This document shows positions 1 through 64,000 of a stretch of DNA of 64,000 bases, in pieces. Location: IMG/VR virus record IMGVR_UViG_3300044591_000410, positions 4,159 to 68,158 of that record. The stretch is one strand, 5' to 3'. The position numbers and the translations under genes are program-made. How positions within the stretch are numbered: position 1 is the stretch's first letter; the number at the start of each line of letters is the position of its first letter. The notes under the pieces are model-generated. The model did no database searches, was not told where the DNA came from, and saw only the letters and a program-made list of their open reading frames with translations. The DNA is from a virus.

Positions 1-1
1 G

Positions 2-967
2 TTCGTAGACCGGGATAACAAGAACACTATTTATATGTATACCAACCGCTGGTCTGGTGACAGAGTAATTCAATCAGCCTTCTTCAGATATGTCTTAGAT
101 ACTACAACTGAGGTATTATCTATGAAGGTGGTTGATAACTACCTATATGCAGTCACTAAGCGACCACGGAAAACCTACACCAGTAATCCAGAGTATTATT
201 ATTTCTTAGAAAAGCATCTATTAAGAAGTGAAGACCCTTATATTCCACGGATTGATAGGTTGTTTGAAGTAAAGATAATTAAGAATACTAACCCAGTTAC
301 TGGTTCATGGAATGGTAATGCAACCTATAACCCACTACGGGCCGAAACAACTTTTAGACTTCCTTATATGTTAAATAACACAGACATAGAAAAGGTTGTC
401 GTAGTGTTAACAAGCTCTGACTGGGGTGATGACCAAAGTTTAGTCCTAAAGCCAGACTCAATTACCAACAATACAACTTATAAGTATTGTGACATTGTTG
501 TATCTGGTGAATTATCTGCCGTGTTTGGTGAAAACTATACAGGTGTTATTGAAGGCTTTGCTAAAGCTGGCAGATATATTTCAATAGGCGAAAAGTTCCT
601 GATGAAAGCTGAGTTGTCTCCGCTATTTATCAGAGATGAAAGTAATAATATTGTTGACGGTGTGTTGAATATCCGTACTGGTTTGTTCCGTCACTTTGAC
701 ACAGGCAATTATGATATTGTCGTGGCAAGAAACAAGCGACCAGCATATAGATCGTCGTTTACCAACCAAAGACTAGATGAGTCGGTCTTCGTAGACCCAC
801 TACCACTAGAAATTAAGACAAGCTCTGGTGAGTTTGTTGCCAAGATATTTGGTTATAACGACGATATCACTATCTCTATTGAATCTGATTACCCAACACC
901 ATGTAATATTACAAACATGGAATTCAAGGGTAAGTTCAAGCAGAAGTATTCAACATTTGAGAATTAA
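2..967 (+). CDS. Tail tubular protein B (T7 gp12-like), C-terminal part, 5'-truncated
   Basis: Frame open from position 2; C-terminus 'ITISIESDYPTPCNITNMEFKG' typical of gp12; precedes the tail fibre; tubular protein A starts at the window end. Confidence 0.85.
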   Translation, partial: FVDRDNKNTIYMYTNRWSGDRVIQSAFFRYVLDTTTEVLSMKVVDNYLYAVTKRPRKTYTSNPEYYYFLEKHLLRSEDPYIPRIDRLFEVKIIKNTNPVTGSWNGNATYNPLRAETTFRLPYMLNNTDIEKVVVVLTSSDWGDDQSLVLKPDSITNNTTYKYCDIVVSGELSAVFGENYTGVIEGFAKAGRYISIGEKFLMKAELSPLFIRDESNNIVDGVLNIRTGLFRHFDTGNYDIVVARNKRPAYRSSFTNQRLDESVFVDPLPLEIKTSSGEFVAKIFGYNDDITISIESDYPTPCNITNMEFKGKFKQKYSTFEN

Positions 968-984
968 AAAGAATCCGTTCTCCT

Positions 985-1024
985 GCCCCCACATTCTCTT
1001 AACAGGGGTGTGGGGGTTTACCTT
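985..1024 (+). terminator. Intrinsic terminator-like hairpin
   Basis: CCCCCACATTCT...GGGGTGTGGGGG stem, TTAAC-containing loop, then TTTACCTTT; intergenic. Confidence 0.6.
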
Positions 1025-1039
1025 TAGAAAGGGAGCATA

Positions 1040-4000
1040 ATGGCTACATACGATAACTTAGACCTAGTAAGAACTAGTATTGAATACCGTGATATTACTA
1101 ATACAACCAATCCAAATTATAACTTTGGTACTAGAACATTCTCTTTTGCAGATATTGAACTATTAGAAGGTATTCCTGCACAAGACCAGTTAGAGATTGA
1201 AAGAATCTTCCCAGTTAATACCCTAGGTAGCAGTAAGTATGAAGGCGTTCAACTAACGATTGCAGACCGTCGCCTTATGTTTAAACTACCAAAGCAGTGG
1301 TTTACTGTAGATGTAATTAATAAAACAATTACTATTAAAGATATTGCTAATACCGCTAGTAATGATTATATACCAGCTCCCGCTGCAAGCACAGGACCAT
1401 ACTATGATATTAATCTAGGTACATCTAGAACATTTAAGTTACTAGCTGCTACGACTCCACCCAGTGCAAACCAAACAATCATTATTCCCGGCCTAGCTGT
1501 TAATGATGATATCATTATCAGAAGAAGAACAGTCTCAACTGAAAAGGTTGTGAACTTTGCTCCCGGTTCTCGCCTAACAAGTGGTCAGTTAAACCTTCAG
1601 GTATCCCAACTCGTTAACCTTGTTCAGGAACTTATGTGGAAGGTAGACCAAGAGTTTATCCTCAAGTTCGATGAATCAGCAGTCGATGGACCGTTCCTTG
1701 GTAACAAGGATCTAGACATGGGTTCATTCTCCATTATCAACATGGGTATGCCCGGTGTTGATGGTGATGCTTTCCCTCCAAATGCTGAAGCGGAACCTGA
1801 AGATATTGACCGAGTTGGTCGTATGGCTGTTAATAAGTACTTCTTACAGAATGTGTATACTGATTATGTATCTGACACTGTTGTTGCTAACTGGGATGCT
1901 GGTGGTCGTTCTGGTGCTTTAGTGACCAGACTAGCTGGCTTTGATACTTCATTAGCCGCTAAACAGCCACTAAATACCAATCTAACAACCCTTCAAGGTA
2001 CTACTAATGCCTCTGGTTTAGTAAGCTTAGGTAACTCCAGCAATCTAGCCCTAGTAACTGCTATTGGTGCTTTAGCGTCTGGCAATACTGGCTTTATTAA
2101 GAAGTCAGGAGCATCTACTGTAACTTTAGATACCAATACTTACCTAACAGGTAATCAGTCTATTAGTTTAAGTGGTGCTGTGGCTGGTTCAGGTACAACC
2201 AGTATTAGCACGACTCTTGCTACAAACGCAGTAGGCACTTCTAATATTAATAACCTTGCAGTTACTAATGATAAGATTGCTGATAGCACCATTACAAATG
2301 CAAAGCTAGCCAATAGCACCATTTCTAGTGTTGCTCTTGGTAGTAACCTATTTACTTTAACCCGAGGTAGCTACCTTACTGGTAATAATTATAACGGATC
2401 AGCGGCTCAGACTTTTGCTGTAGACGCAGACACGGCTAACACAGCTAATAAGGTTGTAGCCAGAGATGCTAGCGGTAACTTTGCTGCTAATACTATCACA
2501 GCTGCCCTATCTGGTAATGCAACTACAGCAACTGCTTTACAGAATGCCAGAACAATTGGCCTTAGTGATGGTGCTATTGGTACAGCTACTTCGTTTAACG
2601 GTAGCGCTAATATTACAATTCCAGTTACAGCCCTTGATGCCAACAAGATAACCAGCGGTACATTGTCGGTTGATAGGCTTGGTGCTACTTCTATTACAGA
2701 TGCAAAATTAGCTCAAATAACTACAGCTGGAAAGATTGCATTAAGCGCGTTACCAACAAATATTCCAGATACAAACTTAACTCAAATAACTACATCTGGT
2801 AAGATTGCATTAACCGCGTTACCAACAGGTATTACAGATACAAACCTATCAACAACAGGTATTGTTGCTGATACTTATGCAAACAGTGGTTTAAACATTC
2901 CACAACTTGGAGTTTCAGCTGCTGGTCGTATTACAAGTATTTCTAATAGAGATTTAGCTAATAGCGTTGTTAGCACTATTCAAGCAAATGCACCATACAT
3001 TTCTAGTGGTGTATTTACTGCTGGAGAAAAACGAATAACAAATCTGGCAGCACCTACTGTAGCTTTGGATGCTGTAAATAAAAACTATGTTGATACAAAT
3101 TTCTTAAAACTAGCAGTTGGAAATGTTTGGGATTCACTAGATCGGCGTATAACAAACATTAGTTTACCAATAAACGCAAAAGACGCAGCTACTAAAGAAT
3201 TTGTAGAAGGGTTGCAATTATTTGGTACAGCTCAAACAGATCCTCAGCTTTTTGAATTTAACAGCCTATCCGGTACAGCGGACGGTTCTCATACACGATA
3301 TGAACTTAGTATTGATACCCTTACAACAACAAATCAATCAATGCTTATTGTGTATGATAACATTAATAATATTTATGGTCCCGGTACTAATACAGCGGCC
3401 AGCTATAAGTTCTTCTTAAATATTGTAGGTGCAAACAAGACTTTAAAAGTTTGGGTTCCAACAGCTAGCTCACAACCAACTTCTATTAAAGTTAGAAACT
3501 TTGGTGTTAGTCGCATTACCCAAACAAATCTAGCTACTGCTACTGCGGTAGGTTTATCTGGTTTCCCTGTAGATGGTGGTTTAACAGTATCTAATGGATT
3601 TGTGTCTGCTAATAAATCAGACTCTATTTCTTTAAGCAGCAGTAACTCACTAGCTACAAGTACAGCTGTTAAAACAGCTTATGACTCTGCAACCTCAGCT
3701 CAAAACGCAGCTAATGCTGCACAGACAACGGCAAACACAGCTGTTACAAACGCAGCTGCGGCTCAAGTAACAGCAGATACAGCTGTTGCAAATGCAGCTG
3801 CGGCTCAGGGAACAGCCAACGCAGCCCTACCACTAACTGGTGGTACTGTTACAGGCGCTCTTAATGTTAATGGTGCAGTTGTGTTGGGAGATGCTAATAC
3901 AGATACCCTAACAATTACAGGCACTGCTATTACAACACCAAACGGTCTAAACTTTGATAGCAATACTTTAGTTGTAGATGCTACAAACAATAGAGTGGGT

Positions 4001-6010
4001 ATTGGCACAGCAAGTCCTTTAAGCTCTTTACACATAAAAACAGCTAGTCCGGGTGGTGCCACTGGTTTAAGAATTGAAAATGGTGGTACTTATCTTGCAA
4101 TTGAACAGCAAAACAGCTCGTATACACATTTCTATACATCAGCTCCTAAATATTATTTTGATAAAACTGTTGAGTTAGGTGATGGAATTCTTAGTAGCTA
4201 TTCTACTACTGATTTACAACTAAAAACAAACGCTACCACTAGAATTCGTGCTTTTAACTCTACTGGTAATATTCTTATCGGGACGGGTACAGCAGACCCA
4301 TCTGTTAAGCTATATGTAGATGGTGAAATTAAAGCAAAGACCAGCCTAATCCTAAATGGTTCAACTAGCGGTACTTCTACCATAGTTGCCCAAGCAACTG
4401 CTGGTACAACTACATTTACCTTACCAACTACAACAGGTACTTTAATTGGTAGTAATGATACTAGTACTGTAAGTAACACTATGTTGGCAGGTAGCATTGC
4501 AGATAGCAAGCTAAGCACAATCGCTACTCCTAATAAGGTATCTATTGCTGCTCTTGATATTGACGGTGGTACAGATATTGGAGCAGGTTTAGAAGATGCT
4601 GATCTCATCATCGTAGACGATGGTGGAGCTGGTGCAAATAGAAAAGCAGCTGTTACTAGAATTGCTCCATATGTATTCTCCAAAGTAAGCGGAGATATAT
4701 CAATTGCCGCAAACGGCACTGCTACTATTGCTACTAACTCAGTAGCTCTTGGTACTGATACCACAGGTAACTATGTAGCTACAATTGCTGGTACAACTAA
4801 TCAAGTAACTGTAACTGGCTCTGGCTCAGAATCAGCAGGAGTTACCCTAAGCTTACCACAAGACATTCATACCACAGCTAATCCAACATTTGCTGGAGCT
4901 ACCTTAGGTACTACTCAGGTTGGTGTTACTGCGGATAATGAAATTGATACTAGTGCTGGTAACCTAATACTAGACTCAACTGGTGGCACTGTTCAGGTAG
5001 ACGATAACCTTTTAGTTACTGGTAATATTACTTTAAAATCTAATTCTACCAATAAACTTGAAGTATTAAACAACGCTGGAGATGAGGGTTTCGTTTTAGA
5101 AAGAGTAATAACAGACGGTACAGGTACAGCCAACAGTGGTGACCTAGTAATCCGACTAACTCAGCCATCAAGTGAAACTGAAAACAGAAGAGCCTATCTG
5201 TTATCTGGAAATGAAATACCCGGTGCTACTAATCAAATAGCCACAAAACAAGATATTGATAGTATTGACTTAAGTAACTATGTTACAAGCTCCAGTTTTA
5301 ACAATAGTTTATCTAACTATATGTTAACAACTGGCAGTTTAGCTACAGGAAATCAACAAGTTATTGGTACTTCTGATACAAATTCCTTTAAAATTAAGAC
5401 CAATAATTCGGATAGGGTTACTATAGAAAGTAATGGTAATGTAACATTAGCAAATAATCTAACTGTTACTGGTACTACTACTTTAACTGGTGGAGTTGTT
5501 GCGCCGTTAACTGGTGATTATACATCTGTTTTTGATGATGCGTCTCTTACAACATATCTTACAAAAGGTCAAATACTTTGTGGAGAACTTGGTGATGTTT
5601 ATTATAAATATAATCTTGGACGAATATCTATTGGTACTACTACTATAAATGATGTTGCTCCCCGCTTAATAAATACAGAGGGAATTCCACATTGGTTTAA
5701 TTTTTGGACTGGCACTGACGGTGGTACTAGAACTCTAAATTTAGTTATTCCAGCAAATGCTATTATTTATGTAGTTGGATATAGTGGAAGTGCAACTTTT
5801 GGCTCTAGTTTAACAAGCCGAGGATCGTTATCTGCAAAAACATTTGCACAACCCACAGCTGAGACTGGTACTGCTACTCCAGCATCTAGTCCTTCGCTAG
5901 TAGGAACAATTCCTACACCATTCCCTGTTTCGACATCCGATCAAACTTTTACTTTAGCTACAGCAGGCGCATCTAAAAGCGGTATTATTGGTTTGTTGCG
6001 TGTTAAATAA
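1040..6010 (+). CDS. Long tail fibre protein with T7 gp17-like N-terminal anchor
   Basis: 'IIIRRRT..VNFAPGSRLTSGQLNLQVSQ..LVQE' matches the gp17 N-terminal pattern; G/S/T/A-rich fibre repeats; 'RITNLAAP..DAVNKNYVD' and 'NRVGIGTASP' fibre motifs. Confidence 0.9.
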   Translation: MATYDNLDLVRTSIEYRDITNTTNPNYNFGTRTFSFADIELLEGIPAQDQLEIERIFPVNTLGSSKYEGVQLTIADRRLMFKLPKQWFTVDVINKTITIKDIANTASNDYIPAPAASTGPYYDINLGTSRTFKLLAATTPPSANQTIIIPGLAVNDDIIIRRRTVSTEKVVNFAPGSRLTSGQLNLQVSQLVNLVQELMWKVDQEFILKFDESAVDGPFLGNKDLDMGSFSIINMGMPGVDGDAFPPNAEAEPEDIDRVGRMAVNKYFLQNVYTDYVSDTVVANWDAGGRSGALVTRLAGFDTSLAAKQPLNTNLTTLQGTTNASGLVSLGNSSNLALVTAIGALASGNTGFIKKSGASTVTLDTNTYLTGNQSISLSGAVAGSGTTSISTTLATNAVGTSNINNLAVTNDKIADSTITNAKLANSTISSVALGSNLFTLTRGSYLTGNNYNGSAAQTFAVDADTANTANKVVARDASGNFAANTITAALSGNATTATALQNARTIGLSDGAIGTATSFNGSANITIPVTALDANKITSGTLSVDRLGATSITDAKLAQITTAGKIALSALPTNIPDTNLTQITTSGKIALTALPTGITDTNLSTTGIVADTYANSGLNIPQLGVSAAGRITSISNRDLANSVVSTIQANAPYISSGVFTAGEKRITNLAAPTVALDAVNKNYVDTNFLKLAVGNVWDSLDRRITNISLPINAKDAATKEFVEGLQLFGTAQTDPQLFEFNSLSGTADGSHTRYELSIDTLTTTNQSMLIVYDNINNIYGPGTNTAASYKFFLNIVGANKTLKVWVPTASSQPTSIKVRNFGVSRITQTNLATATAVGLSGFPVDGGLTVSNGFVSANKSDSISLSSSNSLATSTAVKTAYDSATSAQNAANAAQTTANTAVTNAAAAQVTADTAVANAAAAQGTANAALPLTGGTVTGALNVNGAVVLGDANTDTLTITGTAITTPNGLNFDSNTLVVDATNNRVGIGTASPLSSLHIKTASPGGATGLRIENGGTYLAIEQQNSSYTHFYTSAPKYYFDKTVELGDGILSSYSTTDLQLKTNATTRIRAFNSTGNILIGTGTADPSVKLYVDGEIKAKTSLILNGSTSGTSTIVAQATAGTTTFTLPTTTGTLIGSNDTSTVSNTMLAGSIADSKLSTIATPNKVSIAALDIDGGTDIGAGLEDADLIIVDDGGAGANRKAAVTRIAPYVFSKVSGDISIAANGTATIATNSVALGTDTTGNYVATIAGTTNQVTVTGSGSESAGVTLSLPQDIHTTANPTFAGATLGTTQVGVTADNEIDTSAGNLILDSTGGTVQVDDNLLVTGNITLKSNSTNKLEVLNNAGDEGFVLERVITDGTGTANSGDLVIRLTQPSSETENRRAYLLSGNEIPGATNQIATKQDIDSIDLSNYVTSSSFNNSLSNYMLTTGSLATGNQQVIGTSDTNSFKIKTNNSDRVTIESNGNVTLANNLTVTGTTTLTGGVVAPLTGDYTSVFDDASLTTYLTKGQILCGELGDVYYKYNLGRISIGTTTINDVAPRLINTEGIPHWFNFWTGTDGGTRTLNLVIPANAIIYVVGYSGSATFGSSLTSRGSLSAKTFAQPTAETGTATPASSPSLVGTIPTPFPVSTSDQTFTLATAGASKSGIIGLLRVK
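2712..2849 (+). repeat. 69-bp tandem duplication (23-aa repeat) inside the tail fibre gene
   Basis: Two near-identical units ctcaaataactaca(g/t)ctgg(a/t)aagattgcattaa..gcgttaccaaca..tatt.cagatacaaac. Confidence 0.85.
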
Positions 6011-6027
6011 TTTAAGGAGCTACCCCA

Positions 6028-6294
6028 ATGCCCGGTAATAGAGATAGAAATAAAACAACTGCTGGCGTAACAAGAGAACAGGTAGAAGACTTAATTGATT
6101 CTATCTGGGCTTTTGATATTAGAAACCCAAATGAAAATGATCTGTTAATCTATAGACAAAATACAGGATACTTTGTAAATGAAACCGTTGGTGATATTAC
6201 AATCTCATATGGAAACCTAGACGGAGGTGTTTCATCTTCTACCTATCAGGCTGTGTTTAACATCAGCGGCGGAACTTCTTTAAGTGTCTTTTAA
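6028..6294 (+). CDS. Small tail fibre-associated protein
   Basis: AAGGAG SD; 'NDLLIY....YFVN' and 'LDGG' motifs shared with neighbouring fibre genes. Confidence 0.55.
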   Translation: MPGNRDRNKTTAGVTREQVEDLIDSIWAFDIRNPNENDLLIYRQNTGYFVNETVGDITISYGNLDGGVSSSTYQAVFNISGGTSLSVF

Positions 6295-6307
6295 TTAGGA
6301 GGTAGCA

Positions 6308-6604
6308 ATGGCTATTCAAATTCAGTTAAGAAGAGACACAGAAACTAACTGGAATACAAACGATCCCATCTTAGCTTCCGGTGAAATAGGTATTGCTACC
6401 AACTTTACACCAGCTAAGTTTAAAATCGGTAATGACACCTCAAGCTGGACTGAGTTACCATATGTTGTTGAAAATGGAAACAGCCTAGCAACCCTTACCG
6501 ATGTACTGATAACAAATATTCAAGTAGGTGATTTACTTATGTACCAGAATGGTCGTTGGGAAAACATAAGAAAAACAGTAGTGGTAGATGGTGGAAACTT
6601 TTAA
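6308..6604 (+). CDS. Mtd N-terminal-like (hyaluronidase-type) tail fibre adaptor
   Basis: 'MAIQIQLRRDTETNWNTNDPILASGEIG...KFKIGN....WTELPY'; ends 'VDGGNF'. Confidence 0.75.
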   Translation: MAIQIQLRRDTETNWNTNDPILASGEIGIATNFTPAKFKIGNDTSSWTELPYVVENGNSLATLTDVLITNIQVGDLLMYQNGRWENIRKTVVVDGGNF

Positions 6605-6614
6605 GGAGTAATAA

Positions 6615-7715
6615 ATGTCAAATACAATTAGAATTAAAAGAAGAACAGCTGGTGGTGCTGGTGCTCCAGCTAGCTTACAAAATGCTGAATTAGCATTTAA
6701 TGAAGTAACCAATGTTTTATACTATGGTAAAGGAACCGGAGTAGGTAATGCAGCTACTTCTATTATTCCAGTTGGTGGCGACGGTTATGTTGTTGACCTA
6801 ACTAGCAATCAGTCAATTTCTGGGGTTAAGACCTTTACTGATAACCTTATTGTCAACGGATCAACCAGCGGTAAAACTCTTAAGCTAGGACCAAACACAA
6901 GTATCCAGCTTTGGAACGGTGCAGCTGAAACAGGTTCTTTAGGCCATACTGGTTTAAGTTTAGGTAGCTCTACCTCGTCCAATATTGCTGGTAGCTTTAC
7001 CCATACTGGATCAGTTAATATGTCTAGCGCTACACAAGTGACTGTACCAAACATCACTGTTTCCACTTCGACAGGACAGGCAGTAAACGCTACCTCTTTA
7101 ACAGGTTATATCAGCTCACAGATAACCGCAGGCTCTATTGGAACTGTAAGCAGTGTTACTACAGCTTTCCCAACTAGCGTCTTTGTAAACCCAACAAATC
7201 CTATTACTTCTTCTGGTACACTGAGTACCTCTTTCCAGACTCAAAGCGCTAATACTGTATTTGCTGGACCAGCCACAGGAAGTAACACACCCGGCTTTAG
7301 ACAGTTAGTAGCTGCCGACATCCCATCACTATCGTCTACTTATCTACCCCTTGCTGGCGGTTCTCTATCTGGTAACCTAACAGTTGGTGGAGATCTGACC
7401 GTAAATGGTACAGTAACTACTATTAATTCTACAACCATTTCTGTAGATGATAAGACTATTGAAATCGGGGCTGTGACTTCCCCAACTGATACCACGGCAG
7501 AAGGTGGTGGTATTATCCTTAAGGGATCAACAGATAAGTCAATGCTGTGGTATAGTGGTATAGGTTGGGCTTTTAATGACAGCCTTAGTCTTCCAGTAAA
7601 CAAAACATTGAAGATTTCTGATGGTGCTACCAATAGAGAAATCTTTGGCAGTTGGGATGTAACGGCTTCGGCTTTTGCTGTAGACTATCTATTGATTGAT
7701 GGAGGAACCTATTAA
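6615..7715 (+). CDS. Accessory tail fibre protein
   Basis: 'TIRIKRR..APASL..AELAFNE' N-terminus, 'GDLTVNGTVTTINSTT' fibre motif, ends 'IDGGTY'. Confidence 0.75.
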   Translation: MSNTIRIKRRTAGGAGAPASLQNAELAFNEVTNVLYYGKGTGVGNAATSIIPVGGDGYVVDLTSNQSISGVKTFTDNLIVNGSTSGKTLKLGPNTSIQLWNGAAETGSLGHTGLSLGSSTSSNIAGSFTHTGSVNMSSATQVTVPNITVSTSTGQAVNATSLTGYISSQITAGSIGTVSSVTTAFPTSVFVNPTNPITSSGTLSTSFQTQSANTVFAGPATGSNTPGFRQLVAADIPSLSSTYLPLAGGSLSGNLTVGGDLTVNGTVTTINSTTISVDDKTIEIGAVTSPTDTTAEGGGIILKGSTDKSMLWYSGIGWAFNDSLSLPVNKTLKISDGATNREIFGSWDVTASAFAVDYLLIDGGTY

Positions 7716-9955
7716 TGGCTAGCATCATCAAACCAAAGCGTGGTTCTGTTGCTCCAACTACCGCTAATTTGGTTGATGGTGAAATTGCTATTAATACCGC
7801 CGATAAGAAAATCTACACTAATATCGGGGGAACGGTACATGAGCTTTCACCTTCAACTGCTACGACTCCAGCTGGGACTAATACACAGGTCCAGTTTAAC
7901 AACAATGGAGACTTTGGAGCTAGTTCTAACTTTACCTTTAGTTCAAACTCAGTTTCAATTAAAAATGCTTTAAGCATAACTAAACTAACAACAGGGCTTG
8001 CTGGTGTGTTTATATCTGCTGGCGAAACAACAACTACAGTGCAGGTTGTTAATAATAATTTAGAGTTTGTAACTAATCAAAGTCCCGGCAAAACAATTAA
8101 AATAAAAACAGCTAACGGCACAAACCTACTATCTTTAACTTTAGACCCAACAAATAATAAGTTAGAGTTATTAAATGAAAACGATGCTCTCACCACCTCT
8201 TTTATAGTAGACGGCACTATTACAGCAACAGTTCAAATGGATGCTCCTTATTTCAAAGGTTATTTACTAGGAGCTACCCAACAAGAATGTAGAAATGACA
8301 CAGGTTCTACTATTTCTAAAGGTACACCTGTTTATGTGGTTGGCTATTCAGGTAACCGAGTATTGATTGCTCCTGCTGAAGCTAATAACTCAGCTAAGAT
8401 GCCAGCTGTTGGTCTGCTAGAAACTGATATAGCTGCTTCTCACAACGGTCACTATACAATCCTAGGTGTAGCTAAGAACCTTAATACTAACGGTTATGCC
8501 ATTAATGAAACTTTATATGTAGGAGCTACTGGTGGTTTAACCAATGTTAGACCAACCGGAGCCACTACATTAATTCAGAACATTGGTAAGGTTGTAAATG
8601 TTGGAAATAATGGTGAGATCCTAGTAATGGGTCCGGGTCGTAGTAACGATGTTCCTAACACCATTACTGCCAGAACTGGACTGTACACCAACGATGCCAA
8701 TGGTATTCGTCTTTACGATTTAGACTCATCTAACTACTTAAGACTAAGACCAGCAGACACCTTAGCCAGTGATATTAATTTTATTCTTCCTGCTGATGTC
8801 GGCACAGCTAAACAAGTTTTAGGTATCCAGTCAGTAGTTGGTAAGTCTGCAACCTTAGATTGGCAGTCTCCTGCTTATCTTAGTGATACTCAATCGTTTA
8901 CCGCTAAGCAAACATTTACAAGTGGTATTGATGTCACTGGTACTATTGCTGGTCCCGGTTCTGGTTCTTTAACAATTAGCAACGGTGCTGGTGATGTTGT
9001 TATTACATCGCCAATTACAACTATTGGTAACGGCGCTACTGATTTTACTATTGATGCTGCTTCAGGTACAGTCGATGGCTCTGCGTTTGAATGGCAAACG
9101 GGTGATTTATCTACAGGTACTTTAGTAACAGCCGGTAATATTACACTTCAGAATGCTGAAAAAATCCAAAACACAACAAATGGCCGGGTAGATATTGCTC
9201 CAGCCCCTTCAGCAAGCAGCTTTGGTCTATCCATTGATATGACAAGCAAAGGTACAGGAGCCAGACTAACAACCGTAACAGGTACATCAGGCACTACACT
9301 AAGTACTGGTGTTTTAGAATCCTTGGTTGAATTCCAAAGTCCTAAGCTTACCCTGACAACAACAACACCAAGCACTTCTGTTGGTGGTTGTCTTGAATAC
9401 GACGGTAAAGTTACTTATGCTAACACGGCTTCTGGTCGTGGTTTAATGGTAACTGAGCAAACAAGTATTCTAACATCTTCAAGAAATATTAACAGTGCTA
9501 CTGGTAACCAGAATATATTTGGCGCTCCACAGGATGTTATTACATTGGCTGCTAATACTACTTACATGATCCGTGGTTACCTATTCTTAAGTATGGGTAC
9601 AACAACAGCTAGACATATAGCATTAAGGTTTACTGAAAGTGTTTCTGTAAATCATCCTACAATTCATTTCTCCACAATAGGAATGCCTTCTACTGGCGGT
9701 GCTGCGTTAAGAGCACAAGATATGGCTTATTTTGTAACAACAGGTGGTGGTAATATGACACAAAGCACTATTACTAATGCTAACTACAACGCTTGGATTA
9801 CTGGGTTAATAACAACTGTAGACTCAGTTACTATTACCCCACAGATTGCATTCAGTGCTGCACCGGGTAATACCTGTTCTGTGAATATGGGTACTTATAT
9901 TTCGTTTATTCCCTGTGGTTCTAATACTATGGCCGCTGTTGGTCCTTGGAGTTAA
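7715..9955 (+). CDS. Accessory tail fibre / receptor-binding protein
   Basis: 'IIKPKRG..APTTANLVDGEIAINTADKKIY' N-terminus; G/T/S-rich beta-type body. Confidence 0.75.
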   Translation: MASIIKPKRGSVAPTTANLVDGEIAINTADKKIYTNIGGTVHELSPSTATTPAGTNTQVQFNNNGDFGASSNFTFSSNSVSIKNALSITKLTTGLAGVFISAGETTTTVQVVNNNLEFVTNQSPGKTIKIKTANGTNLLSLTLDPTNNKLELLNENDALTTSFIVDGTITATVQMDAPYFKGYLLGATQQECRNDTGSTISKGTPVYVVGYSGNRVLIAPAEANNSAKMPAVGLLETDIAASHNGHYTILGVAKNLNTNGYAINETLYVGATGGLTNVRPTGATTLIQNIGKVVNVGNNGEILVMGPGRSNDVPNTITARTGLYTNDANGIRLYDLDSSNYLRLRPADTLASDINFILPADVGTAKQVLGIQSVVGKSATLDWQSPAYLSDTQSFTAKQTFTSGIDVTGTIAGPGSGSLTISNGAGDVVITSPITTIGNGATDFTIDAASGTVDGSAFEWQTGDLSTGTLVTAGNITLQNAEKIQNTTNGRVDIAPAPSASSFGLSIDMTSKGTGARLTTVTGTSGTTLSTGVLESLVEFQSPKLTLTTTTPSTSVGGCLEYDGKVTYANTASGRGLMVTEQTSILTSSRNINSATGNQNIFGAPQDVITLAANTTYMIRGYLFLSMGTTTARHIALRFTESVSVNHPTIHFSTIGMPSTGGAALRAQDMAYFVTTGGGNMTQSTITNANYNAWITGLITTVDSVTITPQIAFSAAPGNTCSVNMGTYISFIPCGSNTMAAVGPWS

Positions 9956-9958
9956 TAC

Positions 9959-10309
9959 ATGAAAAACGACATCTTTGATACTACGGAGTCTATGCTAACC
10001 AGATATGGTATAGACATTGGTTTGTTATTATCTGGTTTCTTTGGTGCATTGCTCCTAGTATCACGGAAGTCGGGGCAAAAGCTTGGCACATCTTTAGCAG
10101 CTCTCATGGCTGGTACTGCGTGTGCTAACTACTTGACACCCATTGTTTTAAACTACATGCCTGAAACAGTTCGGTTAAATGGCAAGTATGCCATAGCCTT
10201 TGCTATGGGCTTCCTAGGTCTTAAAGGTCTTGAGTTTATTATTGATACTTATATAATCGCTAAAAAACAAGAGACACATAAAAAGACCAGAAAGAAGAGG
10301 AAACACTGA
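9959..10309 (+). CDS. Putative holin
   Basis: About three hydrophobic helices and a highly basic C-terminal tail; follows the fibre genes. Confidence 0.6.
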   Translation: MKNDIFDTTESMLTRYGIDIGLLLSGFFGALLLVSRKSGQKLGTSLAALMAGTACANYLTPIVLNYMPETVRLNGKYAIAFAMGFLGLKGLEFIIDTYIIAKKQETHKKTRKKRKH

Positions 10310-10743
10310 TGGTTCCTGAACTATTGTCAATGCTAGGTGGTGGAGTTGTTGGATTTATCTTTCGGTTTATGGCTGAGAAAAGACAAGACCAGAAAGAGAT
10401 GTTTAATAGATTATTACAATTAAACAATGTCCAGCAAGAGAATTATGACAAAGCTGCTAAGCGAGTTCCCATAGATGTTGGCAAGGGAATCCGTCAGTTA
10501 ATCGTCCTAACTGTATTGTTTGCAGCTCTTTGCGCTCCCTTTGTCTTACCCTTCTTTGGTCTACCTACCTTCGTAGAAGTAGATAAAGTAGAGTCAGATA
10601 AGTTGTTTGGCCTAATAGGTGGATCTACTAGTAAGGTCTTTGTAGAACTCAATGGGTATCTCTATTCATCTGAGCTAAGACAGATACTAGTGAGCATCGT
10701 AGGTTTCTACTTCGGATCATCCGCTGCAAGTAATAAGAACTGA
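10309..10743 (+). CDS. Membrane protein, possible second holin (3-TM type)
   Basis: Hydrophobic segments and C-terminal 'IVGFYFGSS' motif. Confidence 0.5.
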   Translation: MVPELLSMLGGGVVGFIFRFMAEKRQDQKEMFNRLLQLNNVQQENYDKAAKRVPIDVGKGIRQLIVLTVLFAALCAPFVLPFFGLPTFVEVDKVESDKLFGLIGGSTSKVFVELNGYLYSSELRQILVSIVGFYFGSSAASNKN

Positions 10744-10750
10744 GGTAACT

Positions 10751-10984
10751 ATGGTTAAACTATATTTATTATTAATATCTTTGTTATCTATAGGATGTGC
10801 TAGTGACCCTAAGATCATCCCAGATGTTACTGGTGACAGTGTACTTATGATGAAACTCAAGCATGATATAACCAACAACTCTGTAGACTGTAGCTATGGC
10901 TGGTTATTCTGGTATGTACCAATTGCCCTCGTTTTACTAATGTGGGCGTATAAAACCTTTATGAAAAAGGAAAAGAATGGCTAA
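10751..10984 (+). CDS. Lipoprotein with C-terminal TM helix (u-spanin-like architecture)
   Basis: Signal peptide with lipobox 'LSIG-C'; hydrophobic 'WLFWYVPIALVLLMWAY'; basic tail. Confidence 0.5.
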   Translation: MVKLYLLLISLLSIGCASDPKIIPDVTGDSVLMMKLKHDITNNSVDCSYGWLFWYVPIALVLLMWAYKTFMKKEKNG

Positions 10985-11585
10985 AAAATCAGAACAGATG
11001 CAAAGAGATGCTTGGCTTGCTAAACAATCTAAAGCACAACAGAAAAGAGATACTAGGTCTGCTAAAAAAGCAGAAATAAACGAAGCTAAGGCTGAGTCAA
11101 ATAGAGTAGCTGCTGAAGCTAGAGCACTAAGAGAACAACAACGAGCAGAAGCTAAAAGACTAAGAGAAGAAGAATGGGCTGCTAAAAACCCACAGAAAGC
11201 TGCTGCTCAAGCCGCTAAGCAAGAAGCAGCTAATAAAGCAGCTGCCCAAGCAACTCTTAGAAGAAAAGCCGAAGAAGAGTATCGTAGATTGGAAACAGAA
11301 AAGCTAATAGAAAAATCTAAAGGCTGGAGATACGCTTATGACAAGGCTCAGTTATGGTTGCCTGAATCAGCTAGTAGACCCGGTAAGATTGATTGGAGCA
11401 GAGGAACTAAAGGTACTGGGTTTGGTACATCTGGTGGTTGGCAAGCATTTGATAAACAAACAGGACAAACAAAACAAGGGTTTAACCCAGCTGGTTATAG
11501 CGCTGGTTTAACTAAAAGAAAAGCTCTAGACTATAAGAATAACGAATGGTGGGCTTTTAAATCTAAGTATCCCGGTTCAATGTAA
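10977..11585 (+). CDS. Hypothetical basic coiled-coil protein
   Basis: 202-aa ORF overlapping the previous stop; A/K/E/Q-rich N-terminal half. Confidence 0.7.
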   Translation: MAKKSEQMQRDAWLAKQSKAQQKRDTRSAKKAEINEAKAESNRVAAEARALREQQRAEAKRLREEEWAAKNPQKAAAQAAKQEAANKAAAQATLRRKAEEEYRRLETEKLIEKSKGWRYAYDKAQLWLPESASRPGKIDWSRGTKGTGFGTSGGWQAFDKQTGQTKQGFNPAGYSAGLTKRKALDYKNNEWWAFKSKYPGSM

Positions 11586-11596
11586 AAAAGGTAAAA

Positions 11597-11788
11597 ATGA
11601 AAAAAATGAAACCAAAGGGTAAGGCTGGTAAGGCCGCTGTAGAGCGGCTTGGTCGTACCTATAAGACTGGTGGCTTTGGCAAGATTGCTAGTAAAGCCGC
11701 CAAGAAGTATGGTTCAAAAGCCGCTGGCGAACGAGTAGCCGGGGCTGTGTATTGGGGAATGGTAAAGAAAAAGAAAGGTTCAAAATGA
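11597..11788 (+). CDS. Small basic phage protein
   Basis: AAGG SD; K/A/G-rich, 'KAAKKYGSKAAGERVAGA'. Confidence 0.65.
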   Translation: MKKMKPKGKAGKAAVERLGRTYKTGGFGKIASKAAKKYGSKAAGERVAGAVYWGMVKKKKGSK

Positions 11789-11871
11789 AGAACATGAAAT
11801 CAAAGAAGATGATGTCTAAGGAAATGCCTGTTAAGAAGAAGAAGGTTGCAAAGAAGAAGGGAATGAAGTAA
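11785..11871 (+). CDS. 28-aa Lys/Met-rich peptide (not in ORF track)
   Basis: MKNMKSKKMMSKEMPVKKKKVAKKKGMK; ATGA overlap with the upstream stop; GAAAGG SD. Confidence 0.55.
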   Translation: MKNMKSKKMMSKEMPVKKKKVAKKKGMK

Positions 11872-11872
11872 T

Positions 11873-11983
11873 ATGGAATCATTTATTGGTTCAATCTGGT
11901 TTGCCTGCTTTACATTTGTAGGTGGCTATGTCCTTGGTAATGTCTTTGGCATTGCTGAGCTTGGAAAGGTATTCAAGAAGTGA
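11873..11983 (+). CDS. 36-aa single-TM membrane peptide (not in ORF track)
   Basis: MESFIGSIWFACFTFVGGYVLGNVFGIAELGKVFKK; fills the gap exactly; GTGA overlap with terS. Confidence 0.55.
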   Translation: MESFIGSIWFACFTFVGGYVLGNVFGIAELGKVFKK

Positions 11984-12210
11984 ATACTCCCGAGCTTATC
12001 AACGCCCTCAACCGGGAACTGTTGATGAAGCTCATGGATGATCTAAATGATCCCATGAAGTGCAGCCCCGGTCTGTATACGGTTATCCGAGGGATCATTA
12101 ACGATAACCGGGAAGTCTTAGATTCCATCTCCCACAAGGAGCTGGATACCGTGGAAGAAGCCTTGAAGACCAAGGCTCCCTTCCGATTCAAGTCAGCCGC
12201 CATAGGTTGA
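11980..12210 (+). CDS. Terminase small subunit (T7 gp18-like)
   Basis: Small helical protein with 'CSPGLYTVIRGIINDN' and C-terminal 'PF'; directly before terL. Confidence 0.65.
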   Translation: MNTPELINALNRELLMKLMDDLNDPMKCSPGLYTVIRGIINDNREVLDSISHKELDTVEEALKTKAPFRFKSAAIG

Positions 12211-12349
12211 CTGGCTCCTGTCAAGGGAGTTTCGCTACCAGAGGGGCTAGGATGGCTTAAGTGTCATCCTAGCCTTTTAAGGCGGTCTGGGTAGCCCCCG
12301 GACCAAGGAAGCCCTAGGATTGGCTCTTAGGGGCTAGAAAGAGGTGACC

Positions 12350-14032
12350 ATGCAAGTACCAAAAGAAATGTTAGAGGACTTTAGGAACCATTTATGGGCG
12401 TGCTTTAAGTATTTAGGACTAGGGGAACCTACCCCTGTCCAGTATATTATTGCCCAGAGACTACAGGAGGGCCGTCAGGACTTCCAGTTACAGGCAGGCC
12501 GAGGCTTCGGTAAGTCTGTAATAGCCTCCTGCTTCGTCAGTTGGCTGTTGCTAAAGAATCCCAACAGAACTATTCTGGTTACCTCAGCTACCGCAGATAG
12601 AGCTGCTAAGTTTATTTCTCAGACCCGTAATATCCTACGGCTAGTTCCCTATTGCAAGCATATGGAACCCCAAGACTTTGATAAAGACAATGCTTTTGGT
12701 TTTAATTTACATAACCGGAGTATCTTTAGTCAGGACTTGAATCTAACGGCCAGAGGTATTACAGGTCAGATCACGGGTTTACACGCTGATGATATCATTG
12801 CGGATGACCTAGAGATCCCCGAAAACTCAGATAGCCCCGCATCACGGGAAAAACTGTATAACAAGGTTCAGGAGTTTGAGCAGGTTCGTAATAAAATCCC
12901 TGATGGCAGGGTAATATTCCTAGGTACTCCTCAAACAAAGGATAGTATTTATATTAAATTAAAAGAAAACTATACTATTCTTAAGTTCCCCAGCGAGATG
13001 CCCGATGTTAATATACCCGATGAGTGTGAGGATGTTGATGAATACATCCTAAGTCTAGGCGTAGACGCTGGTGAACCCACACAGCCCGAGCGGTTCTCCA
13101 AGGAAGTACTCAAAAAGGTAGAAGCTAAGATTGGCCCTACCCTTTATGCTTTGAACTACAAGCTTATTACTTCTTTGGCTGACAACAAAAAGTACCCACT
13201 CAGGCTTCAGGATCTAATAGTCATGGATACTTCTCCTGACTTGTTTCCTGAAAAGGTTGTTTGGGCTAATGCTGTGCCAAATAAACGAGTCAATAGCTAC
13301 GGAATGAAAGACGATCTTGTTTATGAACCTATGTGGGTATCTAACAACTTTGTTGAGTACACTCAAAGTGCTATGTTCATTGATCCTTCAGGTCGTGGTG
13401 CAGACGAAACAGCAATTTGTGTAGCATCTACGGTAAATGGTTACATTGTTATCCATGAAATCTTTGGATTACCCGGTGGCTATGACTCAGTAACCTTGGA
13501 AAAGATTGCTAAGGTTTGTCAACAATATGATATTAACCTTATAAGATACGAAAGTAACTTCGGTGATGGTATGTTTGGACAGTTACTAAGGCCCGTTATT
13601 GCAGAAATGTGTGGAGCCGTAGCTGTTGAAGAATATAGAGTAACCGGAGCAAAAGAACGGCGTATTCTTAATATCCTAGAACCAGTAATAGCCCAGCACA
13701 AACTGGTATTTAATACTAAAGCTATCAAAGACCAAGAGACACAAAAGCAAATAACAAGACTAACCGAGCGTCGTGGGGCTTTGAAACACGATGACCGGGT
13801 AGACTGCATTGCTGCTGCTGTGTCATACTGGAGCGATAGCATTGGTATGAATCCTGATACTATTATTGAAAAAAACAAACAAAGAGAACATCAGGATACC
13901 GTTAAAGAATGGCTAAGCAATAAACGAGTTATGGGTTTATTAGGAGAACGAGTGAGTGGTGCTGTTTTATTTAATGGTAAACCTATAAAAGAAAACAAGT
14001 ATAAAACTATTTTCAAAAGGAATAATATATGA
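12350..14032 (+). CDS. terL: Terminase large subunit (T7 gp19-like)
   Basis: Walker A 'QAGRGFGKS', Walker B 'IIADDLE', 'FLGTPQT', nuclease motifs 'IDPSGRGADET' and 'HDDRVD'; ATG chosen from GAGG SD. Confidence 0.97.
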   Translation: MQVPKEMLEDFRNHLWACFKYLGLGEPTPVQYIIAQRLQEGRQDFQLQAGRGFGKSVIASCFVSWLLLKNPNRTILVTSATADRAAKFISQTRNILRLVPYCKHMEPQDFDKDNAFGFNLHNRSIFSQDLNLTARGITGQITGLHADDIIADDLEIPENSDSPASREKLYNKVQEFEQVRNKIPDGRVIFLGTPQTKDSIYIKLKENYTILKFPSEMPDVNIPDECEDVDEYILSLGVDAGEPTQPERFSKEVLKKVEAKIGPTLYALNYKLITSLADNKKYPLRLQDLIVMDTSPDLFPEKVVWANAVPNKRVNSYGMKDDLVYEPMWVSNNFVEYTQSAMFIDPSGRGADETAICVASTVNGYIVIHEIFGLPGGYDSVTLEKIAKVCQQYDINLIRYESNFGDGMFGQLLRPVIAEMCGAVAVEEYRVTGAKERRILNILEPVIAQHKLVFNTKAIKDQETQKQITRLTERRGALKHDDRVDCIAAAVSYWSDSIGMNPDTIIEKNKQREHQDTVKEWLSNKRVMGLLGERVSGAVLFNGKPIKENKYKTIFKRNNI

Positions 14033-14538
14033 TAACTGTTGTAACTGGCATTGGTCCCAGAGTTGGTACTTCTTTTGTTATGAACGAAGCACGGAAAGCT
14101 GGACTACCCATTGCTGGTCACAAGTTTCTTCCTGAATGGACAGTCCCTAAGCATAACCCAGAAGGTTATTGGGATTTAGATCCATTTGAATTCATAGACA
14201 TGTATTATTCAGGTCAGCTGAACAATAAAGTAGTTAAAGCGTGGGGACCACTTCTTGCCCAAATAAGTCCGGGTGCTGTTTTTGGTATAGTGCTTCTTGA
14301 AAGAAAAGACAAGAAAGCCCAGCTAGCCAGCATTAACAAAGTAATGCAGGATGAAAAGCACACAGAAAAAGGCAAAGAGTTTTCTCACTATACAGCCGAA
14401 CAAATTCTAGAGGAACATATAAACGCCATTAACATGGTTAAAATTAACACAGTCCTCAAAGTTTATACAGAAGATTTAAACACAGAAATAGATAAAGTAA
14501 TTAAATTTCTAGAAAGAGGATTTACATGCCAGTACTAA
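14029..14538 (+). CDS. Sulfotransferase-family P-loop protein
   Basis: 'VVTGIGPRVGTS' PAPS-binding-like loop and 'HNPEGYWD' (NPxGYxE/D pattern). Confidence 0.6.
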   Translation: MITVVTGIGPRVGTSFVMNEARKAGLPIAGHKFLPEWTVPKHNPEGYWDLDPFEFIDMYYSGQLNNKVVKAWGPLLAQISPGAVFGIVLLERKDKKAQLASINKVMQDEKHTEKGKEFSHYTAEQILEEHINAINMVKINTVLKVYTEDLNTEIDKVIKFLERGFTCQY

Positions 14539-15206
14539 TAATGGGCGGTCTTGCTCTTGCTAGCGGTGTCATGGGTGCTATTGGTCAGTCAGGCCAAGCT
14601 AAAGCTCAGGCAATGCAGCAGCAAATGCAGCAGGATCAAGCTAACTTTCAAAATCAACTTAAAGTAGACTCAGACAATAGAGCGGTTTTACGCCAGCGTC
14701 TGGGTCAAGAAATGACAAATCTTTCCATCGCTAAGTCCGCAGGTAAGCAGATGGGTTTACAGCAGTTTTATGCAAGGGAGGCTTTGAACAATGCCCGTAG
14801 TCAACTGTCTAAAAACACTCAAGAAGTTAATGCTCAGTTCATGTCAGCTTTATCTTCTAGAGGCATTTCCACAAAGTCAGGAACAGCTAGAGCGTTACTG
14901 CGCCAGAATATCGAAGCAACTGAAGCGAACTCGCTTGCACTACGACTCAACGGCCAAAGACAAATGAAGGATATTGAAACCAATTTCCAAAATGCTTTGG
15001 CACAGCGGCGCAATGATTACATTGAATCACAGGCATTTATTCCAACAACTGGTGGTATTGTAGACGCTAGTAGTTCTGCATTAACTAATGGTTTAATCCA
15101 AGCTGGTCTTGGCACTGCTAGTGCTGGTTTTAGCGCTGGGTTCCAATATGGCGGTAAGGGTGGTGTTGGTTTCGGAAGCGGCGGCTGGAAATTCTTTGGA
15201 GGATAA
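14526..15206 (+). CDS. Internal virion (ejection) protein, gp14-like
   Basis: Gly/Ala hydrophobic N-terminus, Q/A-rich helices, 'SRGISTKSGTA' motif, Gly-rich C-terminus. Confidence 0.75.
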   Translation: MPVLIMGGLALASGVMGAIGQSGQAKAQAMQQQMQQDQANFQNQLKVDSDNRAVLRQRLGQEMTNLSIAKSAGKQMGLQQFYAREALNNARSQLSKNTQEVNAQFMSALSSRGISTKSGTARALLRQNIEATEANSLALRLNGQRQMKDIETNFQNALAQRRNDYIESQAFIPTTGGIVDASSSALTNGLIQAGLGTASAGFSAGFQYGGKGGVGFGSGGWKFFGG

Positions 15207-15207
15207 A

Positions 15208-16236
15208 ATGGATAATATGTTATCCCAATTACAAAAGATTGCTGTTGAAAAAGTGGGAACAAATAATACTTTTGACACAAGCAGTAAAATAACCAGTGAA
15301 CAAGAAACAAATAGCCTTAATGAAATCTTTGATACAGCTAAAGAAATGTATCCACAAGATTTTAAAAAAGCTTCTGAATATGTTTTAAAAACAGTGCAAC
15401 CAAACAAAATGAGTACTAATGGTATTAAAAACTATTGGACAATGTTTGATACAAAGTTTCCAGATTATGCTGATAGTATTAAAACTCAAATCTTAACAAG
15501 TATTAATCAAAACCTAGACAATAAAACCAATGATTCTGAAAAAGAATTTTACTTGCGAGATATTATTACCACGCTACCTAGTTGGGCAGCTGATAATTTT
15601 TACCCAAAACTAGCACAAGTTTCTATGAATGTTGCTAATTCTAATATGTCTAAAGCTACTCAACTCTATAAATCAGAGCTTGATAAAAGAATGGATTCAA
15701 TTAGATATTCTAATTTAGATCCAGAAGTAGCTAACTCAGTGCATGTAGACGATATTCTAAAACTAGAAACCCTTAACATGCTAAACTCAGCTAGAGTTGT
15801 AAATGGAAGAGTTGCTGTAATAACTGAAGATGGTACAATTGTTTTAGCAAATGAACTTAAAGACCGTACTGAAGTATTTGGTAAAACAAATACAGGCTCT
15901 CCTTCTGTTCACGAACAAGTAGAAATAGAAAAACTAAGTAGAGATATAATAACTAAAGCAGTTAATACTAGCTTGTCAAAAACAAGAGAAGAAGTTACAA
16001 AACAAAACAATTCTATTTCTTTTGAAACAAGAATGAATCTTGAAAAAGGAATGTTTACAATTGACGAATGGGATACTGCCTTTTCAACTATAAACACAAC
16101 TAATATAGAAAGTGCAATAACAGCAGGTCTTCGCGGTGAAATCAATGCAGGTAGAGTTAAAACAAATAGAGACTTGCAAGAAACACTTTTTACTGTGTTA
16201 AAGAAATATAAAGATATCCTAGGAGGCAACCAATGA
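15208..16236 (+). CDS. Probable additional internal virion protein
   Basis: GGAGG SD before ATG 15208; lies between the gp14-like and gp15-like genes. Confidence 0.6.
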   Translation: MDNMLSQLQKIAVEKVGTNNTFDTSSKITSEQETNSLNEIFDTAKEMYPQDFKKASEYVLKTVQPNKMSTNGIKNYWTMFDTKFPDYADSIKTQILTSINQNLDNKTNDSEKEFYLRDIITTLPSWAADNFYPKLAQVSMNVANSNMSKATQLYKSELDKRMDSIRYSNLDPEVANSVHVDDILKLETLNMLNSARVVNGRVAVITEDGTIVLANELKDRTEVFGKTNTGSPSVHEQVEIEKLSRDIITKAVNTSLSKTREEVTKQNNSISFETRMNLEKGMFTIDEWDTAFSTINTTNIESAITAGLRGEINAGRVKTNRDLQETLFTVLKKYKDILGGNQ

Positions 16237-19200
16237 ATCCCCTACCACAAATAACCAAACAAACAGACCTAAGAGGCCCACAGGTTTTTGAGCAGCCTAA
16301 ACAACCTCAATTTACCTACACTGAAAGAGTTCCTATTACTCCCACATATCAGTTTAACTATGATATTGGTATAGATTGGGCTTCTTTAGGAAGCGCTGTT
16401 TATAACGCTGGTGCAAATATTTTTAACAGTGTTGCCAAATATCAACTAGAACAGGAAGTAAAAAAATACACAGAAGATGAATTGCCTTTTGATATGGCAC
16501 AAAAAAAGGATATTGAGTATTCCTCTAATCCAGAAGAAAACCAATATAGATTGCGACAAAGACAACAACAGCTTAAAAGCATGGCTATTGAAAGAATGCA
16601 AGCCATTGGATATAATGTTTCCGAGATTGATGATATATTAAATGGCAGGGTTAATGTAACAGATATAAAAGGAAGAAACCAAGTAGGAGATGACTTTGTT
16701 TTAAGATATCTGACAAAACTACAACTAGATGGAATAAGTACTAGTGCTGCTTTAAGAAAACAAGAAAGAACACAGTTTGCAAACTCTTTTGCAAATGCTC
16801 AACAGCTTATTTCAAACCCTCCTACAACATTATCAGTAGAAGAGGCTAAAGCTAGATATGATAGTGTATACTTTGGATTAAGAGATAGTCTTACTGTTAA
16901 TGGTATTGATTCTAGAATCTTAGATAGAAAAGCAGATCCAAAAGAAATTTACAACTATTCTCAAGAACAACAAGACATTATTTCTTCGGCTTTAGCTGTA
17001 AATCAGCAACTTATAGAAGCTAGACAAAAATCAATTAATAGTTTATATGACTATGAAGTATCAAAAGTAGAAACAGATAGTGCTAAAACTGTTGAAAAAG
17101 CTTTTGAAAACCTAACATCAGGCATAACACAAGGAACACTTCCTTATAGTTTACAAGGTTTAAAGGATTTTGAAAAAGCTTTATCTGGTTTTTCAACAAC
17201 ACTTGATGAAGTTACTCGTTTAGAAGAACAAAGAAAAAAGCAACTCAATAGTTCGGTATCCGCTATACTTCCCGATATTAATGATAGAGCAAAACAAAGA
17301 GATAAACAATATACTGATACTACTTATTTCTGGGCAAACAATACAAATAAACTACGACAACTAGAATTAAATATAGTTGAACTAGACTCACAAATAGGTA
17401 AACTTGCTCCTACTGACTTTGAAAAAGCAGACCAACTATTTCAAAAAAGAACCCAGTTAAACGAGCAAAAAACAAAAACACTAGAAGAACTAACCGAAGT
17501 TCCTACAGGCTATCTTACTGAAGAACAAAGAAAAGTACAAGAGCAACTCAAGGCTGTTATAGAAAAAAAAAGACAGGAAGGTTCTGAGACAAGGCTTGAA
17601 GAAATCCTTGGTCAAGAAGTTTCCTCTCAGTTACAAGGTGCTTCAGATAAAGTAACAACATTCTTAAGATTTAGAGAATATGTATTAGCTAACCGTCAGA
17701 GCTTTACAAAGAGTTCTTTCAAAGCTGAAGCAGAAAAACTAGGTTTAACAGAAACATTTGGAGACTTGGTAAAACAATACTCTCAAGACTTTCCAGAAAA
17801 ACTTGGAGATAAGCTAGCAGATTCGTTGGCTTTATTACGAAGCGATGTTGAGCAGAATCTTGTTAAAACATTGATTAATACTTATCAAGGTATTTCTGAA
17901 ACTGGCACAGAACTTAGTAAACAAGTTGCACTTCAAGTAGCTGGTAGATTAGCTTCTTCAAAAGCTACCACAACAAGCGGTCAAACAGGTATTGCAAACG
18001 GTGTTACTAGTGGGTTAGATAAAGTAAATACACAAGAACTATTATTTGGTGCTATAGCCGGAAGACCTATTGAAGATCCTTCAAAAGTATCCACACATTC
18101 TAGAACAGAGTTTACTAATGGAGGTAGGGATCCTTCTTCATTAGGCTGGGTACAATTACCTGTAGTTGATGAAGCAACTTTAAAAGAAAGTGCTCAGCTA
18201 TTAAGCCAAGACTCTGCAAAAAAAGCATTAGTTGAAACAGTACTAGCAAATCCTTCTGCTTTAAATGCAGGTGGATTAGATAAGCATATTGAAGCTGTAA
18301 GAACCCTACAAAGAAAATACGAACAGGGTAGTAGTTCTTATTTAACAGCAGAACAATACATTCTTGATCTTACTATATTAAAAAGTTTGTTACCTCCACC
18401 CGGTCAACTTAGAGTTGGTAGAGAAAGAACAACACAAACAGTTTTACAGGAATGGAAAAAAGCCAGAGAAGATTACAATACTACTGTCAATATCCTACAA
18501 GGTATCGGGTTACAGGCAGAACCGGACAATGAGCAGGTTAAAAAACTAACAACTGTTCGGGATCTTATGATTGCTTTTGCTACAAAGAGTGAGTTTGAGG
18601 ACTTACCTGTTGGTTCAACCTCAGCTGGAGCTGCTTTTGAAACTTATGCTGAGGCTTTAAATGCAGATTATTTTTTTGACTCAACACAAGCAAACGCTCT
18701 TTCTGCAATGCAAATGGATGTATTGACACCTATTGGAATTGCTATAGCGACAGCAGGACCAAACGCTACAGCTGAAGAAATAGTTAATAACGCCTTCCTT
18801 GTTGCCTCCAACTATGGCTGGACAATGGCTGGAAGAAGACCACTTAAAAAACTTCAATTTTCAGACGAAGAAATAGTTTCAACTCCTACAAGAGATTTAA
18901 CAGGATCAACCCAACCGGGAGAAGTTTTTTCTTATTTAGATAGACAAGAAAATACAGTAGGCCCAGTAACAAGTGTTTATTCTTATTTAGGTGGTTTAAA
19001 AGCAAGGCAACCAAAACCAGGTTTATTTACTAAAGATGGTATGCCTATGGTTTCTAAAGAATTGTTTGAACTATCAGATGCTTTAAAAGTTGTATCAGAC
19101 TTTTCATATTCGGATGGTTTAACAGACGAAGTTTTAAGAAACGATAAAACTAACTTCCCCGTTTTAGAAGCTTTATTTAATGGTCAGTTTGACAACCCCG

Positions 19201-19850
19201 TTATTTCAAGTTGGGTTTCAGCTATTAAGAGTGAAGATATTATAAAATCTAGACAAGCTTTTATAAACCGTGTAAAAAAAGAGGGGGGCTTAACAGGTGT
19301 TCATTTGGCAGAGTGGGGTTTAAATCTATATCAACAAGATATAATAAACCTACCACCAACAGAACAAGCAGCATTGCTTGTATGGCGACCTTTTATATCT
19401 TACACAGGCTCTTGGGAATTAGATGATCCTAACACAGTGGATGTTTCCAAAACACCTTTTAGAGATCTTGTAGACACTAATGGAACCGTCGTTGGCTATA
19501 GTGCATCCCCAACAGACGGAGCGTTTGTAAACTTACGACATCCTGTATTAAATAAACTAAACAGAACAATAGTATTACCACAAAGAGATAACACTATTTA
19601 CGGCCCATATAGTAATAACCGTTTACATGCCGTTGATGGTTCTCGTTTATTTCAAGATGTTATAGAACACGGTTTAGAAAGAAATATTCTTATTTCAGAA
19701 AGACCTAATAGCATATACTTTCAAAGATTACAAGACAAAACTAACTTTGGAAGAACTGCGCCACCCAATCCTAATTTATTCTATGAGTATATAAAAAAAG
19801 GTATAGTTACTCCTGAAGAAGTATATACAGGTTTATACATTAACCGATAA
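16233..19850 (+). CDS. Internal virion protein, gp15-like
   Basis: 1205 aa, helical; syntenic position; GGAGG SD. Confidence 0.65.
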   Translation: MNPLPQITKQTDLRGPQVFEQPKQPQFTYTERVPITPTYQFNYDIGIDWASLGSAVYNAGANIFNSVAKYQLEQEVKKYTEDELPFDMAQKKDIEYSSNPEENQYRLRQRQQQLKSMAIERMQAIGYNVSEIDDILNGRVNVTDIKGRNQVGDDFVLRYLTKLQLDGISTSAALRKQERTQFANSFANAQQLISNPPTTLSVEEAKARYDSVYFGLRDSLTVNGIDSRILDRKADPKEIYNYSQEQQDIISSALAVNQQLIEARQKSINSLYDYEVSKVETDSAKTVEKAFENLTSGITQGTLPYSLQGLKDFEKALSGFSTTLDEVTRLEEQRKKQLNSSVSAILPDINDRAKQRDKQYTDTTYFWANNTNKLRQLELNIVELDSQIGKLAPTDFEKADQLFQKRTQLNEQKTKTLEELTEVPTGYLTEEQRKVQEQLKAVIEKKRQEGSETRLEEILGQEVSSQLQGASDKVTTFLRFREYVLANRQSFTKSSFKAEAEKLGLTETFGDLVKQYSQDFPEKLGDKLADSLALLRSDVEQNLVKTLINTYQGISETGTELSKQVALQVAGRLASSKATTTSGQTGIANGVTSGLDKVNTQELLFGAIAGRPIEDPSKVSTHSRTEFTNGGRDPSSLGWVQLPVVDEATLKESAQLLSQDSAKKALVETVLANPSALNAGGLDKHIEAVRTLQRKYEQGSSSYLTAEQYILDLTILKSLLPPPGQLRVGRERTTQTVLQEWKKAREDYNTTVNILQGIGLQAEPDNEQVKKLTTVRDLMIAFATKSEFEDLPVGSTSAGAAFETYAEALNADYFFDSTQANALSAMQMDVLTPIGIAIATAGPNATAEEIVNNAFLVASNYGWTMAGRRPLKKLQFSDEEIVSTPTRDLTGSTQPGEVFSYLDRQENTVGPVTSVYSYLGGLKARQPKPGLFTKDGMPMVSKELFELSDALKVVSDFSYSDGLTDEVLRNDKTNFPVLEALFNGQFDNPVISSWVSAIKSEDIIKSRQAFINRVKKEGGLTGVHLAEWGLNLYQQDIINLPPTEQAALLVWRPFISYTGSWELDDPNTVDVSKTPFRDLVDTNGTVVGYSASPTDGAFVNLRHPVLNKLNRTIVLPQRDNTIYGPYSNNRLHAVDGSRLFQDVIEHGLERNILISERPNSIYFQRLQDKTNFGRTAPPNPNLFYEYIKKGIVTPEEVYTGLYINR

Positions 19851-19860
19851 AGGAGATTAA

Positions 19861-22800
19861 ATGACTCAGTATTCAACCCTTGGACAATCAAATTCGTTTT
19901 ATTCAAATTTTGGATATTTTCAACCCCTTGAAGAAACTGATTATCAAAATGTAATTAATAAATCCATTAATGATAATATCAATGTTTCTCTAGCTGGTGA
20001 GCTACAACCAAATATATTCTCAACTGGAGATTATTCATTAAAGCTTACCAAGGGTGGTCCTGTAAATCCAACAGCTGTAGATTTAGCAAACTCTGTTTTA
20101 TTGGACAAAACCCAAGAATGGATGGGAGGTATATTCGGAAGACAGCCTGCTGTTATTGACGCAGCCTATTATGGGTTGTTTGGAGAAAAAGCATCTGGCT
20201 GGAAGTATGTGCCTTTTGTAGATAGCTGGAGTAAAGTAGAACAAGAAAGAAGAAGAGTAGACGAGCAGTTTGTTGCTAACAAGCAAAAAGAAATTGATAC
20301 TCTTCTTTCAGAACGATATAAAGAACAAGCACCGCTTGTAGTAGAAGCCTTACAGCGAAACCTAGGTGTCAACTGGAAAGAAACTTTTGCTAAAGGTGCT
20401 AACAATAAAAACGCATATGCTGAACAGGTTTATCGCTTTCTATTAGACGAGACTAGAAAGACAACAAATAAGAATGCTTTGTATTCTTCTTTACTAAACT
20501 TAAAGAGTAATGATAAACCTATTTGGAACTGGACCTATGCAAATATCCTAAGCGATTATGATGTACTTGCTTCCACAGCTTTAACACTTGGTGTTGAATC
20601 TCTTTTAACAGGGTCTGCTGTTACTTTAAGCGCAGCTGCTAGCTCTGCTACAGCTTCAGCCGCTAGAGCTACAGGTATTAGACTAGGTGCAACACAAGGT
20701 TCTGAAGGCGTTATTAGACTGGCCCAGACAATAGGAAAAACCACAGGCTCACCTAATTGGTGGTCATTATTCAAGTCTGACTATACACTAAGCACCAGAC
20801 TTCCAGCGGCAACAAGAAACGCACAAAGAGTTCTTACTCAAGCTTTACAATCAGGTAAAATAACCCAAGATCAAATTAAGGTATTGCAAAGACTAAGACC
20901 TGATCTCTTTACAACAGCTGCAACAGGAGAAACAATAATTGCAAACCCTTTCTCAATTGCCACAAACGCTAGAAAGTATCTACAGTTTAGAGGACTAGAA
21001 ATAGCAGGTACAGGACAGAAAGTTGCAATTAACTCAGTTAACCGATCAAAATTAGTAGATGCGCTGAGTAAAGTAGCGTTAACAACAGACGATATTCTAT
21101 TGGTGGGTAAATCATCAAGCCACCTCAATTACTTGTTTAAGGTTGGTAAGTCTGGGGCTGTTCAAGGGGCTTTAGATGGCGCTACTAATGCTGTGTTTAT
21201 GGGTAAAGAAAGAGCAGACCAAATGTTGATGGCAGAAAACATTGACATTCCTTCCTATAACCTTAGTGAAGTTATTAGTAGTGCTGCCTTATTTGGAGCA
21301 TTTGGTTTCACTCTAGGTATTGGATTTGGCGCTATTACAAGTCCAGTTCGTACCGGACTTTCAGCCTTAACTGCCATAGATGGTAGAGCTTCTCTAGGTA
21401 CACCAAACGCAAAACGAGGTCTTCTCCAGTATGTCGGCCCAGACCGAATGACAGAAAGCGAGTTTAACTTACGAAATGCTCTTGCTTCTGTTGTAGGTAA
21501 ACAGGCTGCATTAGCTGCTGAAGTAAACGCTAACTCAAGAGTCGCTATTGTTAGAGATATTGTAAAGCTATTAACAGGATCTGAAGAAATAGGTGTAAGA
21601 TTAGTTGATCCTAAATTCTTGGAAGCAAACAACTTAACCATTGAAGAAGTTTCTGGTTTAATTACTTTTATTACCCAAGAACTTATTGGTAAGTCAAGCA
21701 AGTCTAGTCAGATTGGAAGTATTCCTGCCGGATTAATGGATGATATTATTGCAGCATATGCTCAATGGAAAAGAGCAAATCCAACTGCCGCAGTAAATGC
21801 GTTTGAAATTAAAGCTGTTGCTGGAGAAGACTTCCTAAAGAGACTTACAGAACACGGCGTTAATACCAACAATTCTGGTAAACCATCAGTACTTAAGACA
21901 CAAACAATTGATGAAATTAACCAAGAAGTTTCGTTCCTAGAAACAGTAGAAGCTGTTGAAAAACTAGGAGCATCTGTGGTTGATGGTAAGATTAAAGTTC
22001 TTAAAAGAAGAAAACAAATACTAGAAGCTAAAGAACTCAGAAGAAAAGAACTTCCAGATCTAAAGAAACAACTAGAAGAACTAAACACAAAAGACAAGAC
22101 TCCTGAAGTTGAAGCGGATATTAAGAAACTAGAAGAGAAGATTAAAAGATATGAAAGACAGGCAGGAGAACCACTAAAGGATAATAATCCAAACGCTGTT
22201 ATTATTCGTTCTTCGTCTACAAGTGTTAGAACTTTACAAATTAATGGATTTGATATTTCTACTAGCCGTAGTGGTCTATTGTTATCTATGTGGTTAGACA
22301 CTGTTAATAAGATTCACGCTTTAGCTGGACAAAACACAGCAGAAGCTAGAAAAGCAGTTAACCAACTAAGACAAGAAGCAAAAGAACTAGAAGAACAGAT
22401 TGATTCTTTATACAGAAAACCAGAAGAAAAATCAAGAGAAGAGATCAGAAAGAACTGGTTTGATGAGCAGTTTGCTACTATAAAGAACGATCCTACAAAG
22501 CTTGCTCAGTTTAGACAAGCCCTAGGAGCAGCCCTATCTCAGTCTTCCGCTACCACGGGGTCTAGAGCCGTTAGTATGAACTGGCTGTCTCAACTTCGTT
22601 TTGAGTCAGGTTTAGGAGAACTTTATACCCGTCTAGCTAGCTATGGTACAGGTACAGCTGATCTTATGTATAGTGTTTCTGATGTACTATTCCACACTAT
22701 GGAGATGCTTGATTCAAGCCAGTTGTTTAGCTATGCAAGCCTTGCTGATATGGGTAGCTCCCTTAGCGTCAAGGAAGCCGTAGATCGCGGCTATCGCCTT

Positions 22801-25800
22801 GCTATGGGCGTTAACAGTATTACCGAACAGCTCCGTCGAATGGATCCTAGAAAGGCAGCTCTCATTGAACAACGAGTTGTGAGGGATATCCGGGAAGGTG
22901 CTACACAGTTATCAGACACTGTAGGACTAAACGAAGCTGAGATAAACCTAGCAAACGACTTGATTACCAATACCAGAAAGTTCTTTACTTTCTTTGGAGA
23001 TCAAGCTAAAAAACTAGGAAAAGACTTTGAAGATAGCTTTACTTATGTTCCTCAAATGCTAACAAGAAAACTTGACTCAACCCAGCAAGCTAAACTAGCA
23101 CAGTTGGGATATGAAGCAGCTGTTAGAAAGATAATGAAAGAAGGTAGCATTCCTTGGTCTGAACTAGAAAGACTAGGCCAGATTGAAAGAGGAACAGACG
23201 GTTCTATTATTAATATCCCAGAAACAAGTTTATTCTATAAAACAGACGATGCTGGTAAAGCATTGCCGCTTTCTGAGATGGTAGCTCAAATGCCTAAAAC
23301 AATGGATGAACTTCGTCTTTTAGAAGCTCAGAGAAGAAAGCTTAATAATGAACTGGCTGAGTTACCAGAAGATCTCCGTCAGATACTAGAAGCACCTAAC
23401 ACAGCACGGGTTAATAAAGAAAAGCTTAAGAGAGCACTAGACGAACAAAAGAACAGAGTTAAAAAACTGTTTGACAGAGCTGTGGGTGTAAACGGTGGTT
23501 TTAATATCTTTGATATTAATGCTCTTGCTAAGAGCTTATATACAATGAAGAAGTATGCCACTGAACTTGGCGAGTTAGATTATGTAGCTTATGCCGATGA
23601 TCTATTAAAGAAACTAGATGATAATGGTTTGGCTATAAATGAAAAGCCCACTTCACCTAGAGATCATATAATTAATGGTCAAGATGATTTAATTAAAGCA
23701 GGATCTAAAGTAGAAGACTTAGAGTTAAAGGTAGTTGATACTTTTGCCCCTGAAATTACACTAACTCGTACCGCTCCAGATGGTACTAAAACTGTTGAAA
23801 AACTTAGTGAAGGTTTTGTAGTAAAGCAATGGGTTGATAAAACCAAAGCTCCCGGACTGGACTTTGAAAACCCAGCAATGAGTTTACAAACTGTATTATT
23901 AAACCGAGCTGGTTCTGTGGCAGAAAAACAAGCAGCAGCTAATGCTGGATTCCAGTATACTATTTCCAATATTGTTTCTCGTTTAGAAGATATGACTGGA
24001 ACATCTGCTGGTGATAGTGTTAGAATTGGTTTTAATATTGAAGATTTAAGAACAGGTTTTATTACAGAAGAACATATCTTTAATTGGATGCGTTCTGAAA
24101 AATTTAAATCTGAACTAAACCAAATAAGACAACTTACAAAAAACACGGGACTAAACGATGTTGAACTTGGTTTACTATTAATTAATAAGTATGTAGGAGA
24201 AGCTAAAGAATATCAGTTAAAGAGTATTAAACAATTAGCTGAACAACGAGCAACAACCTTATTAGAAAACAGTCCTTATGCGAAATCACTACAACTAGAA
24301 AAAACACGCATAAACCAAGAATTGTTACAAATAGAAGAAGCTATAAAGCTAACTTCTAGTGCTGATGAACAAAAACTTACCAACCTTACTAAACAAAAAA
24401 TAAAGTTATTAGTAGAAAAAGAAAACTTATCTAAAGAACTAAAAGAAATGGAACAGGCTATTTCTTTAAAAGTATCTTCACAAATTGAAAGAACTTTAGC
24501 TAATGTTTCTGAAGATATTAATACTTTATTCTTAAAATCTAGAAGAGCTGGTAAACCTTTAGATAATTTAGATACTCTAACAGTATTTGATAAGAGACTT
24601 AATAAAGTTCTAGCGGATGCTTTAAATATAGAAAATCCTAATTTTGTTTCGTGGAAACCAGTAGATAGTGAAGCTTTAAGCAGCCAAGTTAAAACCAGAG
24701 TTGTTACAGATTTAGAACAAACAACTAAACTATACCAACAGAAAACAAACTTAGTTCTTGAAAGAATAAAACTACAAAAAGAAATAAGCAACACCACACC
24801 GCCTAGTTTGATAGACGCAATTGAAAAGGCATACAAAGCAGCTGGTGTTGATGATATTGAAAAAGCTGTTAAAACTTTTGCTAAAAATAATGATAGAATT
24901 TCTAAGCTTGTAAAGACAATTAAGCAAAAGAAAAAACAATTATCAGCTCTTGCAGACGATACCTCTGAAGAAGCTGGTGTATTGACTAATGACATCGCTA
25001 AACTAGAAGAAACTCTAGAAAAATCTTTAAACAAAGTTAGAAAAACTGTTATGTCAGAAAGAGCTAAAGTAGCCACAGAAGTAAAAAAGAAGGCTATTAA
25101 ACAGCTTGAAAAAGACAAAGCAAAAGCACAGGAAAGACTTACTAAAGTTGAAGAAGCTATAGGTGACTTAAGTAATCAGATTAAAGCACTAGACAAGAAA
25201 TCTGAAGTAAGTGTGTACGGTACATTGTTTAATAAACTTAGTGGTGAAGAACAAGAAGCTTTATTAGAGTATATTAAACTAACTAAGGGTACAGCAGTTG
25301 GTCTAGAGTCTTTAGTATTTACAGAACAACTAGGTAAAGAACTAGAAAACTTATTTGAATTTGGTGGCCCAGAAGCTTTAGCTAAATGGGGAATATCTCC
25401 AGAAAACTTTGTAGATAATAAACTTAATGCCGCTGGTCGTTTAGAATACTTACAATACTTAGCAAAAGAAATGCCCGGTGAAAAGGGCGCTGAACTTAAA
25501 GCTAGTCGTGCTAAGTTTATTGAAGAATCTACAAGCATGGAAAAACCTAAGATAAACTTAGAAACAGATCCTAAGGCTGTAATTGAAAGAGCTAAGTTAA
25601 GAAATAAAGCAATTCAAGAAGCAAGAGAATTAGAAAACAAAATTGTACAAAGTATTGAAGATCTTGATGCAGACTATGAATTAGCTGCTGCATTAGATAA
25701 AGTAAAAGAAGCTTTAGAACTAGCTTCTACAAACACATCCTTAACAGAAGCCGTTAAAGTAAGTATCAGCACTGAACTTGATAATGCCAAAGCTGTTATA

Positions 25801-28800
25801 CAAATACTTAGTGATTTAGATCCACGGTTTGAAACAGCTTTAGGATATGTAAAAAAACAGCTAGACTCAATTGATTTTACAAATGCAAGTAAAACAGGTG
25901 ATCTGCTTGTAAAAGTAAATAAAGCAATACAAGCTTTAAGTGTAGAAGATTACCCAATTAAAGAAGCTTTAAGAACTTTCCAAAGCTCAGAACTTAAAAG
26001 ACTACAAGAAGAGTATGGTGTTAATATAGCTAACTATATTGAAACAGCGGATAAGATTAGTGATTTGCAAGACTCCTTGTATAATGAGTTAGCTAACATT
26101 GAACTTGGACCTGAAGCTTTAATTAACCCAGCAGATCCTAATAGCATGACTTATAGACAACTGTTTGATATGCTATATAACCTTAAGCATAACCAATCAA
26201 ATGCTAGAAAAGCTATTAGAGATCATCTAGGTTCACTGCCGTTTGATACAGCAGACAAAGCAGATAAACTAAAAGCACTGTTTACTAAACTAGACGAACT
26301 GGAAGCAGTTGAACAAGGTTTAATTAAAGCTAACCTAGAAGGCCATTCTTTAAAGTTTGGTGAAGCAGTTTCTAACTGGGTAGATGAAACAAGAACAGCA
26401 TTTGATGTATTTAAAACAGGCGTTAATAAAACCGAAAGTACTCGTTTCTTTAACCTAATGAAAGAAGGTTTAAATACAGGGTACTTAATTAGCAGAGTAA
26501 GAGGAGAAGACGGTAAGTATTTATACCGTGTTCTAGATCTTTACCACCTTACCGATCAACGGTATGGAAGCATTGTTCCGACCGAAGTACATGCTGACTT
26601 TGACAAGATTGTCAGTATTATTCAAGTGCGGAAACAAACAAGATCTAACTTAACTTTTGATAAAGTCCTACAACGAAAGAAGAAACTACTTAGCGAAAAC
26701 GAAGCTATTTACGGACCAACTTTTGAATATCTTGAATCATTTAAAACCATTGTTGATGGTGCTTCTGTATTTGATATTAACTATGGTGCTTTCTTTAATG
26801 GGCCAGAGTTAATACGAAAAGAAGTAGAAAGCCTAAGAAAAACAATACAAGATTCTTTAGAGGTTGTAAACACTGGTCGCAAAGAAGTTATTGCAGCTAT
26901 TAATGATATTCAAAAAGCAGGACGAAGCGAAGCGAAGGTTGCTAACCTTTCTCCTGAACTACGAAGTTTAATGGCAGAAGCTCTAAAACGACAAAGAGAA
27001 TATCAAGAAACTATTAGTAAACTTCTTAAAGAAGGCTTTGTTGGAACAAACCCACAACAAGCAAAAGCTTTACAATCTGTCTTTGATAGAATTCAAAAGC
27101 TTAGCAAGTTAAGTATAGAGCTTTACGAAGGTAAGATTCCTACTTCTTATGAAGTTCAAAAAGCTGTAGCAAAAGCACCAGAACTAAAAGCCTTTAAGAA
27201 CCGAGCCACAGCTAATAGACGGCGACTCTTAAAGAAAGAACTAGAAGAGAATGCAGATATTCTTGACTCTGAAATTAATACAGCAAATGAAGTTAAAGAA
27301 CTAAACCGTCTTGGTAAACTTAGTAAGAGTATCAAACGAGAAATGCGTAGGGTTGAAAACGGAGAATCTTCTGAGTTGTTTATTAAAACACCAGAAGGAT
27401 ATGTGATTCCAGACCCCAATCTTACAATGGATAGATTGGTAACCCTTCTTAACCTTAGCGACACCAGACCTGAATACGCTGTGATTAGAGAAACAGCTAA
27501 TGATTTCTTGCGACATGTTATTTATAAGAGACTGGTTAAGCAAAACAAATTGGCTGGCAGAGAGGTTAATTTCCGGTATGCAGACGCAATTGGAAGAGAT
27601 GTAGACCAAATCGAAGATATAGTTGGTACTGTCTTTGCATCTTTCTTAGATTTTGAAAGAAAGATTGCAGTAAATGAACCTATCTTAATAAGCGCTGGTT
27701 TATCGGTTAAAACCAAAGATTTATTAGAAAACGCTCAAAGATTGTTTGATACTTACAAAGCATCAAAAGATAGAGCAGAACAGCAAGAGTTATTACGACA
27801 GATCTATAAGATAGAGGGAGATCTGGATACAGTCTTACTACAAAGAAAACTTAAACGGGATGATACTGGAAAAGTTATTCGCAAGAAGGACGGAACCCCA
27901 GTTATTGAAACCAGCTTTGTTAAGTATGAGCCAGTTGATAAGAAAATCAAAACCAACTATCTCGTATCTGCTGCCATTAAAAAATATGTAGCGCAGTCCT
28001 TTAAGAAAAATACAAATGTTGAAAGATATGAAAAAGCTCTTTCTGAAGGTCTTGTTGAAAACAATGTTGGGTTGCGTTCATCCAACGGAGACTATATTGA
28101 CCCAACCAGAGCAGAAGAACAGTTTGAAATAAACCAACTTCTATCTATGTTTGCATTTGATAGAGACTCGTTTAATCAGTACTTACTGAGAACAGGTAAA
28201 CTAAACACGCTAGGGGTAATGCCAAATAACCTTACAAATATTGGAGTTATCCAAAGAGGTTATTCATTCTTTATAGAAGAACTTCTTCGTGTTACTAGTT
28301 TAGATGTACCTGAAGTTACTATAGGTAACAAGAAATATCAAATACTAACAAAACCAGAGGAACGAACTTTGCTTGGACGAAGAGAAGTATCTCGTCTAAA
28401 TACGAATGAGTTCCTGCGATATATGGTAGACAGAATGGCGCTAGAGTACCGAACCTTAGCTAAGGATTCTACAGTACCCTCTATAATTGGTAACCTGTCT
28501 TTAGAATACTCTGATAAACAACTTAAAGAAATATTCTCAAGAGAACTTATTAAAGAGTATCTGCGAGTTGTTAGAAAGGATATAAGAAAAGTTGTTGGTG
28601 ATACCTTTATTGACCTAGACGAAGTTCCTGCTGGTCGTTTGTTAAATCGGTTAGAAGAAGAAAGAAGAAGTATTCTAAAGAACTTTAGTGATGAAGTTCG
28701 TAAGAACAGCTCAAGCAAAGATTGGGTAGATGTTACAAAGCCTCGTTTAGAAGCAGCTAAGAACAAGAAACTAGCTGCTCTAGATGCTCAGATTGCTAGT

Positions 28801-31800
28801 GCTGAAAAAAAGATTGGAAGACTTCCAGCTTTAATTCGGACACTAGAAGAAGAACTATTTGAAGAATCCTTAAAACCAACAATTAAGAATTATAAAACAA
28901 TTCCAATTGACAGAGACATTACTGGAGTTGTAACAAAAACAAATAGAGGTGGTGCTAAGTCAACAAGGTCATTAACAGATCTTATAGGTAAGTACTTAAA
29001 CGGAACTTACTCTGAAAGTATTTTTGTACGCGATATACAGTTTGCTGCAAGACAATCTGATTTATTAAAAGCATTCAATAATTATGTAAAGAGAAATTAT
29101 GATGTTGATACATTTGAAGAATATGTAATTAAAAAAGCTAAAGATAATACAGATGAATATGCAGATGGTTTAACTAAAGGTATTGAACTACGGCAAGAAG
29201 CACCATACGCTATTGAAAAGATTGATGAAGCCGAACAAGTAATGCTCGGTATTATTTCAGAAAACTTCAAAGGCCAAACCGAAAAAGTATACTTAGGATT
29301 AGCTGAAACAGATAAAGATACTGCTCTACTGTTCCTAACTACTGAACTAGCAGAACTTCAGAAGAACCTGACAAAGATGGGTGCATCTCAAGAAAAGCTG
29401 GAAAAGGTTACTAAGGTCCAGATTAAAGCACTTAGCGAACTGCTGACGCAATACTCTGATAGTCCTCTAGCTGCTAAGGCAGAATACAATGCTTTCCCCT
29501 TATTAAATGAACTGCGAAAAGTTTCTAATGAGGCAGTAACCAATGTATCTGAAGGAAGCCCAGCTTACCTAATAGCATCTAAGCTATCTATTGAAGATGT
29601 AAACGCATACAAACGAGTAGCTGGTTCTCTTCTATTAAATGAAAATGTTAAAGATGCTTCTAAGATATTACCTGAACAAAGCATAATTAATATTCTAAAT
29701 GATCTAGAATCATTTGGTTTTATTCAGAAACTTTCTACTTCTCCATTTAAAACTATTGAAGATTTAGTAGCACAAAACGGAAGCGTAGCTTCAATGTTTG
29801 AACTAACTACTCAGTCTTTAAATAACAGTCTTAATAAAGTTCTAGACTTTAGCCCAGAAAGTTTAATTCTTGGAAATGCTGTTAGATCTTCTACTGCCCA
29901 GCACAGAATTATGGGAACACTACGCAGTGCTACACTAAAGAAAAAACTAGCTAGCGTAGCTCCTGATTCAGATGAAGCAAGAAGAATAACAGATGAGATA
30001 AACAATTTCCTAAGCTCTGTTGAAAAAACAGAAGCAGAAGAAATATTCCAAGCAATGGATAGATTGTTCCTTTTACAGCGAATGCAAAAAAACATTGGCA
30101 AGCTAAAGCCAGAAGATGTTGTGTCAGTTGAAGCAAGCGCTGGCGTTTCTAAAGAAGATATCATTTCATTCTTGAAACGAAAAGAAGCAGAAAATGTTTT
30201 AGAAATTGATGCTTTAAGTGCTAAGATTAGTACTTATAAAGCAAATAATTCAACTAAGATTATTCCAAAAGTTATGGAAAAAGAAGTTGGTAAGCTTCCA
30301 GATGTGAGTGTAGAACCTTGGAAGAATGGTAAGCTTGTTTCTGTAGCAGATCAAATTATGGATGCTCTAAAAGGTAATACTAAACATTATACTGGAAAGC
30401 ATGCAGGAGCTACCAAGACAGGGCTACAAGAAGATATGGAAGCATGGGCTGCTGGTATGAACGGTGAGCCTTATACCCCCACAACCAGTGGAACTGTGCC
30501 TATACTAGAGTCGGCTAGAGCCAAGTCTTATGACGGTAGTGGTAAACCATACTTTAATAACGACGATCTGGTTGATCCTCAAAACGCTGAACTGGCAAGT
30601 TATCTGTCTAATGACTTAGGCGCTATAACTCAGAAGTACGCCAAAACAGCGGGAGCTAGTCTATCAGCTGATGTAGCATTGAGGGATAAGATTAAGCAGA
30701 AGTATGGTATTGATCTACCAAAGAACTTTGGTTGGTCTGATTGGATGGATGTTCTTCGGGATTATGTGGAAGGATTAAAACGAAATCCTTTAGTAGACTT
30801 TGAAGGAAGAGCAATTAAGATGAGCGATAAAGAAATTAATCATCTTAAAGAAATTATTGATGGCATGTCCAGAATTCGCAGAGAGTTTACTGGTGAGGTT
30901 GATTCAACAGAGCTTCCGCCTCACGGTATTAGACAAGCAGCTAAGATGGGCAAGAATGCTTTACTGTCTACCGTTGGTCCTTTCATGGGTACTGCGGTAC
31001 TGCTGACCGAACTACCTTTCAGTTTGTTCCGAAAGAACGGTTCTCTAAAGTCCTTCTTAAAGGGATTAGAAGTGTTATCTACTGGAAGCAGCCGAAGGAG
31101 ATTGGAGCATACTGCATTTGCTTTTGAAAAATTAAACCGAGGTTTCCACTCTAAGTTTGGTGGAGAAGAATTAATTAATAATGAGATTACTTGGTTTAAT
31201 AGACTGAAAGAAAACTTTAGAAACATGTTCTCCCCAGACGAAAGAATGTTACGAGAGTCTGGGGCTGGTAGACTATGGGATCATTTGGATAACTTCTTAC
31301 AACACAAAGCAGCACTAAGCATGGAGCTGGGTGGCCTACCTCACTTTGTGGAAAGAGTTTTAGCTGTAGCTTTAGAAAAAGAAAAGACTAATATATTTGG
31401 TCTACGGTCTAAGATTAGAAATGCCTTATCCCTTATGAACACTCCTGAATTCAGGGCAGTAGCAGAACAGGCTGCTAGAGGTGATAAGAAAGCTCAGGCT
31501 GAAATTGTAAAACGATTTACTGGTATAGCCAGAGAGTCTGGAGTACCTATTGAAACTCTGTCTTACATTCGTATGGCTAAGATTGATACTCCTGAAGAAA
31601 TGGATAGAATTATCAGAATCATGGAAGTAGGTTCAGATGGTAATGGATCATTTGATGGTAATGTTGCAATTTCTAAACTGTACAAACAGTCTAACTCTAG
31701 AGTTGCAAAGAACATTGAAATGCCAATGTTTGAAGAATCAGCAGCTAAGCTGGCTTACTTCTTAGAACTATCCGCCAGAGAAGCATCTCCCGAACCATTT

Positions 31801-32664
31801 GGTTTGGGTAAGATTACTTATAAGTTTGAAAAGAATTCTTTGGGTGCTCAGCTACTATTCCTAGGTAGCTACCCCTTAGCTGCATTTAATACTTATAGTA
31901 TTCGTAATGGCACAAGCAAGACCGCAGCAGCAATGATTGCACTATCGCTGGGTGTCTTTGGATTTGAAATCTTTGCTAAGAGAATGAGAGATACTATGCG
32001 GGGTAAGAGAAACATGGAATCCAACTACGATGAGTATAGGGTTTCTCCGCTGGCTTACTTCCTGAGGGATGCCTCATATGCTCAGCTTGGTGGTCACCTA
32101 GATGCTGCCCTTGGCCCTATGTTTGTCATGGCAGGCAAGTCTATGGCTCCACCCGGTACAAGTAAGGATTTCAAGTATCAGGCTCCAGAGTTCGGGGTAA
32201 TGCCTCAGGCAGCTTATGTCAATGACCTAGCCCGTCAGACATACCAAGCTGTTAATGGGGTAGTAACTAAGGGCGATGGAAAGGAAGCGATAGACCTAGC
32301 TGGCCGGGTTGCTATAGATATGTCGGTAGGTAAAGGTGTAGTGGATACTGCTGGTATGATGCTTAACCTTATGGAAGCTACTAAGGCAGCAGCCATAAAT
32401 CAACAACTACATCAGTATGGTCCAGTGCATACACCTACGGAAGAGGCATTCCATGATTATTTAATGCAGGGATTAATCTCTCATTATGTTTATGGAAGTA
32501 CTAATATTCCAGAATTTAAGATGCCACCCGAACCTATGGTTAAACAGCCCAAACCTACAATTAAACCAGTCAAGGTAGGTTCTCAATTTAAGAAATTAAA
32601 TATAGTAGACCAACTAAAGGGATCTACTGGAGTTTCTTCCGCTTTGGCAGAATCTTTAGAATAA
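19861..32664 (+). CDS. Giant internal virion protein, gp16-like (4267 aa)
   Basis: Last gene of the ejection-protein block; Gly/Ala hydrophobic segments near the N-terminus; long coiled coils; C-terminal region resembling gp16 relatives ('YLSNDL..I..KY', 'LGAQLLFLGSYP'). Confidence 0.7.
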   Translation: MTQYSTLGQSNSFYSNFGYFQPLEETDYQNVINKSINDNINVSLAGELQPNIFSTGDYSLKLTKGGPVNPTAVDLANSVLLDKTQEWMGGIFGRQPAVIDAAYYGLFGEKASGWKYVPFVDSWSKVEQERRRVDEQFVANKQKEIDTLLSERYKEQAPLVVEALQRNLGVNWKETFAKGANNKNAYAEQVYRFLLDETRKTTNKNALYSSLLNLKSNDKPIWNWTYANILSDYDVLASTALTLGVESLLTGSAVTLSAAASSATASAARATGIRLGATQGSEGVIRLAQTIGKTTGSPNWWSLFKSDYTLSTRLPAATRNAQRVLTQALQSGKITQDQIKVLQRLRPDLFTTAATGETIIANPFSIATNARKYLQFRGLEIAGTGQKVAINSVNRSKLVDALSKVALTTDDILLVGKSSSHLNYLFKVGKSGAVQGALDGATNAVFMGKERADQMLMAENIDIPSYNLSEVISSAALFGAFGFTLGIGFGAITSPVRTGLSALTAIDGRASLGTPNAKRGLLQYVGPDRMTESEFNLRNALASVVGKQAALAAEVNANSRVAIVRDIVKLLTGSEEIGVRLVDPKFLEANNLTIEEVSGLITFITQELIGKSSKSSQIGSIPAGLMDDIIAAYAQWKRANPTAAVNAFEIKAVAGEDFLKRLTEHGVNTNNSGKPSVLKTQTIDEINQEVSFLETVEAVEKLGASVVDGKIKVLKRRKQILEAKELRRKELPDLKKQLEELNTKDKTPEVEADIKKLEEKIKRYERQAGEPLKDNNPNAVIIRSSSTSVRTLQINGFDISTSRSGLLLSMWLDTVNKIHALAGQNTAEARKAVNQLRQEAKELEEQIDSLYRKPEEKSREEIRKNWFDEQFATIKNDPTKLAQFRQALGAALSQSSATTGSRAVSMNWLSQLRFESGLGELYTRLASYGTGTADLMYSVSDVLFHTMEMLDSSQLFSYASLADMGSSLSVKEAVDRGYRLAMGVNSITEQLRRMDPRKAALIEQRVVRDIREGATQLSDTVGLNEAEINLANDLITNTRKFFTFFGDQAKKLGKDFEDSFTYVPQMLTRKLDSTQQAKLAQLGYEAAVRKIMKEGSIPWSELERLGQIERGTDGSIINIPETSLFYKTDDAGKALPLSEMVAQMPKTMDELRLLEAQRRKLNNELAELPEDLRQILEAPNTARVNKEKLKRALDEQKNRVKKLFDRAVGVNGGFNIFDINALAKSLYTMKKYATELGELDYVAYADDLLKKLDDNGLAINEKPTSPRDHIINGQDDLIKAGSKVEDLELKVVDTFAPEITLTRTAPDGTKTVEKLSEGFVVKQWVDKTKAPGLDFENPAMSLQTVLLNRAGSVAEKQAAANAGFQYTISNIVSRLEDMTGTSAGDSVRIGFNIEDLRTGFITEEHIFNWMRSEKFKSELNQIRQLTKNTGLNDVELGLLLINKYVGEAKEYQLKSIKQLAEQRATTLLENSPYAKSLQLEKTRINQELLQIEEAIKLTSSADEQKLTNLTKQKIKLLVEKENLSKELKEMEQAISLKVSSQIERTLANVSEDINTLFLKSRRAGKPLDNLDTLTVFDKRLNKVLADALNIENPNFVSWKPVDSEALSSQVKTRVVTDLEQTTKLYQQKTNLVLERIKLQKEISNTTPPSLIDAIEKAYKAAGVDDIEKAVKTFAKNNDRISKLVKTIKQKKKQLSALADDTSEEAGVLTNDIAKLEETLEKSLNKVRKTVMSERAKVATEVKKKAIKQLEKDKAKAQERLTKVEEAIGDLSNQIKALDKKSEVSVYGTLFNKLSGEEQEALLEYIKLTKGTAVGLESLVFTEQLGKELENLFEFGGPEALAKWGISPENFVDNKLNAAGRLEYLQYLAKEMPGEKGAELKASRAKFIEESTSMEKPKINLETDPKAVIERAKLRNKAIQEARELENKIVQSIEDLDADYELAAALDKVKEALELASTNTSLTEAVKVSISTELDNAKAVIQILSDLDPRFETALGYVKKQLDSIDFTNASKTGDLLVKVNKAIQALSVEDYPIKEALRTFQSSELKRLQEEYGVNIANYIETADKISDLQDSLYNELANIELGPEALINPADPNSMTYRQLFDMLYNLKHNQSNARKAIRDHLGSLPFDTADKADKLKALFTKLDELEAVEQGLIKANLEGHSLKFGEAVSNWVDETRTAFDVFKTGVNKTESTRFFNLMKEGLNTGYLISRVRGEDGKYLYRVLDLYHLTDQRYGSIVPTEVHADFDKIVSIIQVRKQTRSNLTFDKVLQRKKKLLSENEAIYGPTFEYLESFKTIVDGASVFDINYGAFFNGPELIRKEVESLRKTIQDSLEVVNTGRKEVIAAINDIQKAGRSEAKVANLSPELRSLMAEALKRQREYQETISKLLKEGFVGTNPQQAKALQSVFDRIQKLSKLSIELYEGKIPTSYEVQKAVAKAPELKAFKNRATANRRRLLKKELEENADILDSEINTANEVKELNRLGKLSKSIKREMRRVENGESSELFIKTPEGYVIPDPNLTMDRLVTLLNLSDTRPEYAVIRETANDFLRHVIYKRLVKQNKLAGREVNFRYADAIGRDVDQIEDIVGTVFASFLDFERKIAVNEPILISAGLSVKTKDLLENAQRLFDTYKASKDRAEQQELLRQIYKIEGDLDTVLLQRKLKRDDTGKVIRKKDGTPVIETSFVKYEPVDKKIKTNYLVSAAIKKYVAQSFKKNTNVERYEKALSEGLVENNVGLRSSNGDYIDPTRAEEQFEINQLLSMFAFDRDSFNQYLLRTGKLNTLGVMPNNLTNIGVIQRGYSFFIEELLRVTSLDVPEVTIGNKKYQILTKPEERTLLGRREVSRLNTNEFLRYMVDRMALEYRTLAKDSTVPSIIGNLSLEYSDKQLKEIFSRELIKEYLRVVRKDIRKVVGDTFIDLDEVPAGRLLNRLEEERRSILKNFSDEVRKNSSSKDWVDVTKPRLEAAKNKKLAALDAQIASAEKKIGRLPALIRTLEEELFEESLKPTIKNYKTIPIDRDITGVVTKTNRGGAKSTRSLTDLIGKYLNGTYSESIFVRDIQFAARQSDLLKAFNNYVKRNYDVDTFEEYVIKKAKDNTDEYADGLTKGIELRQEAPYAIEKIDEAEQVMLGIISENFKGQTEKVYLGLAETDKDTALLFLTTELAELQKNLTKMGASQEKLEKVTKVQIKALSELLTQYSDSPLAAKAEYNAFPLLNELRKVSNEAVTNVSEGSPAYLIASKLSIEDVNAYKRVAGSLLLNENVKDASKILPEQSIINILNDLESFGFIQKLSTSPFKTIEDLVAQNGSVASMFELTTQSLNNSLNKVLDFSPESLILGNAVRSSTAQHRIMGTLRSATLKKKLASVAPDSDEARRITDEINNFLSSVEKTEAEEIFQAMDRLFLLQRMQKNIGKLKPEDVVSVEASAGVSKEDIISFLKRKEAENVLEIDALSAKISTYKANNSTKIIPKVMEKEVGKLPDVSVEPWKNGKLVSVADQIMDALKGNTKHYTGKHAGATKTGLQEDMEAWAAGMNGEPYTPTTSGTVPILESARAKSYDGSGKPYFNNDDLVDPQNAELASYLSNDLGAITQKYAKTAGASLSADVALRDKIKQKYGIDLPKNFGWSDWMDVLRDYVEGLKRNPLVDFEGRAIKMSDKEINHLKEIIDGMSRIRREFTGEVDSTELPPHGIRQAAKMGKNALLSTVGPFMGTAVLLTELPFSLFRKNGSLKSFLKGLEVLSTGSSRRRLEHTAFAFEKLNRGFHSKFGGEELINNEITWFNRLKENFRNMFSPDERMLRESGAGRLWDHLDNFLQHKAALSMELGGLPHFVERVLAVALEKEKTNIFGLRSKIRNALSLMNTPEFRAVAEQAARGDKKAQAEIVKRFTGIARESGVPIETLSYIRMAKIDTPEEMDRIIRIMEVGSDGNGSFDGNVAISKLYKQSNSRVAKNIEMPMFEESAAKLAYFLELSAREASPEPFGLGKITYKFEKNSLGAQLLFLGSYPLAAFNTYSIRNGTSKTAAAMIALSLGVFGFEIFAKRMRDTMRGKRNMESNYDEYRVSPLAYFLRDASYAQLGGHLDAALGPMFVMAGKSMAPPGTSKDFKYQAPEFGVMPQAAYVNDLARQTYQAVNGVVTKGDGKEAIDLAGRVAIDMSVGKGVVDTAGMMLNLMEATKAAAINQQLHQYGPVHTPTEEAFHDYLMQGLISHYVYGSTNIPEFKMPPEPMVKQPKPTIKPVKVGSQFKKLNIVDQLKGSTGVSSALAESLE

Positions 32665-32667
32665 CCA

Positions 32668-32686
32668 ATAGTTGGAGCTATGGAAG
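32668..32686 (+). promoter_or_regulatory. Putative phage RNAP promoter copy (phiOR-like position)
   Basis: ATAGTTGGAGCTATGGAAG, matches the 5-copy consensus ATAGYTGGGGCTACKGATA. Confidence 0.6.
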
Positions 32687-32843
32687 AACAACCCAAGGGG
32701 TATACTAGGTATATCCCTTGGGTTGTACCATAGTTGTCCTATAGATTTAATATATTATAATATTATATACTATAGGGGAATAGCTTAGGAGTAGTATAGG
32801 AGTCCCCTAAGGGGGAATCCCTACTCAACCAAGCTATCCCCTA
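32676..32843. repeat. Two long inverted repeats flanking an AT-rich tract (end-of-genome / origin / packaging region)
   Basis: ACAACCCAAGGGGTATAC-TAG-GTATATCCCTTGGGTTGT; TAGGGG-ATAGCTT-GAGTAG...CTACTC-AAGCTAT-CCCCTA; tttaatatattataatattatata between them. Confidence 0.7.
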
Positions 32844-33160
32844 GGAATCTACCCCGGTAATTGCGGGGTTGGTCCCTAGTGGATATCCTTGGTATCTGTC
32901 ATTATGGCGGTAGAAATCGACTTAGGGGTCGTGGATTTACAACGGGGTATTTGACATAGTGTGGCCGCGCACACCCCCCGCCACCCCCCGTCGATGTCCC
33001 CTAGGGGCATATGCCGGGTCAATCCGAAGCAATCCGAACAATTTGCCTAGGATTCCCATGCTCCGAGTTCATGGGGTATATCTATTGGAATCAGAGGAGT
33101 TTCCCATCAGCGTGATGGTATCCCCTGCTTCTTTCCTAGTGTTCTCGAAAGGAACAAGCG

Positions 33161-33427
33161 ATGTCCAACAAGGATATGGCTGCGGCACTCGCCGCTATCG
33201 TCGCCCTGCTCTCGCAGCAGGGCATCACCGTCCCCACCACCAAGCCCGTGAAGGCGCGCAAGGCCAAGGCGAAGGCCGAGCCGAAGGCCAAGCGCAAGAA
33301 GGGCGCAACCCCCGCTCAACGCGCTCATTACAACTCCATGAAGACCAGCCACCCTTGCCCGTTCCGTCCCGGAATGGTCGAGCGTGAAGCCTACCGCGCA
33401 GCGAAGGCTGCGGGGCTGATTGGCTGA
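33161..33427 (+). CDS. First early gene, small basic K/A-rich protein
   Basis: GAAAGGA SD; GC-rich codons; histone-like 'KARKAKAKAEPKAKRKK'. Confidence 0.8.
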   Translation: MSNKDMAAALAAIVALLSQQGITVPTTKPVKARKAKAKAEPKAKRKKGATPAQRAHYNSMKTSHPCPFRPGMVEREAYRAAKAAGLIG

Positions 33428-33430
33428 TCG

Positions 33431-33485
33431 GGCGACAACTTTGGAGTACCCACCCTACGGGGTGGGACTCTCCTAGGCTGTTGCC
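33431..33485 (+). ncRNA. Conserved cis RNA hairpin motif, copy 1 (cUACGg tetraloop)
   Basis: Core GGAGTA-CCCACC-CTACGG-GGTGGG-ACTCTCC; homologous to 35413-35463 with compensatory changes. Confidence 0.7.
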
Positions 33486-33493
33486 AAGGCTGT

Positions 33494-33523
33494 GCCACAG
33501 CAGAACTGTGGCTGTTTCTTTCT
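33494..33523 (+). terminator. Intrinsic terminator-like hairpin
   Basis: GCCACAG-CAGAA-CTGTGGC followed by TGTTTCTTTCT. Confidence 0.5.
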
Positions 33524-33537
33524 GAAAGGTTTCAAAC

Positions 33538-33654
33538 ATGGGAATCATTCTTGGTACTTTGGCTTTGTTGGGTCTTGCAAGTTTCTTGGCATTTGCAGTC
33601 ATGTGGGACACCATGACCCCGAGCGACCGCCGCAAGGCGGGATTCAAGGACTAA
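33538..33654 (+). CDS. 38-aa early membrane peptide (not in ORF track)
   Basis: GAAAGG SD; MGIILGTLALLGLASFLAFAVMWDTMTPSDRRKAGFKD. Confidence 0.65.
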   Translation: MGIILGTLALLGLASFLAFAVMWDTMTPSDRRKAGFKD

Positions 33655-33660
33655 CATTTC

Positions 33661-33696
33661 ACTCAAGGTAAACCTAACGGTTTGCCTTGGGTTTCT
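33661..33696 (+). other. Intergenic hairpin (terminator or RNase III-type processing site)
   Basis: ACTCAAGGTAAACC-TAAC-GGTTTGCCTTGGGT followed by TTCT. Confidence 0.55.
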
Positions 33697-33763
33697 AGGT
33701 AGCACTTTGCTACCAGCAGCGTCACGGCTGAACCGTGATATTCCTTACAGAAAGGAGACATCC

Positions 33764-34141
33764 ATGAAGGATGTCATCATCGTGACCCGCCATGCGGGTC
33801 TAGTCATTGTCCTCGCAGAGGACTACGGAATTGCGGGGCCAGTCTTGGCCCACGTTACTGCCGCAGATGTACGCGGCAAGGCCGTCGTTGGAGTGCTTCC
33901 GCTGCATTTGGCTGCGGAAGCGAAGTCGGTGACCGAGGTTACCCTGAATCTCCCCCCCGAACTGCGGGGGCAAGAACTCACCATTGAGCAGGTGCGGCAG
34001 CATATGAAGGGACTCCGCACCTATGTGGTGCGAAGCCTTGAAGCCTTCAACCTCAACAACGAAGAGGAGTGGAGGTCGGGGTATGGTGGAAGCATGGGGT
34101 GGGGCTCGATCCCCGACCCCATCGGGAGGAAGTCGAAGTGA
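33764..34141 (+). CDS. Csx16 (Cas_VVA1548)-like protein, candidate cyclic-oligoadenylate ring nuclease / anti-CRISPR
   Basis: 'IIVTRHAG', 'AHV', 'VVGVLPLHLAA', 'LNLPPELRGQELT.E' and 'LRTYVV' follow the Csx16 pattern SRHxG..H..VIGTLPxHLAA..LDLP..LRGxELS; GAAAGGAG SD. Confidence 0.8.
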   Translation: MKDVIIVTRHAGLVIVLAEDYGIAGPVLAHVTAADVRGKAVVGVLPLHLAAEAKSVTEVTLNLPPELRGQELTIEQVRQHMKGLRTYVVRSLEAFNLNNEEEWRSGYGGSMGWGSIPDPIGRKSK

Positions 34142-34452
34142 AGAAGCATCAGCCTTGGGGCAAGGACATCGTTATCATCAAGGTTTACGACCTTGATGCC
34201 GTGCTCCTCTTCGACCGTGCTGTAATCGAAGAGGTAGCAAGGGAAGAGGCGGAGAAGATCGCCTCGACCCTGTTCCCCGGATACAAGGTGCAATGGTGTA
34301 CCCCGTCCGGAAAGACCCTTGGTCAGGTGACTGCCGCACCTGCACCGCAACACAAGTTGCCTGTTTGCCCTTTCTGTGGGCAACTCCTTGTCACCATGCG
34401 TGACGAGGTTGGAGCAAAGTGCGCCATGTGTTTCAGTTGGATCCACGGATGA
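34138..34452 (+). CDS. Early protein with C-terminal Zn ribbon
   Basis: GTG start with GGAGG SD; CPFC...CAMC. Confidence 0.65.
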   Translation: MKKHQPWGKDIVIIKVYDLDAVLLFDRAVIEEVAREEAEKIASTLFPGYKVQWCTPSGKTLGQVTAAPAPQHKLPVCPFCGQLLVTMRDEVGAKCAMCFSWIHG

Positions 34453-34508
34453 TAGCGATTCGTGGACGCAGCACCTCTCGCGCGTAAACATACGCGCGTT
34501 GGTATATG

Positions 34509-34597
34509 GGCTTGATTTGTCCTAGTGGACAACGGCCCACGGCCTCTGCATACGCGCATATGTGTATGCTTATGGCGGCTTGATTTGTCCTAGTGGA
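34509..34597 (+). repeat. Perfect 21-bp direct repeat, candidate promoter or operator
   Basis: GGCTTGATTTGTCCTAGTGGA at 34509-34529 and 34577-34597 in a non-coding gap. Confidence 0.85.
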
Positions 34598-34700
34598 GAT
34601 GCTCACCCCTGCATAGGCGAAGGCTTATGTGGGGGTTTCACCATGCATCAGCGTAGGTGTATGGTTGTTTGGTTTCTTTCTTTATGAAAGGAAGGGGCAA

Positions 34701-35408
34701 ATGAACATCAGCCCCGATATCGTCCAGCAGATCCTCCTCTCCCTCTTGCAGAGTCAGGCTGCTTCTGCCACCACCACCGTGGCTCCCGCTCCTGTGGCTA
34801 CGGCCTCCCCTTCGTGGGTTGACGCAGTCACCGCTGCCTTTCCTGCCATCGTTGGCAGCAACGGCAAGCGCGGGTCGATGAACATCGCGAAGAATCCTTG
34901 CTTCACGGCATCGACAAAGGAAGTTCACGAAGGTGTGAACAACGAGATCGCCAACGGCAAGCCGGGGATTTGGTGCGCCGAGGCTTGCTACCGTGCTGCC
35001 AAGAAGGGCATTGCGGTCAGCGAGTACCTCAAGGCCAAGACTCCGGCTCCTGCCAAGGCTGCAACCCCTTCTCCTACCGTTACGGTGGCGACCATTCCGC
35101 CTGAACTGGCGGCAATGGCCGAGCAGATGGGCTTCACCTTGGTTCCCAAGGCTGATGCTTCCGTGGCTCCCCCTGTCAAGCGCATGAAGGGGCAGGCCCG
35201 TTTGACCTGCCTTCAGACTGCGTTGGCTGCGGCCAAGGCGGGCGAGCGCGGCGCTGCCAAGGTGGAGTTGGTGCAGGTCGGACTCCTCAAGGAGTCTGAC
35301 AAGATGCGTCTTGGCAAGATGATCCCGCTGATCGAAGCGGAGATTGCCAAGATGACCACGGTCAGCAAGGCTCCTCACGCGGGAGTCCCCAACCTGACGG
35401 TGGCCTGA
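34701..35408 (+). CDS. Early A/P/K-rich protein, probable paralogue of 33161-33427
   Basis: GAAAGGAAGG SD; shares SM..PC(P)F..(R/K)PG..EA(C)YRAAK..G motif with the first early gene. Confidence 0.8.
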   Translation: MNISPDIVQQILLSLLQSQAASATTTVAPAPVATASPSWVDAVTAAFPAIVGSNGKRGSMNIAKNPCFTASTKEVHEGVNNEIANGKPGIWCAEACYRAAKKGIAVSEYLKAKTPAPAKAATPSPTVTVATIPPELAAMAEQMGFTLVPKADASVAPPVKRMKGQARLTCLQTALAAAKAGERGAAKVELVQVGLLKESDKMRLGKMIPLIEAEIAKMTTVSKAPHAGVPNLTVA

Positions 35409-35412
35409 ACAT

Positions 35413-35463
35413 CCCGAGTTTCGGAGTATCCCTTCTACGGAAGGGAACTCTCCCAAACTTGGG
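35413..35463 (+). ncRNA. Conserved cis RNA hairpin motif, copy 2 (cUACGg tetraloop)
   Basis: Core GGAGTA-TCCCTT-CTACGG-AAGGGA-ACTCTCC; followed by hairpin TACTAGTAAC-ATACGG-GTTACTAGTA (35465-35490). Confidence 0.7.
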
Positions 35464-35523
35464 GTACTAGTAACATACGGGTTACTAGTATAAGTTAGCA
35501 TCTTCACTAGAAAGGAGAATCAC

Positions 35524-37557
35524 ATGAATCAGAAACTGCTTGAGCAGCAGTTTGTGGGTTGTGTGAACAACGCAGAAGTTGTGATTGCTGGTTTCGCAGA
35601 AGCCCTTGGTAACTTGCGGTTTAGCCGCAAGCCTGCATGGTTCAAGTTCGTGCAGCAGAATACCAACTGGGTGGCGAACGCTACGGTGTATGCCGTCGTT
35701 CGCAATGTTTCGGAACGAGCAACCACCGAAGTTCACGCTGTCATTGCAGACCTTGCGTTTGCAATCCAGCGGGACTGGCAGGTGGATCGTAACGATGCGT
35801 TGACTTGGGCATGGAACATCGTTCACTTGGCTGAACAAGCCGGGTGGGTGACCTTGTACAAGACTTCGGAAATGACCCTCGTCAAGATGACCTCACGCTT
35901 TGCGTTTCAGCTGTATGAGAACAATGCGTGGGGCATGGCGGGTTGTTTCCGTCCACCGATGGTGGAACGACCACGGCCACACCGTGACAGTCGCCCCGGA
36001 GGATACCACAACCCACAGATGCGGCGTGGTATTAGCCACGGATCATGGAAGGAACTTGCGAGTGCGCCTCGCATGATTCTCACCATGAATCGCATGATGT
36101 TCACGAAGTGGCATATCTCGCAAGAGATGTTGTCCATTGCGAAGGAAGTCTTTGCACTTCCTGAAGTGATCGTGGATCATCGTCGTGATCGGTATGGACA
36201 CGACACCACGCTGGCAATGGCCGAGCAGTTCAGCGGTGTGGAGTTCTACAATCCCACCTACGCTGATGTTAGCGGTCGCATTTATTATGAGTGTGACTTG
36301 CTGTCACCGCAGGGCAATGACCTTGCGCGTGGTTTGCTGCATGGAACAGACCATGCCCTTACTGATAAGGGTTGGTTCTGGCTTGCGGTGCATGTGGCAA
36401 ACTCTTTCAGCGGCATCGGTGGCGTTGGTAAACTTGACAAGACTCCTTACAAGGATCGTGTCAAGTGGACACACAAGAACTCCGATACGCTCTGCCTCGT
36501 TGCCGAAGACCCCATGCGTTACATGCATGTGTGGTTCAACGGCATCGGGAAGGGAGCGGGATCATTCCAAGCACTTGCTGCGCTGCTTGCTTGGCGACGA
36601 GCCAAGGACACCGGACGATGCTGTTTGCATGTGAGGTTGGATCAGACAACCTCCAACTACGGCATCAAGGGTGGGCTGCTGCGAGATCAGCAACTGTGCG
36701 AGTTGACCAACATGGTTCCCTCGTCCGAGGTGCAGGATATGCACAGCGTGACGGCTACAAACCTTATGGGTTTGTTGGCTGATTCCGATTATTCGGATTT
36801 CACAACCATGATTGCTGGGACACCGGACAAGCCTAACCGCAAGTTCGTCAAGTCACCCAGCATGGTCAGCGGCTACGGTGGTACGACCCGTGGCATTGCA
36901 CAGTCGTTGTTTGGAAAGCGTGAGTGGGCTTTCCACGACAACAAGTGGAAGAAGGTTGCCGAAGAAGGCAGCATCCCCGACCTTGTGTCTGGTGACGATC
37001 CTCGCCATCAGTTCAAGGTGGCAATGGATATTGCTTCCATGTGTAAGGAAGCAGTAGAAATCACCGCTCCCGGTGCGTTCAAGGTCATGCGTTATCTCAA
37101 GGAGGTTGTCAAGGTTGCCCGTGAGAAGAAGATGGAGAACATTATGTGGTATTCTCCATCAGGCAAACTCATTGTGCTTCATCCTCGTAAGCGGGGTGAG
37201 CAGATGATCGTGGCATCATCCGAGTTTGGTGGTGCTTCACTCAAGTGGCATCCTTGGACTGATGAAACCAACTGGCGTAAGATGGCTACGGCCATCTCTC
37301 CACGATGGATTCAACCCATCGACGCTTCCCTTCTTCACATTGCAGGCAGTATGTTCCGGCATGAGTTTGCCGGGGTGCATGACTGCATCCAATGTCACCC
37401 CAATCAGATGGGGAAGTTTCTTGTGTACATGAGGAAGGCAATGTACATGATTATGGAATCCAATCCTCTTGTCAAGTTCTGTGAGCAGTTCGGCATTACT
37501 GTTGAGCAGGGCGATTGGGATACCAAGGATTGCCTCAAGGCTAATCCTTGGCACTAA
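35524..37557 (+). CDS. Divergent T7-type single-subunit RNA polymerase (RNAP-1, 677 aa)
   Basis: PMV..P...GGY; DVSGRIY..LSPQGNDLARGLL; WLAVHVAN; motif A LDQTTS; motif B RKFVKSPSMVSGYG; ISPRWIQPIDAS; motif C VHDC. Confidence 0.9.
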   Translation: MNQKLLEQQFVGCVNNAEVVIAGFAEALGNLRFSRKPAWFKFVQQNTNWVANATVYAVVRNVSERATTEVHAVIADLAFAIQRDWQVDRNDALTWAWNIVHLAEQAGWVTLYKTSEMTLVKMTSRFAFQLYENNAWGMAGCFRPPMVERPRPHRDSRPGGYHNPQMRRGISHGSWKELASAPRMILTMNRMMFTKWHISQEMLSIAKEVFALPEVIVDHRRDRYGHDTTLAMAEQFSGVEFYNPTYADVSGRIYYECDLLSPQGNDLARGLLHGTDHALTDKGWFWLAVHVANSFSGIGGVGKLDKTPYKDRVKWTHKNSDTLCLVAEDPMRYMHVWFNGIGKGAGSFQALAALLAWRRAKDTGRCCLHVRLDQTTSNYGIKGGLLRDQQLCELTNMVPSSEVQDMHSVTATNLMGLLADSDYSDFTTMIAGTPDKPNRKFVKSPSMVSGYGGTTRGIAQSLFGKREWAFHDNKWKKVAEEGSIPDLVSGDDPRHQFKVAMDIASMCKEAVEITAPGAFKVMRYLKEVVKVAREKKMENIMWYSPSGKLIVLHPRKRGEQMIVASSEFGGASLKWHPWTDETNWRKMATAISPRWIQPIDASLLHIAGSMFRHEFAGVHDCIQCHPNQMGKFLVYMRKAMYMIMESNPLVKFCEQFGITVEQGDWDTKDCLKANPWH

Positions 37558-37572
37558 TATGCTAGGAAAGGT

Positions 37573-37818
37573 TTGATAATGACGCAGACGATGAAGCAGA
37601 TCAAGCAGTTGATTTACTTTCATGCTCCCGATAAGGAGACTTTGGATAGGATGTTGGCGTTTCTTGATGCCAACGATAACTTGATTGCGGCACAGGATCG
37701 GCTTATTGATGCTTATAAGGATAACATCAAGAAGCAAAAGGAAATCATCGAAGCACAGAAAAATCTGTGTGAGATGCAGACGACGCAGATTCGGGTTCTC
37801 TCTGAAAGGAACGCATGA
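37573..37818 (+). CDS. Hypothetical coiled-coil protein
   Basis: GAAAGG SD; start could be a nearby ATG. Confidence 0.65.
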   Translation: MIMTQTMKQIKQLIYFHAPDKETLDRMLAFLDANDNLIAAQDRLIDAYKDNIKKQKEIIEAQKNLCEMQTTQIRVLSERNA

Positions 37819-38045
37819 ACAGCATATTTGTCATTGTAGACAAGCAGGGTAATAAGACCGTGGTTGATAAGGATCATACGGTCTTTATCGTTAGAGAGTC
37901 CGCCTTTATTGATGCGGAATCTAATGATGAACCCATTAGTGACATTCCTTGGTGTGTAGAATATAACCTTGACACTCTTTTGTTTTTGGGTTATAAAGCG
38001 TCTGAGTATCACATCTTTGAAGGAGATTTGAATGTTTGTAAGTAA
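37815..38045 (+). CDS. Hypothetical protein
   Basis: GAAAGGA SD; ATGA overlap. Confidence 0.65.
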   Translation: MNSIFVIVDKQGNKTVVDKDHTVFIVRESAFIDAESNDEPISDIPWCVEYNLDTLLFLGYKASEYHIFEGDLNVCK

Positions 38046-38292
38046 TAATAAAACAGGCGTTACCATTACTTTTGCCAATGGGTGGGAAATCTCTGCCCAA
38101 TGGGGGCAAGGTACTTATAGTGATGGGTATTATGAAGGTGGTAGCCGTTGCCCCAACGCGGAAATTGCCATCTTTGATAACGACGATAACTTTGTTCGTT
38201 ATGCACATCATAAGGATGATGTGATTGGTTATGTAGACCCTAATGACTTTGTTCTGATGTGCGTTTGGGCAATGTCCCAAGAGAGACACTAA
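38032..38292 (+). CDS. Hypothetical phage protein
   Basis: AAGGAG SD; 'TFANGWEISAQWG.GTY...AEIAI..DDVIGY'. Confidence 0.7.
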   Translation: MFVSNNKTGVTITFANGWEISAQWGQGTYSDGYYEGGSRCPNAEIAIFDNDDNFVRYAHHKDDVIGYVDPNDFVLMCVWAMSQERH

Positions 38293-38459
38293 TGAATAAA
38301 GATGGTTTTGTTACCGTTGTGGTTCTTAATGACGGTGAGACTTATACCGACATTACTGGGTGTTCTATTATGGTTGTCCCTGCTGAACAGTATTATAAAG
38401 CTGTTTCTGAAGGCGGGGATGCTAGGGATTTTGAACCTGTTGTAAAGGTAAATCTGTGA
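38292..38459 (+). CDS. Hypothetical protein
   Basis: TAATG overlap; 'VVLNDGETYTDI.GC'. Confidence 0.6.
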   Translation: MNKDGFVTVVVLNDGETYTDITGCSIMVVPAEQYYKAVSEGGDARDFEPVVKVNL

Positions 38460-38532
38460 TTGCCGCAGTAATTCTCTTGGCTTATGCCATCGTCGTTTGT
38501 GTTACCATTCACTCTCTTTGGAAGGACTATTA

Positions 38533-38679
38533 ATGGAAAAGATTATGGAACATTTCAATGCCCTTATGATGGCTGTTGAAGAACGGCATGAAGAGGAAGG
38601 GGATATGACGCATATCCTTACTATGATGTACGCTCTTGGTGATCGTATTATGGAAGCCGATGATGCTAACGCTGACTAA
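38533..38679 (+). CDS. Small acidic hypothetical protein
   Basis: AAGGA SD; D/E/M-rich. Confidence 0.55.
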   Translation: MEKIMEHFNALMMAVEERHEEEGDMTHILTMMYALGDRIMEADDANAD

Positions 38680-39421
38680 ACCTTTTATTTTTGACGGTTC
38701 CCTTTATCTTTATGATGAAGTGTTCTTTGATGAGGAACTAAATCAAGAGGTAGCATTCTATGAGAATCTGCCTTATAATATTCGTACTCAATGTAGTGCG
38801 GGTAGTTGCGCTCTTTTTATCTGGAACAACGCAGAACCTAATAACGACCATCAGTACGGTATTAAAATCTTTGACTATGGTATTGAAGAAAAGTGCAAGC
38901 AAGAGGCTTATAACTCTTTCCTTCGTCAAAAGGCTGCGGCTAGGGAAAGTCTTGCTCCTCCTGCTCACTTTATGATAAAGGTTTACCGTAATGGTAGGAT
39001 GTGCTGGGGTTATACTACCAGCGTAGCCGAAGATACTACTTATGTGTTCTTCCCCGAAGAAGAAGCCGATAATATGTATCAAGATTACGAAGCATCCTTT
39101 AATCTCGATAAGGAATATGCCATTACCAGTCTTTCTAATGTCCTCAAGTGTTACAATCTTACGGATATTCAAGACGATGCTAATGATCTAATGGATAAAC
39201 TCAAAGAATCTGACCCCATGTCTTTTGAAGCATGGCTTTGTTACAATGAGTATAACATTGTAGATGTATACCCACTTAAATGTAAGTTGGAAATGGTTGA
39301 ATTGGTTATTAACGGTGATGTAGTGTATCTTGGCGGCGACTTGCATGGCGGTAACATTGGTTACTATAAGGGTAACCTTGTTTGTGTAGACTTTTCACAC
39401 CACTCACAAGAAGGAGATTAA
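38660..39421 (+). CDS. Protein kinase-like (T7 gp0.7 analogue)
   Basis: 'SAGSCA' Gly loop, 'GIKIF' Lys, helix-C Glu 'QEAY', catalytic loop 'DLHGGNI', 'VDF'. Confidence 0.75.
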   Translation: MMLTLTKPFIFDGSLYLYDEVFFDEELNQEVAFYENLPYNIRTQCSAGSCALFIWNNAEPNNDHQYGIKIFDYGIEEKCKQEAYNSFLRQKAAARESLAPPAHFMIKVYRNGRMCWGYTTSVAEDTTYVFFPEEEADNMYQDYEASFNLDKEYAITSLSNVLKCYNLTDIQDDANDLMDKLKESDPMSFEAWLCYNEYNIVDVYPLKCKLEMVELVINGDVVYLGGDLHGGNIGYYKGNLVCVDFSHHSQEGD

Positions 39422-39423
39422 TA

Positions 39424-39579
39424 ATGAAGTATAATAAGAACGAACTCACGCCTTTCCACCAGCGTATTGCAAGAGCCTATATCAAGGATCTTATTGCAGA
39501 TCCTAATACCTGTGATATCCTTCGCAAGAAGTTGAAGGCTAAGGTTACTAAGAAGAAGGCTAAGAAGGTGCGTGTTTAA
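39424..39579 (+). CDS. Small basic hypothetical protein
   Basis: AAGGAG SD; K-rich C-terminus. Confidence 0.6.
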   Translation: MKYNKNELTPFHQRIARAYIKDLIADPNTCDILRKKLKAKVTKKKAKKVRV

Positions 39580-39588
39580 GGAGAACCT

Positions 39589-39780
39589 GTGAATAACTGG
39601 ATCATTAAGGTATTCTTTTCAGCGGATTTTGAAATCGTGTGGCATAGCGTCTATTGTAAGGACGAGTATATCGACTCGTTCTGCAATTATAACGACGCTG
39701 TTTCTTTCGTGTTGTATAACTCCCGCACTAACCCTGATGGCCGAATGGTCGGGGCTACTGATAGAGTCCCACATGGTTGA
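39589..39780 (+). CDS. Hypothetical protein
   Basis: AAGGAG SD, GTG start. Confidence 0.55.
   Translation: MNNWIIKVFFSADFEIVWHSVYCKDEYIDSFCNYNDAVSFVLYNSRTNPDGRMVGATDRVPHG
39745..39763 (+). promoter_or_regulatory. Putative phage RNAP promoter
   Basis: ATGGTCGGGGCTACTGATA; upstream of the tRNA cluster and RNAP-2. Confidence 0.6.
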
Positions 39781-39943
39781 GATTGTTCCCCTCCCTAAGG
39801 GACAGAGTAAGTTAATTATTAATAAACTAGTATCCCTTATAGTAGAAACCAAGGATCTAGATGCATGGATGCTTGGTTATTCTGCATCGTTCTGCTTCCC
39901 ATATCTAACTAAAGATGAACAACAACTCCTCGACAACGCTTAG
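39773..39943 (+). CDS. Hypothetical protein
   Basis: Fills the gap between overlapping + strand ORFs. Confidence 0.45.
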   Translation: MVEIVPLPKGQSKLIINKLVSLIVETKDLDAWMLGYSASFCFPYLTKDEQQLLDNA

Positions 39944-40157
39944 TGATTACATTTCATTCCTTCGTGAACTGCGTGTTCTTATTCATTGTGAAATGGATCA
40001 AGATCCCGCTATTTCTCCCCGGCAATATGCCGACATTTGGACAGCCGTAGATCTTGCATATGATCTTCTTCTTCAAGATAAGTTTTATGTGACTGCTGAA
40101 GAAGAACAGATTATTGAAGATTGCTTCTGTCGCTTTTATGGAGTAGGTAATGGATAA
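39915..40157 (+). CDS. Hypothetical protein
   Basis: ORF in the compact + strand array. Confidence 0.55.
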   Translation: MNNNSSTTLSDYISFLRELRVLIHCEMDQDPAISPRQYADIWTAVDLAYDLLLQDKFYVTAEEEQIIEDCFCRFYGVGNG

Positions 40158-40266
40158 GTATACCAAAGAAGATCTTAATATGATCTATAGACTCATGTGT
40201 TTGAATAAGTTCTGCGAGGCAATGGATATGCTTTGTGCTTTGATGCATAAACATAACATCAAGTAA
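40150..40266 (+). CDS. 38-aa hypothetical protein (not in ORF track)
   Basis: GGAG SD; MDKYTKEDLNMIYRLMCLNKFCEAMDMLCALMHKHNIK. Confidence 0.45.
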   Translation: MDKYTKEDLNMIYRLMCLNKFCEAMDMLCALMHKHNIK

Positions 40267-40273
40267 TACCTTT

Positions 40274-40346
40274 GCCCCTATAGCTCAGTTGGTAGAGCAG
40301 TAGACTTTTAATCTATCGGTCGTAGGTTCGATCCCTACTGGGGGCA
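40274..40346 (+). tRNA. tRNA-Lys(UUU)
   Basis: GCCCCTA/TGGGGGC acceptor, GCTC/GAGC D-stem, CT-TTT-AA loop, GTAGG-TTCGATC-CCTAC; no encoded CCA. Confidence 0.95.
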
Positions 40347-40351
40347 TTCAC

Positions 40352-40425
40352 AGAAGGGTGGCTGAAATAGATAGAGCGCATGCCTTATAAGCGTGAATAT
40401 GTGGGTGCAACTCCCGCCCCTTCTA
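40352..40425 (+). tRNA. tRNA-Ile(UAU)
   Basis: AGAAGGG/CCCTTCT acceptor, CATGC-CT-TAT-AA-GCGTG anticodon arm, atypical T-loop TGCAACT. Confidence 0.8.
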
Positions 40426-40436
40426 TTAAGTGCCAT

Positions 40437-40510
40437 ATTCCCGTAGCTCAACTGGATAGAGCGTGGCACTTCTAATGCTAAGGTTAGTGGTTCAAGTCCA
40501 CTCGGGAATG
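40437..40510 (+). tRNA. tRNA-Arg(UCU)
   Basis: ATTCCCG/CGGGAAT acceptor, TGGCA-CT-TCT-AA-TGCTA anticodon arm, AGTGG-TTCAAGT-CCACT. Confidence 0.95.
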
Positions 40511-40525
40511 TTCTAAAGGAGATCC

Positions 40526-40849
40526 ATGAATAATATTAACACTACAGCAAGAGATGACTTTGAGTTCTATATAAATGATAGATGTCTCATAGCCCATATT
40601 CATTATGGTATTGATGGCCGTGATTATGGTGACGATGCACCCTGTGATTACGACTACGAGATATTGTGGGTAAGTGAATGGTTTGAAGATGGTTCGGCTG
40701 TTATTTATGACGGCAATAACCCAAGTGAACAGATGTGTGGTCTGTTGTTAACGCTTGGTGGAATGTTTGTTATGCAGTATGGTCATGTATTTAATCAATT
40801 GAAAGGTAATGAACCGGATGGAACCCCAGACAACTACGATGAGTTTTAA
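40526..40849 (+). CDS. Acidic hypothetical protein
   Basis: AAGGAG SD. Confidence 0.65.
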   Translation: MNNINTTARDDFEFYINDRCLIAHIHYGIDGRDYGDDAPCDYDYEILWVSEWFEDGSAVIYDGNNPSEQMCGLLLTLGGMFVMQYGHVFNQLKGNEPDGTPDNYDEF

Positions 40850-41102
40850 AGATATGGTTGATATTGTTACTACTAAGGTGTATGTTATAAGCCTTGCGTC
40901 AGGTGCTAGTGTAGGATACCCTATTCCAAACTTCTCTGGCATCGCTCGTTTTGAAAACAGTTACAATGGTATCAAGACTGTGATTGATGAACTTACTAAG
41001 TTGTACTATAAGGAGTATGAGAATGATGGCATTACTCCCAATCCTCCTAAGTTCACCGTTGAAATCAAGTCTATTGTTCTTGGCGACACTCTTTACAAGT
41101 AA
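40809..41102 (+). CDS. Hypothetical protein
   Basis: + strand ORF; start uncertain. Confidence 0.55.
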   Translation: MNRMEPQTTTMSFKDMVDIVTTKVYVISLASGASVGYPIPNFSGIARFENSYNGIKTVIDELTKLYYKEYENDGITPNPPKFTVEIKSIVLGDTLYK

Positions 41103-41111
41103 AGGAAAATT

Positions 41112-41375
41112 ATGGAAAACATGTATCTTATGATGGTTAGTCTGTTTGTTATGGTTGTTTGTGCGTTTGCTTTTAATATCCTCTCTCACCGTAAGCTTAC
41201 TAAAGCTATGCGTAATATTGAACAAGATGTAAGAGAAAATAATAATCAATGGGCTGACAACAACTACTACATTAAGAATTTGGAAGAACAGATTCACCGC
41301 GATATGCGTTGGCTTCAGGAATCCATTGATACTCTTGTTGAGCAAGGTATGAAGAAGAAGGTTAGCAAGAAGTGA
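41112..41375 (+). CDS. Membrane-anchored coiled-coil protein
   Basis: AAGGA SD; N-terminal TM helix. Confidence 0.65.
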   Translation: MENMYLMMVSLFVMVVCAFAFNILSHRKLTKAMRNIEQDVRENNNQWADNNYYIKNLEEQIHRDMRWLQESIDTLVEQGMKKKVSKK

Positions 41376-41575
41376 ACCCAGAACGGTTTAAGAAAGATAA
41401 AGAAAAGCGGGATAAACGGAATGAATACCCCAAGCGAAACAAACTCAAACCCTACAAACGAGCAGAAACAAGAAACAAAGACAGAGCAGGTAGAGTCGAA
41501 GAGTAAATGCGGTTGCGGATACCGTATGGTTGACTGTTTGGGTTGTGATAATATTAAGCCACTAAGGAGAAACTA

Positions 41576-42574
41576 ATGGCACACATGATTGAGTCTGAAG
41601 ATTCGGCAATGTTCTATAAGGAAGCAGCATGGCACGGCATTGGTACTGTTGTTGAGACTGCGCCTAGTCCTAGCGAAGCACTTAAGATTGCTGGTCTTGA
41701 TTGGTCGGTTCTTCGTAGCGGATCTATTAGCGCCACTTATGGTGATGATAGTGAGACTACGACTAAGGACTTCACTGCTTTGGTTCGCTCCGATACTGGG
41801 CGTATCCTGAGTGTTCAGTCCCCTGATTATAAGATTGTTCAGAATGAAGAAATGTTTGACCTTGCCTATTCTCTTGGAGAAGATGTTAAGGTTGAGTCTG
41901 CGTTCTCTATGGGCAACGGCACCCGGGTTGTGTGTCTCCTTCGGGGAGAAACCTTTGCCCCTGCCAATAGCAAGGAAGATCTTATCAGCAAGTATATGTG
42001 CCTTGTGAACTCTCACAATGGTACGCTTGCTTTGTCAGCCTTGCCCACTAGTATCCGTGTTGTTTGTAATAACACCCTGAGTATGGCTTTGTCTGCTGGA
42101 CAGAAGAAGATGTACCGTGTTGTTCATTCTGGCAATATGAACGCTAAGAAGGAAGCAATGCAGAAAGCTCTTACTAACTATAAGAATACTGGTAAGATGT
42201 TTGAAGAGCATGTTAATGTTCTCTCATCCCGCACTTTGAATGTGCAGGATATCCAGCGGTTCTGGCTTGAGCTTTATGGCCGGGTTGAAACCCCGGTTGT
42301 TGGTAATCCCAAGACTGAAGATGAGTATGATAATTATATCAAGGCTCAGACCACTATTGCTAAGTGGTCGGATATCTTCGATGCAGAGCGTCGGCGCATC
42401 AATGCCCCGGCATCTATGTGGGTTGCTGTTAATGCGGCAACTAACTGGATGCAGCACCGCATCCCTAGCCGTGGTAAGATTCCCACGACTGAGAGTCGTA
42501 ACTTCAATAACATCGTCGGTTCTACTTCAGACACGGTGTCTGATGCTGTCCGATTCGCAATGTCTTATGTTTAA
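41576..42574 (+). CDS. DUF932-family (TIGR03299-like phage/plasmid) protein
   Basis: 'MAH..E....FY...AWHGIG', 'AGLDW.V', 'Y.IVQN', 'NSHNG', 'IRVVCNNTL'. Confidence 0.9.
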   Translation: MAHMIESEDSAMFYKEAAWHGIGTVVETAPSPSEALKIAGLDWSVLRSGSISATYGDDSETTTKDFTALVRSDTGRILSVQSPDYKIVQNEEMFDLAYSLGEDVKVESAFSMGNGTRVVCLLRGETFAPANSKEDLISKYMCLVNSHNGTLALSALPTSIRVVCNNTLSMALSAGQKKMYRVVHSGNMNAKKEAMQKALTNYKNTGKMFEEHVNVLSSRTLNVQDIQRFWLELYGRVETPVVGNPKTEDEYDNYIKAQTTIAKWSDIFDAERRRINAPASMWVAVNAATNWMQHRIPSRGKIPTTESRNFNNIVGSTSDTVSDAVRFAMSYV

Positions 42575-42584
42575 ATAAGTAAGG

Positions 42585-42653
42585 GGAGCGGTAGCCCAAA
42601 TAGAGGCGGGTAGACAATACCGTTCAGTGTGGGTTTAAATCCCACCCGCTCCT
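42585..42653 (+). ncRNA. tRNA-like RNA with an aberrant anticodon arm
   Basis: GGAGCGG/CCGCTCC acceptor, GCC/GGC D-stem, GGTA-GACAA-TACC arm, GTGGG-TTTAAAT-CCCAC T-arm. Confidence 0.6.
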
Positions 42654-42673
42654 CCCCTTATTAAAGGAAAACT

Positions 42674-43105
42674 ATGGATAAACTGATTGCTGAAAAGTGG
42701 GTTGCTGCTCTTCGTAGCGGCGAGTATAAGCAGGGTAAAGGTGTGCTGCATAACCAAGACAGTAACACTTACTGCTGTCTTGGTGTTCTTTGTGATCTTT
42801 TTGTAAAGGAAAAGAATATTAAGGACACTTATTGTCAGCAGCGTATGCTTAGCGATACCTCAATTGTTACAGTCTTTGGTGATTCTACTGGCACTTTGCC
42901 AAGCGATGTTCGTCATTGGTCATTGATTGGTGACGATAATGGGCGGTTTAATTATGACCAGCCTATTCCAAGCAGTAAAGGTACTGCATACTTTAGGGAT
43001 GAAGATATTTGCCTGCTTACTAGTATGAATGACGGTGAGTACGGTCACGACTTTACCTTTGAAGAAATTGCAACTATTATTGAAGAACAATGGAGACAAC
43101 TGTGA
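42674..43105 (+). CDS. Conserved phage protein of unknown function
   Basis: 'KWVAALRSGEYKQG...YCCLGVLC...MND....FEEIA' motif. Confidence 0.8.
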   Translation: MDKLIAEKWVAALRSGEYKQGKGVLHNQDSNTYCCLGVLCDLFVKEKNIKDTYCQQRMLSDTSIVTVFGDSTGTLPSDVRHWSLIGDDNGRFNYDQPIPSSKGTAYFRDEDICLLTSMNDGEYGHDFTFEEIATIIEEQWRQL

Positions 43106-43338
43106 ACTTTGGTATTGACCCTAACAACAGAGATCGTTGCGTTATTCAAGCTCCTTGTGATCTTGCATATATGCAGAAGCAGCGGGATCTTCTTTGGAAG
43201 ATCTACTCTGATTCCCTGCTCTCTAGTGATGAAGATCTTGCTTATCTTCGTACCACTATTGGTTTTCTAGATCACTTTATTCACGGTATATACTTTGTAG
43301 CCGCTGAATACCATACTGCTAACAGGAGTATTTATTAA
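43090..43338 (+). CDS. Hypothetical protein
   Basis: Overlapping + strand ORF. Confidence 0.55.
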   Translation: METTVNFGIDPNNRDRCVIQAPCDLAYMQKQRDLLWKIYSDSLLSSDEDLAYLRTTIGFLDHFIHGIYFVAAEYHTANRSIY

Positions 43339-43683
43339 ATGCTTATTAAGTCAAATGAAAAGTTTGTTAAGAAGTTTAAAATTCCCTTTGTTTATTACGA
43401 TCTTTGTATATCTTTTAAGTTGAACAACGAACAAGATCTTAATGACCCTGTTGATTGGATCATGGGAGAAGATTGTACCTACGGTAAAAATAAGAAGCGC
43501 GCTAGTGCTTTCAAGAAGCTTAAACTTCTTGAACCCAGCACTGGATATAATCTTATGACTTACGAAAGAGATCTTACTTTCTTTGGATGTACAAAAGAAC
43601 AGATGCAGTATCTTATCAACGCTTATAAGAATAGTCCATTCCGTATTACTTATCTTGAATGTCAGATTGAAGATTGTTGTTAA
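43339..43683 (+). CDS. Hypothetical protein
   Basis: AGGAG SD. Confidence 0.6.
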   Translation: MLIKSNEKFVKKFKIPFVYYDLCISFKLNNEQDLNDPVDWIMGEDCTYGKNKKRASAFKKLKLLEPSTGYNLMTYERDLTFFGCTKEQMQYLINAYKNSPFRITYLECQIEDCC

Positions 43684-43801
43684 TAGAGGCTGTAATGGAA
43701 ACACTGTTTATTGTTGCTATTTACTTGCTAGGTATTATTACTGGTCAATGTATTACTGGCATTGCCATGCTGTGGGGAAATAAAAAATAAAAGGAGACAC
43801 T

Positions 43802-46282
43802 ATGCCAAAGATGTGGGACAGACTAACTAAAGAAGAGCAGGAAAGAAAAAAGAACCTGCAAGTTATTGCTGAAGAACATATGTTGGCTGTGTCTGAAAAT
43901 AAGTATTGGGAAGAATATGCTAGAGCACCCGACGAGGGTTATCCTGAACAGTCACTGCTTGATGTGTGTGTCATTCATCTTACGCCAATCTACCAGCAAT
44001 GGATAGATAATGTAGCAGAGAATCGTAAGACCCCGGAATGGGCTTACCCTTTGTTTGCTGTTGGTGCTGCTAAGATGGCAGACATTACTATAAGAGCTTT
44101 GATTCTTGAGTGGTTTAACTCGTCATTCTGGGATCGTAAGCATGAAGGGGATCTGTTCCCCATGCCTACGGCTCAGCATATTAGCCATGTTATTTCAGAC
44201 ATGGTTATTGATATTGTTTCGTATCAGCAGGCCAAGCAACAGTTCAAAGAAGACTGGCTAAAGCAGTCGCACTATCAAAAGAATTGGACTGTTAAACGCT
44301 GCAAGGCTTTTGCTGGTAAGATGAACACACTTACTAAGAAGCAGTTCAGTCGTAAACAACGGGAAGATTTTGGCCATCACATGCTGCGTATTGCAGAGAT
44401 GTCCGACATTGTTAAGATTTATAACCACCGTAAGTTTACTGGTAAGCGTTGGATTGAGCGGGTTCTTGTTGGGTTTACGGATAACATTCTTGCTGAACTC
44501 AATAAGAGACACAACGATATGGTAACTAAAGCAGCAATGCTTTATCGTCCCATGATTGTTCCTCCTGTTGAACACACGGAAACATCTAGTGGTGGTAACC
44601 TGTTGCCTTATATCCGTAAGCCTGTTGTTCAGCGGTTCAAGGATGTTATGTGGGATGAGAATGTAACTCAGAAGAATTCAACGCCTTCTCCTATGGTTAT
44701 TCGTGGGCTGAATGCATTGATGCATACTGAGTGGACAATCAACGACCGTGTTCTTGAGGTGATGGAAAACTTGTTTGTCTCTAATACAAGACAAGCCAAT
44801 CTCCCCGCTTATGACTTCTCTGCCTTTGACTTTGGAGAACCCTATCCAAACGAAGGCACTAAGGAAGAGCAGGCCAAGTGGTGTCAGCGCAAAGAAGAAT
44901 CCTACAGTAACTGGTTCAAAGAAGAACGAGCCAGAGGTCGCATGCTTGTTAGACTACAGCTTGCAAAGGATTTGAAGAAGAATGGTTTCTTCTATCATAT
45001 CTTTACCTGTGACTTTAGAGGACGGGCAAATGCTGCTTGTGATCTTCTATCGCCTCAGGCAAGTGACTTTGATAGAGGTCTTATCCAGTTTGCTGCGGCC
45101 CAACCGCAGTCAATCAAGGGCAAGTATTGGCTTAAGGTTCACCTTGCCAATCTCTTTGACCAAGATAAGGATACCTTTGATAACCGGGTCAAGTGGGTAG
45201 ATGATAACATGGAGATGTTTGAGGCTATCAATAATGACCCGTACGATACCCGTAGTCTTTGGTTGTCGGATAAGAAGAAAAAGAATCCTAGCTTCCAAAG
45301 ACTTGCTGCTATCTTCGACCTTTGCCGTAAGGATAGTATGACTCAGGTTCCTGTTCAAATGGATGGTACTTGTAACGGTATCCAACATTGGGCAGCACTT
45401 ATGAAAGATCCTGTTCTTGCCGAGATGGTTAATCTTATCAAGGTTGACAAGCCAAACGATTGCTACGGTTATGTGGCTGATCTTATGACCGACAGTATGA
45501 AGAAGACTGTTGAAGATGAGAACGCAGATGCCGATAGTAAACAGTGGGCTTCTACTTTCTTGGAACACTGGGGAGGTAAGATCTCCCGTGCTGTTCCCAA
45601 GAGAGCGGTTATGACCGATCCCTATGGTGTTACCTTTTATGGTATTCGCCGTTACTGCAAGACCGAAGGACATCTTGACTGGGTTCCTAAGGAAAAGATA
45701 GCGGGTGCTGTTATGGAACTTGCTACCTTTATTGACAAGGCTTTGAAAGATACCTTGGTCGAGGCAAACAAGGGTAAGGTGTGGCTAAAGAATGTAGCAG
45801 ACATATGCTCAGAACTTGGTCACAGCATGGAGTGGACTACCCCGTGTGGTTTCAAGGTTGTCCACCAGTATTACGAGATACTAACTAGACGATCAATAGC
45901 TAAGTTGTTCAATATGAAAGAGCTTCACTTTGGATCCCCTGATAAGGATACGATTGATAACAGCTCTGTTAACTTGGCTATCTCTCCTAATTATATTCAC
46001 TCATTGGATGCCAGTCATATGTGGTGTACTATCAATGCAATGCTAGACGCAGGCATTGACCAGTTCTCCATGATCCATGACTCGTATGGTTGCTCTGCTC
46101 CATATACTTCACTGATGCGTGAGTATACCAAAGAAGAGTTTATGATGATGCATCAGGACAACCTGCTGCTTAAGCTTAAGAAAGAAATAGAAGCTAAGCT
46201 TAAGATTGAATTGCCAGACTGTCCTATTACTAACAACCTAGATATTGGGTCAGTGCTTGAGGCTGATTACCTGTTTCAGTAA
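43802..46282 (+). CDS. T7-type DNA-dependent RNA polymerase (RNAP-2, canonical)
   Basis: PMIVPP, DFRGR, LSPQASD..RGL, DGTCNGIQH, R...KRAVMT.PYG, ISPNYIHSLDASH, IHDSY, C-terminal DYLFQ. Confidence 0.98.
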   Translation: MPKMWDRLTKEEQERKKNLQVIAEEHMLAVSENKYWEEYARAPDEGYPEQSLLDVCVIHLTPIYQQWIDNVAENRKTPEWAYPLFAVGAAKMADITIRALILEWFNSSFWDRKHEGDLFPMPTAQHISHVISDMVIDIVSYQQAKQQFKEDWLKQSHYQKNWTVKRCKAFAGKMNTLTKKQFSRKQREDFGHHMLRIAEMSDIVKIYNHRKFTGKRWIERVLVGFTDNILAELNKRHNDMVTKAAMLYRPMIVPPVEHTETSSGGNLLPYIRKPVVQRFKDVMWDENVTQKNSTPSPMVIRGLNALMHTEWTINDRVLEVMENLFVSNTRQANLPAYDFSAFDFGEPYPNEGTKEEQAKWCQRKEESYSNWFKEERARGRMLVRLQLAKDLKKNGFFYHIFTCDFRGRANAACDLLSPQASDFDRGLIQFAAAQPQSIKGKYWLKVHLANLFDQDKDTFDNRVKWVDDNMEMFEAINNDPYDTRSLWLSDKKKKNPSFQRLAAIFDLCRKDSMTQVPVQMDGTCNGIQHWAALMKDPVLAEMVNLIKVDKPNDCYGYVADLMTDSMKKTVEDENADADSKQWASTFLEHWGGKISRAVPKRAVMTDPYGVTFYGIRRYCKTEGHLDWVPKEKIAGAVMELATFIDKALKDTLVEANKGKVWLKNVADICSELGHSMEWTTPCGFKVVHQYYEILTRRSIAKLFNMKELHFGSPDKDTIDNSSVNLAISPNYIHSLDASHMWCTINAMLDAGIDQFSMIHDSYGCSAPYTSLMREYTKEEFMMMHQDNLLLKLKKEIEAKLKIELPDCPITNNLDIGSVLEADYLFQ

Positions 46283-46290
46283 GGAGGCCA

Positions 46291-46545
46291 ATGGCTAAAC
46301 GAAAGAAGATAGATCCAATAGCTATTAGATGTGAAGGTGATATTGAAGCAGCAGTTGAACTGTTCTGCCGCATGGCTACACAGCGCGGTAAGAAAGAACT
46401 TGCTTTGATGTTTCCTACAGAATATTTAAGTCAGATCTTTTTGAAGATTGCGTACAACGAATGGATGAAGCGTGGGTACGAAAAACAAAAAGACTTCATG
46501 CTAACACTAATGGTTGAAAAAGGAGATGACAATGAAGAAGCCTAG
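46291..46545 (+). CDS. Hypothetical protein
   Basis: AAGGAGG SD. Confidence 0.7.
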   Translation: MAKRKKIDPIAIRCEGDIEAAVELFCRMATQRGKKELALMFPTEYLSQIFLKIAYNEWMKRGYEKQKDFMLTLMVEKGDDNEEA

Positions 46546-46756
46546 CATTTTTAAGAAGGCCAAGCCAAGCAAGATTCTTAACGGTAAGGAATACAAGCTT
46601 AACCAAGGACGGAAGTTTAATGCTATTCAGGAAGCACACATTAAGGGTGAACTTGATGTACATGCTCCAATTGAAGAACTAGGAATGTCTATCGCCCAGC
46701 ATTGGCGAGAGGACTTTAGAAGGAGACTGCATGTCAAGAGTACTCGTAATCGGTGA
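46532..46756 (+). CDS. Hypothetical basic protein
   Basis: AAGGAG SD before ATG 46532. Confidence 0.6.
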   Translation: MKKPSIFKKAKPSKILNGKEYKLNQGRKFNAIQEAHIKGELDVHAPIEELGMSIAQHWREDFRRRLHVKSTRNR

Positions 46757-47390
46757 TACACATTTTCCAGCTGTACACCCCGGATATCTCGACTTTGTTA
46801 AAGGCGTTAAAAAGAAGTATCGTTGCGATACGATTATTCATATTGGTGATGTCATTGACCACCATACGATTTCCTTCCACAAGAAGCATCCCGATAACAC
46901 GGGTGCTGTGGAAGAGTACAATCAAACCGTGCAACATATAAAGGAATGGTACAAGTCTTTTCCCAAGATGAAGATCTGCATCGGCAACCATGACGATAGA
47001 GTGGCACGGCTTAACGCTGATGCTGGTATTCCATCGTTCTATATCAAGCCGTGGAATGACTTGTACAACACTCCTAAGTGGGAGTGGGACTCGGGCTATG
47101 TCATTGATGGTGTGTTCTATACCCACGGTACTGGGGCTAGTTCATCTTATCCTGCGTTCAACGCAGCTAAGTCTAGATCTACCTCGGTTGTAATGGGCCA
47201 CCACCACAGCGTGGCAGGAGTTCATTGGATTGTCGGCCCCAATACTGCATACTTTGGAATGGATGTAGGCTGCGGCGTAGACCGCCACCATATGTCCATG
47301 CAGTATGGAGCCAACTATATTAAGAAGCCCGTCATTTCTTGTGGTGTTGTAATTGACGGACATCCTTATCTGGAGCTTATGAATATATGA
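46731..47390 (+). CDS. Calcineurin-like metallophosphoesterase
   Basis: GDTH, GDVID, GNHD, THG and GHHH motifs. Confidence 0.9.
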   Translation: MSRVLVIGDTHFPAVHPGYLDFVKGVKKKYRCDTIIHIGDVIDHHTISFHKKHPDNTGAVEEYNQTVQHIKEWYKSFPKMKICIGNHDDRVARLNADAGIPSFYIKPWNDLYNTPKWEWDSGYVIDGVFYTHGTGASSSYPAFNAAKSRSTSVVMGHHHSVAGVHWIVGPNTAYFGMDVGCGVDRHHMSMQYGANYIKKPVISCGVVIDGHPYLELMNI

Positions 47391-47680
47391 TATTTGAAAA
47401 CTTTAGTATGTGTGGCTTTGGTTCTAAAAGAAGCCATATTAAATTCCAAGAATCAATGTTTAGAATTGTACACGAAGGTCTTGTGATTCGTGTATGGCGA
47501 GCTGAAAAAGAACTGAAAGACTTTTACAACTCCGAAGATATTGCTAGGGTTGTTAGTCGCTGTATTAATTACTCTAGTGTAGATATCATCAAAGCAATTT
47601 GCAAACTGCCCAATATCACCGCTGTTGAAGTACTTGACTCTGAGACAGCCAACGGTATTGTTTACTACAATGATTGGTAA
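47387..47680 (+). CDS. Hypothetical protein
   Basis: ATGA overlap. Confidence 0.6.
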   Translation: MIFENFSMCGFGSKRSHIKFQESMFRIVHEGLVIRVWRAEKELKDFYNSEDIARVVSRCINYSSVDIIKAICKLPNITAVEVLDSETANGIVYYNDW

Positions 47681-47690
47681 ATCTAGCCCT

Positions 47691-47709
47691 ATAGCTGGGG
47701 CTACTGATA
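47691..47709 (+). promoter_or_regulatory. Putative phage RNAP promoter
   Basis: ATAGCTGGGGCTACTGATA, intergenic, upstream of the SSB/replication block. Confidence 0.7.
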
Positions 47710-47736
47710 AGGTCAGTAAGAAAGGAGGAATCAATA

Positions 47737-47928
47737 ATGGAAACTGAAACAACCGCAACAGAGACAATGCAAATGCCAAAGCAGTCAATTGCTGCTGATA
47801 GCGTAATCGCCTATCTCAATGTCATTGCAACCGCTCTCAATCAAATTACTCTTGATCTGAATAACCAGATCGCTAACATCAACGCTGCTATTAACAAGGA
47901 GAATGATACTAATGAATCAGCCAGCTAA
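47737..47928 (+). CDS. Small coiled-coil hypothetical protein
   Basis: AAGGAGG SD. Confidence 0.65.
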   Translation: METETTATETMQMPKQSIAADSVIAYLNVIATALNQITLDLNNQIANINAAINKENDTNESAS

Positions 47929-48460
47929 ACTCAAGAAGCTCCCCCAGTTTGTTACTGAAACCCTTGAGTGCAAGTGGTCTAACCTACTCAAGCCGGATAC
48001 GGCGTTTGGTGAAGCTTCTGCCAATCACAACATCACTGTTGTTATGGATCAGAAACTAAAGGCTAAACTTCAGGATGTTTTGAAGAAGTCTGGAGCCAAG
48101 AAGATCAATGGAATCTACGAGAAGGAAGGCGTGACCTATCTTAAGACTAAGAGCCGTCTTCATGTCGAAGCGGGTAAGTTCCCGTGTGTAGATGCCAATG
48201 CTCAGGAAACTGACATCGTTGCCTTTGGTGGTGACAAGGTAAAGCTTAAGCTTGCTCCTGCTATCGTTGCTAGAGACAAGTCACTTAGCTTCTACCTTAA
48301 TGGTGTTCAGATTATTGAGCGCAATGAAAACAACAACTCAGTCGGTTCGTCTGGTTTTAGCGCAGTTGACGGTGGCTTTACTAGCCCCAAGGCTGCGGCT
48401 GCTACTAAGCCAGCCGCTGTAGTTGTTGAAGAAACTGAAGACGAAGAACTACCGTTCTAA
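47912..48460 (+). CDS. Single-stranded DNA-binding protein (T7 gp2.5-like)
   Basis: 'L.KPDT.F', 'LSFYLNGVQII', acidic C-terminal tail ending 'EETEDEELPF'. Confidence 0.85.
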   Translation: MNQPAKLKKLPQFVTETLECKWSNLLKPDTAFGEASANHNITVVMDQKLKAKLQDVLKKSGAKKINGIYEKEGVTYLKTKSRLHVEAGKFPCVDANAQETDIVAFGGDKVKLKLAPAIVARDKSLSFYLNGVQIIERNENNNSVGSSGFSAVDGGFTSPKAAAATKPAAVVVEETEDEELPF

Positions 48461-48473
48461 CTAGGAGGCAGCA

Positions 48474-48866
48474 ATGGAATGGAGATTCGATATATCTCCC
48501 GTTGCTGCTTCTAGACCCCGCGTTGGTAAGTGGGGTGCTTACTATACAGGGGCTTACAAAGACTTTAGAGAAAAAGCATCGGAGATAGTTTACTCAGTAA
48601 TCGGTACAGAAAGAGAACTGATAACTACTCCGATTGCTATTTCTTTAGAGTTATATGTCAAACGCCCCAAGTCAACCGAAAAGAAATATCCACGGGCAGA
48701 CATCGACAACTACACTAAAGCAGTGTTTGATGTTATGAACGGGAAGTTATGGGAAGACGATGAACAAATCATAGCTATGCATGTGACAAAAGAATGGGCT
48801 GAAAAAGGCTCTGAAGGTTACTTCATACTAGGAGTTAGTGAGCAACGGGACAAGAAAAAGAAGTAG
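48474..48866 (+). CDS. rusA: RusA-family Holliday junction resolvase
   Basis: 'P....RPRV', 'ADIDNYTKAVFD.MNG..WEDDEQI'. Confidence 0.9.
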   Translation: MEWRFDISPVAASRPRVGKWGAYYTGAYKDFREKASEIVYSVIGTERELITTPIAISLELYVKRPKSTEKKYPRADIDNYTKAVFDVMNGKLWEDDEQIIAMHVTKEWAEKGSEGYFILGVSEQRDKKKK

Positions 48867-48898
48867 ACTGGGGGGCTAGCAATAGCCCCTTAGTTATT
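48867..48898 (+). terminator. Hairpin with GCAA tetraloop (terminator-like)
   Basis: ACTGGGGGGCTA-GCAA-TAGCCCCTTAGT then TATT. Confidence 0.55.
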
Positions 48899-48910
48899 AA
48901 GGAGGCTTAG

Positions 48911-49552
48911 ATGTTTATAGAATATATTGAACACATGGGTGATGATGCTGCTGTTGCAGACGCAGCCCGTGTATCTTTTGGCAAGCGAGTTACTAAGTTT
49001 GAAGAGAAGGATGCTAAGCTAATCCAGTATCTTGCAAAGCATAATCACTGGTCACCCTTTGCCCACTGCTTTATCAAGTTCCGTGTAATGGCCCCCATCT
49101 TTGTTGCTCGTCAACTGATGAAGCATCAAGTGGGGTTTTCATGGAATGAAGTTTCTCGTCGTTACATCACAGATATGCCCAGCCTTTGGAACCCTATAGG
49201 CTTTCGTAAAGCGCCTGAAGGATCTATCAAGCAAGGATCTAGTAACGAATTTGTAAGTAACTCTTACGAGTTGCTTGTTGATTTTAATGCCGTTGCTAAA
49301 TCCTGTTTTTCTCTTTACAATAAAATGATTGCTGACGGTGTTTGCCCTGAGCAGGCTAGAGCCATTCTGCCACAGGGTACTATGACCGAGTGGATCTGGA
49401 CTGGTTCTCTGTATGCTTGGGCTAGGATGGCTACGCTGCGCCTCGATAGCCACTCTCAGGCTGAGACTCAGGAGATTGCTGAAGGTGTGGATCTAGTGGC
49501 TAGGCAATTGTTCCCGCATAGTTGGAAGGCACTGATGAAGTATGACGGATAA
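48911..49552 (+). CDS. thyX: Flavin-dependent thymidylate synthase
   Basis: AARVSF, HWSPF, PIFVARQLMKH, NEVSRRY, EQARAILP, LR.DSHSQ.E. Confidence 0.97.
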   Translation: MFIEYIEHMGDDAAVADAARVSFGKRVTKFEEKDAKLIQYLAKHNHWSPFAHCFIKFRVMAPIFVARQLMKHQVGFSWNEVSRRYITDMPSLWNPIGFRKAPEGSIKQGSSNEFVSNSYELLVDFNAVAKSCFSLYNKMIADGVCPEQARAILPQGTMTEWIWTGSLYAWARMATLRLDSHSQAETQEIAEGVDLVARQLFPHSWKALMKYDG

Positions 49553-49898
49553 ATGGGAACACTTGGCATTCAAGATTGCAGAAACAATTGACAGAGATAA
49601 AGCGCATGTGTCTTTGATTGTTAGAAAGAACCAGCTTGTTGCTATTGGTACTAACAATTGGAAGACCCACCCAAAGACAGTAGAGTATGGATATATGTAT
49701 CCTTACTTGCACTCTGAGTTGGATGCGTTCAGAAAGATAAAGACCCCGTTGGATAAACTGGTTCTGTTTAACTTCAGGATAAGTAAGACAGGTAAGCTTG
49801 GAATGTCCCGGCCCTGCAAGTTCTGTATGCCGTGGTGTTCTCAAGTGTTTGATCGTATTGTTTACTCAAATGAAAACGGAGAATATCAGTATGGCTAA
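49542..49898 (+). CDS. Zn-dependent cytidine/dCMP deaminase-like protein
   Basis: H(S)E and SRPCKFC motifs. Confidence 0.75.
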   Translation: MTDKWEHLAFKIAETIDRDKAHVSLIVRKNQLVAIGTNNWKTHPKTVEYGYMYPYLHSELDAFRKIKTPLDKLVLFNFRISKTGKLGMSRPCKFCMPWCSQVFDRIVYSNENGEYQYG

Positions 49899-50028
49899 GA
49901 AGAAAAGTATTACTCATGGTGCTGGCAAAGGCGATGCCTATAGACCAGTAGACATGAAGAAGTATCGTGAGAACTACGATAAGATCTTTGGCAAGAAAAA
50001 GAAGGGAACTAAGGGTGACAGTAAGTGA
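49891..50028 (+). CDS. Small conserved basic phage protein
   Basis: GGAG SD; 'GKGDAYRPVD..KY.ENYDKIF'. Confidence 0.65.
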   Translation: MAKKKSITHGAGKGDAYRPVDMKKYRENYDKIFGKKKKGTKGDSK

Positions 50029-50200
50029 ATTTGAAGCGCTTATATATGAGTACGCTGATATCAGTTTTAAGATCGGGCGCATGGAAACGGATGGTAACGC
50101 TACTCAAAAGGCTTACGATAAACTGACTGATAAACGCGACGAGATAAGAAGCACAATCATCCAACTATTCAAAGGAAAGCATGTCAACATTCATCGGTAA
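50015..50200 (+). CDS. Hypothetical protein
   Basis: GTG start overlapping the previous gene. Confidence 0.55.
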   Translation: MTVSEFEALIYEYADISFKIGRMETDGNATQKAYDKLTDKRDEIRSTIIQLFKGKHVNIHR

Positions 50201-51899
50201 ACATCCTTGCCCAAAGTGCAAGGCAAATGGTAACGATAAACATAATGATAACTTGGCAGAGTATGAAAAGAATTACTACTGCTTCAAGTGTCAACACTTT
50301 ATTCCCAAGGAAGGACACACTATGCAAGAAGAACCTATTGTTAAAAAAGATTGGAAGCCTATACTTGGGTCAGTTGTAGAGCTTGCTCATCGCCGTGTAG
50401 AAGAAAAAGCTTGTCGCATGTATGGCTATCAGACAGCTGTTATCAATGGTAAGACTGTAGAGATTGCTAACTATTACAGAGATGGGGTACTAGCAGGGCA
50501 GCATCTCCGTGGCCCTAACAAGCAGTTTGCTTGGAAGGGTGAAGCTAAGAATGTAGAACTGTTTGGTCAGCATCTGTGGAAGGGTAACAACAAGCGTCTT
50601 ATTATTACCGAGGGCGAGATTGACTGCATGACAGTTGCTCAACTTATGGGATATACTTGGGCCGTTGTCTCCCTGCCTAATGGCGCTGCTTCGGCAGTCA
50701 AGTCTATCAAAGACAACCTAGAGTTTGTTAACTCTTATAATGAAATCGTGCTATGCTTTGACATGGATGATCCCGGTCAGAAAGCAGCACTAGAGGTAGC
50801 TGAGATTCTACCGCCCGGTAAGTGCAAGATTGCTAAGCTTCCTTTCAAGGACGCTAACGAGTGTCTTGCCAACAACCAAGGCAAGGCTGTGGTGACTGCC
50901 CTATGGGAAGCACAGCCATATTCTCCCGATGAGATTCTTCATGTCTCTCAAATCATCAACACAATGGAAGAACTGGATGCCGTCAGGGTTTATCCTTTCC
51001 CATTCGATGCTTTGTCTGAGTATCTTATCGGCCAACGGTCGGGAGAGATTACACTGTGGGCCAGCGGTACTGGCTCAGGTAAGTCTACTATTCTTCGTGA
51101 ACTTATGATGCACCACTTGGACGAAGGCCGTTCTGTTGGTGCTATCATGTTGGAAGAATCCCCGCAAGAAACAATGGATGATATGATCTCGTTGATTATT
51201 AACAAGCCAGTACGAGCTATCCGTGCATCTCGCATGATGAACGAACTCCGTGTTAAGCTTGGTAAAAATCCCATACATATGAGTATCATTGACAACCTAT
51301 CAGACACAGAGTATGGTCAGGCAAAGGAACATCTCGGTAAGACAAGTTTCTATATTTACGACCATCTCGGTAACAACGCCATGTCCAATCTACTTGCTAG
51401 AATGGAATACATGGCAGTGTCTCTTAAGGTAGATGTCATTGTCCTAGACCATATCACTGCTGCGGCAGCGGGTCTTATGGGCATGTCAGACAAGGATGTT
51501 GATGGTGGTAATTCGGAGCGAATCATTATCGACAACCTTATGAAAGAACTCAGAGCATTGGCTGTCCGAACAGGTGTACACATTGACATTGTGTCACAGC
51601 TCAAGAAGACAGACAAAGCTTATGAGGAGGGTGATCGTATTACGCTACAAGATCTGCGTGGTTCAGGCGCACTTGCTAGCGTACCTAATACAGTTGTAGC
51701 TTTGGAACGCGATAGGCAAAACAGTGATGACCGTATTGCCAATACCACTATGGTTCGTGTTCTCAAGAATAGACTGACTGGTAGAGCAGGTGTTGCGACC
51801 GCGCTCTATTACGATCACAATACAGGTAGACTCACCGAGATTGGGTTTGCCACTAACGATGACGGTGAAGTAGTGTTTGAACCAACCACGGAGGTATGA
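50181..51899 (+). CDS. DNA primase/helicase (T7 gp4-like)
   Basis: Zn finger CPKC..CFKC, TOPRIM 'EGEID' and 'FDMD..G', Walker A 'SGTGSGKST', 'LDHI', 'DLRGSG', 'KNR.TG'. Confidence 0.97.
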   Translation: MSTFIGKHPCPKCKANGNDKHNDNLAEYEKNYYCFKCQHFIPKEGHTMQEEPIVKKDWKPILGSVVELAHRRVEEKACRMYGYQTAVINGKTVEIANYYRDGVLAGQHLRGPNKQFAWKGEAKNVELFGQHLWKGNNKRLIITEGEIDCMTVAQLMGYTWAVVSLPNGAASAVKSIKDNLEFVNSYNEIVLCFDMDDPGQKAALEVAEILPPGKCKIAKLPFKDANECLANNQGKAVVTALWEAQPYSPDEILHVSQIINTMEELDAVRVYPFPFDALSEYLIGQRSGEITLWASGTGSGKSTILRELMMHHLDEGRSVGAIMLEESPQETMDDMISLIINKPVRAIRASRMMNELRVKLGKNPIHMSIIDNLSDTEYGQAKEHLGKTSFYIYDHLGNNAMSNLLARMEYMAVSLKVDVIVLDHITAAAAGLMGMSDKDVDGGNSERIIIDNLMKELRALAVRTGVHIDIVSQLKKTDKAYEEGDRITLQDLRGSGALASVPNTVVALERDRQNSDDRIANTTMVRVLKNRLTGRAGVATALYYDHNTGRLTEIGFATNDDGEVVFEPTTEV

Positions 51900-51900
51900 T

Positions 51901-53607
51901 ATGATTAGACTAGTGATTGATATTGAAGCAGACGGCTTGGGAGAAGTTACTCTTACAAACAAGGGGCCAACCAAGGAAGTCTCAACTATCTGGTGCGCTG
52001 TCGTTATGAACGCAGACACTCAGGAAGTCAAGACATTCACTCAGTCTAACATGCACACACTGGTTGATTATCTAAACACTGCTGATCTAATCATCGGCCA
52101 TAACATTCTATCCTTTGATATCCCCGTAATCAGAAGACTTCTTGGCAACCTTAAGCGACCAAAGCATGGGTTCTTCGATACACTAGTGGTATCTAGGATA
52201 ATGTATCCAGACCGTAATAACCACCCCTTAGGCGGCAACTCTCTAGAGTGCTGGGGAAAGTATCTAGGCAATCACAAGATTGACTATACTGGAGGCTGGT
52301 CTGAGTTTTCAGATGAGATGCTTGAGTATTGTATTCAAGATGTAAAACTTGGCTGCAATATCTTCCGGCATCAATCTAAGTTTGCCAAAGAGAATCTAAA
52401 GGTATTCCAGTTTGAACACATGGTATCCGAGATTCTTGCACAGCAAACCGAGCGAGGTTTTGGTTACGATATTGTCAATGGGGAAAAACTATATGTCTCT
52501 CTACTACAGGAGAAAGCTGAGCTGGAGGATAGGATGAGGGCTATATTCCCCGACAAGATTCATTACCGCAAGTCTGAGAAGACAGGTAAGGATCTCAAAC
52601 CAAAGATCGAAACCTTCAACCCCGGTTCTCGTAAGCAGATTGCAGAGCGTCTATCAGAAAAGTATGGATGGGTTCCACCCGAAACTGACAAGGGTAATCC
52701 CAAGGTAGACGAGTCTGTGCTAGCTGCTCTAGATTATCCAGAAGCAAAAGAACTGGTCAAGTACTTTGATCTAGTCAAGCTTATGGGTATGGTAGAAGAT
52801 TGGAACAGCAGGGCATCAAGTTCCCGTGACAGTAACATTCACGGTTATGTAAATGCTCAGGGTGCAGCTACAGGTAGATGCACCCACAGCGAACCCAACA
52901 TTGCACAGGTGAGTGGCGACCACCGTGCCAGAGAACTGTGGATTCCATACGAAGGCTATGTACAGCTAGGTTCTGACCTATCTGGTCTTGAACTCCGAAT
53001 GCTTGCACACTTCATGCACAAGTATGACAATGGCAAATATGCCGATGTTCTCCTTAACGGTGACATTCATACTTATAATCAGAAGGCAGCAGGCATTGAG
53101 TCAAGAGCACTTGCTAAGTCTTTTATCTATGCATATCTCTATGGAGCGGGTGATAAAAAGATTTCTCTAGTACTTAATTGCAGCGTGAATCAGGCCGCTA
53201 GGCTACGGGACAAGTTCCAAAAGGAGATTCCTGCGCTTGCCAAAGTACAAGAGGAAGTGAGATATCATGCACTAAAGCACAACGCAGTCATCTTGCCCGA
53301 TGGTCGCAAGGTTCCAGTTAGGTCAGAACATGCTGCGCTCAATACGCTACTACAGGGTAGTGGCGCTATCGTAAGCAAGTACTGGATGGTTCTTGCTAAT
53401 CACAAACTGAACAAGCTTTACCCCGGTAAGGCCCATCAGATGGCTTATGTACACGACGAACTACAGTATGCAGTTTGTCCTACAGAAGCCGACAACATTG
53501 GTAAGCTAGTCACATCCTGCGCCACAGACGCAGGGGAACGGCTGGCTATTAATATACCTATCGCAGCTGAGTATAAGATCGGTAAGAACTGGTCTGAGAC
53601 TCACTGA
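51901..53607 (+). CDS. Family A DNA polymerase (T7 gp5-like, Tyr762 type)
   Basis: Exo I 'DIEAD', 'GHNI..FD', 'YC.QDV'; 'DLSGLELR', 'AKSFIYAYLYGAG', 'VHDE'. Confidence 0.97.
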   Translation: MIRLVIDIEADGLGEVTLTNKGPTKEVSTIWCAVVMNADTQEVKTFTQSNMHTLVDYLNTADLIIGHNILSFDIPVIRRLLGNLKRPKHGFFDTLVVSRIMYPDRNNHPLGGNSLECWGKYLGNHKIDYTGGWSEFSDEMLEYCIQDVKLGCNIFRHQSKFAKENLKVFQFEHMVSEILAQQTERGFGYDIVNGEKLYVSLLQEKAELEDRMRAIFPDKIHYRKSEKTGKDLKPKIETFNPGSRKQIAERLSEKYGWVPPETDKGNPKVDESVLAALDYPEAKELVKYFDLVKLMGMVEDWNSRASSSRDSNIHGYVNAQGAATGRCTHSEPNIAQVSGDHRARELWIPYEGYVQLGSDLSGLELRMLAHFMHKYDNGKYADVLLNGDIHTYNQKAAGIESRALAKSFIYAYLYGAGDKKISLVLNCSVNQAARLRDKFQKEIPALAKVQEEVRYHALKHNAVILPDGRKVPVRSEHAALNTLLQGSGAIVSKYWMVLANHKLNKLYPGKAHQMAYVHDELQYAVCPTEADNIGKLVTSCATDAGERLAINIPIAAEYKIGKNWSETH

Positions 53608-53612
53608 GGTAT

Positions 53613-53694
53613 GGCTCCGTGGCGGAACAGGCAGACGCAGTGGACTTAAAATCCGCCGCCTAACGGCATGGGGGTTCGATTCCCCCCGGAGCTA
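53613..53694 (+). tRNA. tRNA-Leu(UAA)
   Basis: GGCTCCG/CGGAGCT acceptor, GTGGA-CT-TAA-AA-TCCGC anticodon arm, long variable arm, GGGGG-TTCGATT-CCCCC. Confidence 0.95.
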
Positions 53695-53709
53695 TTGAAA
53701 GGAGCTTTT

Positions 53710-54048
53710 ATGGACAAACTAAACATTTATATTGCAGGGCCAATGCGTGGCTATACTAATCACAACTTCGATGCTTTTATGGAGGCAGATAGAATGCTCC
53801 GCTCTAAGTGGAGTTCTATGGTTGGTGTTATCTTCAACCCAGCCCAAATGGATCTTGATGAAGGCTTTGATCCTTCTCAAGCAGTTGATACCAAAGAACA
53901 TCTTAAAGGTTGTATGACTAGAGATTTGAATGCTATTCTAAAATCGGATGCTGTTTATATGTTGACTGGGTGGGAAAAGAGCGAGGGTGCTAAGGTTGAA
54001 CACGCTCTTGCCGTATACTTGGGGCTAAGGATATTCTATGAAACATAA
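53710..54048 (+). CDS. DUF4406-family (nucleoside deoxyribosyltransferase-like fold) protein
   Basis: 'IYIAGPMRG...NF.AF...NPA...D......DAVYML.GWEKS.GA..E'. Confidence 0.85.
   Translation: MDKLNIYIAGPMRGYTNHNFDAFMEADRMLRSKWSSMVGVIFNPAQMDLDEGFDPSQAVDTKEHLKGCMTRDLNAILKSDAVYMLTGWEKSEGAKVEHALAVYLGLRIFYET
54015..54033 (+). promoter_or_regulatory. Putative phage RNAP promoter (intragenic)
   Basis: ATACTTGGGGCTAAGGATA, 2 mismatches to the 55935 copy. Confidence 0.5.
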
Positions 54049-54550
54049 GGCAAGAGTTGTTTATTATAACCTAGAACGCGGAGATAAGTGGGCCAAGTTA
54101 ATCTCATGGCTTGTCTATATCTTTGCAGGATCTCGTTTGAATCATGTACATATTGAACTACCTGAAGCAAACATCAGTTACTTTGCTACTCTTTATAGAG
54201 GAGTTCGTGTTCTACCCATCGGAGCGGTTCGGGCTAAATACGGCGATCCCGTGTTTACCCAAACGGTTGTAATAAACTACAATGCTTTGCCTGATGATGT
54301 AGAAAAGAAATGGAATAAAGAAACAGTAACACATTGTTTGTTCTGGCATCTACTTGGAAGATACTTTAACATGCCAGTCCCACATACTTGTGGAAAGGTT
54401 ACAGCCGATATCCTAAGAGATAGCGGGTATCCTATCCCACAGAATATAATTGAACCACACAAAATACTGAAGGAGGTAACAAATGCTAATGCTCTTTTTA
54501 TCCGGCAAGGCAAGAGTTGGAAAAACAACAGCAGCCAAACTACTAGCTGA
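54038..54550 (+). CDS. Possible permuted papain-like (NlpC/P60) enzyme
   Basis: His ('SRLNHVHI') precedes Cys ('TCGKVTADIL'), followed by 'IEPHKI'. Confidence 0.45.
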   Translation: MKHKARVVYYNLERGDKWAKLISWLVYIFAGSRLNHVHIELPEANISYFATLYRGVRVLPIGAVRAKYGDPVFTQTVVINYNALPDDVEKKWNKETVTHCLFWHLLGRYFNMPVPHTCGKVTADILRDSGYPIPQNIIEPHKILKEVTNANALFIRQGKSWKNNSSQTTS

Positions 54551-55220
54551 GCTGTTATATAAACAAGGATATAAGCCTATTATACTTCCTTTTGCTGCTG
54601 CGCTTAAGTCCGAAGTTGAAGCTACTGGTCTTACTAAGGAAGCTAATCCAGAACAGTACAGACTTGTATGCCAAAAGATGGGATCAGATCGTCGCAAAGA
54701 AAACCCAGATTACTGGGTAGATAAGTTTCTTGAGTCTGCTTACAAGATTCTTAAGGAAGAAAACAGCGAAGAAGATGTACCCGAAAGAGTTATCATTGTT
54801 GATGACTGTCGGTATCTTAACGAACTAAATCTAGCACCACGATTCAATGCCATTAAGATATTTATATCACACGGTGATCGCCGTTTAATGGAACACGATG
54901 AGCCGTGGCGTTTGCATGAGTCAGAAGAAATGGCAAATAGAACAGAAGATAATGACAAAGATTATAAAGAGATGTATCACTTTGTTCTACGCAACGATAA
55001 AGATGAGAAGTCTTTTAAGAAGAAAATAAGTAACTACTACAATATCATTATGGACTGTGCATATAACATCGTGCTTGAGCCATTGTGCGAGTGTGAATTG
55101 TGCATGGCTACCCGGTATGATCGTAATGTAGATATGACTGTGTTGAATGAACAGATTATTGATACCCTGAAAGAAGCTTTCCCAGATACAGACGAGGAGT
55201 ACGAAGATGATGGAGCCTAA
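54483..55220 (+). CDS. Deoxynucleoside monophosphate kinase-like P-loop protein
   Basis: 'SGKARVGKTT', 'FAAALK', 'DYWV', 'IVDDCRYLNE', 'HESE'. Confidence 0.85.
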   Translation: MLMLFLSGKARVGKTTAAKLLAELLYKQGYKPIILPFAAALKSEVEATGLTKEANPEQYRLVCQKMGSDRRKENPDYWVDKFLESAYKILKEENSEEDVPERVIIVDDCRYLNELNLAPRFNAIKIFISHGDRRLMEHDEPWRLHESEEMANRTEDNDKDYKEMYHFVLRNDKDEKSFKKKISNYYNIIMDCAYNIVLEPLCECELCMATRYDRNVDMTVLNEQIIDTLKEAFPDTDEEYEDDGA

Positions 55221-55935
55221 AGTAGCTATCTTAGACGGAGACATTCTAGCATACCGAGCAGCTTTCTTTGTGGAGACTGAGGGTATTGAGTACCTAGAAG
55301 AGCGGCTTAACTTTGACATTGCTTCTTGGACACCCCCCGGTGTCGAGAAGGTTTACATTGCCCTGTCATGCTCAAGGTCTGATAACTATAGGAGGGACTA
55401 CTGGCCTCAGTACAAGGCCCACCGGGACATCAACAAGCACACGCCAGAAGCCCTCCCAGAAGCCGAGCAATATGTTCGGACCCTTGGGATACCCCTGAGT
55501 GTTCCAAGGCTTGAGGCGGACGATCTGATGGGTATGATGGCCTCCTCAGGCAAGGCCATAGCCGTGACCATAGACAAGGATCTACGGTCTGTACCGGGCT
55601 GGCATTGGAACCCCGATAAGGAAGAGGCTCCGGTACTGGTAGACGAGGCTTTGGCTGACCGGAACTTCTATACCCAGTGGTTAACCGGGGATTCTACGGA
55701 CAATGTACCCGGTATATGGAAACTGGGTCCAAAGAAAGCTGCTGCCCTGCTTGACAGCACCCCACCCCAGAACTGGCCTGCCCTAGTACTGGCTACCTAC
55801 GAGCAAAAGAAAGACAAAGACGGTAATAATTACAACCTAGATTACGCTATTTCGCAGGCTATTTGCGTAAGAATCCTGCGAGATGGGGAGTATAACAAAG
55901 AAGATAAGACTATCCGCATGTACCAACCTTACTGA
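55207..55935 (+). CDS. 5'-3' exonuclease (T7 gp6-like)
   Basis: 'DGDILAY', 'YKAHR', 'LEADD', 'DKDL', 'GDSTDNVPGI..LGPKKA'. Confidence 0.95.
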   Translation: MMEPKVAILDGDILAYRAAFFVETEGIEYLEERLNFDIASWTPPGVEKVYIALSCSRSDNYRRDYWPQYKAHRDINKHTPEALPEAEQYVRTLGIPLSVPRLEADDLMGMMASSGKAIAVTIDKDLRSVPGWHWNPDKEEAPVLVDEALADRNFYTQWLTGDSTDNVPGIWKLGPKKAAALLDSTPPQNWPALVLATYEQKKDKDGNNYNLDYAISQAICVRILRDGEYNKEDKTIRMYQPY

Positions 55936-55953
55936 TAGTTGGGGCTACGGATA
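55935..55953 (+). promoter_or_regulatory. Putative phage RNAP promoter
   Basis: ATAGTTGGGGCTACGGATA, intergenic before dUTPase. Confidence 0.7.
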
Positions 55954-55974
55954 CATAAACCAAGGAGAACACTA

Positions 55975-56469
55975 ATGGATAATACATACGATTGTAACAC
56001 TAATACATTTAATAATCTTACATCCCTTACAGCTAGTAGCTTTAACTATACTGAAGCTGCGGTGACTTACACCGGGGCATACCAGCCATTCTACGCTACT
56101 GGTGGATCTGCCGGGGTAGATCTGGCAACTACCAGCGACTTCGTAATAGAACCTCATGCCAAGATGAAGATACCCCTAGGTATCAAGATGTCAATCCCAG
56201 TTGGCTATGTTGGCCTACTGATTGGTCGTTCTAGCATGGGTGCTAAGGGTCTTGTACTAGCTAATGCTGTTGGTGTTATTGATTCGGATTACCGAGGTGA
56301 GATCATAGCTCTGATGCATAATACAAATAATTTCCCTGTTTCAATAATGAAGGGCGATAGAATTGCCCAGTTATTGATTATGCCCGTTGCTCAACCCAAG
56401 TTTGTAATTGCTAATGAACTTGACGATACAGCTAGAGGCACTGGTGGTTTTGGTTCAACAGGAGAATAA
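55975..56469 (+). CDS. dut: Trimeric dUTPase
   Basis: 'SAGVDL', 'RSS', 'GVIDSDYRGEI', 'GDRIAQ', 'RGTGGFGSTG'. Confidence 0.97.
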   Translation: MDNTYDCNTNTFNNLTSLTASSFNYTEAAVTYTGAYQPFYATGGSAGVDLATTSDFVIEPHAKMKIPLGIKMSIPVGYVGLLIGRSSMGAKGLVLANAVGVIDSDYRGEIIALMHNTNNFPVSIMKGDRIAQLLIMPVAQPKFVIANELDDTARGTGGFGSTGE

Positions 56470-56470
56470 A

Positions 56471-58342
56471 ATGAATACATTTCAGAAGTTTATTGCTATA
56501 TCAAGATACTCACGGTGGTTGCCCGAAAGCAACCGTAGAGAAACATGGGATGAAACTGTGGATCGCTGGTGGGCCTACTTTACTGGCAAGGCTCCACAGC
56601 TAAACGAGCGTCCTGATATTCGGGATGCTATCCTAAATCTAGAAGTACTTCCTAGCATGCGTGGTTTAATGACCGCTGGTCCCGCGCTTGATAGAGATCA
56701 TACTGCTCTGTATAATTGCAGCTATTTAGAAATCACAAGCTATAAGTCTTTTGCTGAGCTTATGTATATTCTAATGTGTGGTACAGGCGTAGGCTATTCT
56801 GTGGAACGCCGCTGTGTAGAGCAGCTACCAGCTGTTCCAAAGAATATTGTAAAAGATTTCAACACCGTGTTTGTTGTTGAGGATTCCCGTGAAGGTTGGT
56901 GCGATGCCCTTAAGCATCTGATGTCCAGCCTATATGACGGCTTGCATCCCAAGTGGGATACTAGCCTAGTCCGTCCTTCAGGAAGCCGTCTAAAGACATT
57001 CGGTGGCCGTGCAAGCGGTCCTGCACCGCTGGAGGAAGTGATGCGGTTTATCGTAGGCGTATTCTACAAGGCCCAAGGCCGTAGACTAACTCCGTTGGAA
57101 TGCCACGACATCTGCTGCAAGATTGCTCAGTCTGTTATTGTTGGCGGTGTACGCCGCTCAGCAATGATCTCACTCAGTGATCTATCGGACAGAGAGATGG
57201 CTACTTGCAAGAGTGGCGCTTGGTGGGAAACAGCAGGCCATCGTGCTTTGGCTAATAACTCTGCCATCTACAACTGCAAGCCACCCCTAGGCCAGTTCTT
57301 GGAAGAATGGACTTCATTGTATAACTCACATTCAGGTGAGCGTGGTATTTGCAACCGCGAAGCAATGAATCTAATTGCCAGAAAGAGCGGTAGAGAGTGG
57401 TCCAACTACGGCACTAACCCCTGCTCAGAAATCATTCTAAAGCCAAACGAGTTCTGTAACCTATCAACAATTGTTGTCAAGGCTACAGATACCGTAGAAA
57501 CACTGGCTAGAAAGATTGAACAAGCCACCATCATTGGAACAATCCAGAGCATGTTCACCAAGTTCCCTTATCTGAATGATGAATTCAGAAAGAACTCTGA
57601 AGAAGAGCGTCTACTTGGCGTGTCCATGACTGGTATCTTTGATAACAAACTAACTAGCGGCCAAGAAGGTTATGCTAAGCTAGCGTATGTTTTGGAAAAA
57701 CTCCGAGACATTGCTACGATTACTAACCTTAAGTGGGCTGACAAGCTTGGTATTACCCCAAGCAAGTCTATCACATGTATTAAGCCAGAAGGTACAACCT
57801 CCTGCCTAGCCGATGCATCCAGTGGTTTACATCCACGCTATGCTGATTACTACTATCGTAGAGTCCGCATTGATAAGAAAGACCCACTATATAACATGAT
57901 GGCCGATAGCGGTATTCCAGTAGAAGATTGCGTAATGAATCCAGCTAGTACTGCCGTGTTTACCTTTGCTCAGAAAGCCCCACAAGGTTCTATCACCCAG
58001 AAAGAACTGACGGCTATTGAACATCTTAAACTATGGAAAGCCTATCAGGATCATTATTGCAATCACAAACCAAGTATCACTGTCAACTATACTGACAATG
58101 AGTTTATTGGAGTAGGTCAATGGGTGTGGGATAACTTTGATTCAATCTCAGGTATCTCTTTCCTACCAAAGTCAGACCATGTTTATGCTCAAGCTCCCTT
58201 TGAAGAGATTGACGCAAGAACATACAACATGCATCCCAAGCCAGATGTTGACTTTAATAAACTGTCAGATTATGAAAAAGAAGATACAACTAAGTCTTCA
58301 CACACAATGGCATGTACTGCCAATGGTTGTGAGCTAGTCTAA
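56471..58342 (+). CDS. nrdJ: Class II (B12-dependent, monomeric-type) ribonucleotide reductase
   Basis: 'RRETWDETV.R', 'YNCS', 'GGVRRSA', 'TNPCSEI', 'CIKPEGT', C-terminal 'ACTANGCE'; no beta subunit gene. Confidence 0.93.
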   Translation: MNTFQKFIAISRYSRWLPESNRRETWDETVDRWWAYFTGKAPQLNERPDIRDAILNLEVLPSMRGLMTAGPALDRDHTALYNCSYLEITSYKSFAELMYILMCGTGVGYSVERRCVEQLPAVPKNIVKDFNTVFVVEDSREGWCDALKHLMSSLYDGLHPKWDTSLVRPSGSRLKTFGGRASGPAPLEEVMRFIVGVFYKAQGRRLTPLECHDICCKIAQSVIVGGVRRSAMISLSDLSDREMATCKSGAWWETAGHRALANNSAIYNCKPPLGQFLEEWTSLYNSHSGERGICNREAMNLIARKSGREWSNYGTNPCSEIILKPNEFCNLSTIVVKATDTVETLARKIEQATIIGTIQSMFTKFPYLNDEFRKNSEEERLLGVSMTGIFDNKLTSGQEGYAKLAYVLEKLRDIATITNLKWADKLGITPSKSITCIKPEGTTSCLADASSGLHPRYADYYYRRVRIDKKDPLYNMMADSGIPVEDCVMNPASTAVFTFAQKAPQGSITQKELTAIEHLKLWKAYQDHYCNHKPSITVNYTDNEFIGVGQWVWDNFDSISGISFLPKSDHVYAQAPFEEIDARTYNMHPKPDVDFNKLSDYEKEDTTKSSHTMACTANGCELV

Positions 58343-58352
58343 GGAGAACAAC

Positions 58353-58550
58353 ATGGATTCAATGCTTAATACAATTATTACGAAGATCAAGATTGGGTCG
58401 GCTCTGTCTAGCGCAGAGCTAGCCCTAGTCTTTACCGAAGTGTTTAAAAAGACAGAAGTGCTTCAGGAAGAAGTCAAGAAACTAAAGGACAAAGTAAATG
58501 ACATCGAAAGAATTTCCAAGAATCGACCCAGAGTTGATAGAGAAGCTTGA
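58353..58550 (+). CDS. Hypothetical coiled-coil protein
   Basis: AAGGAG SD. Confidence 0.65.
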   Translation: MDSMLNTIITKIKIGSALSSAELALVFTEVFKKTEVLQEEVKKLKDKVNDIERISKNRPRVDREA

Positions 58551-58689
58551 TAAAATTTACAAACCTCTTGACTACGATCCTGATTTATCTGTCGAAGAAT
58601 TTGTCAGAGCCTCTGCTTACAGAGCTGGGCAAATATCTGTAGTAGAAAAGCTTAAACTTATTCTTAAACAACAACAGAAAGAGAGGTAA
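58498..58689 (+). CDS. Conserved small T7-like protein preceding the head genes
   Basis: 'P.I..ELIEKLD..Y....AYRAGQ.SVV..L'. Confidence 0.7.
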   Translation: MTSKEFPRIDPELIEKLDKIYKPLDYDPDLSVEEFVRASAYRAGQISVVEKLKLILKQQQKER

Positions 58690-58692
58690 GTC

Positions 58693-59028
58693 ATGGGTGG
58701 ATCACCAAGTATTAGCGGCGGTATGACGCAGGCTGAGTATCAGGCACAGCTTGATGAACAGCGCGCCTATAGCGAAGCTCAAGAAAAAAAGATGCGTGAG
58801 TTCTATGAAGAACAAATGATAAAGCAAGAAGAAACTGCTAGACAAGCAGCTGAACAAGCTAAGCAAGAAGAAATTAATAGAATCGCTGAAGCCGAAGCAG
58901 CCGAAGATGCTTTACAGGAAGAAATTGCAGCCCAAACTGAGGAAGAAACAGCAGAAGAAACCACAGAGGGAGATGCTTTTGATTTCTATAGTTCGCTTTA
59001 TCAAGGTTTAGAAGAACGACCAGAATAA
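58693..59028 (+). CDS. Small virion assembly protein (gp6.7/7.3 position)
   Basis: 'MGGSP' start, E/Q/A-rich; immediately before the portal. Confidence 0.55.
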   Translation: MGGSPSISGGMTQAEYQAQLDEQRAYSEAQEKKMREFYEEQMIKQEETARQAAEQAKQEEINRIAEAEAAEDALQEEIAAQTEEETAEETTEGDAFDFYSSLYQGLEERPE

Positions 59029-59038
59029 GGAGTAACTT

Positions 59039-60667
59039 ATGGAACAGACAATTGCTGATAGGTTTAGAATTCTACACAGTGGTAGACAAGCTAAACTAAA
59101 CCGCTCAAGAGTCTGCGCCGGACTTACTGTACCTTCAGTACTACCTCCTGAGGGTTGGAACGAAGAGCAGACTTTGCCACAGCCATATTCGTCTGTTGCA
59201 GCAAAGGGTGTCACAGCTATGAGCAGCCGCATATTAAGCGCTTTGCTTCCGCTGAATGATACTCCATTCTTTAGATTTGCCCTTAAGTCTGGCGTAGAAG
59301 CTACTCCTGAAATAGAAAGCTACTTAGAAACTCTTTCTTATCAGGTGTTTAATAAACTAAATGGAACTAATCTAAGAGAAACAATCTATCAAGCACTACA
59401 GCATGCTGTAATTGTTGGAGATGTTCTCTTTATTATGGAAGACAATTTTACATTTCGCATTCAACGACTAGATCAGTTTGTTGTTCAGCGAGATGTAGAA
59501 GGCAATGTAGTAGAAATAATTAATCTTGAATACCATCTTATTGACCCAGATGCAACTGAGCATCTATATGGTAGTGAGTATGGTATTGAAAAGAAAGCTG
59601 GATATCAAACTATATATTGTCGGTATTTAAAAACCGATGATGTGTGGTATGTCCGTAAAGAAACTCAAGAAGGTGATCTATTGGAAGAGGGTGAATACAC
59701 CGTGCTTCCAATGGGTGTCTTAAGGTGGTATGGTATTGCCGGGGAAAACTACGGTAGATCACACTGTGAAGATATCCTAGGTGACCTACAAACTCTTGAG
59801 TCATATACTAAAGCTTTGATCGAAGGTCTAGCAGCCTCGTCCACATTCTGGCTAGCAATCGACCCAACAGGAATTACTGAGATAGACGATATCGCTGATG
59901 CGCCCAATGGTTCATTCATTGCTGCGAGAGGCGGTGACTTCTCTGTTCTATCTCCATCCCAAACAATGAATGCACAGATTAGTGCATGCCAAGCTGCGGT
60001 TGAAACAATGCGTAGAGAAATTTCCCAGTCATTCCTTATGACATCTTCAGCCATTCCTAGTGGGGATCGTGTAACAGCTACAGCAGTTAGAATGATCGGT
60101 TCCGAATTGGAAACCGTTCTAGGTGGTGCTTTCTCTAGCATTGCCCGTGATCTAATTGAGCCAATTGTAAAACGAGCTGTGTTCCTTATGTTAGAGAGTA
60201 AGGATATTGACAAGCGTTTATACAGCCAGTTCTTTGATAAGAATGGTATGCTTACAACTCAGGTTATTACTGGATTGCAAGCCTTGTCAAGAGACACCGA
60301 TCTACAGCGTTTAATGCAAATGGGAGAAATGGTTCGGAATCTTCCTGAGCAAGCATACTTAGCCTTTAAGTGGGACGAGTATGCCCGAGCTTTAATTTCA
60401 TCCTTAGGCTTTGATCCCCGTAACTGGGTAAAGAGCGAGGAAGATATTATGATGCAACAGCAACAGATGCAGCAGATGAAGATGCAACAGCAAATGCAGA
60501 CACAGGCAGGCAATGCCGTTGTTAATACTGCTGGTGCTGTGGCTCAGCAAGCTGCTACTCAGGATCTACAACAAACTGGTGGACAAAATATCCAAGCCTT
60601 AATGCAACAGGCTGGTATTGATCCCGCACAACTACTAGGAGGTGGCCCAAGTGAAGCGATTGGATAA
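59039..60667 (+). CDS. Portal / head-tail connector (T7 gp8-like)
   Basis: 'LTVPS', 'QPYSSVAAKGV', 'GENYGRS', 'RVTATAVR....ELE..LGG.FS', 'TGLQALSR'. Confidence 0.97.
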   Translation: MEQTIADRFRILHSGRQAKLNRSRVCAGLTVPSVLPPEGWNEEQTLPQPYSSVAAKGVTAMSSRILSALLPLNDTPFFRFALKSGVEATPEIESYLETLSYQVFNKLNGTNLRETIYQALQHAVIVGDVLFIMEDNFTFRIQRLDQFVVQRDVEGNVVEIINLEYHLIDPDATEHLYGSEYGIEKKAGYQTIYCRYLKTDDVWYVRKETQEGDLLEEGEYTVLPMGVLRWYGIAGENYGRSHCEDILGDLQTLESYTKALIEGLAASSTFWLAIDPTGITEIDDIADAPNGSFIAARGGDFSVLSPSQTMNAQISACQAAVETMRREISQSFLMTSSAIPSGDRVTATAVRMIGSELETVLGGAFSSIARDLIEPIVKRAVFLMLESKDIDKRLYSQFFDKNGMLTTQVITGLQALSRDTDLQRLMQMGEMVRNLPEQAYLAFKWDEYARALISSLGFDPRNWVKSEEDIMMQQQQMQQMKMQQQMQTQAGNAVVNTAGAVAQQAATQDLQQTGGQNIQALMQQAGIDPAQLLGGGPSEAIG

Positions 60668-60947
60668 GTCTAAGATGGCGTGTAATCGACCACAGAAATC
60701 ACCCAAGGCTGGTAAGAAGCGGGTAGTCAAAGCTTGTGCCAATGGCAAAGAAAAGATTATCCACTATGGCGCGACTGGATATGGTCATAACTACTCACCC
60801 GCAGCAAGGAAGTCTTTCCGAGCACGGCATGGTTGTGACTCCGCAACTAACAAGCTATCAGCTAAACACTGGGCTTGTAAGGATCTTTGGGCTGGCTCCA
60901 AGGGTTCAAAGGCTTCATGCCCTAAGAATAGAAAGTGTAAGAAATAA
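60651..60947 (+). CDS. Small basic Cys-containing protein (RKSFRARH..C..WAC family)
   Basis: GGAGG SD, GTG start; 'KIIHYG..GY...ARKSFRARHGC......AKHWACK.LW'. Confidence 0.75.
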   Translation: MKRLDKSKMACNRPQKSPKAGKKRVVKACANGKEKIIHYGATGYGHNYSPAARKSFRARHGCDSATNKLSAKHWACKDLWAGSKGSKASCPKNRKCKK

Positions 60948-61087
60948 TGGCTAAGAAAGACGCTTGCTATAACAAGGTAAAGGCTTCTTATAAAAAGTGG
61001 CCTTCAGCCTATGCTTCTGGTTCTCTAGTTAAGTGCCGCAAAGTAGGTGCTGCTAACTGGGGTAAAAAGAAGAAAGGAAAAAAGTAA
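60947..61087 (+). CDS. 46-aa basic protein with WPSAYAS motif (not in ORF track)
   Basis: MAKKDACYNKVKASYKKWPSAYASGSLVKCRKVGAANWGKKKKGKK; TAATG overlaps at both ends. Confidence 0.75.
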   Translation: MAKKDACYNKVKASYKKWPSAYASGSLVKCRKVGAANWGKKKKGKK

Positions 61088-61317
61088 TGGCTAAGAAGAA
61101 AAAGAAAGCTAACTTTTCCCTTGAAAAAGAAAAAGGTCTTCATGGCTGGTTTTCCCGCAACAATGGCAAGGGCTGGATAAACTGTAAGACAGGCGGTCCT
61201 TGTGGTCGTAAGAAGGCTGGTAAGGGTTCTTACCCTGCTTGCCGTCCTACCAAGGCCATGTGTACATCTAAGGGTGTACGCGCTAAGAAGTCAGGAAAGA
61301 GAGTATCTTGGGAATGA
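61087..61317 (+). CDS. Small basic Cys-containing protein (GL..WF..PCGR..YPACRP motif)
   Basis: TAATG overlap; motif seen in other phage proteins. Confidence 0.75.
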   Translation: MAKKKKKANFSLEKEKGLHGWFSRNNGKGWINCKTGGPCGRKKAGKGSYPACRPTKAMCTSKGVRAKKSGKRVSWE

Positions 61318-61427
61318 AATCAAAATTTAAATGCAACTGCGGAACTACTACCAGATTAACTGGTAAGGACGCACAGCCAAAGGAATGCCCTAAGGCTACA
61401 ACAAAAACCACTAAGAAAGGCAAGTAA
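61314..61427 (+). CDS. 37-aa basic peptide (not in ORF track)
   Basis: MKSKFKCNCGTTTRLTGKDAQPKECPKATTKTTKKGK; ATGA overlap. Confidence 0.55.
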   Translation: MKSKFKCNCGTTTRLTGKDAQPKECPKATTKTTKKGK

Positions 61428-61432
61428 TAATT

Positions 61433-62389
61433 ATGAACGACAACGGACAAGAGACTCCAGAGTTTGAATATCAGAATACTCCAGAGGTTAACCCTGTGGA
61501 CTCTGAGATTCAACAGACAGAACAATCTCTTGTTGCATCACCTGATGAAGTTAATGCAGCAAAAGAACGGAAAGCGTTTGAAACCTATGTTCAGACTAAC
61601 GGTATTAATGTACCGGAAAACTTTAAGGATATTGGTAGCTGGTTTGACAGTTTAAGAAACGCACAGAAAGCGTACACTCAATCTCGTCAGGAGATTGCTG
61701 AACTTAAAAAGAAGTTTGGTGATACTACTGATAACCCTAATTATAAACAACCCGCTGAAAAGGCTGTGCCAGAGAAACCTAAGGCAGCAGTAAAAGAGGA
61801 ACTGCGTATTCCAGATAAGCCAGAAGCTCCTGTGGAGACTAAGGCTGCTGAAGTTCCTACTGTTACCAAGGAAGATTGGGACAAGTGGTCAGTCGAGTTG
61901 TCCGTAAAGGGCGATCTTAATGAAGAGACTATGAATGAGATTCGTCAAAAGACAAAGCTTCCCGATTTTGCAATTCAAGAATACATGCAAGGTCAGAAAG
62001 CCAAGCTTCAACTAGCTTTCGGAAAAGCTGCTGACATCATCGGTGGTCGTGAAAGACTTGCCGAACTATTTGGCTGGGCTAGCCAGACAATGAACCCAAA
62101 TGAAATCAAAAGCCTTAATGCGGCTCTTGCTACCCCAGCGTGGGATGTAGCTCTTATGGGTTTAGCCTCCAAGTATGAGAAGGCTACTGGCGGCGCAGTT
62201 AAAACAAAGGAACCAACTAAGGGTAAGCAGGTTCCTGTCGGCAGTACCCAGCAGGGTACGGCTGGTTATAAGACTAAGAGAGAATTCTATGCTGACAGAA
62301 ACAACAGCCGTTTTACCACGGACCCTAAGTTCCGTTCTGCTGTTGAATCTCGTATGGCTAAGACCGACTTCCGAAGTCTTCCCTTCTGA
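61433..62389 (+). CDS. Capsid scaffolding protein (T7 gp9-like)
   Basis: 'IIGG.E....LFGWA', 'GYKTKREF..D....RF.TDPKFR..VE.R' C-terminus; between portal and capsid. Confidence 0.9.
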   Translation: MNDNGQETPEFEYQNTPEVNPVDSEIQQTEQSLVASPDEVNAAKERKAFETYVQTNGINVPENFKDIGSWFDSLRNAQKAYTQSRQEIAELKKKFGDTTDNPNYKQPAEKAVPEKPKAAVKEELRIPDKPEAPVETKAAEVPTVTKEDWDKWSVELSVKGDLNEETMNEIRQKTKLPDFAIQEYMQGQKAKLQLAFGKAADIIGGRERLAELFGWASQTMNPNEIKSLNAALATPAWDVALMGLASKYEKATGGAVKTKEPTKGKQVPVGSTQQGTAGYKTKREFYADRNNSRFTTDPKFRSAVESRMAKTDFRSLPF

Positions 62390-62548
62390 CATTGTTTAGC
62401 TTGTGTAATAAAGTTCCCCCTTTGGCTGAATATAATTACACATTTTAAACACCAACTAACAGACTCCTTGTGAAAAATCTATAGGTTGGTTAGTCACTAT
62501 TGTAACTTTTAATTTTTAAATTAACACTAACTCTAAGGAGTATATAAA

Positions 62549-63772
62549 ATGGCTTTAGACCCAGCAGGAAATAATAATCTAGGCCCATCTGATATGGCTT
62601 ATCGTACTTCCGTTTCAGCCGGAACAACAGGCGGTGCGGCTGGTACTAACAAACTCTGGCTTCCAATTTGGAGCGGAGAAGTTATTCACGCATACGATCA
62701 CTACAACATGTTTGAAGGCTTAGTCACTCAGAAGACTATTGCCAGCGGCACTACTGCCGAATTCCCAGTCACTGGTACAATTAACCTTAAGGCTGCTTGG
62801 AACGCTGGTGAAGAACTTTCTGGTGGCACAGCTACTTCAAAGACATTCGCCATTAAGCTCGACAAGCGCCCAATGGCCGCTCACTTTGAAATTGACAATG
62901 TTGACCAACTTCTAACTCAGTGGGAATTCCGTGCTGAGCTAGCTCGTCAGGCTGGTCTAACTCTAGCCAACACCCGTGATAAGCAGATTGCTGCCTATAT
63001 CGCCCGTGCTGGTATGGAAGATTTGCTAGCAAACGATCCAAGAACTGGCCTTACTGTTCCAAATCAGGATCTATTCACTGATGCAGCATTTGATAACTTT
63101 GGTCTTTCTACCGCTACCGCTACTGATAGAACTACAGCTGCTCTTAAGGTTCTTGAAGCAATTGAAAACTTCATGGTTCACCTACAGGAAATCAACGCAC
63201 CAACCGAAGGTGTTTACTGCGTTGTAACTCCACGCGCATTCCAAGACATTCGTGCTCTTGGCGTAGCTCGTTCATACAATGAACTCTACGGCGTAATGGC
63301 TAACGGTACTGGTAACGGTCCTGCTCGTCCAATGTTCGGTGGCGTTGCTGAGGCTGGTGGCCTTGGTGCTCCTCTTGCTATGGGCATGCACAATGTCTCT
63401 GATGCTCTAGAGTATCAGGGCTGCATGATTATCAAGAGCAACCACCTACCAGTTGTTGATTATGATGTGTCTTCATCTGCTAATATTGGTGAAGCTCGCT
63501 ACAACATTGACGGTGTTGCTACAAAGATTAAAGCTCTTATCTTCCAGAAGGATTGCGTTGCTTCGCTCAGCCTACAGGGTCTAAAGGTAGACACTGTTGA
63601 TGATGTTCGTCGTAACACCACCTTCACCGTTGCTAGCATGTTCAAGGGTACTGGCGTACTCCGTCCAGAGCTTGCAGTGGTAATCAGCGGTCTTGCAAAC
63701 GCTTCAGGCGATGAGCGTTCTGAACTCCGCACCCTAGCTGGTATGACCGCAGAGTATGTTGTTACTGCCTAA
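62549..63772 (+). CDS. Major capsid protein (T7 gp10-like)
   Basis: 'LWL.IWSGEV..AY', 'KTIASG.TAEFP.TG', 'G..LA...D', 'G.GVLRPE'. Confidence 0.97.
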   Translation: MALDPAGNNNLGPSDMAYRTSVSAGTTGGAAGTNKLWLPIWSGEVIHAYDHYNMFEGLVTQKTIASGTTAEFPVTGTINLKAAWNAGEELSGGTATSKTFAIKLDKRPMAAHFEIDNVDQLLTQWEFRAELARQAGLTLANTRDKQIAAYIARAGMEDLLANDPRTGLTVPNQDLFTDAAFDNFGLSTATATDRTTAALKVLEAIENFMVHLQEINAPTEGVYCVVTPRAFQDIRALGVARSYNELYGVMANGTGNGPARPMFGGVAEAGGLGAPLAMGMHNVSDALEYQGCMIIKSNHLPVVDYDVSSSANIGEARYNIDGVATKIKALIFQKDCVASLSLQGLKVDTVDDVRRNTTFTVASMFKGTGVLRPELAVVISGLANASGDERSELRTLAGMTAEYVVTA

Positions 63773-63862
63773 TTGAATTAATATCCCAACCCATCAAGAA
63801 AGGAGGTAAACAAGTTGTCTTTGTTTGTTTTACAATCTTGAGGGGAGGTGATCTAACTATCT

Positions 63863-63905
63863 ACGCGGTAGCTCCTTAACTGGGGCTATCGTGTTTTCTT
63901 TTTTT
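63863..63905 (+). terminator. T-phi-like terminator after the capsid gene
   Basis: ACGCGGTAGCTCC-TTAACT-GGGGCTATCGTGT followed by a long T run. Confidence 0.85.
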
Positions 63906-63921
63906 CCAAAGGAGGCTATTA

Positions 63922-64000
63922 ATGGGAATGATTACTAAATTACAAGCTGTTAATAACATGCTTTTGGCTGCTGGTGAATCCCTAGTAGCCGACCTAGATA
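63922..64000 (+). CDS. Tail tubular protein A (T7 gp11-like), 3'-truncated
   Basis: AAGGAGG SD; 'TKLQAVNNMLLAAGE'. Confidence 0.9.
   Translation, partial: MGMITKLQAVNNMLLAAGESLVADLD

Follow-up and report, generated by a model that had tools for sequence, protein, structure and literature searches.

Gene layout, tRNA genes and contig integrity

The window analysed here, a stretch of 64,000 nucleotides, comprises most of a record of about 66.6 kb (41.5% GC) from an uncultured, T7-like lake phage, and codon counts were made on 70 curated + strand genes. The features relevant to the analysis are listed below, starting from a non-coding stretch that is probably the physical genome end together with the early promoter region.

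32665-33160, + strand: non-coding stretch separating the 4267-aa gene from the first early gene; no ORF chosen
33161-37557, + strand: GC-rich early block of six genes (4.4 kb; GC 0.54-0.57 per kb)
33161-33427, + strand: early gene, small candidate ORF (frame, GC3 and GAAAGG-type ribosome site only)
33538-33654, + strand: early gene, small candidate ORF (same three criteria only)
33764-34141, + strand: early gene, Csx16/Cas_VVA1548-like (Pfam Cas_VVA1548, 4.4e-17)
34138-34452, + strand: early gene, small candidate ORF (same three criteria only)
34701-35408, + strand: early gene, member of the GC-rich block
35524-37557, + strand: RNAP1, single-subunit RNA polymerase (Pfam RNA_pol, 1.7e-30)
37579-40157, + strand: nine small genes from RNAP1 to the tRNA cluster
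40273-40347, + strand: tRNA Lys-UUU (ARAGORN; Rfam RF00005, 74.6 bits)
40352-40425, + strand: tRNA Ile-UAU (ARAGORN; Rfam RF00005, 51.0 bits)
40436-40511, + strand: tRNA Arg-UCU (ARAGORN; Rfam RF00005, 65.3 bits)
41576-42574, + strand: DUF932 gene, downstream of the tRNA cluster (Pfam DUF932, 1e-33)
43802-46282, + strand: RNAP2, T7-type RNA polymerase (PHROG 414, 9.9e-147; Pfam RNA_pol, 2e-84)
53612-53695, + strand: tRNA Leu-UAA, 84 nt with a long variable arm (ARAGORN; Rfam, 52.6 bits)
58693-64000, + strand: start of the late module, which continues at the contig start and window start
59039-60667, + strand: portal (PHROG match)
61433-62389, + strand: scaffold (PHROG match)
62549-63772, + strand: major capsid (PHROG match)
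1-32664, + strand: remainder of the late module
ending at 967, + strand: tail tubular B
within 1-32664, + strand: 1656-aa protein
12344-14032, + strand: terminase
14526-15206, + strand: gp14-like (Pfam T7_gp14, just under the cutoff, 26.4 bits vs 27)
within 1-32664, + strand: 1205-aa protein
19861-32664, + strand: 4267-aa protein, the giant gene

The matches listed for portal, scaffold and capsid were PHROG 449, 1052 and 267, and assignments in the remainder of the late module were made by PHROG 457, PHROG 38 and Pfam T7_gp14. For gene 38636-39421, a PHROG/Pfam-type family search gave no assignment. Within the non-coding stretch, GC rises from 0.35 (32665-32800) to 0.53 (32801-33160), and a single sigma-70-like site lies at 32734-32761; such sites show no overall enrichment (22 observed vs 17.6 +/- 5.1 in shuffles).

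ARAGORN found exactly four tRNAs in the window, and Rfam returned the same four and nothing else above the gathering score. They are cognate to AAA, ATA, AGA and TTA, hereafter the four codons. The original prediction had placed three of them between the two RNAP genes, and both programs and the coordinates agree, with the Lys/Ile/Arg cluster at 40273-40511 and the tRNA-Leu(UAA) gene after the DNA polymerase (DNAP) gene. All of these tRNA genes come after the early block and ahead of the genes in which their codons are used.

The GC content steps sharply at ~32.8 kb and ~37.5 kb, and a 93-98% identical contig (L002) begins only at 38645, as might be seen if a GC-rich foreign fragment had been joined to an AT-rich phage at ~32.95 kb during assembly. 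This chimeric junction, raised as a caveat to the original prediction, was looked for and refuted, leaving it practically no probability: both steps are spanned by three independent contigs from other metagenome records (L108, 27.8 kb; L109, 22.1 kb; L110, 48.0 kb), which at 93-98% identity extend from the giant gene across the block and on into the AT-rich middle genes. Records from other runs bridge 32053-33298 (X6 record 16), 35380-37680 (X13 record 13) and 37306-37740 (X7 record 26), and the diverged lineages G007, L115 and L116 have the same layout. Inside the block, other lake samples, as well as L108 and L109, either skip 33535-34505 or have a replacement there.

Codon usage along the genome

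Recounting gave the same G+C values as first reported for an early (40/60 at 33241-33300) and a late (15/60 at 24361-24420) segment, and the reported early-to-late shift in the four codons is real:

Early block, 1261 codons: 2.4 per 1000 (AAA 3/88 of Lys, ATA 0/58 of Ile, AGA 0/65 of Arg, TTA 0/95 of Leu)
End of RNAP1 to RNAP2, 1873 codons: 32 per 1000
RNAP2 to portal, 4950 codons: 53 per 1000
Late genes, 13546 codons: 104 per 1000 (AAA 504/904 of Lys, ATA 174/790 of Ile, AGA 318/602 of Arg, TTA 407/1248 of Leu)

No sense codon other than TTA, ATA and AGA is missing from the early block, and the subsequent rise is gradual, not a step. The genes at 37579-43683 are AT-rich and still avoid the four codons; among them, the nine small genes upstream of the tRNA cluster have a GC3 of 0.29-0.59 and 0-97 of the four codons per 1000. 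The first long gene to use AAA, ATA and AGA is the clade-wide RNAP2 (AAA 15/69, ATA 7/44, AGA 13/39, TTA 0/65), and the contrast between the paralogues, 4 per 1000 in RNAP1 vs 42 in RNAP2, favours timing over enzyme abundance as the relevant factor. Middle genes had been described as largely avoiding the codons, which holds for DUF932 (GC3 0.46; AAA 1/18, ATA 0/16, AGA 0/17, TTA 0/21) and for TTA (16/395 past RNAP2), but not for AAA and AGA, which past RNAP2 make up 31% of Lys and 32% of Arg codons, respectively. The heaviest users lie in the late-module remainder, with 162 per 1000 in gene 16233-19850 and 133 in the giant gene, whereas the major capsid gene contains six of the four codons in 406 codons vs 107 per 1000 in other late genes.

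Several comparisons separate codon usage from base composition. In the early block, AAA is rare (3/88) relative to GAA+CAA (40/110; Fisher p=3e-9), and ATA is absent while ATT occurs 24 times, compared with an A- to T-ending ratio of 89:157 in four-fold codons (p=5e-5). The trinucleotides ATA, AGA and TTA are present out of frame (12, 51 and 20 times) but not in frame (0 for each). Over 64/70 genes, position correlates with four-codon share (Spearman rho 0.72), and the trend is kept after correction for the GC3 of other codons (partial r 0.63, p=2.5e-8). A logistic model over six genomes, adjusted for genome and GC3 of other codons, gave pre-RNAP2 vs late odds ratios of 0.47 for AAA (z -5.6), 0.65 for ATA (z -2.4), 0.43 for AGA (z -5.7) and 0.46 for TTA (z -5.6). 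The avoidance in the early block acts on codons, not on DNA.

Some of the early-block signal nevertheless lies outside the codon level, in non-coding GC (0.50-0.53 vs 0.36-0.47 elsewhere) and amino-acid make-up (Gly+Ala+Arg+Pro share 0.295 vs 0.19-0.24). The first-entering DNA could be GC-rich for another reason, such as transcription by the host polymerase free of silencing by proteins that bind foreign AT-rich DNA, or avoidance of AT-rich restriction sites, with the codon pattern as a side effect. The GC step begins ~360 bases upstream of the first early gene and relatives carry a GC bump at the same map position, as selection on DNA or transcription would predict, but we consider this explanation very unlikely: the shift is concentrated at third positions (early-block GC1/GC2/GC3 0.58/0.45/0.66; early-to-late shift 0.39 in GC3, 0.08 in GC1 and 0.04 in GC2), GAA is retained although AAA is purged, out-of-frame copies of the four trinucleotides are tolerated, and the AT-rich genes at 37579-43683 avoid the codons as well. 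A limited literature search found no link between xenogeneic silencing and phage early genes.

The match between tRNAs and shifted codons, originally called exact, is imperfect. All four tRNAs are cognate to shifted codons, but several codons for which the phage has no tRNA are as depleted before RNAP2 in the same GC3-adjusted model (odds ratios: CCA 0.39, ACA 0.54, CTA 0.58, TCA 0.65), and CTA, without a matching phage tRNA, goes from 1/95 early to 27% of Leu codons late, which makes the word exact too strong.

Conservation in relatives and placement of tRNA-Leu

The tRNA set and the codon gradient are also present in six relatives, whose early genes are mostly non-homologous. The anticodons of the 40273-40511 cluster recur, and Lys-UUU, Ile-UAU, Arg-UCU and Leu-UAA are each found in 6/7 genomes. 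In all six complete genomes, with the relatives' genes called as greedy ORFs and not by a gene finder, the genes before RNAP2 are poorer in the four codons than the middle and late genes: values per 1000 are 17-46 before the tRNAs, 27-58 up to RNAP2, 51-97 in middle and 68-131 in late genes, with G002, G003 and G004 departing from a strictly monotonic rise. Late-gene GC3 spans 0.20-0.39 over the complete genomes, the present phage having 0.27. The near-absence of the four codons from DUF932 is kept in five orthologues, clade-wide at a GC3 of 0.33-0.46:

G001: AAA 0/25, ATA 0/20, AGA 0/8, TTA 0/19
G002: AAA 1/22, ATA 0/17, AGA 0/12, TTA 2/27
G004: AAA 1/22, ATA 0/16, AGA 0/12, TTA 1/28
G005: AAA 0/19, ATA 0/15, AGA 2/15, TTA 1/24
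G007: AAA 0/20, ATA 0/14, AGA 1/22, TTA 0/21

A second GC-rich island occurs in one relative, G003; it is a tailspike gene whose product is 32% identical to gp49 of Pseudomonas phage LKA1.

An alternative is a mosaic origin, in which the early genes would have been repeatedly replaced from a GC-rich pool (the host or its other phages) and would carry donor codon usage without selection in this phage. The proteins encoded at 33161-35408 have no homologue in G001-G005, the exchangeable segment at 33535-34505 and the G003 tailspike island would fit such replacement, and so would the shifts in GC1, GC2, amino-acid make-up and non-coding DNA. RNAP1 and the gene next to it upstream, however, are syntenic in this genome and G007 and GC-rich in both, although the orthologues are only 41% identical for RNAP1 (in G007 GC3 0.56, ATA 0/33, TTA 0/52) and 28% for the neighbour (GC3 0.70, none of the four codons); RNAP2 of G007 is AT-rich (GC3 0.26). 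Among 18 RNAP1-like loci, 15 have a GC3 of 0.53-0.62 and no ATA, with three relaxed (L121, L123 and L124), and RNAP1 lineages at 98-99%, 74-75% and 40-41% identity all hold that GC3 range. Together with the frame-specific avoidance and the clade-wide pattern in the less GC-rich DUF932, this makes the mosaic explanation distinctly unlikely, and the GC-rich early block appears to be an equilibrium, not a relic.

TTA use tracks the phage Leu tRNA. In this genome, TTA makes up 5/243 Leu codons in the RNAP2-to-DNAP genes upstream of tRNA-Leu(UAA) and 11/152 in the middle genes downstream. The TTA share of middle genes is 0.05 here, where the Leu-UAA gene follows DNAP, 0.12 in G001, where the anticodon is CAA, and 0.19 in G002 and G004, where Leu-UAA lies upstream of RNAP2 (differences p 1e-10 to 6e-3). 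Likewise, RNAP2 has TTA in 8-25 of 63-77 Leu codons in lineages with Leu-UAA upstream of it, vs 0-4 of 38-65 where Leu-UAA is downstream of DNAP or the anticodon is CAA, a comparison in which many loci are near-duplicates and about eight lineages are independent. Gene position is not always predictive of codon use: in L036 and L040, the tRNA cluster follows RNAP2, which nonetheless has TTA at 27/78 and 10/74.

These patterns bear on the proposal in the original prediction that late translation is gated by phage-supplied tRNAs acting as a timer, in which the codon content of RNAP2 and late genes would delay translation until phage tRNAs accumulate and, in this genome, a separate tRNA-Leu(UAA) would set a second, bldA-like TTA tier. 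In G000 (the genome studied here) to G005 and in G007, the early block and RNAP2 flank the tRNA cluster, TTA in the present genome climbs from 0/95 early through 21/546 in middle genes, and 11/152 past the tRNA-Leu gene, to 407/1248 late, and RNAP2 TTA content follows Leu-UAA placement across the independent lineages. We regard a true timer as unlikely all the same. The capsid, the product needed most late in infection, avoids the codons in 4/4 genomes examined (5-15 per 1000 vs 70-107 in other late genes), and a gate would not exempt its main cargo; avoidance by the capsid points to compensation rather than a gate. In addition, the rise is without a step, the position rule fails for L036 and L040, TTA occurs at 407 late codons instead of in a few regulators as in bldA, and the G001 lineage, with a CAA anticodon and no UAA reader, still uses TTA for 29% of late Leu codons. 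Late genes of T7-type phages are already timed by the cascade of transcription and DNA entry.

Proposed tRNA compensation under temporal constraint

The best reading, to which we assign a probability of roughly 60%, is tRNA compensation with a temporal constraint. It starts from what is directly observed, namely the pattern of codon use, its dependence on reading frame, its conservation and where the tRNA genes lie. The phage lineage is AT-rich in composition, and selection would work against this AT-biased background. Within split codon boxes, AAA, AUA, AGA and UUA are the codons ending in A, and every one requires a U34 tRNA of its own. The host probably reads them poorly, and the phage carries tRNAs, presumably made and charged, for exactly these codons. 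Selection on codons would be strongest in genes translated before the phage tRNAs accumulate (the left-end early block and the small pre-RNAP2 genes, if expression follows the T7-like layout) and in genes very highly expressed at any time (major capsid, DUF932 and the gp2.5-like single-strand binding protein). The least selection would fall on the huge internal virion proteins made in low copy number, which may drift to the AT-rich optimum and rely on phage tRNAs. Codon-level selection would make the GC-rich early block mainly its by-product, kept over long divergence.

A different role for the tRNAs would be host-independent supply, in which host DNA is destroyed, tRNA turnover drains the pool and the phage tRNAs match the phage's own commonest split-box codons. 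The tRNAs match four of the top seven codons by late-minus-early rise, AAA, TTA and AGA among these seven, and this model is favoured for Shigella phage Sf14 (PMC12482277). It is highly improbable here, leaving the early purge to zero and the capsid avoidance unexplained; no nuclease for host DNA was identified in the genome, where only a PHROG 107 exonuclease was found.

The original interpretation is partly supported: the codon gradient, its recurrence in relatives and the tRNA gene positions hold, the high-GC host is a prediction, and the tRNA gate meets counter-evidence. Among 185,579 species-representative genomes, a relative was found in only one, a fragmented 4.2 Mb metagenome bin in which the phage-like contigs are outliers at 38-40% GC and the other sampled loci, outside such contigs, have 25-34%. 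Given the uncertainty of binning, this hints only weakly against a high-GC host; if the bin is the true host, the whole premise of compensation fails.

The phage would represent a very clean, conserved case of a known way in which AT-rich phages cope with host tRNA supply. T4 is virulent, more AT-rich than its host's preferred codons, and carries eight tRNAs in a genome of 169 kb, with readers for A-ending codons including AGA, AUA and UUA; these codons are commoner in its late genes, and it is not known to have a sharply bounded GC-rich early island. Time-dependent codon usage and tRNAs in T4 were reportedly described by Cowe and Sharp in 1991 and Kunisawa in 1992. The present phage shares with T4 an AT-rich genome, tRNAs for A-ending codons and the late enrichment of those codons, but is a T7-like podophage whose four tRNAs serve split codon boxes only and whose early block lacks three of the codons altogether.

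An experimental precedent for compensation comes from a study of cyanophage Syn9 (40.5% GC), where scarce Leu-TAA tRNA in a Synechococcus of 66% GC blocks translation of key phage genes (PMC11726456). Both phages have ~40% GC and tRNAs, Syn9 infecting marine Synechococcus of 59-66% GC, and in Syn9 the supply of UUA-reading tRNA decides whether key genes can be translated (PMC11726456). Unlike the present phage, known from sequence alone, Syn9 belongs to the T4-like myoviruses, has a known host and has been studied experimentally, and in one host its codon mismatches occur "even for early genes", which here are purged (PMC11726456).

In Streptomyces, bldA control depends on rare UUA codons and a single tRNA-Leu(UAA) reader (PMC2000904, PMC6614811). 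The likeness lies in TTA being absent from genes needed early and present in those used later, a parallel drawn from codon counts in which regulated tRNA expression is only putative. bldA, however, acts via few regulatory genes in cell development, whereas here one in three late Leu codons is TTA and the phage has the tRNA as its own.

Differences between early and late codon bias in phages have been described as statistical tendencies (Mioduser, Goz and Tuller 2017, PMC5683454), and the tRNAs of Sf14 were proposed to serve late structural genes (PMC12482277). Beyond those tendencies, the contrast in this phage is extreme (2.4 vs 104 per 1000), is mapped along the genome, is replicated in seven related uncultured genomes and is tied to where one tRNA gene lies and which anticodon it has.

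Genome layout and strain variation

The window covers bases 4159-68158 of an IMG/VR virus record of 68,158 bases. This record has a unit length of about 66.6 kb, and its end repeats its start imperfectly. The major capsid gene recurs at the 3' end in a second variant, after which come the first 26 codons of tail tubular A; the 26 residues that these encode match the N-terminus of a 222-aa ORF near the contig start without a difference. This second, diverged capsid copy with the tail tubular A start occupies 62549-64000 of the window and corresponds to contig bases 1-2153, which precede the window. Since both ends carry the capsid gene and the tail tubular A start, the ends of the assembly met in a capsid gene that varies between strains. 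The record is thus a circular or concatemeric assembly, and closure across this variable gene accounts for its IMG/VR class "linear". Every recognisable gene is on the + strand, and the genes are arranged in T7 order as follows.

33161-37557, + strand: early, GC-rich block with a 677-aa single-subunit RNA polymerase (RNAP1, 35524-37557)
After the early block, + strand: small genes and three tRNA genes (Lys, Ile and Arg, 40273-40511), then DUF932 (41576-42574)
43802-46282, + strand: RNAP2, an 826-aa RNA polymerase
Middle, + strand: metallophosphoesterase, gp2.5-like SSB, thymidylate synthase, primase-helicase and DNA polymerase, then the fourth tRNA gene (Leu, 53612-53695)
Downstream of the fourth tRNA gene, + strand: dNMP kinase, exonuclease, dUTPase and ribonucleotide reductase
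Late, + strand: portal, scaffold, capsid, tail tubular A and B, a 1656-aa protein, terminase and a gp14-like protein
Last late genes, + strand: a 1205-aa protein and a 4267-aa protein, the latter ending at 32664

The T7-type RNA polymerase, the replication and structural modules, their order and the single coding strand are those of a T7-like podophage, and the primase-helicase match includes Helic-prim_T7_N. No family-level placement is claimed, as RNAP2, RNAP1 and portal reached at most 32% identity to cultured phages in a tblastn search of 50,697 phage records. No gene finder was used; the gene set consists of 70 hand-checked + strand ORFs, defined from ORFs, frame-specific GC and ribosome sites, and it includes both capsid variants at the contig ends. 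A search for promoter repeats shared across the GC boundary returned weak families alone, several of them within coding regions, and sigma-70-like sites were not enriched.

An assembly chimera at about 32.95 kb, where the AT-rich late genes give way to the GC-rich block, is ruled out by contigs from other runs and records that span both GC junctions. A 33.5 kb Logan contig from a possible source sample covers 31800-39000 with zero differences, the left junction is bridged in sequencing run X6 (32053-33298), and the right junction is bridged in runs X13 (35380-37680) and X7 (37306-37740). Furthermore, the metagenome contigs L108 (27.8 kb), L109 (22.1 kb) and L110 (48.0 kb) connect the AT-rich giant gene, by way of the block, to AT-rich middle genes, with an identity of 93-98%. 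All 24 sequencing runs listed are DNA, with 0 on record as RNA, and four of them were examined as Logan contigs. Runs X6, X7 and X13 give no cover around 33.97-34.45 kb, where the joints show that the stretch is replaced or skipped, which indicates strain variation and not absence of the phage itself. The cassette at 33535-34505, comprising a 38-aa ORF, a Csx16/Cas_VVA1548-like gene and a 104-aa ORF, is represented by about 265 other bases in X6 and X13, skipped in X7, and represented by about 610 bases in L108 and L109. Because it is replaced or skipped in other lake samples, the block is strain-variable rather than misassembled, and the cassette is a strain-variable early slot, possibly with a role in counter-defence. 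An Atlas look-up of the Csx16-like protein returned viral clusters only. An insertion of about 100-110 bases at 37559-37565 separates RNAP1 from the following gene in X6, X7, X13 and contigs L107-L109.

Codon use along the genome

The original prediction described avoidance of AAA, ATA, AGA and TTA in early genes and in DUF932, their heavy use in late genes, and phage tRNAs matching exactly these four codons, and this observation was confirmed overall. Its spot G+C counts (40/60 and 15/60) are exact, and two programs (ARAGORN and Rfam RF00005) agree on the four tRNAs and their anticodons, with RF00005 scores of 51-75 bits (gathering score 29) identifying the genes as bona fide. The 1261 codons of the early block (33161-37557, GC3 0.66) include 3 AAA and 0 each of ATA, AGA and TTA; the latter three are the sole sense codons missing from the block, and each has a phage tRNA. 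Per 1000 codons, the four codons together account for 2.4 in the early block, 32 from there to RNAP2, 53 from RNAP2 to the portal and 104 in the late genes, with two giant genes reaching 133-162. The late shares of AAA, ATA, AGA and TTA are 0.56, 0.22, 0.53 and 0.33, and those in the early block 0.03, 0, 0 and 0. TTA accounts for 0/95 Leu codons of the early block and 21/546 of the middle genes, and the 407 late TTA codons are distributed over nearly all late genes.

DUF932 contains one of the four codons among 72 Lys/Ile/Arg/Leu codons at a GC3 of 0.46. The avoidance extends to all six genomes for which complete counts are available, including GC3 values of 0.33-0.36, and suggests that DUF932 and its orthologues are expressed very early or at very high levels. 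CTA resembles the four codons, with 1/95 of early-block Leu codons and 27% in middle and late genes, and the genome has no tRNA-Leu(UAG). Within the AT-rich late region, a 76-aa ORF just upstream of terminase (11980-12210), with a weak DNA_Packaging_2 match below the Pfam cutoff, forms a local GC3 peak (0.65), as do its orthologues in the related genome G001 (0.55).

The codon trend is more than a GC effect. In the early block, AAA (3/88) is rarer than the parallel pairs GAA and CAA (40/110, p=3e-9), ATA occurs 0 times against 24 for ATT, compared with 89 A-ending and 157 T-ending codons in four-fold boxes (p=5e-5), and TTA occurs 0 times against 25 for TTG (p=6e-5); AGA against AGG (0/5) has no significance on its own. 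The same trinucleotides are tolerated out of frame (ATA 12, AGA 51, TTA 20). The farther a gene lies from the left end, the larger its share of the four codons tends to be (rho 0.72), and this positional trend persists after removing GC3 of the other codons (r 0.63, p=2.5e-8; 64 of 70 genes, the six with fewer than 15 Lys/Ile/Arg/Leu codons having been dropped). A logistic model of six genomes, excluding the fragment G007 and adjusted for genome and GC3 of the other codons, gives odds ratios of 0.43-0.65 for the four codons before RNAP2 versus late. In the same model CCA (0.39), ACA (0.54), CTA (0.58) and TCA (0.65) are depleted early too, and CAA, GCA and GGA show no early depletion. As CTA, CCA and ACA shift as strongly as the four codons and have no phage tRNA, the trend is real, yet not exclusive to tRNA-matched codons.

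Related genomes and the leucine tRNA

RNAP2 retrieves 41 viral loci at 50-99% identity and one at 27%. As relatives we compared five genomes of 65-67 kb (G001-G005) and the 39.8 kb fragment G007, using greedy + strand ORFs of at least 45 aa, of which spurious ones would blur an early depletion and not create it. Lys-UUU, Ile-UAU, Arg-UCU and Leu-UAA tRNAs are each present in six of the seven genomes, with additional Gln-UUG in G005 and Glu-UUC and Asn-GUU in G007; apart from Asn-GUU and Ile-AAU, the repertoire consists of U34 tRNAs of split, purine-ending boxes. Each genome has a GC bump directly 3' of the giant gene, and in each complete genome the four codons are fewest before RNAP2, with 17-46, 27-58, 51-97 and 68-131 per 1000 in the four map classes from early to late, although G002, G003 and G004 show an increase that is not monotonic at every step, that of G003 (46, 51, 75, 74) being the weakest of all.

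The early genes themselves differ. Early proteins encoded at 33161-35408 have no homologue in G001-G005, where an RNAP1 query matches the RNAP2 gene alone at about 25%, and the protein of 34701-35408 had no tblastn match among 50,697 phage records. RNAP1, the shorter early-block polymerase (35524-37557; G007 3363-5474; L107-L124), is found in some lineages, namely that of the present genome, a 74-75% group and the G007 group, and G001-G005 have RNAP2 only. The RNAP1-like viral contigs were found with an alignment query, RNAP1 as lone query having found none. Fragment G007 carries the same RNAP1 module at 41% identity, with an upstream neighbour 28% identical; its module is likewise GC-rich and codon-purged, and its RNAP2 (69% identical) has a GC3 of 0.26. 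Of the 18 RNAP1-like metagenome loci, 15 have a GC3 of 0.53-0.62 and zero ATA, the other three (L121, L123 and L124) being relaxed. With synonymous sites saturated at 41% protein identity, the high GC3 is an equilibrium that selection maintains inside an AT-rich genome and not a remnant of recent transfer. G003 (contig L068) has a second GC-rich island at reverse-complement coordinates 2393-7750, with 51-58% GC and two ORFs of about 870 aa, one of them 32% identical to tailspike gp49 of Pseudomonas phage LKA1; the island appears to be a receptor-binding module gained by horizontal transfer.

Most deserving of follow-up is the covariation of TTA with the leucine tRNA. Where a long-arm tRNA-Leu(UAA) follows the DNA polymerase gene, as in the present genome and its 87-99% relatives, TTA makes up 0-1 of the 64-65 Leu codons of RNAP2. 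The count is 8-25 among 63-77 in lineages in which a short Leu(UAA) tRNA precedes RNAP2, and 0-4 among 38-62 in those where the same short tRNA carries the anticodon CAA. At similar GC3, the TTA share of all middle genes is 0.05 in the present genome, 0.12 in G001 and 0.19 in G002 and G004, and that of late genes is alike across these genomes (0.27-0.33). The TTA content of orthologous middle genes may follow the position and anticodon of the Leu tRNA gene, in a comparison where many loci are near-duplicates and only about eight lineages are independent. Counter to a simple rule, the tRNA cluster of loci L036 and L040 lies downstream of RNAP2, but their RNAP2 genes have TTA counts of 27/78 and 10/74, and the late genes of G001 use TTA without any phage reader. 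A tRNA-Leu gene moved in one lineage and altered in its anticodon in another provides natural variants for asking whether tRNAs shape or follow codon use.

The short tRNA (73-75 nt) lacks a long variable arm and has the anticodon UAA in G002 (L053:15344-15417), G003, G004 and G007, and CAA in the G001 lineage (L048:5790-5864, - strand); the present genome and G005 have a normal tRNA-Leu(UAA) of 84-85 nt. Type I tRNA-Leu is described as unusual in bacteria (PMC6614811). Phages of diverse hosts carry comparable short tRNA-Leu genes, and charging of the short tRNA with leucine is putative.

Timing, expression level and the host

RNAP1 and RNAP2, the same kind of enzyme in one genome, contain 4 and 42 of the four codons per 1000, respectively, a contrast that points to timing. 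In four of four genomes the major capsid gene has 5-15 per 1000 versus 70-107 in other late genes, and timing and expression level thus both appear to act. As the capsid gene and DUF932 avoid the four codons, these are still costly late in infection, which fits compensation and counts against a gate meant to delay late proteins. The interpretation originally offered is only partly supported: the tRNA-matched gradient holds, and avoidance of the codons by the capsid gene speaks against a gate or timer.

Time-dependent codon use with tRNAs for A-ending codons is classic in T4, and the present genome shares with T4-type compensation bona fide tRNAs and cognate codons that are over-used, chiefly late. 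Earlier work describes early/late codon differences in half of 14 phages (PMC5683454), a proposal that the tRNAs of Sf14 serve late structural genes (PMC12482277) and a demonstrated limitation of Syn9 by host Leu-TAA tRNA (PMC11726456). In the bldA system (PMC2000904, PMC6614811), TTA is absent early, as in the early block, but is confined to few regulatory targets, whereas here it is widespread in late genes. Keyword searches of open-access text returned no account of the clade or of a GC-rich, codon-purged early block. The codon pattern is an unusually clean and conserved case of a known phage tRNA-codon phenomenon.

A bolder reading, to which we assign a probability of roughly 15%, is a clade-wide, two-tier and tRNA-timed translation programme written into gene order. 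Under it, early genes would contain zero phage-served codons, the Lys/Ile/Arg cluster would license RNAP2 and the replication genes, and in the lineage of the present genome the tRNA-Leu(UAA) after the DNA polymerase gene would license the TTA-rich virion genes. If true, phages would have their own counterpart of bldA, and for the first time a moved or mutated phage tRNA gene would be seen to re-tune downstream codon use. The early purge to zero, the opposite codon use of the paralogous polymerases in one genome and the persistence of the pattern across lineages with non-homologous early genes separate timing from the expression-level component, which is difficult in model phages.

The host probably has a higher GC content than the phage. 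In favour of a host that reads the four codons poorly and is probably more GC-rich are the codon preferences of the early block (AAG 97%, ATC 59%, CGT and CGC 66%, TTA, CTA, ATA and AGA near 0), the GC-rich tailspike island of G003 and the Syn9 precedent. The early block thereby offers a sequence-only handle on the host of an abundant, uncultured lake clade, with a predicted preference for AAG, ATC, CGY and CTN/TTG. A contrary lead comes from the alignment of RNAP2 against 185,579 species genomes, which gave one locus, in the fragmented bin G006, the only genome bin holding a relative and 25-34% GC in its other sampled loci. This bin was rejected as host, since bins assign phage contigs unreliably and those that look phage-like in G006 are compositional outliers; the clade contig probably represents phage DNA placed in one bin with an unrelated genome. 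No host was drawn from the relatives' short Leu tRNA, because actinophages are over-represented in the collection: of 62 phage records with similar tRNAs, 24 are Mycobacterium, Streptomyces or Rhodococcus phages, and the matches also include cyanophages and phages of Myxococcus, Acinetobacter, Pseudomonas and Lactobacillus. The G006 bin (contigs C43, C175) is a 4.2 Mb low-GC metagenome bin in which the clade contig (L069) is 20 kb long with an RNAP2 69% identical, and another contig, of 38% GC, carries tRNA-Arg(UCU), Ile(UAU), Thr and Glu.

Follow-up and report, generated by a model that had tools for sequence, protein, structure and literature searches.

RNase III processing of the early mRNA of bacteriophage T7 is a textbook case. 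Beyond the coliphages, to our knowledge, only a few families of signals like these have been delimited. The T7 sites are named R0.3, R0.5, R1, R1.1 and R1.3, names and positions that we take to be those of Dunn and Studier (1983). The boxB element of phage lambda is a short hairpin recognised through its loop, and the put site of phage HK022 is a fixed unit of two conserved stem-loops. Arbiol et al. (2010) reportedly found, between the early genes of T4-type phages, repeated cassettes termed PeSLs, each consisting of a promoter and a stem-loop.

According to the available excerpt of PMC3867540, T7 early mRNA carries five processing signals. In the excerpts of this source and of PMC1540722, E. 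coli RNase III substrates span about two helical turns (~20-22 bp, coaxial stacks being allowed), and internal loops restrict the enzyme to one strand and leave protective 3' hairpins. The promoters of the virion RNA polymerase of phage N4 are described, in the available part of PMC4496689, as short template-strand DNA hairpins whose loop is conserved and has its centre at -11.

Here we describe two hairpins that belong to a conserved and previously undescribed RNA element, which stands between the early genes in a group of T7-like phages from freshwater, all uncultivated. The window analysed was a 64,000-nt stretch of the IMG/VR virus record IMGVR_UViG_3300044591_000410.

Two hairpins in a GC-rich early region

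The phage has T7-type genes for nozzle, tail-fibre, terminase, gp14, portal, capsid, primase-helicase and DNA polymerase, and is a T7-like podophage. Both hairpins lie in a GC-rich early region whose last gene is RNAP-1. GC content drops to 45% by 37.5 kb and is 30-47% elsewhere in the window. A 4267-aa virion-type ORF stands just upstream. The features of the region are as follows.

32800..37560, + strand: GC-rich early region containing both copies, 51-67% GC (200-nt windows) to 36.9 kb
33161..33427, + strand: early ORF gpA, 88 aa, including a basic stretch rich in Lys and Ala; stop codon 3 nt 5' of copy 1
33431..33485 (core 33443-33473), + strand: element copy 1, full hairpin; -35.6 kcal/mol, z -5.7; 70.7 bits with R1, our covariance model of the element
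33472..33489, + strand: alternative small hairpin of the copy 1 3' half (CUCC onward) and the bases just downstream; -7.9 kcal/mol, z -1.3, weak for this copy alone
33494..33522, + strand: second hairpin after copy 1 (33494-33512), then a U-rich tail, TGTTTCTTTC; terminator-like, just 5' of the ribosome-binding site of the next gene
33538..33654, + strand: early ORF gpB, 38 aa, hydrophobic; first gene 3' of copy 1
34701..35408, + strand: early ORF gpE, 235 aa, no family; its stop is 2-3 nt 5' of copy 2
35411..35465 (core 35423-35453), + strand: element copy 2, full hairpin, directly 5' of RNAP-1; -33.8 kcal/mol, z -6.25; 71.8 bits with R1
35451..35464, + strand: alternative small hairpin of the copy 2 3' half, UCCCA-AACU-UGGGG; -5.4 kcal/mol, z -2.0
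35464..35491, + strand: second hairpin, 3' of copy 2, with 11 bp in its stem and no U tract
35524..37557, + strand: RNAP-1, T7-type single-subunit RNA polymerase, 677 aa (PF00940, 1.7e-30; phrog_414)

An earlier note on this DNA had reported two 31-nt cores, GGAGTA-CCCACC-CTACGG-GGTGGG-ACTCTCC at 33443-33473 and GGAGTA-TCCCTT-CTACGG-AAGGGA-ACTCTCC at 35423-35453, and both read exactly as claimed. Its description of the copies was also borne out: four of the six upper-stem pairs are changed between them with pairing kept throughout, the flanks and the cUACGg loop are the same, the lower stems pair in both (folds 33431-33485 and 35411-35465), and the upstream stop codons (33425-33427 and 35406-35408) lie 3-4 nt 5' of the hairpin feet. 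Copy 2 is directly upstream of RNAP-1, as the note had it, the next ORF being that of the T7-type polymerase.

When up to three mismatches were allowed, the core pattern matched twice in the window, against 0.00 matches in 100 shuffles, and the whole virus record (68,158 bp) held the same two matches only. The element is a hairpin of ~55 nt made up of an 11-bp lower stem, a 1x1 mismatch, a GGAG:CUCC helix, a 2x3 internal loop (UA / ACU in copy 1), a 7-bp upper stem and a UACG loop. For both copies the fold of the + strand beats that of the - strand by 5-6 kcal/mol.

Conservation and covariation in related phages

Related metagenomic phages held 34 copies of the element, of which 27 were distinct, and the RNAP-1 of the relatives holding it was 38-99% identical. 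All 34 copies lie on the coding strand and within intergenic spacers of the early region. The sequences GGAGU(A/C) and ACUCUCC are invariant in 27 of 27 distinct copies, which were chosen by a pattern that itself demanded GGAGU and ACUCUCC; in copies so selected, these 12 bases stay constant while their surroundings vary. All 27 also had the 2x3 loop, with U,A/C on one side and A,C,U on the other. Terminal loops vary (UACG, UGCG, GUAA, AUGG, AUU, UUU) and are mostly RNA-type UNCG tetraloops, the upper stem ranges from 7 to 12 bp, and the full hairpins have energies of -21 to -37 kcal/mol. Real copies score 44-75 bits with R1.

The structure is real and under selection. Across the 27 distinct copies, 88% of pair cells were paired, compared with 70% in shuffles, and double changes were seen at 18 of the 22 pairs. 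The covariation score in both stems was matched by none of 500 shuffles, and registers slid along the alignment gave pairing of only 40-58%. Wobble pairs of the G.U/U.G kind numbered 41 against 12 A.C/C.A in the same copies. Because G.U exceeds A.C 41 to 12, the + strand RNA is the folding molecule, and the element acts as an RNA of the coding strand. The claim of a conserved cis RNA with covariation has thus survived, since homologues with compensatory changes were found in related phages.

The motif is also undescribed, as the earlier note had called it, with no match in Rfam. A scan of the window with Rfam 15 gave four tRNAs only past the gathering threshold, and at E up to 10 the sole overlap with the elements was a sub-threshold RNAI match at 33379-33474 (18.5 bits against a gathering score of 47, E 2.9). 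The exact 31-nt pattern had no match in IMG/VR outside this genome, a degenerate pattern found one further contig there, the same as L023, and a single-protein locus search of IMG/VR gave no matches. Bacterial and archaeal genomes yielded 12 pattern matches, none with an element-like fold (top score 20 bits against 44-75 for real copies); because these 12 fail to fold like the element, we see in those genomes neither a host mimic nor a prophage copy with this type of loop. The early region was without a DNA match in public phage records, and RNAP-1 and RNAP-2 were at most 23-28% identical to those of cultured phages, so no annotated relative was usable. A K-turn, a sarcin-ricin loop, a CRISPR-repeat mimic, an integron attC site and small ribozymes were judged against their consensus features and set aside, because the element lacks what they would require: GA/AG pairs, identical repeats, an integrase together with core sites at the outer ends, or a catalytic core.

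In the relatives' copies the core starts 6-38 nt 3' of the upstream stop, and the next start codon lies tens of nucleotides further on. For most copies the stop is found somewhere between the inside of the 5' arm (core gap 6-9 nt) and a point 13 nt before that arm. Up to three copies occur within about 1 kb of one operon. Other early spacers have plain long hairpins without the conserved flanks. The gpE gene is directly 5' of RNAP-1 wherever it was detected (tblastn matches in 16 of 22 loci), and gpA homologues precede a copy in L004, L005, L006, L008 and L011. Gene content between copies differs among relatives that are 98-99% identical; L004, for one, has an extra ORF with a copy on either side. 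The early region bounded by the element is hypervariable and carries candidate anti-defence genes.

The earlier note had each copy followed by a second hairpin. Both copies of this genome are, and their second hairpins differ from one another; the one at 35464-35491 is kept in the 74-99% relatives, where one A-U pair has become G-C and another G.U. It is nevertheless not a fixed part of the element, as 8 of the 27 relatives' copies have a weak downstream fold (weaker than -10 kcal/mol).

The 3' half of the element can fold in a second way, into a small hairpin that excludes the lower stem and is excluded by it. Taken alone, the 3' half folds at -7.7 kcal/mol or lower in 16 of 18 distinct copies, a level that 9% of 26-nt windows taken at random reach (mean z -2.9; p 7e-10 by the Mann-Whitney test). 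This per-sequence folding test replaced a consensus test: RNAalifold gave no consensus for the alternative hairpin because the 3' hairpins vary in size and register.

A putative processing and stability signal of early mRNA

Among the three functions that the earlier note had suggested, the RNase III site on the model of T7 early mRNA is the best match, because the phage is T7-like, the copies stand in early-gene spacers including the one before the polymerase gene, and the pattern of conservation is that of T7, whose five early spacers likewise have conserved flanks, a variable apex or loop and a variable lower stem. By this analogy we propose that the element may be a host RNase III-type processing and stability signal of early mRNA, an assignment in which our confidence is evenly balanced. 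The copies share with the T7 sites a hairpin fold in two tiers, about two helical turns long and broken by an internal loop, and like them form a family within one genome. The helix of 11 + 4 + 7 bp plus mismatches makes about two turns, which is the length given for substrates of the E. coli enzyme. An internal loop is present at the would-be target site, as RNase III sites have, and the location is intercistronic, in the early transcript and on the strand of the genes. Unlike the T7 sites, the element has two interruptions (the 1x1 mismatch and the 2x3 loop) around an invariant 4-bp helix, keeps its twelve bases constant across far more divergent phages, and has an alternative hairpin of its own in the 3' half. 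R1 found no match in the T7 early region (L025) and the flank sequences also differ, so the element is an analogue of the T7 sites and not a homologue.

The element would then act between cistrons, as a signal within the polycistronic early mRNA that a T7-like podophage makes. Its quasi-continuous helix of ~22 bp, broken by the invariant internal loop, would be cut at or next to that loop by a double-strand-specific endoribonuclease, most likely host RNase III. This would leave the very stable upper hairpin at the end of the upstream cistron, where it would block 3' exonucleases, and the downstream cistron would start with the CUCC half, refolded as a small hairpin at its 5' end. In this way all early cistrons, that of RNAP-1 among them, would become separate protected mRNAs, as at T7 R0.3 to R1.3. 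The analysis shows the structure, its strand, conservation, covariation and position and the alternative 3' fold directly; cleavage, enzyme and stabilising effect are what we infer.

RNA contigs around copy 2 came from four river metatranscriptome runs. The contigs with RNAP-1 have their first base at 35467-35486, a little 3' of the hairpin foot, where no loose end is listed, and continue through the second hairpin; assembled contigs cannot show true ends. The gpE contigs pass two other stable hairpins at 34605-34665 and end at 35278-35339, which is 70-170 nt before copy 2 and not at the hairpin. No contig of the four runs spans either element hairpin, an absence that by itself proves nothing, and DNA assemblies run straight through the element. 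We take the contig starts past the hairpin as a weak hint of processing. Strain variation beside the element could likewise break RNA contigs, and one RNA contig has an Illumina adapter joined at 35301.

That 12 bases stay invariant between phages with as little as 38-41% identity in RNAP-1 is more than RNase III alone explains, since RNase III needs no fixed sequence. In addition, a bulge-helix-bulge reportedly lets E. coli RNase III bind without cutting, in the available excerpt of PMC1540722; the element resembles this arrangement, which counts against the RNase III reading.

Weighing of other readings

Constant bases amid variation, here in 27 pattern-selected copies, are typical of a specific protein or tertiary contact, and a phage early or host protein could read the GGAG:CUCC helix and internal loop so as to control translation, stability or antitermination, cutting not being primary. 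We consider such a protein site unlikely. A basic stretch of Lys, Ala and Arg is present in gpA, the first early protein, and downstream of its gene come a copy and then a terminator-like hairpin, but tblastn found gpA in the 74-99% relatives only, whereas the element is present also in the 38-41% clade. The candidate binding proteins are all without a family assignment; gpE had no Pfam or PHROG match and no usable Atlas match. As with lambda nut and HK022 put, we are dealing with cis RNA hairpins in phage early transcripts, some of them just 5' of terminator-like hairpins. Such a hairpin follows 7 of the 27 distinct copies, but the other 20 have no terminator after them. The terminal loop that boxB-type sites use is not conserved here and the upper stem varies too, the second hairpin is inconstant where that of put is conserved, and two or three closely spaced copies in ~1 kb of operon are unlike a processive antiterminator. 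The analogy to boxB or put that the earlier note had drawn is therefore a poor fit. Quite unlikely, we think, is an uncleaved switch or stabiliser coupled to translation, in which the terminating ribosome would open the 5' arm, the 3' arm would pair downstream, and decay or translation of the neighbouring cistrons would be set without a dedicated endonuclease. With the stop codon of most copies either in the 5' arm or at most 13 nt before it, the terminating ribosome must usually melt the lower stem, the alternative hairpin is available in 16 of 18 copies, and the plain hairpins of other early spacers suggest a general need for stabilising structures. Against this, the full hairpin is far more stable than the alternative (about -8 kcal/mol) and so would re-form once the ribosome leaves, and a pure stabiliser or switch leaves the invariant sequence of the internal loop unexplained.

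An element acting at the DNA level, either as an N4-like hairpin promoter for a phage RNA polymerase or as a recombination site bounding gene cassettes, seems very improbable to us. The N4 early region, as far as the available part of PMC4496689 describes it, contains three promoter hairpins in which some bases are conserved and others covary, similar to the element in copy number and place and likewise found in a podophage with T7-type polymerases; moreover, a virion-type giant ORF is next to our early region, and the RNA contigs begin just 3' of a hairpin that none covers. However, the N4 hairpin is on the template strand, and the wobble bias of 41 to 12 puts the structure described here on the non-template strand. 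The element is also longer, at ~55 nt, and its loops vary and belong to the UNCG type that is stable in RNA, where a DNA hairpin would have a conserved purine-rich loop of 3 nt. The giant ORF has no polymerase similarity: as a hidden virion polymerase it was rejected after nothing was found by Pfam, PHROGs, a PDB sequence search or BLASTP against RNAP-2. No phage promoter consensus emerged in the spacers of the window. For recombination speak the gene content that varies between copies among 98-99% relatives and the extra ORF of L004. This recalls the PeSLs, which are likewise repeated spacers between small early genes with gene content that differs among close relatives; unlike them, the element is without an evident promoter, and its conserved part is an RNA internal loop. 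Integrase and recombinase families were absent among the ORFs of the window, and cassette exchange may be a by-product of any repeated spacer.

We also put forward, as a speculative proposal of low probability, that the element is a clade-specific RNA module read by sequence and not a generic RNase III site. A dedicated factor, from phage or host, would read the invariant loop-helix-loop, the ribosome that terminates at the neighbouring stop codon would toggle the two folds so that cistron processing is coupled to translation, and the module would serve as the joint for swapping early accessory (anti-defence) cassettes from phage to phage.

The element constitutes a cleanly delimited, strongly covarying RNA family, whose 12-base core is unusually rigid and which has an alternative fold built in. 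It marks the boundaries of a hypervariable early region and so helps the annotation of such phages. Should a specific factor read the core, the two would form a new RNA-protein pair. If the element is a processing signal, it would be a compact natural part for insulating cistrons, and the T7 strategy of hairpin-capped early messages would have arisen with an unrelated sequence solution.

Structure and covariation of the repeated hairpin

The core sequences reported in the earlier note at 33443-33473 and 35423-35453 read exactly as written there, and its placing of the stop codons, the second hairpins and the polymerase gene was confirmed in the window. A search with GGAGTA-N6-CTACGG-N6-ACTCTCC, allowing up to 3 mismatches, returned these 2 matches only, both on the + strand, and 0 in 100 shuffles; the entire virus record (68,158 bp; the window covers its bases 4159-68158) likewise contained only 2. 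RNA folding predicted each core to be the middle of a longer hairpin, with energies of -35.6 kcal/mol for copy 1 (z -5.7 against shuffles) and -33.8 kcal/mol for copy 2 (z -6.25), and the opposite strand folded more poorly by 5-6 kcal/mol.

The element and its parts, as predicted by RNA folding
33431-33485, + strand: copy 1
35411-35465, + strand: copy 2, directly upstream of RNAP-1, a T7-type RNA polymerase gene
Lower stem: hairpin foot, 11 positions
1x1 mismatch: between the lower stem and the 4-bp helix
Mid-helix: GGAG:CUCC, 4 bp
Internal loop: 2x3, U,A opposite A,C,U
Upper stem: 7 bp, with a closing UACG tetraloop

No close relative was found among cultured phages, and a protein search gave RNAP-1 relatives of 74%, 37% and 32% identity. 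An alignment of RNAP-1 relatives, used as query, yielded 20 metagenome loci and 2 IMG/VR loci, in which, together with the window, the loose pattern GGAGT, 5-34 bases, ACTCTCC found 27 distinct copies. GGAGU and ACUCUCC are invariant in 27 of 27 copies, as the pattern that picked them demanded, and the base following GGAGU is A in 10 copies and C in 17. The covariation claimed for the two window copies holds across all 27 and in both stems. The upper stem (7-12 bp) is 99.5% paired, with double changes at all 7 pairs, and 11 pairs covary in the lower stem. Over the whole structure, the paired fraction of pair cells is 88%, compared with 70% in shuffles; compensatory changes occur at 18 of the 22 pairs, the observed covariation score was reached by 0 of 500 shuffles, and sliding the partner by 1-3 columns lowered pairing to 40-58%. 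The terminal loop is mostly UACG, with UGCG, GUAA, AUGG, AUU and UUU as variants. Because the mid-helix and internal loop are invariant and the rest varies, the recognised part is suggested to be these two features and not the tip. Wobble pairs of the G.U/U.G kind number 41, against 12 of A.C/C.A; this bias, the RNA-type tetraloops and the single orientation indicate that the structure matters in coding-strand RNA.

Distribution among related phages

A covariance model built from the 27 copies retrieved 34 copies from 250 kb of sequence, each on the gene strand and scoring 44-76 bits; nothing else rose above noise, reverse-strand echoes scoring 13-28 bits. One copy is truncated at a contig end. 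Copies are present in 15 of the 22 RNAP-1-related loci, where RNAP-1 identity runs from 99% down to 38%, at 2-3 per phage and always in early spacers. The 7 loci lacking a copy comprise L016, L018 and L019, which hold only 0.9-1.3 kb upstream of the polymerase gene, the 35% relative L020, and the distant L021, L022 and L024 (20-28% identity). As far as the scans reach, the element appears confined to one clade of freshwater T7-like phages. The earlier note had called the motif undescribed, and no family in Rfam 15 matches it; literature searches directed at T7 RNase III sites and at two-polymerase phages turned up neither the phage group nor the element.

A further, degenerate copy at ~310-370 of L017 was missed by both the pattern and the covariance model. 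Here the A-U pair of GGAG:CUCC is gone, both partners being deleted, which leaves GGG:CCC, and the loop bases U and ACU are kept; this paired deletion supports the GGAG:CUCC register. Phages with 98-99% identical RNAP-1 differ in content between element copies (window 33443-34700, L004 8275-8649, L006 8606-9165), with core spacings of 1980, 1625 and 1294 nt. A third copy is present in L004 and L005, and a 76-aa ORF is flanked by two copies; one L004 junction looks like a recombinant of two window spacers.

The GC-rich early region

Every gene in the window lies on the + strand. The phage is T7-like: its genes include those for a T7-type nozzle protein, tail-fibre N-domain, terminase, portal, capsid and primase-helicase, for a scaffold-like protein, for a DNA polymerase of family A and for a pair of T7-type RNA polymerases; a gp14-type internal protein gave only a weak, sub-threshold match. 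Among the window ORFs scanned, none has an RNase III or double-stranded-RNA-binding domain. RNAP-1 (35524-37557; 677 aa) is without PF14700, the N-terminal domain family found in many of its more distant homologues, and defines a small clade known only from metagenomes; the second polymerase lies at 43802-46282.

Both copies fall within a GC-rich block at ~32.8-37.5 kb (51-67% GC to 36.9 kb and 45% by 37.5 kb, in 200-nt windows), the remaining 1-kb windows of the genome having 30-47% GC. The block starts past an ORF of virion type (4267 aa) and 496 nt of non-coding sequence, and it is closed by RNAP-1; in both position and content it is the counterpart of the T7 early region. It was also found in relatives L006, L011, L012 and L023. 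The early genes (32800-37560) use AAA at 2.4 per 1000 codons and ATA, AGA and TTA not at all, whereas 12 other large genes sampled use the four at 33, 12, 22 and 27 per 1000; GC3 is 0.66 against 0.29. Phage tRNAs (40273-40511; 53612-53695) read exactly these codons (Lys-UUU, Ile-UAU, Arg-UCU, Leu-UAA). This codon usage looks like an adaptation of the early genes to a GC-rich host, for the time before phage tRNAs become available.

The 4267-aa ORF (19861-32664) had no qualifying Pfam hit, one GAT-domain match being weak and well under the cut-off, and matched nothing among PHROGs or PDB sequences. Since it lies downstream of the sub-threshold gp14-type match and a 1205-aa ORF, its position suggests a giant virion protein of the internal (ejected) kind. 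Relatives match the C-terminal part at 42-99% identity over its full length, and in L023 a 61-aa fragment is 39% identical. Located 24 nt past the stop of this ORF is an inverted repeat (32688-32726), near-perfect over 18 bp and with a 3-nt loop, and the AT-rich stretch that follows has the region's best sigma-70-like match (TTGTCC, 16 nt, TATAAT; 32734-32761); together these probably mark the late operon end and an early promoter.

Between the copies, a 125-aa ORF (33764-34141) matches the CRISPR-associated family Cas_VVA1548 (PF09652, 3e-17), and the next ORF (34138-34452) has paired Cys motifs. By tblastn neither was detected in any fetched locus, including the 98-99% relatives, which suggests that the Cas_VVA1548-like ORF is a swappable accessory gene, possibly an anti-defence one. 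In the spacer before gpE, the early ORF preceding copy 2, a perfect 21-nt direct repeat, GGCTTGATTTGTCCTAGTGGA, occurs at 34509-34529 and 34577-34597, 68 nt apart, and a related CCTAGTGGA site lies near 32868-32885 in the long non-coding stretch. In three runs, RNA contigs start at 34541-34544, 12-15 nt past the first repeat. No sigma-70 fit was seen at the repeats, which may be promoters or processing sites. The same spacer holds a second conserved hairpin type (34605-34636, 34640-34665), in which a nearly perfect stem of 12-14 bp carries a GNRA loop and a shorter, CGUAGG-containing hairpin comes next; this type was also found in L012 (9903-9931) and at matching places in L013-L019 and L023. 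Its stem covaries among the 38-41% relatives, in which it stands directly before RNAP-1, the place of copy 2 in the window.

Contig boundaries, T7 sites and possible function

The core starts 6-38 nt past the upstream ORF stop (6-25 nt in most copies), so that the stop usually lies just before or within the 5' arm, and the next start codon follows some 40-70 nt past the core. The second hairpin described in the earlier note is present after both window copies; across distinct copies it is common and not obligatory, being terminator-like in 7, of another kind in about a dozen, and replaced by a weak fold only (weaker than -10 kcal/mol) in 8. On its own, the element's 3' half (CUCC and what follows) is predicted to form a small 4-7-bp hairpin beginning 1-4 nt from its first base. 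This fold uses the 3' arm of the lower stem and is therefore mutually exclusive with the full hairpin. It reached -7.7 kcal/mol or lower in 16 of 18 distinct copies, compared with 9% of 26-nt windows drawn at random from the same regions (mean z -2.9 against shuffles; Mann-Whitney p 7e-10), and the mirrored 5' half shows no such fold (mean -4.1 versus -8.0 kcal/mol). Its sequence differs between lineages, and the differences in size prevented a consensus fold.

Parts of the early region are contained in 21 runs recorded as RNA, mostly river metatranscriptomes. We compared four of them, all assembled contigs, which cannot show true ends. RNAP-1 contigs start at 35467, 35473, 35473 and 35486, just past the foot of copy 2, one extending to the polymerase stop codon, and in one run a contig ends a few bases past 33429, by the foot of copy 1; none of these boundaries has a listed loose end. 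The same RNAP-1 contigs pass through the second hairpin, gpE contigs pass through the stable hairpins at 34605-34665 and end 70-170 nt short of copy 2, and DNA assemblies continue through the element. The boundaries hint, weakly, that RNA ends lie at the element; variable bases alongside could also break assemblies.

We folded the five short spacers of the T7 early region, which we take to be the RNase III sites R0.3, R0.5, R1, R1.1 and R1.3 of Dunn & Studier 1983, the T7 record having no annotation of such sites. Each of the five folded as a two-tier hairpin containing an internal loop; in alignment, conserved flanks (near CTCAAGG and CCTTTATGAT) surround a variable apex, and the lower stem is variable too. 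They share with the element this family anatomy and its genomic place, one of them lying before gene 1, but no sequence or covariance-model similarity, and the likeness is one of kind, not descent. According to passages in PMC3867540 and PMC1540722, RNase III substrates span about two helical turns, internal loops can limit cleavage to one strand and so leave 3' hairpins shielding from exonucleases, and the T7 early precursor of roughly 7000 nt has five RNase III signals. PMC1540722 also describes a bulge-helix-bulge motif that RNase III binds without cutting, a caveat for the element.

The earlier note had proposed either antitermination or other protein binding, or an RNase III site. The latter is now the best-supported reading, whereas antitermination survives within a lesser one. 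A specific protein partner, N-like antiterminator included, is rather unlikely; we keep it because the rigid 12-base core exceeds known RNase III needs. An uncleaved, translation-coupled switch is a little more doubtful still. A role at the DNA level, as an N4-like hairpin promoter or a recombination site, is very improbable, being disfavoured by the wobble-pair strand and the loop types, with no virion polymerase or recombinase detectable.

We favour, at about even confidence, an RNase III-type signal for processing and stability between cistrons. Cleavage by a double-strand-specific nuclease is proposed at or close to the invariant loop; it would leave the upper hairpin on the upstream message as a 3' cap, and in the downstream message the CUCC half would refold into a 5' hairpin.

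What the first reader, a model, noticed from the sequence alone, without database searches (positions are those of the whole stretch)
33764..34141. Phage early gene encoding a Csx16-like protein: candidate anti-type III CRISPR ring nuclease
Seen: TRHAG / AHV / VVGVLPLHLAA / LNLPPELRGQELT motifs in one of the first genes from the probable left end, with no CRISPR array or cas genes in the window. Known: Csx16 (Cas_VVA1548) is a type III CRISPR ancillary family classed with ring nucleases, and viruses use the ring nuclease AcrIII-1 (DUF1874) to destroy cA4. Inference: this phage co-opted a Csx16-type enzyme as an immediately expressed anti-CRISPR or anti-cyclic-nucleotide defence factor.
Basis: partly seen in the sequence, partly recalled or inferred. 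Interest (0 to 1): 0.86.

Follow-up and report, generated by a model that had tools for sequence, protein, structure and literature searches.

The report
Phage-borne Csx16 ring nuclease gene
An uncultured lake-water relative of phage T7 carries, among its first genes, an intact copy of Csx16, a small enzyme family shown to destroy the alarm molecule of type III CRISPR immunity, so it is a credible but untested anti-CRISPR of an already known kind.

Summary
ORF 33764-34141 (+, 125 aa) matches Pfam Cas_VVA1548/Csx16 over the whole domain (E 3e-17, 63 bits, cut-off 25). It keeps every family-invariant residue. The AF2 model is confident (pLDDT 87.9), and its two best solved-structure matches are the ring nucleases AFV3-109 (DUF1874) and Crn2, at low Z (5.3, 4.5). 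A homodimer is predicted (0.79 against 0.02).

The host DNA is a 68-kb T7-like phage record with two RNA polymerases, no Cas10 and no CRISPR array. The gene is the third ORF after the late-to-early junction. It avoids exactly the four codons read by the phage's own tRNAs.

Three other lake metagenomes carry the same cassette without the gene and its overlapping zinc-ribbon partner. Sixty-eight further IMG/VR contigs carry homologues, and 0 of 50 tested have Cas10.

Csx16 was shown to be a cA4-specific ring nuclease, and was noted in two phage genomes, in 2025 (PMC12409355). This scan has also reported phage Csx16 many times on other DNA. Verdict: a new member of a known kind. Activity, timing and host are inferred.

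The parts
33764..34141 (+). Csx16-family gene (125 aa, P0001): core domain residues 1-90 plus a C-terminal helix and tail (92-125)
   Evidence: Pfam PF09652 E 3e-17. Invariant T8 R9 H10 H30 G43 P46 R68 G69 all present. AF2 model pLDDT 87.9. Homodimer score 0.79 against best control 0.02.
33753..33757 (+). Shine-Dalgarno AGGAG, 6 nt before the ATG
   Evidence: Read directly from the sequence. Close homologues also begin MKD..., which confirms the start codon.
34138..34452 (+). Partner gene of 104 aa (P0258). Its GTG start overlaps the Csx16 stop (GTGA). It has a conserved N-terminal domain and a C-terminal CPFC...CAMC zinc-ribbon-like motif.
   Evidence: No Pfam or PHROG family. Only one homologue in 5.8 billion proteins (P0259, 60% identity), on a 980-nt contig. 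The 80%-identical Csx16 P0002 also has a 980-nt longest contig.
33757..34473 (+). Strain-variable two-gene module (Csx16 plus zinc-ribbon gene), skipped in a contig of run X7
   Evidence: table 5: joint 33756->34474, side 64.
33536..34504 (+). Larger segment (small membrane-like ORF, Csx16, zinc-ribbon gene) replaced by 265 other letters in contigs of runs X6 and X13
   Evidence: table 5: joint 33535->34505, sides 159 and 67.
32665..33160 (+). Non-coding late-to-early junction after the 4267-aa gene. It holds a copy of the 19-bp motif, a hairpin, an AT-rich stretch and a sigma-70-like site (32734-32761, 10 of 12).
   Evidence: An independent contig (X6 record 15) bridges 32053-33298.
33161..33427 (+). 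First ORF after the junction (88 aa, basic, no family)
33538..33654 (+). Second ORF (38 aa, hydrophobic N-terminus)
33656..33775 (+). Highly structured leader of the Csx16 gene. The start codon sits in the loop of a 7-bp hairpin.
   Evidence: MFE -53.9 kcal/mol, z -7.2, 0 of 200 shuffles fold as well.
34509..34597 (+). Two perfect 21-bp direct repeats immediately right of the variable module
   Evidence: family D5.
35524..37557 (+). Additional (first) T7-type RNA polymerase, 677 aa, in the same GC-rich early cassette
   Evidence: PF00940 E 1.7e-30; phrog_414.
40273..40511 (+). Phage tRNA-Lys(UUU), tRNA-Ile(UAU) and tRNA-Arg(UCU). Together with tRNA-Leu(UAA) at 53612-53695 they read the four codons that the Csx16 gene and its cassette avoid.

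Best explanation
The gene encodes a small homodimeric ring nuclease of the Csx16 family that the phage makes at the very start of infection. If the host's type III CRISPR complex senses phage RNA and Cas10 makes cyclic tetra-adenylate (cA4), the dimer would bind cA4 in the pocket lined by the conserved Thr-Arg-His, His30, His48 and Arg68 residues. It would cut cA4 into linear di-adenylates, so that cA4-dependent CARF effectors are never switched on. This is the tactic known for AcrIII-1. Shown here: family membership, intact conserved residues, predicted fold and dimer, phage setting without cas genes, accessory (present or absent) status in natural populations. Inferred: cA4 cleavage by this copy, early timing, and a host with cA4 signalling.
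For: Family and fold:
- Pfam PF09652 E 3e-17 over the whole domain. PADLOC Csx16 4.4e-16.
- All 11 invariant columns of a 37-sequence alignment are kept.
- AF2 pLDDT 87.9, above 92 for residues 1-90.
- Homodimer: score 0.79, best of 3 controls 0.02. That mark was reached by 20 of 30 proteins solved as pairs of one chain and by 1 of 23 solved as single chains. The runs agree in at least 66% of contacts and partner pLDDT is at least 79. My own alignment was used and AMP rode along, so the calibration holds only roughly.
- Natural tandem Csx16-Csx16 fusions exist.

Phage setting:
- T7-like layout, no Cas10, no array.

Timing (inferred):
- Third ORF after the late-to-early junction and upstream of both RNA polymerases.
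- GC3 is 0.71 with no AAA, AGA, ATA or TTA codons. Late genes have GC3 0.25 and use those four codons heavily, and they are exactly the codons read by the four phage tRNAs.

Accessory-gene behaviour:
- Contigs of three other lake metagenomes join across the gene.
- 0 of 41 loci of related phages carry it.
- 68 other IMG/VR contigs carry homologues and share essentially nothing else with this phage. 0 of 50 tested have Cas10.
- In 69 viral copies T8 is kept in 67, R9 and H10 in 68, H30 in 64 and R68 in 66.

Literature:
- Csx16 degrades cA4 but not cA3 or cA6 at 100-fold substrate excess, and was found in 2 of 28,114 phage genomes (PMC12409355, passages).
Against: - No biochemical or expression data exist for this copy.
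- NCBIfam TIGR02620 gives only 24 bits against a cut-off of 46.35, so the protein is divergent from the curated CRISPR-linked seed group.
- The host is unknown, so a type III system using cA4 is assumed.
- Neither the physical genome end nor the promoter serving the gene is established. The sigma-70 scan found 7 sites against 6.1 expected, and a phage-type 19-bp motif also lies upstream.
- The high GC could reflect recent transfer rather than early-gene adaptation. Csx16 genes are GC-richer than their phage in 42 of 68 viral contigs.
- In the few cellular genomes tested, Csx16 was never on the same contig as Cas10.
Confidence: 0.62

Rival explanations
1. The protein binds a cyclic oligonucleotide but works differently. 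It could be a sponge that sequesters cA4, or an enzyme for another signal (cA3, cA6, or a CBASS or other defence messenger). It would then still be counter-defence, but not a cA4 ring nuclease.
For: Csx15, a neighbouring small family, turned out to be a good cA4 sponge and a very slow nuclease (PMC13148439, passages). P0001 is below the TIGR02620 cut-off. It also carries a C-terminal extension absent from most family members.
Against: The Thr-Arg-His, His30 and Arg68 positions are almost invariant in viral copies, which is what catalysis predicts. The tested Csx16 turns over 100-fold excess cA4 and ignores cA3 and cA6 (PMC12409355). The same authors argue that sponging is ineffective against the large cOA amounts of type III systems, and note that Csx15 is absent from phages.
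Confidence: 0.15
2. The gene is a passenger with no counter-defence role. It could be a recently transferred GC-rich cassette gene that is neutral, decaying, or used for something unrelated to CRISPR.
For: The gene is missing from related phages and from other populations of the same phage. It is compositionally unlike most of the genome. Cellular homologues tested here were not next to Cas10.
Against: The ORF is intact with a good ribosome-binding site. All conserved residues are kept here and across 69 viral copies from phages of 29-69% GC. It is translationally coupled to a partner that co-varies with it. Presence or absence in a variable early region is typical of counter-defence genes.
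Confidence: 0.1
3. Artefact: a chimeric assembly, or a chance ORF carrying an ankyrin-like motif.
For: There is an abrupt GC jump at 32.9-38 kb. The PDB sequence search with the family profile hit only designed ankyrin repeats, through the G-x-x-PLHLAA stretch.
Against: An independent contig bridges the junction (X6 record 15, 32053-33298), and others cover the cassette. Five runs hold 97-100% of the words, though they may be the source. Pfam lists no ankyrin family even at E<=10 and matches Csx16 end to end. Relatives of the phage also have GC-elevated DNA after the giant gene.
Confidence: 0.01

Closest known systems
Cellular Csx16 (Pfam PF09652 Cas_VVA1548 / NCBIfam TIGR02620), the stand-alone cA4-specific ring nuclease of type III CRISPR loci (Hoikkala et al. 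2025, PMC12409355)
   Different: This copy is encoded by a phage with no cas genes. It scores below the TIGR02620 cut-off. It has a 35-residue C-terminal extension and is coupled to a zinc-ribbon gene. Its presumed role is to defeat the alarm rather than reset it.
AcrIII-1 / Crn2 (DUF1874), the viral ring-nuclease anti-CRISPR
   Same: A small viral homodimeric protein expected to destroy cA4. It is the best structural match to the model.
   Different: There is no detectable sequence match: Pfam at E<=10 lists only PF09652. It is therefore not a DUF1874 member. The catalytic residues could not be superposed with these tools.
Csx16 homologues already seen in isolated viruses: Methanobacterium virus Drs3 ORF3 and Clostridium phage phiCs5676-1 CS5676_0038. 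The literature notes Csx16 in 2 of 28,114 phage genomes.
   Same: Phage-borne Csx16 domain without cas genes. In Drs3 it is also the third gene from a genome end.
   Different: Only 34-37% identical. These are other virus groups (an archaeal virus and a temperate Clostridium phage). In phiCs5676-1 the domain is part of a 342-aa protein. Whether these are the two genomes meant in the paper could not be checked, because the supplement is closed.
T7 gene 0.3 (Ocr), recalled from general knowledge
   Same: A counter-defence gene placed among the first genes to enter and be expressed, upstream of the phage RNA polymerase.
   Different: Unrelated protein and a different target (restriction and BREX rather than cOA signalling).
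Marine Autographiviridae subgroup AG-10.1 (Commun Biol 2025, PMC12361551)
   Same: [quoted passage not shown]
   Different: That paper does not contain the terms anti-CRISPR or anti-defense (0 occurrences each). This phage comes from lake water, and one of its small genes is now identified.

Membership tests
Csx16 (Pfam PF09652 Cas_VVA1548) | Full-length profile match above the curated cut-off | tested here: met
   63 bits against a cut-off of 25, E 3e-17, profile positions 2-90 of 91. 69 of 69 viral homologues also match.
Csx16 (NCBIfam TIGR02620, equivalog-level domain model) | Score at or above the curated cut-off of 46.35 bits | tested here: not met
   24 bits, E 3.3e-5. 54 of 69 viral homologues match at E<=0.001, best 5.1e-12.
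Csx16 | Conserved polar residues (His, Arg, acidic) proposed for cA4 binding and cleavage | tested here: met
   T8 R9 H10 H30 R68 G69 are invariant in 37 sequences, H48 and E71 nearly so, and all are present in P0001. Which residues are catalytic in the tested enzyme is in a supplement I could not read.
Csx16 | Small Rossmann-like/CARF-like fold whose nearest solved relative is DUF1874 | tested here: met
Csx16 | Homodimer | tested here: met
   Prediction only: 0.79 against best control 0.02. Tandem two-domain natural fusions exist.
Csx16 | Encoded in or next to a type III CRISPR-cas locus | tested here: not met
   Phage record without Cas10 or array. This is what makes it an anti-CRISPR candidate rather than a cas accessory gene.
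Csx16 | cA4-specific ring nuclease activity | not testable with these tools
   Needs a purified-protein assay.
AcrIII-1 / Crn2 (DUF1874) | Sequence membership of the DUF1874 profile | tested here: not met
   The Pfam scan at E<=10 returns only PF09652.
AcrIII-1 / Crn2 (DUF1874) | Shared fold | tested here: inconclusive
AcrIII-1 / Crn2 (DUF1874) | [quoted passage not shown] | not testable with these tools
   Needs a plasmid-challenge or phage assay.
acr-aca operon | Downstream gene is a helix-turn-helix Aca repressor | tested here: inconclusive
   The downstream 104-aa protein has no Pfam or PHROG family. Its model is poor (pLDDT 51.6) and Atlas scores are all below 0.9.
Ankyrin repeat | Repeated 33-residue units matching an Ank profile | tested here: not met
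   No Ank family at E<=10. Only a single stretch of about 28 residues resembles the designed-ankyrin consensus.

The most novel reading that the evidence does not exclude
The Csx16 gene and the overlapping zinc-ribbon gene form a self-contained mobile two-protein anti-type III cassette (about 33757-34473). It moves in and out of the early region of lake phages. The zinc-ribbon protein would be a required partner, either an Aca-like regulator or a subunit that targets or extends the nuclease. More broadly, Csx16-type enzymes linked to zinc ribbons would be a main, unrecognised ring-nuclease anti-CRISPR of tailed phages. Not excluded by the evidence: the pair is lost together; the only homologue of the partner appears beside the closest Csx16 relative; and CxxC...CxxC motifs are fused to or directly downstream of viral Csx16 genes in 10 of 68 contigs, against 21 of 1134 background ORFs.
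Probability: 0.2. Interest if true: 0.6.

Novelty: new member of a known kind. Interest (0 to 1): 0.4.

Why it matters
Viral ring nucleases are the main known way for viruses to disarm cOA-signalling type III CRISPR. So far only AcrIII-1 is established as a viral one, with Crn4 orthologues proposed (abstract), and no viral Csx16 has been tested.

This copy offers a clean test case. It is a short, intact, confidently modelled protein with named candidate active-site residues and a co-travelling partner gene. Natural phage populations exist that differ by exactly this module.

It also puts a function on one of the 'small, functionally unknown genes' of the two-polymerase AG-10.1-like Autographiviridae. 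By itself it does not change the picture: the family's activity and its presence in phages are in print, and this scan has reported the same kind of gene in many other phage genomes.

Tried and rejected
- **Foldseek.** Searches of PDB and BFVD gave no match at E<=1e-3. Only the exhaustive VIA-align search gave the DUF1874/Crn2 ranking.
- **PDB sequence search.** The search with the family profile returned only DARPins and ankyrin repeats, through one short PLHLAA-type stretch. I rejected this as motif coincidence.
- **PHROGs.** No family for the protein.
- **Conserved neighbour genes.** Clustering 2873 ORFs within 3 kb of 71 loci gave nothing recurrent. The exceptions were the gene itself, its antisense shadows, and a terminase-like cluster in 6 loci.
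- **Cellular context.** In Deinococcota, 7 of 364 genomes have PF09652. Cas10 was present in 4 of 5 genomes re-tested, but never on the Csx16 contig. The same held for the three genome-contig hits. This sample is too small and fragmented to judge CRISPR linkage, so I did not build a viral-versus-cellular tree.
- **Genome-contig scan.** It used one narrow pattern and found only 3 loci, so it is not comparable with the viral scan.
- **RNAP1 as bait in IMG/VR.** No pattern match.
- **Zinc-ribbon partner.** AF2 pLDDT was 51.6, too poor for a fold search. Atlas hits were all below 0.9.
- **RNA evidence.** Contigs of the one metatranscriptome laid (X19) cover the neighbouring ORF and RNAP1 but not the Csx16 gene. 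Contigs cannot show absence or expression, so this says nothing either way.
- **Sigma-70 promoter scan.** 7 sites against 6.1 expected, so it gives no support for a host promoter.
- **The listing of cluster members.** It gave no organism names for close homologues.
- **Frame error.** In some searches the 38-aa ORF was entered one base out of frame. I redid both with the same outcome. In one search the window locus was offset by one base, so the output was meaningless. I redid it.
- **Supplements.** The supplements of PMC12409355 (the tested Csx16 sequence, the conserved-residue figure, the list of phage hits) are closed, so I could not compare P0001 with the assayed enzyme.

Full report
**1. 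What is there**

The + strand ORF 33764-34141 encodes 125 residues. An AGGAG lies 6 nt upstream. A longer reading from TTG 33707 is unlikely, because close homologues start at the same MKD.

- Pfam gives a single hit, PF09652 Cas_VVA1548, at E 3e-17 and 63 bits against a cut-off of 25. It covers profile positions 2-90 of 91.
- PADLOC lists five Csx16 or Csx16-fusion models, the best at 4.4e-16.
- The narrower NCBIfam model TIGR02620 gives 24 bits, below its 46.35 cut-off.
- PHROGs has nothing.
- The word-indexed protein search found 148 proteins at E<=1e-3 among 170 candidates. All 120 listed carry PF09652, and the best is 80% identical over all 125 residues.
- The exhaustive search of 1.84 billion cluster representatives found 1265 at E<=1e-3 and 484 at E<=1e-10.

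**2. The setting is a phage**

The window is bases 4159-68158 of a 68,158-bp IMG/VR virus record. The record is classed 'linear' and CheckV estimates it 100% complete. All large ORFs are on the + strand. In order, they are:

- tail and fibre genes, a holin, the large terminase (12344-14032), internal-virion-like genes and a 4267-aa ORF ending at 32664;
- small genes, a 677-aa T7-type RNA polymerase (35524-37557), DUF932, and a full-length 826-aa T7-type polymerase (43802-46282);
- a gp2.5-like SSB, thymidylate synthase, primase-helicase, DNA polymerase and ribonucleotide reductase;
- portal, scaffold and capsid at the window's end.

The typical polymerase is at most 27% identical to any of 50,697 deposited phage records. 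The layout matches subgroup AG-10.1 of marine Autographiviridae.

The Cas10/Csm1 model finds nothing in the record at E<=1, while it rings in 8 of 14 control genomes. No CRISPR-like repeat array exists.

**3. Position and likely timing**

The contig ends fall inside the structural module: capsid at the window's end, tail at its start. The natural late-to-early boundary is therefore the 496-nt gap 32665-33160 after the giant gene. An independent metagenome contig (X6 record 15, 32053-33298, 4 differences) bridges this gap, so it is not an assembly chimera.

After the gap come an 88-aa ORF, a 38-aa hydrophobic ORF, and then the Csx16 gene. All three lie upstream of both polymerases.

Region 32-38 kb has 50-56% GC, against 32-46% in the rest of the window. 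Codon usage follows a gradient:

| Gene class | GC3 | Use of AAA, AGA, ATA, TTA |
|---|---|---|
| Early cassette | 0.65 | 3 AAA against 85 AAG; no AGA, ATA or TTA |
| Middle genes | 0.44 | intermediate |
| Late genes | 0.25 | 59% AAA of Lys, 53% AGA of Arg, 22% ATA of Ile, 34% TTA of Leu |

The four phage tRNAs read exactly AAA, AUA, AGA and UUA. Note e1-6188594 suggested this pattern, and I verified it. The Csx16 gene (GC3 0.71) can therefore be translated by the host tRNA pool alone. This fits immediate-early expression but does not prove it. Relatives of the phage also have GC-elevated DNA just after their giant gene.

The promoter is not established. The sigma-70 scan is at chance level (7 sites against 6.1 expected). 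A copy of a 19-bp motif shared by five intergenic sites also lies at 32668. The 120-nt leader is unusually structured (z -7.2), and the start codon sits in a hairpin loop.

**4. The protein**

In a 37-sequence alignment, T8, R9, H10, H30, V41, G43, L45, P46, R68, G69 and L72 are invariant. H48 and E71 are nearly so. P0001 has them all.

The AF2 model is confident: mean pLDDT 87.9, above 92 for residues 1-90. It shows a small alpha/beta domain plus a C-terminal helix at 92-104. Foldseek finds nothing at E<=1e-3.

Exhaustive alignment against 48,161 solved chains ranks two ring nucleases first and second:

A homodimer is predicted with a score of 0.79 (0.78-0.80 across runs) against 0.02 for the best of three controls. 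That mark was reached by 20 of 30 proteins solved as homodimers and by 1 of 23 solved as single chains. Contact agreement is at least 66% and pLDDT at least 79. My own alignment and two AMP were used, so the calibration holds only roughly. The interface uses residues 46-48, 50-51, 55-60, 85-92, 95 and 98-99. Natural proteins with two Csx16 domains in tandem support a dimeric unit.

**5. Distribution in viruses**

Among deposited phages, tblastn finds only two viruses. These are Methanobacterium virus Drs3 (two accessions) and Clostridium phage phiCs5676-1, at 34-37% identity. In Drs3 the gene is the third from a genome end and is already annotated Cas_VVA1548.

In IMG/VR, pattern scans confirmed homologues on 68 contigs besides this record:

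- 1 from 21 candidate stretches;
- 68 loci on 67 contigs from 102 candidates. L017 and L070 are the two ends of one contig.

This is a lower bound from two narrow patterns in 2.9 million contigs, so the gene is recurrent but rare.

- All 69 viral sequences match PF09652, and 54 match TIGR02620 at E<=0.001.
- 0 of the 50 records tested contain Cas10. Of these 50, 18 are at least 90% complete and 9 have terminal repeats.
- The contigs span 29-69% GC and share essentially no other gene with this window.
- No neighbour gene is conserved.
- The gene lies within 5% of contig length from an end in 20 of 68 contigs (6.8 expected; binomial 7e-6), in both orientations.
- T8 is kept in 67 of 69 copies, R9 and H10 in 68, H30 in 64 and R68 in 66. 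H48 is His in 44, and in 18 others the His sits one position earlier. L068 is truncated, with R68L.

**6. A strain-variable two-gene module**

The next gene (34138-34452, 104 aa) starts with a GTG that overlaps the Csx16 stop. It ends in a CPFC...CAMC zinc-ribbon-like motif and has no family.

Contigs of three other lake metagenomes carry the flanks and the RNAP1 cassette at 90-99% likeness but join across the pair:

- X7 joins 33756 to 34474;
- X6 and X13 join 33535 to 34505, with 265 other letters in between. I laid reads at 90% likeness, and the tool warns that joints below 95% can come from other organisms.

X6 also holds a contig whose loose end continues from 33801 as a divergent Csx16 allele.

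None of 41 loci of related phages (typical polymerase 26-99% identical) has a Csx16 homologue, the partner, the flanking small ORFs or a true RNAP1 orthologue. This includes the 6 loci in which both the giant gene's end and the polymerase are visible.

The partner has a single homologue in 5.8 billion proteins (60% identity). It sits on a 980-nt contig, the same length as the longest contig of the 80%-identical Csx16 P0002. That the two share one contig is an inference from the equal lengths.

Zinc-ribbon motifs are fused to viral Csx16 ORFs in 4 of 68 contigs. They occur in the ORF directly downstream in 6 of 68, and never in the upstream ORF. The background is 21 of 1134 ORFs (Fisher 9e-4). 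Fused forms also appear among database homologues.

**7. Comparison with what is known**

Csx16 was predicted to be a ring nuclease in 2020 (cited in PMC8284326, passage). In 2025 it was shown to degrade cA4, but not cA3 or cA6. The same study found Csx16 in 68 type III loci and in 2 of 28,114 phage genomes, against 36 for AcrIII-1 (PMC12409355, passages).

Later papers state that viral ring nucleases act as anti-CRISPRs, and that Csx15 is absent from phages (PMC13148439, passages). They also propose phage orthologues of Crn4 as anti-CRISPRs (PMC12830947, abstract). My two literature searches found no test of a viral Csx16.

The scan's own index holds 90 notes in at least 80 genomes with the same reading. 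The follow-ups shown all call it credible but untested.

This is therefore a new member of a known kind. The specific additions here are:

- the chassis, a two-polymerase T7-like lake phage;
- the codon evidence for timing;
- the exact present/absent polymorphism;
- the co-travelling zinc-ribbon partner.

**8. What is not shown**

- Cleavage of cA4 by this protein.
- Expression time.
- The physical genome end.
- The host and its CRISPR type.
- Any interaction with the partner.

The supplements of the key paper could not be read.

Noticed in passing
window 33161-37557 against 1-32664 and 38000-64000; tRNAs at 40273-40511 and 53612-53695: Three-step codon gradient: GC3 0.65 early, 0.44 middle, 0.25 late. 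The four phage tRNAs read exactly the A-ending codons that early genes avoid completely and late genes favour.
   Followed up: yes
window 32668, 39745, 47691, 54015, 55935: A 19-bp motif (consensus about ATAGTTGGGGCTACGGATA) occurs at five co-oriented intergenic sites, with 12 invariant columns in a 51-column alignment. It is a candidate phage-polymerase promoter. One copy sits just after the giant gene's stop.
   Followed up: partly
window 34509-34529 and 34577-34597: Two perfect 21-bp direct repeats 68 bp apart, immediately right of the variable Csx16 module and upstream of the RNAP1 operon.
   Followed up: partly
window 33656-33775: The leader of the Csx16 gene folds into five hairpins (z -7.2). 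The ATG lies in the loop of the last one, and the X7 deletion starts exactly at the foot of that hairpin (33757).
   Followed up: partly
P0001 residues 34-50: The conserved stretch D-V-R-G-K-x-V-V-G-V-L-P-L-H-L-A-A mimics the designed-ankyrin consensus well enough that a family profile pulls out about 200 DARPin chains from the PDB. This looks like coincidence, not homology.
   Followed up: yes
68 IMG/VR loci L002-L069: Csx16 genes are GC-richer than the rest of their locus in 42 of 68 contigs by more than 5 points, and in 25 by more than 10. None is more than 5 points poorer. Amino-acid composition, early-gene adaptation or transfer from GC-rich donors could each explain this.
   Followed up: partly
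L017 and L070 (one 38,130-bp IMG/VR contig): The Csx16 homologue begins 51 nt from one contig end, and its first 24 residues are repeated at the other end. The contig is therefore terminally redundant or circularly permuted, with the gene at the join.
   Followed up: no
L068:1325-1579: A viral copy with R68 replaced by Leu and a stop a few codons later. Possibly a decaying copy.
   Followed up: no
L074-L084 (Deinococcota genomes G220, G232, G245): Cellular proteins of 265-319 aa hold two Csx16 domains in tandem, and one 675-aa ORF ends in a Csx16 domain. In none is Cas10 on the same contig.
   Followed up: partly
window 19861-32664: The 4267-aa ORF has no PHROG family at E<=1e-4. It follows the terminase and internal-virion-like genes through overlapping or abutting ORFs, which suggests a late, virion-associated giant protein.
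   Followed up: no
P0048, P0051, P0165, P0187, P0256 (database homologues): Several Csx16 homologues carry an N-terminal extension of about 50 residues with a G-[LI]-G-x-K motif reminiscent of helix-hairpin-helix. Others carry N- or C-terminal zinc ribbons.
   Followed up: no
L123:1005-2927: A more distant relative of the phage has a 640-aa ORF in a 55-56% GC stretch just after its giant gene. It may be another extra polymerase of a different lineage.
   Followed up: no
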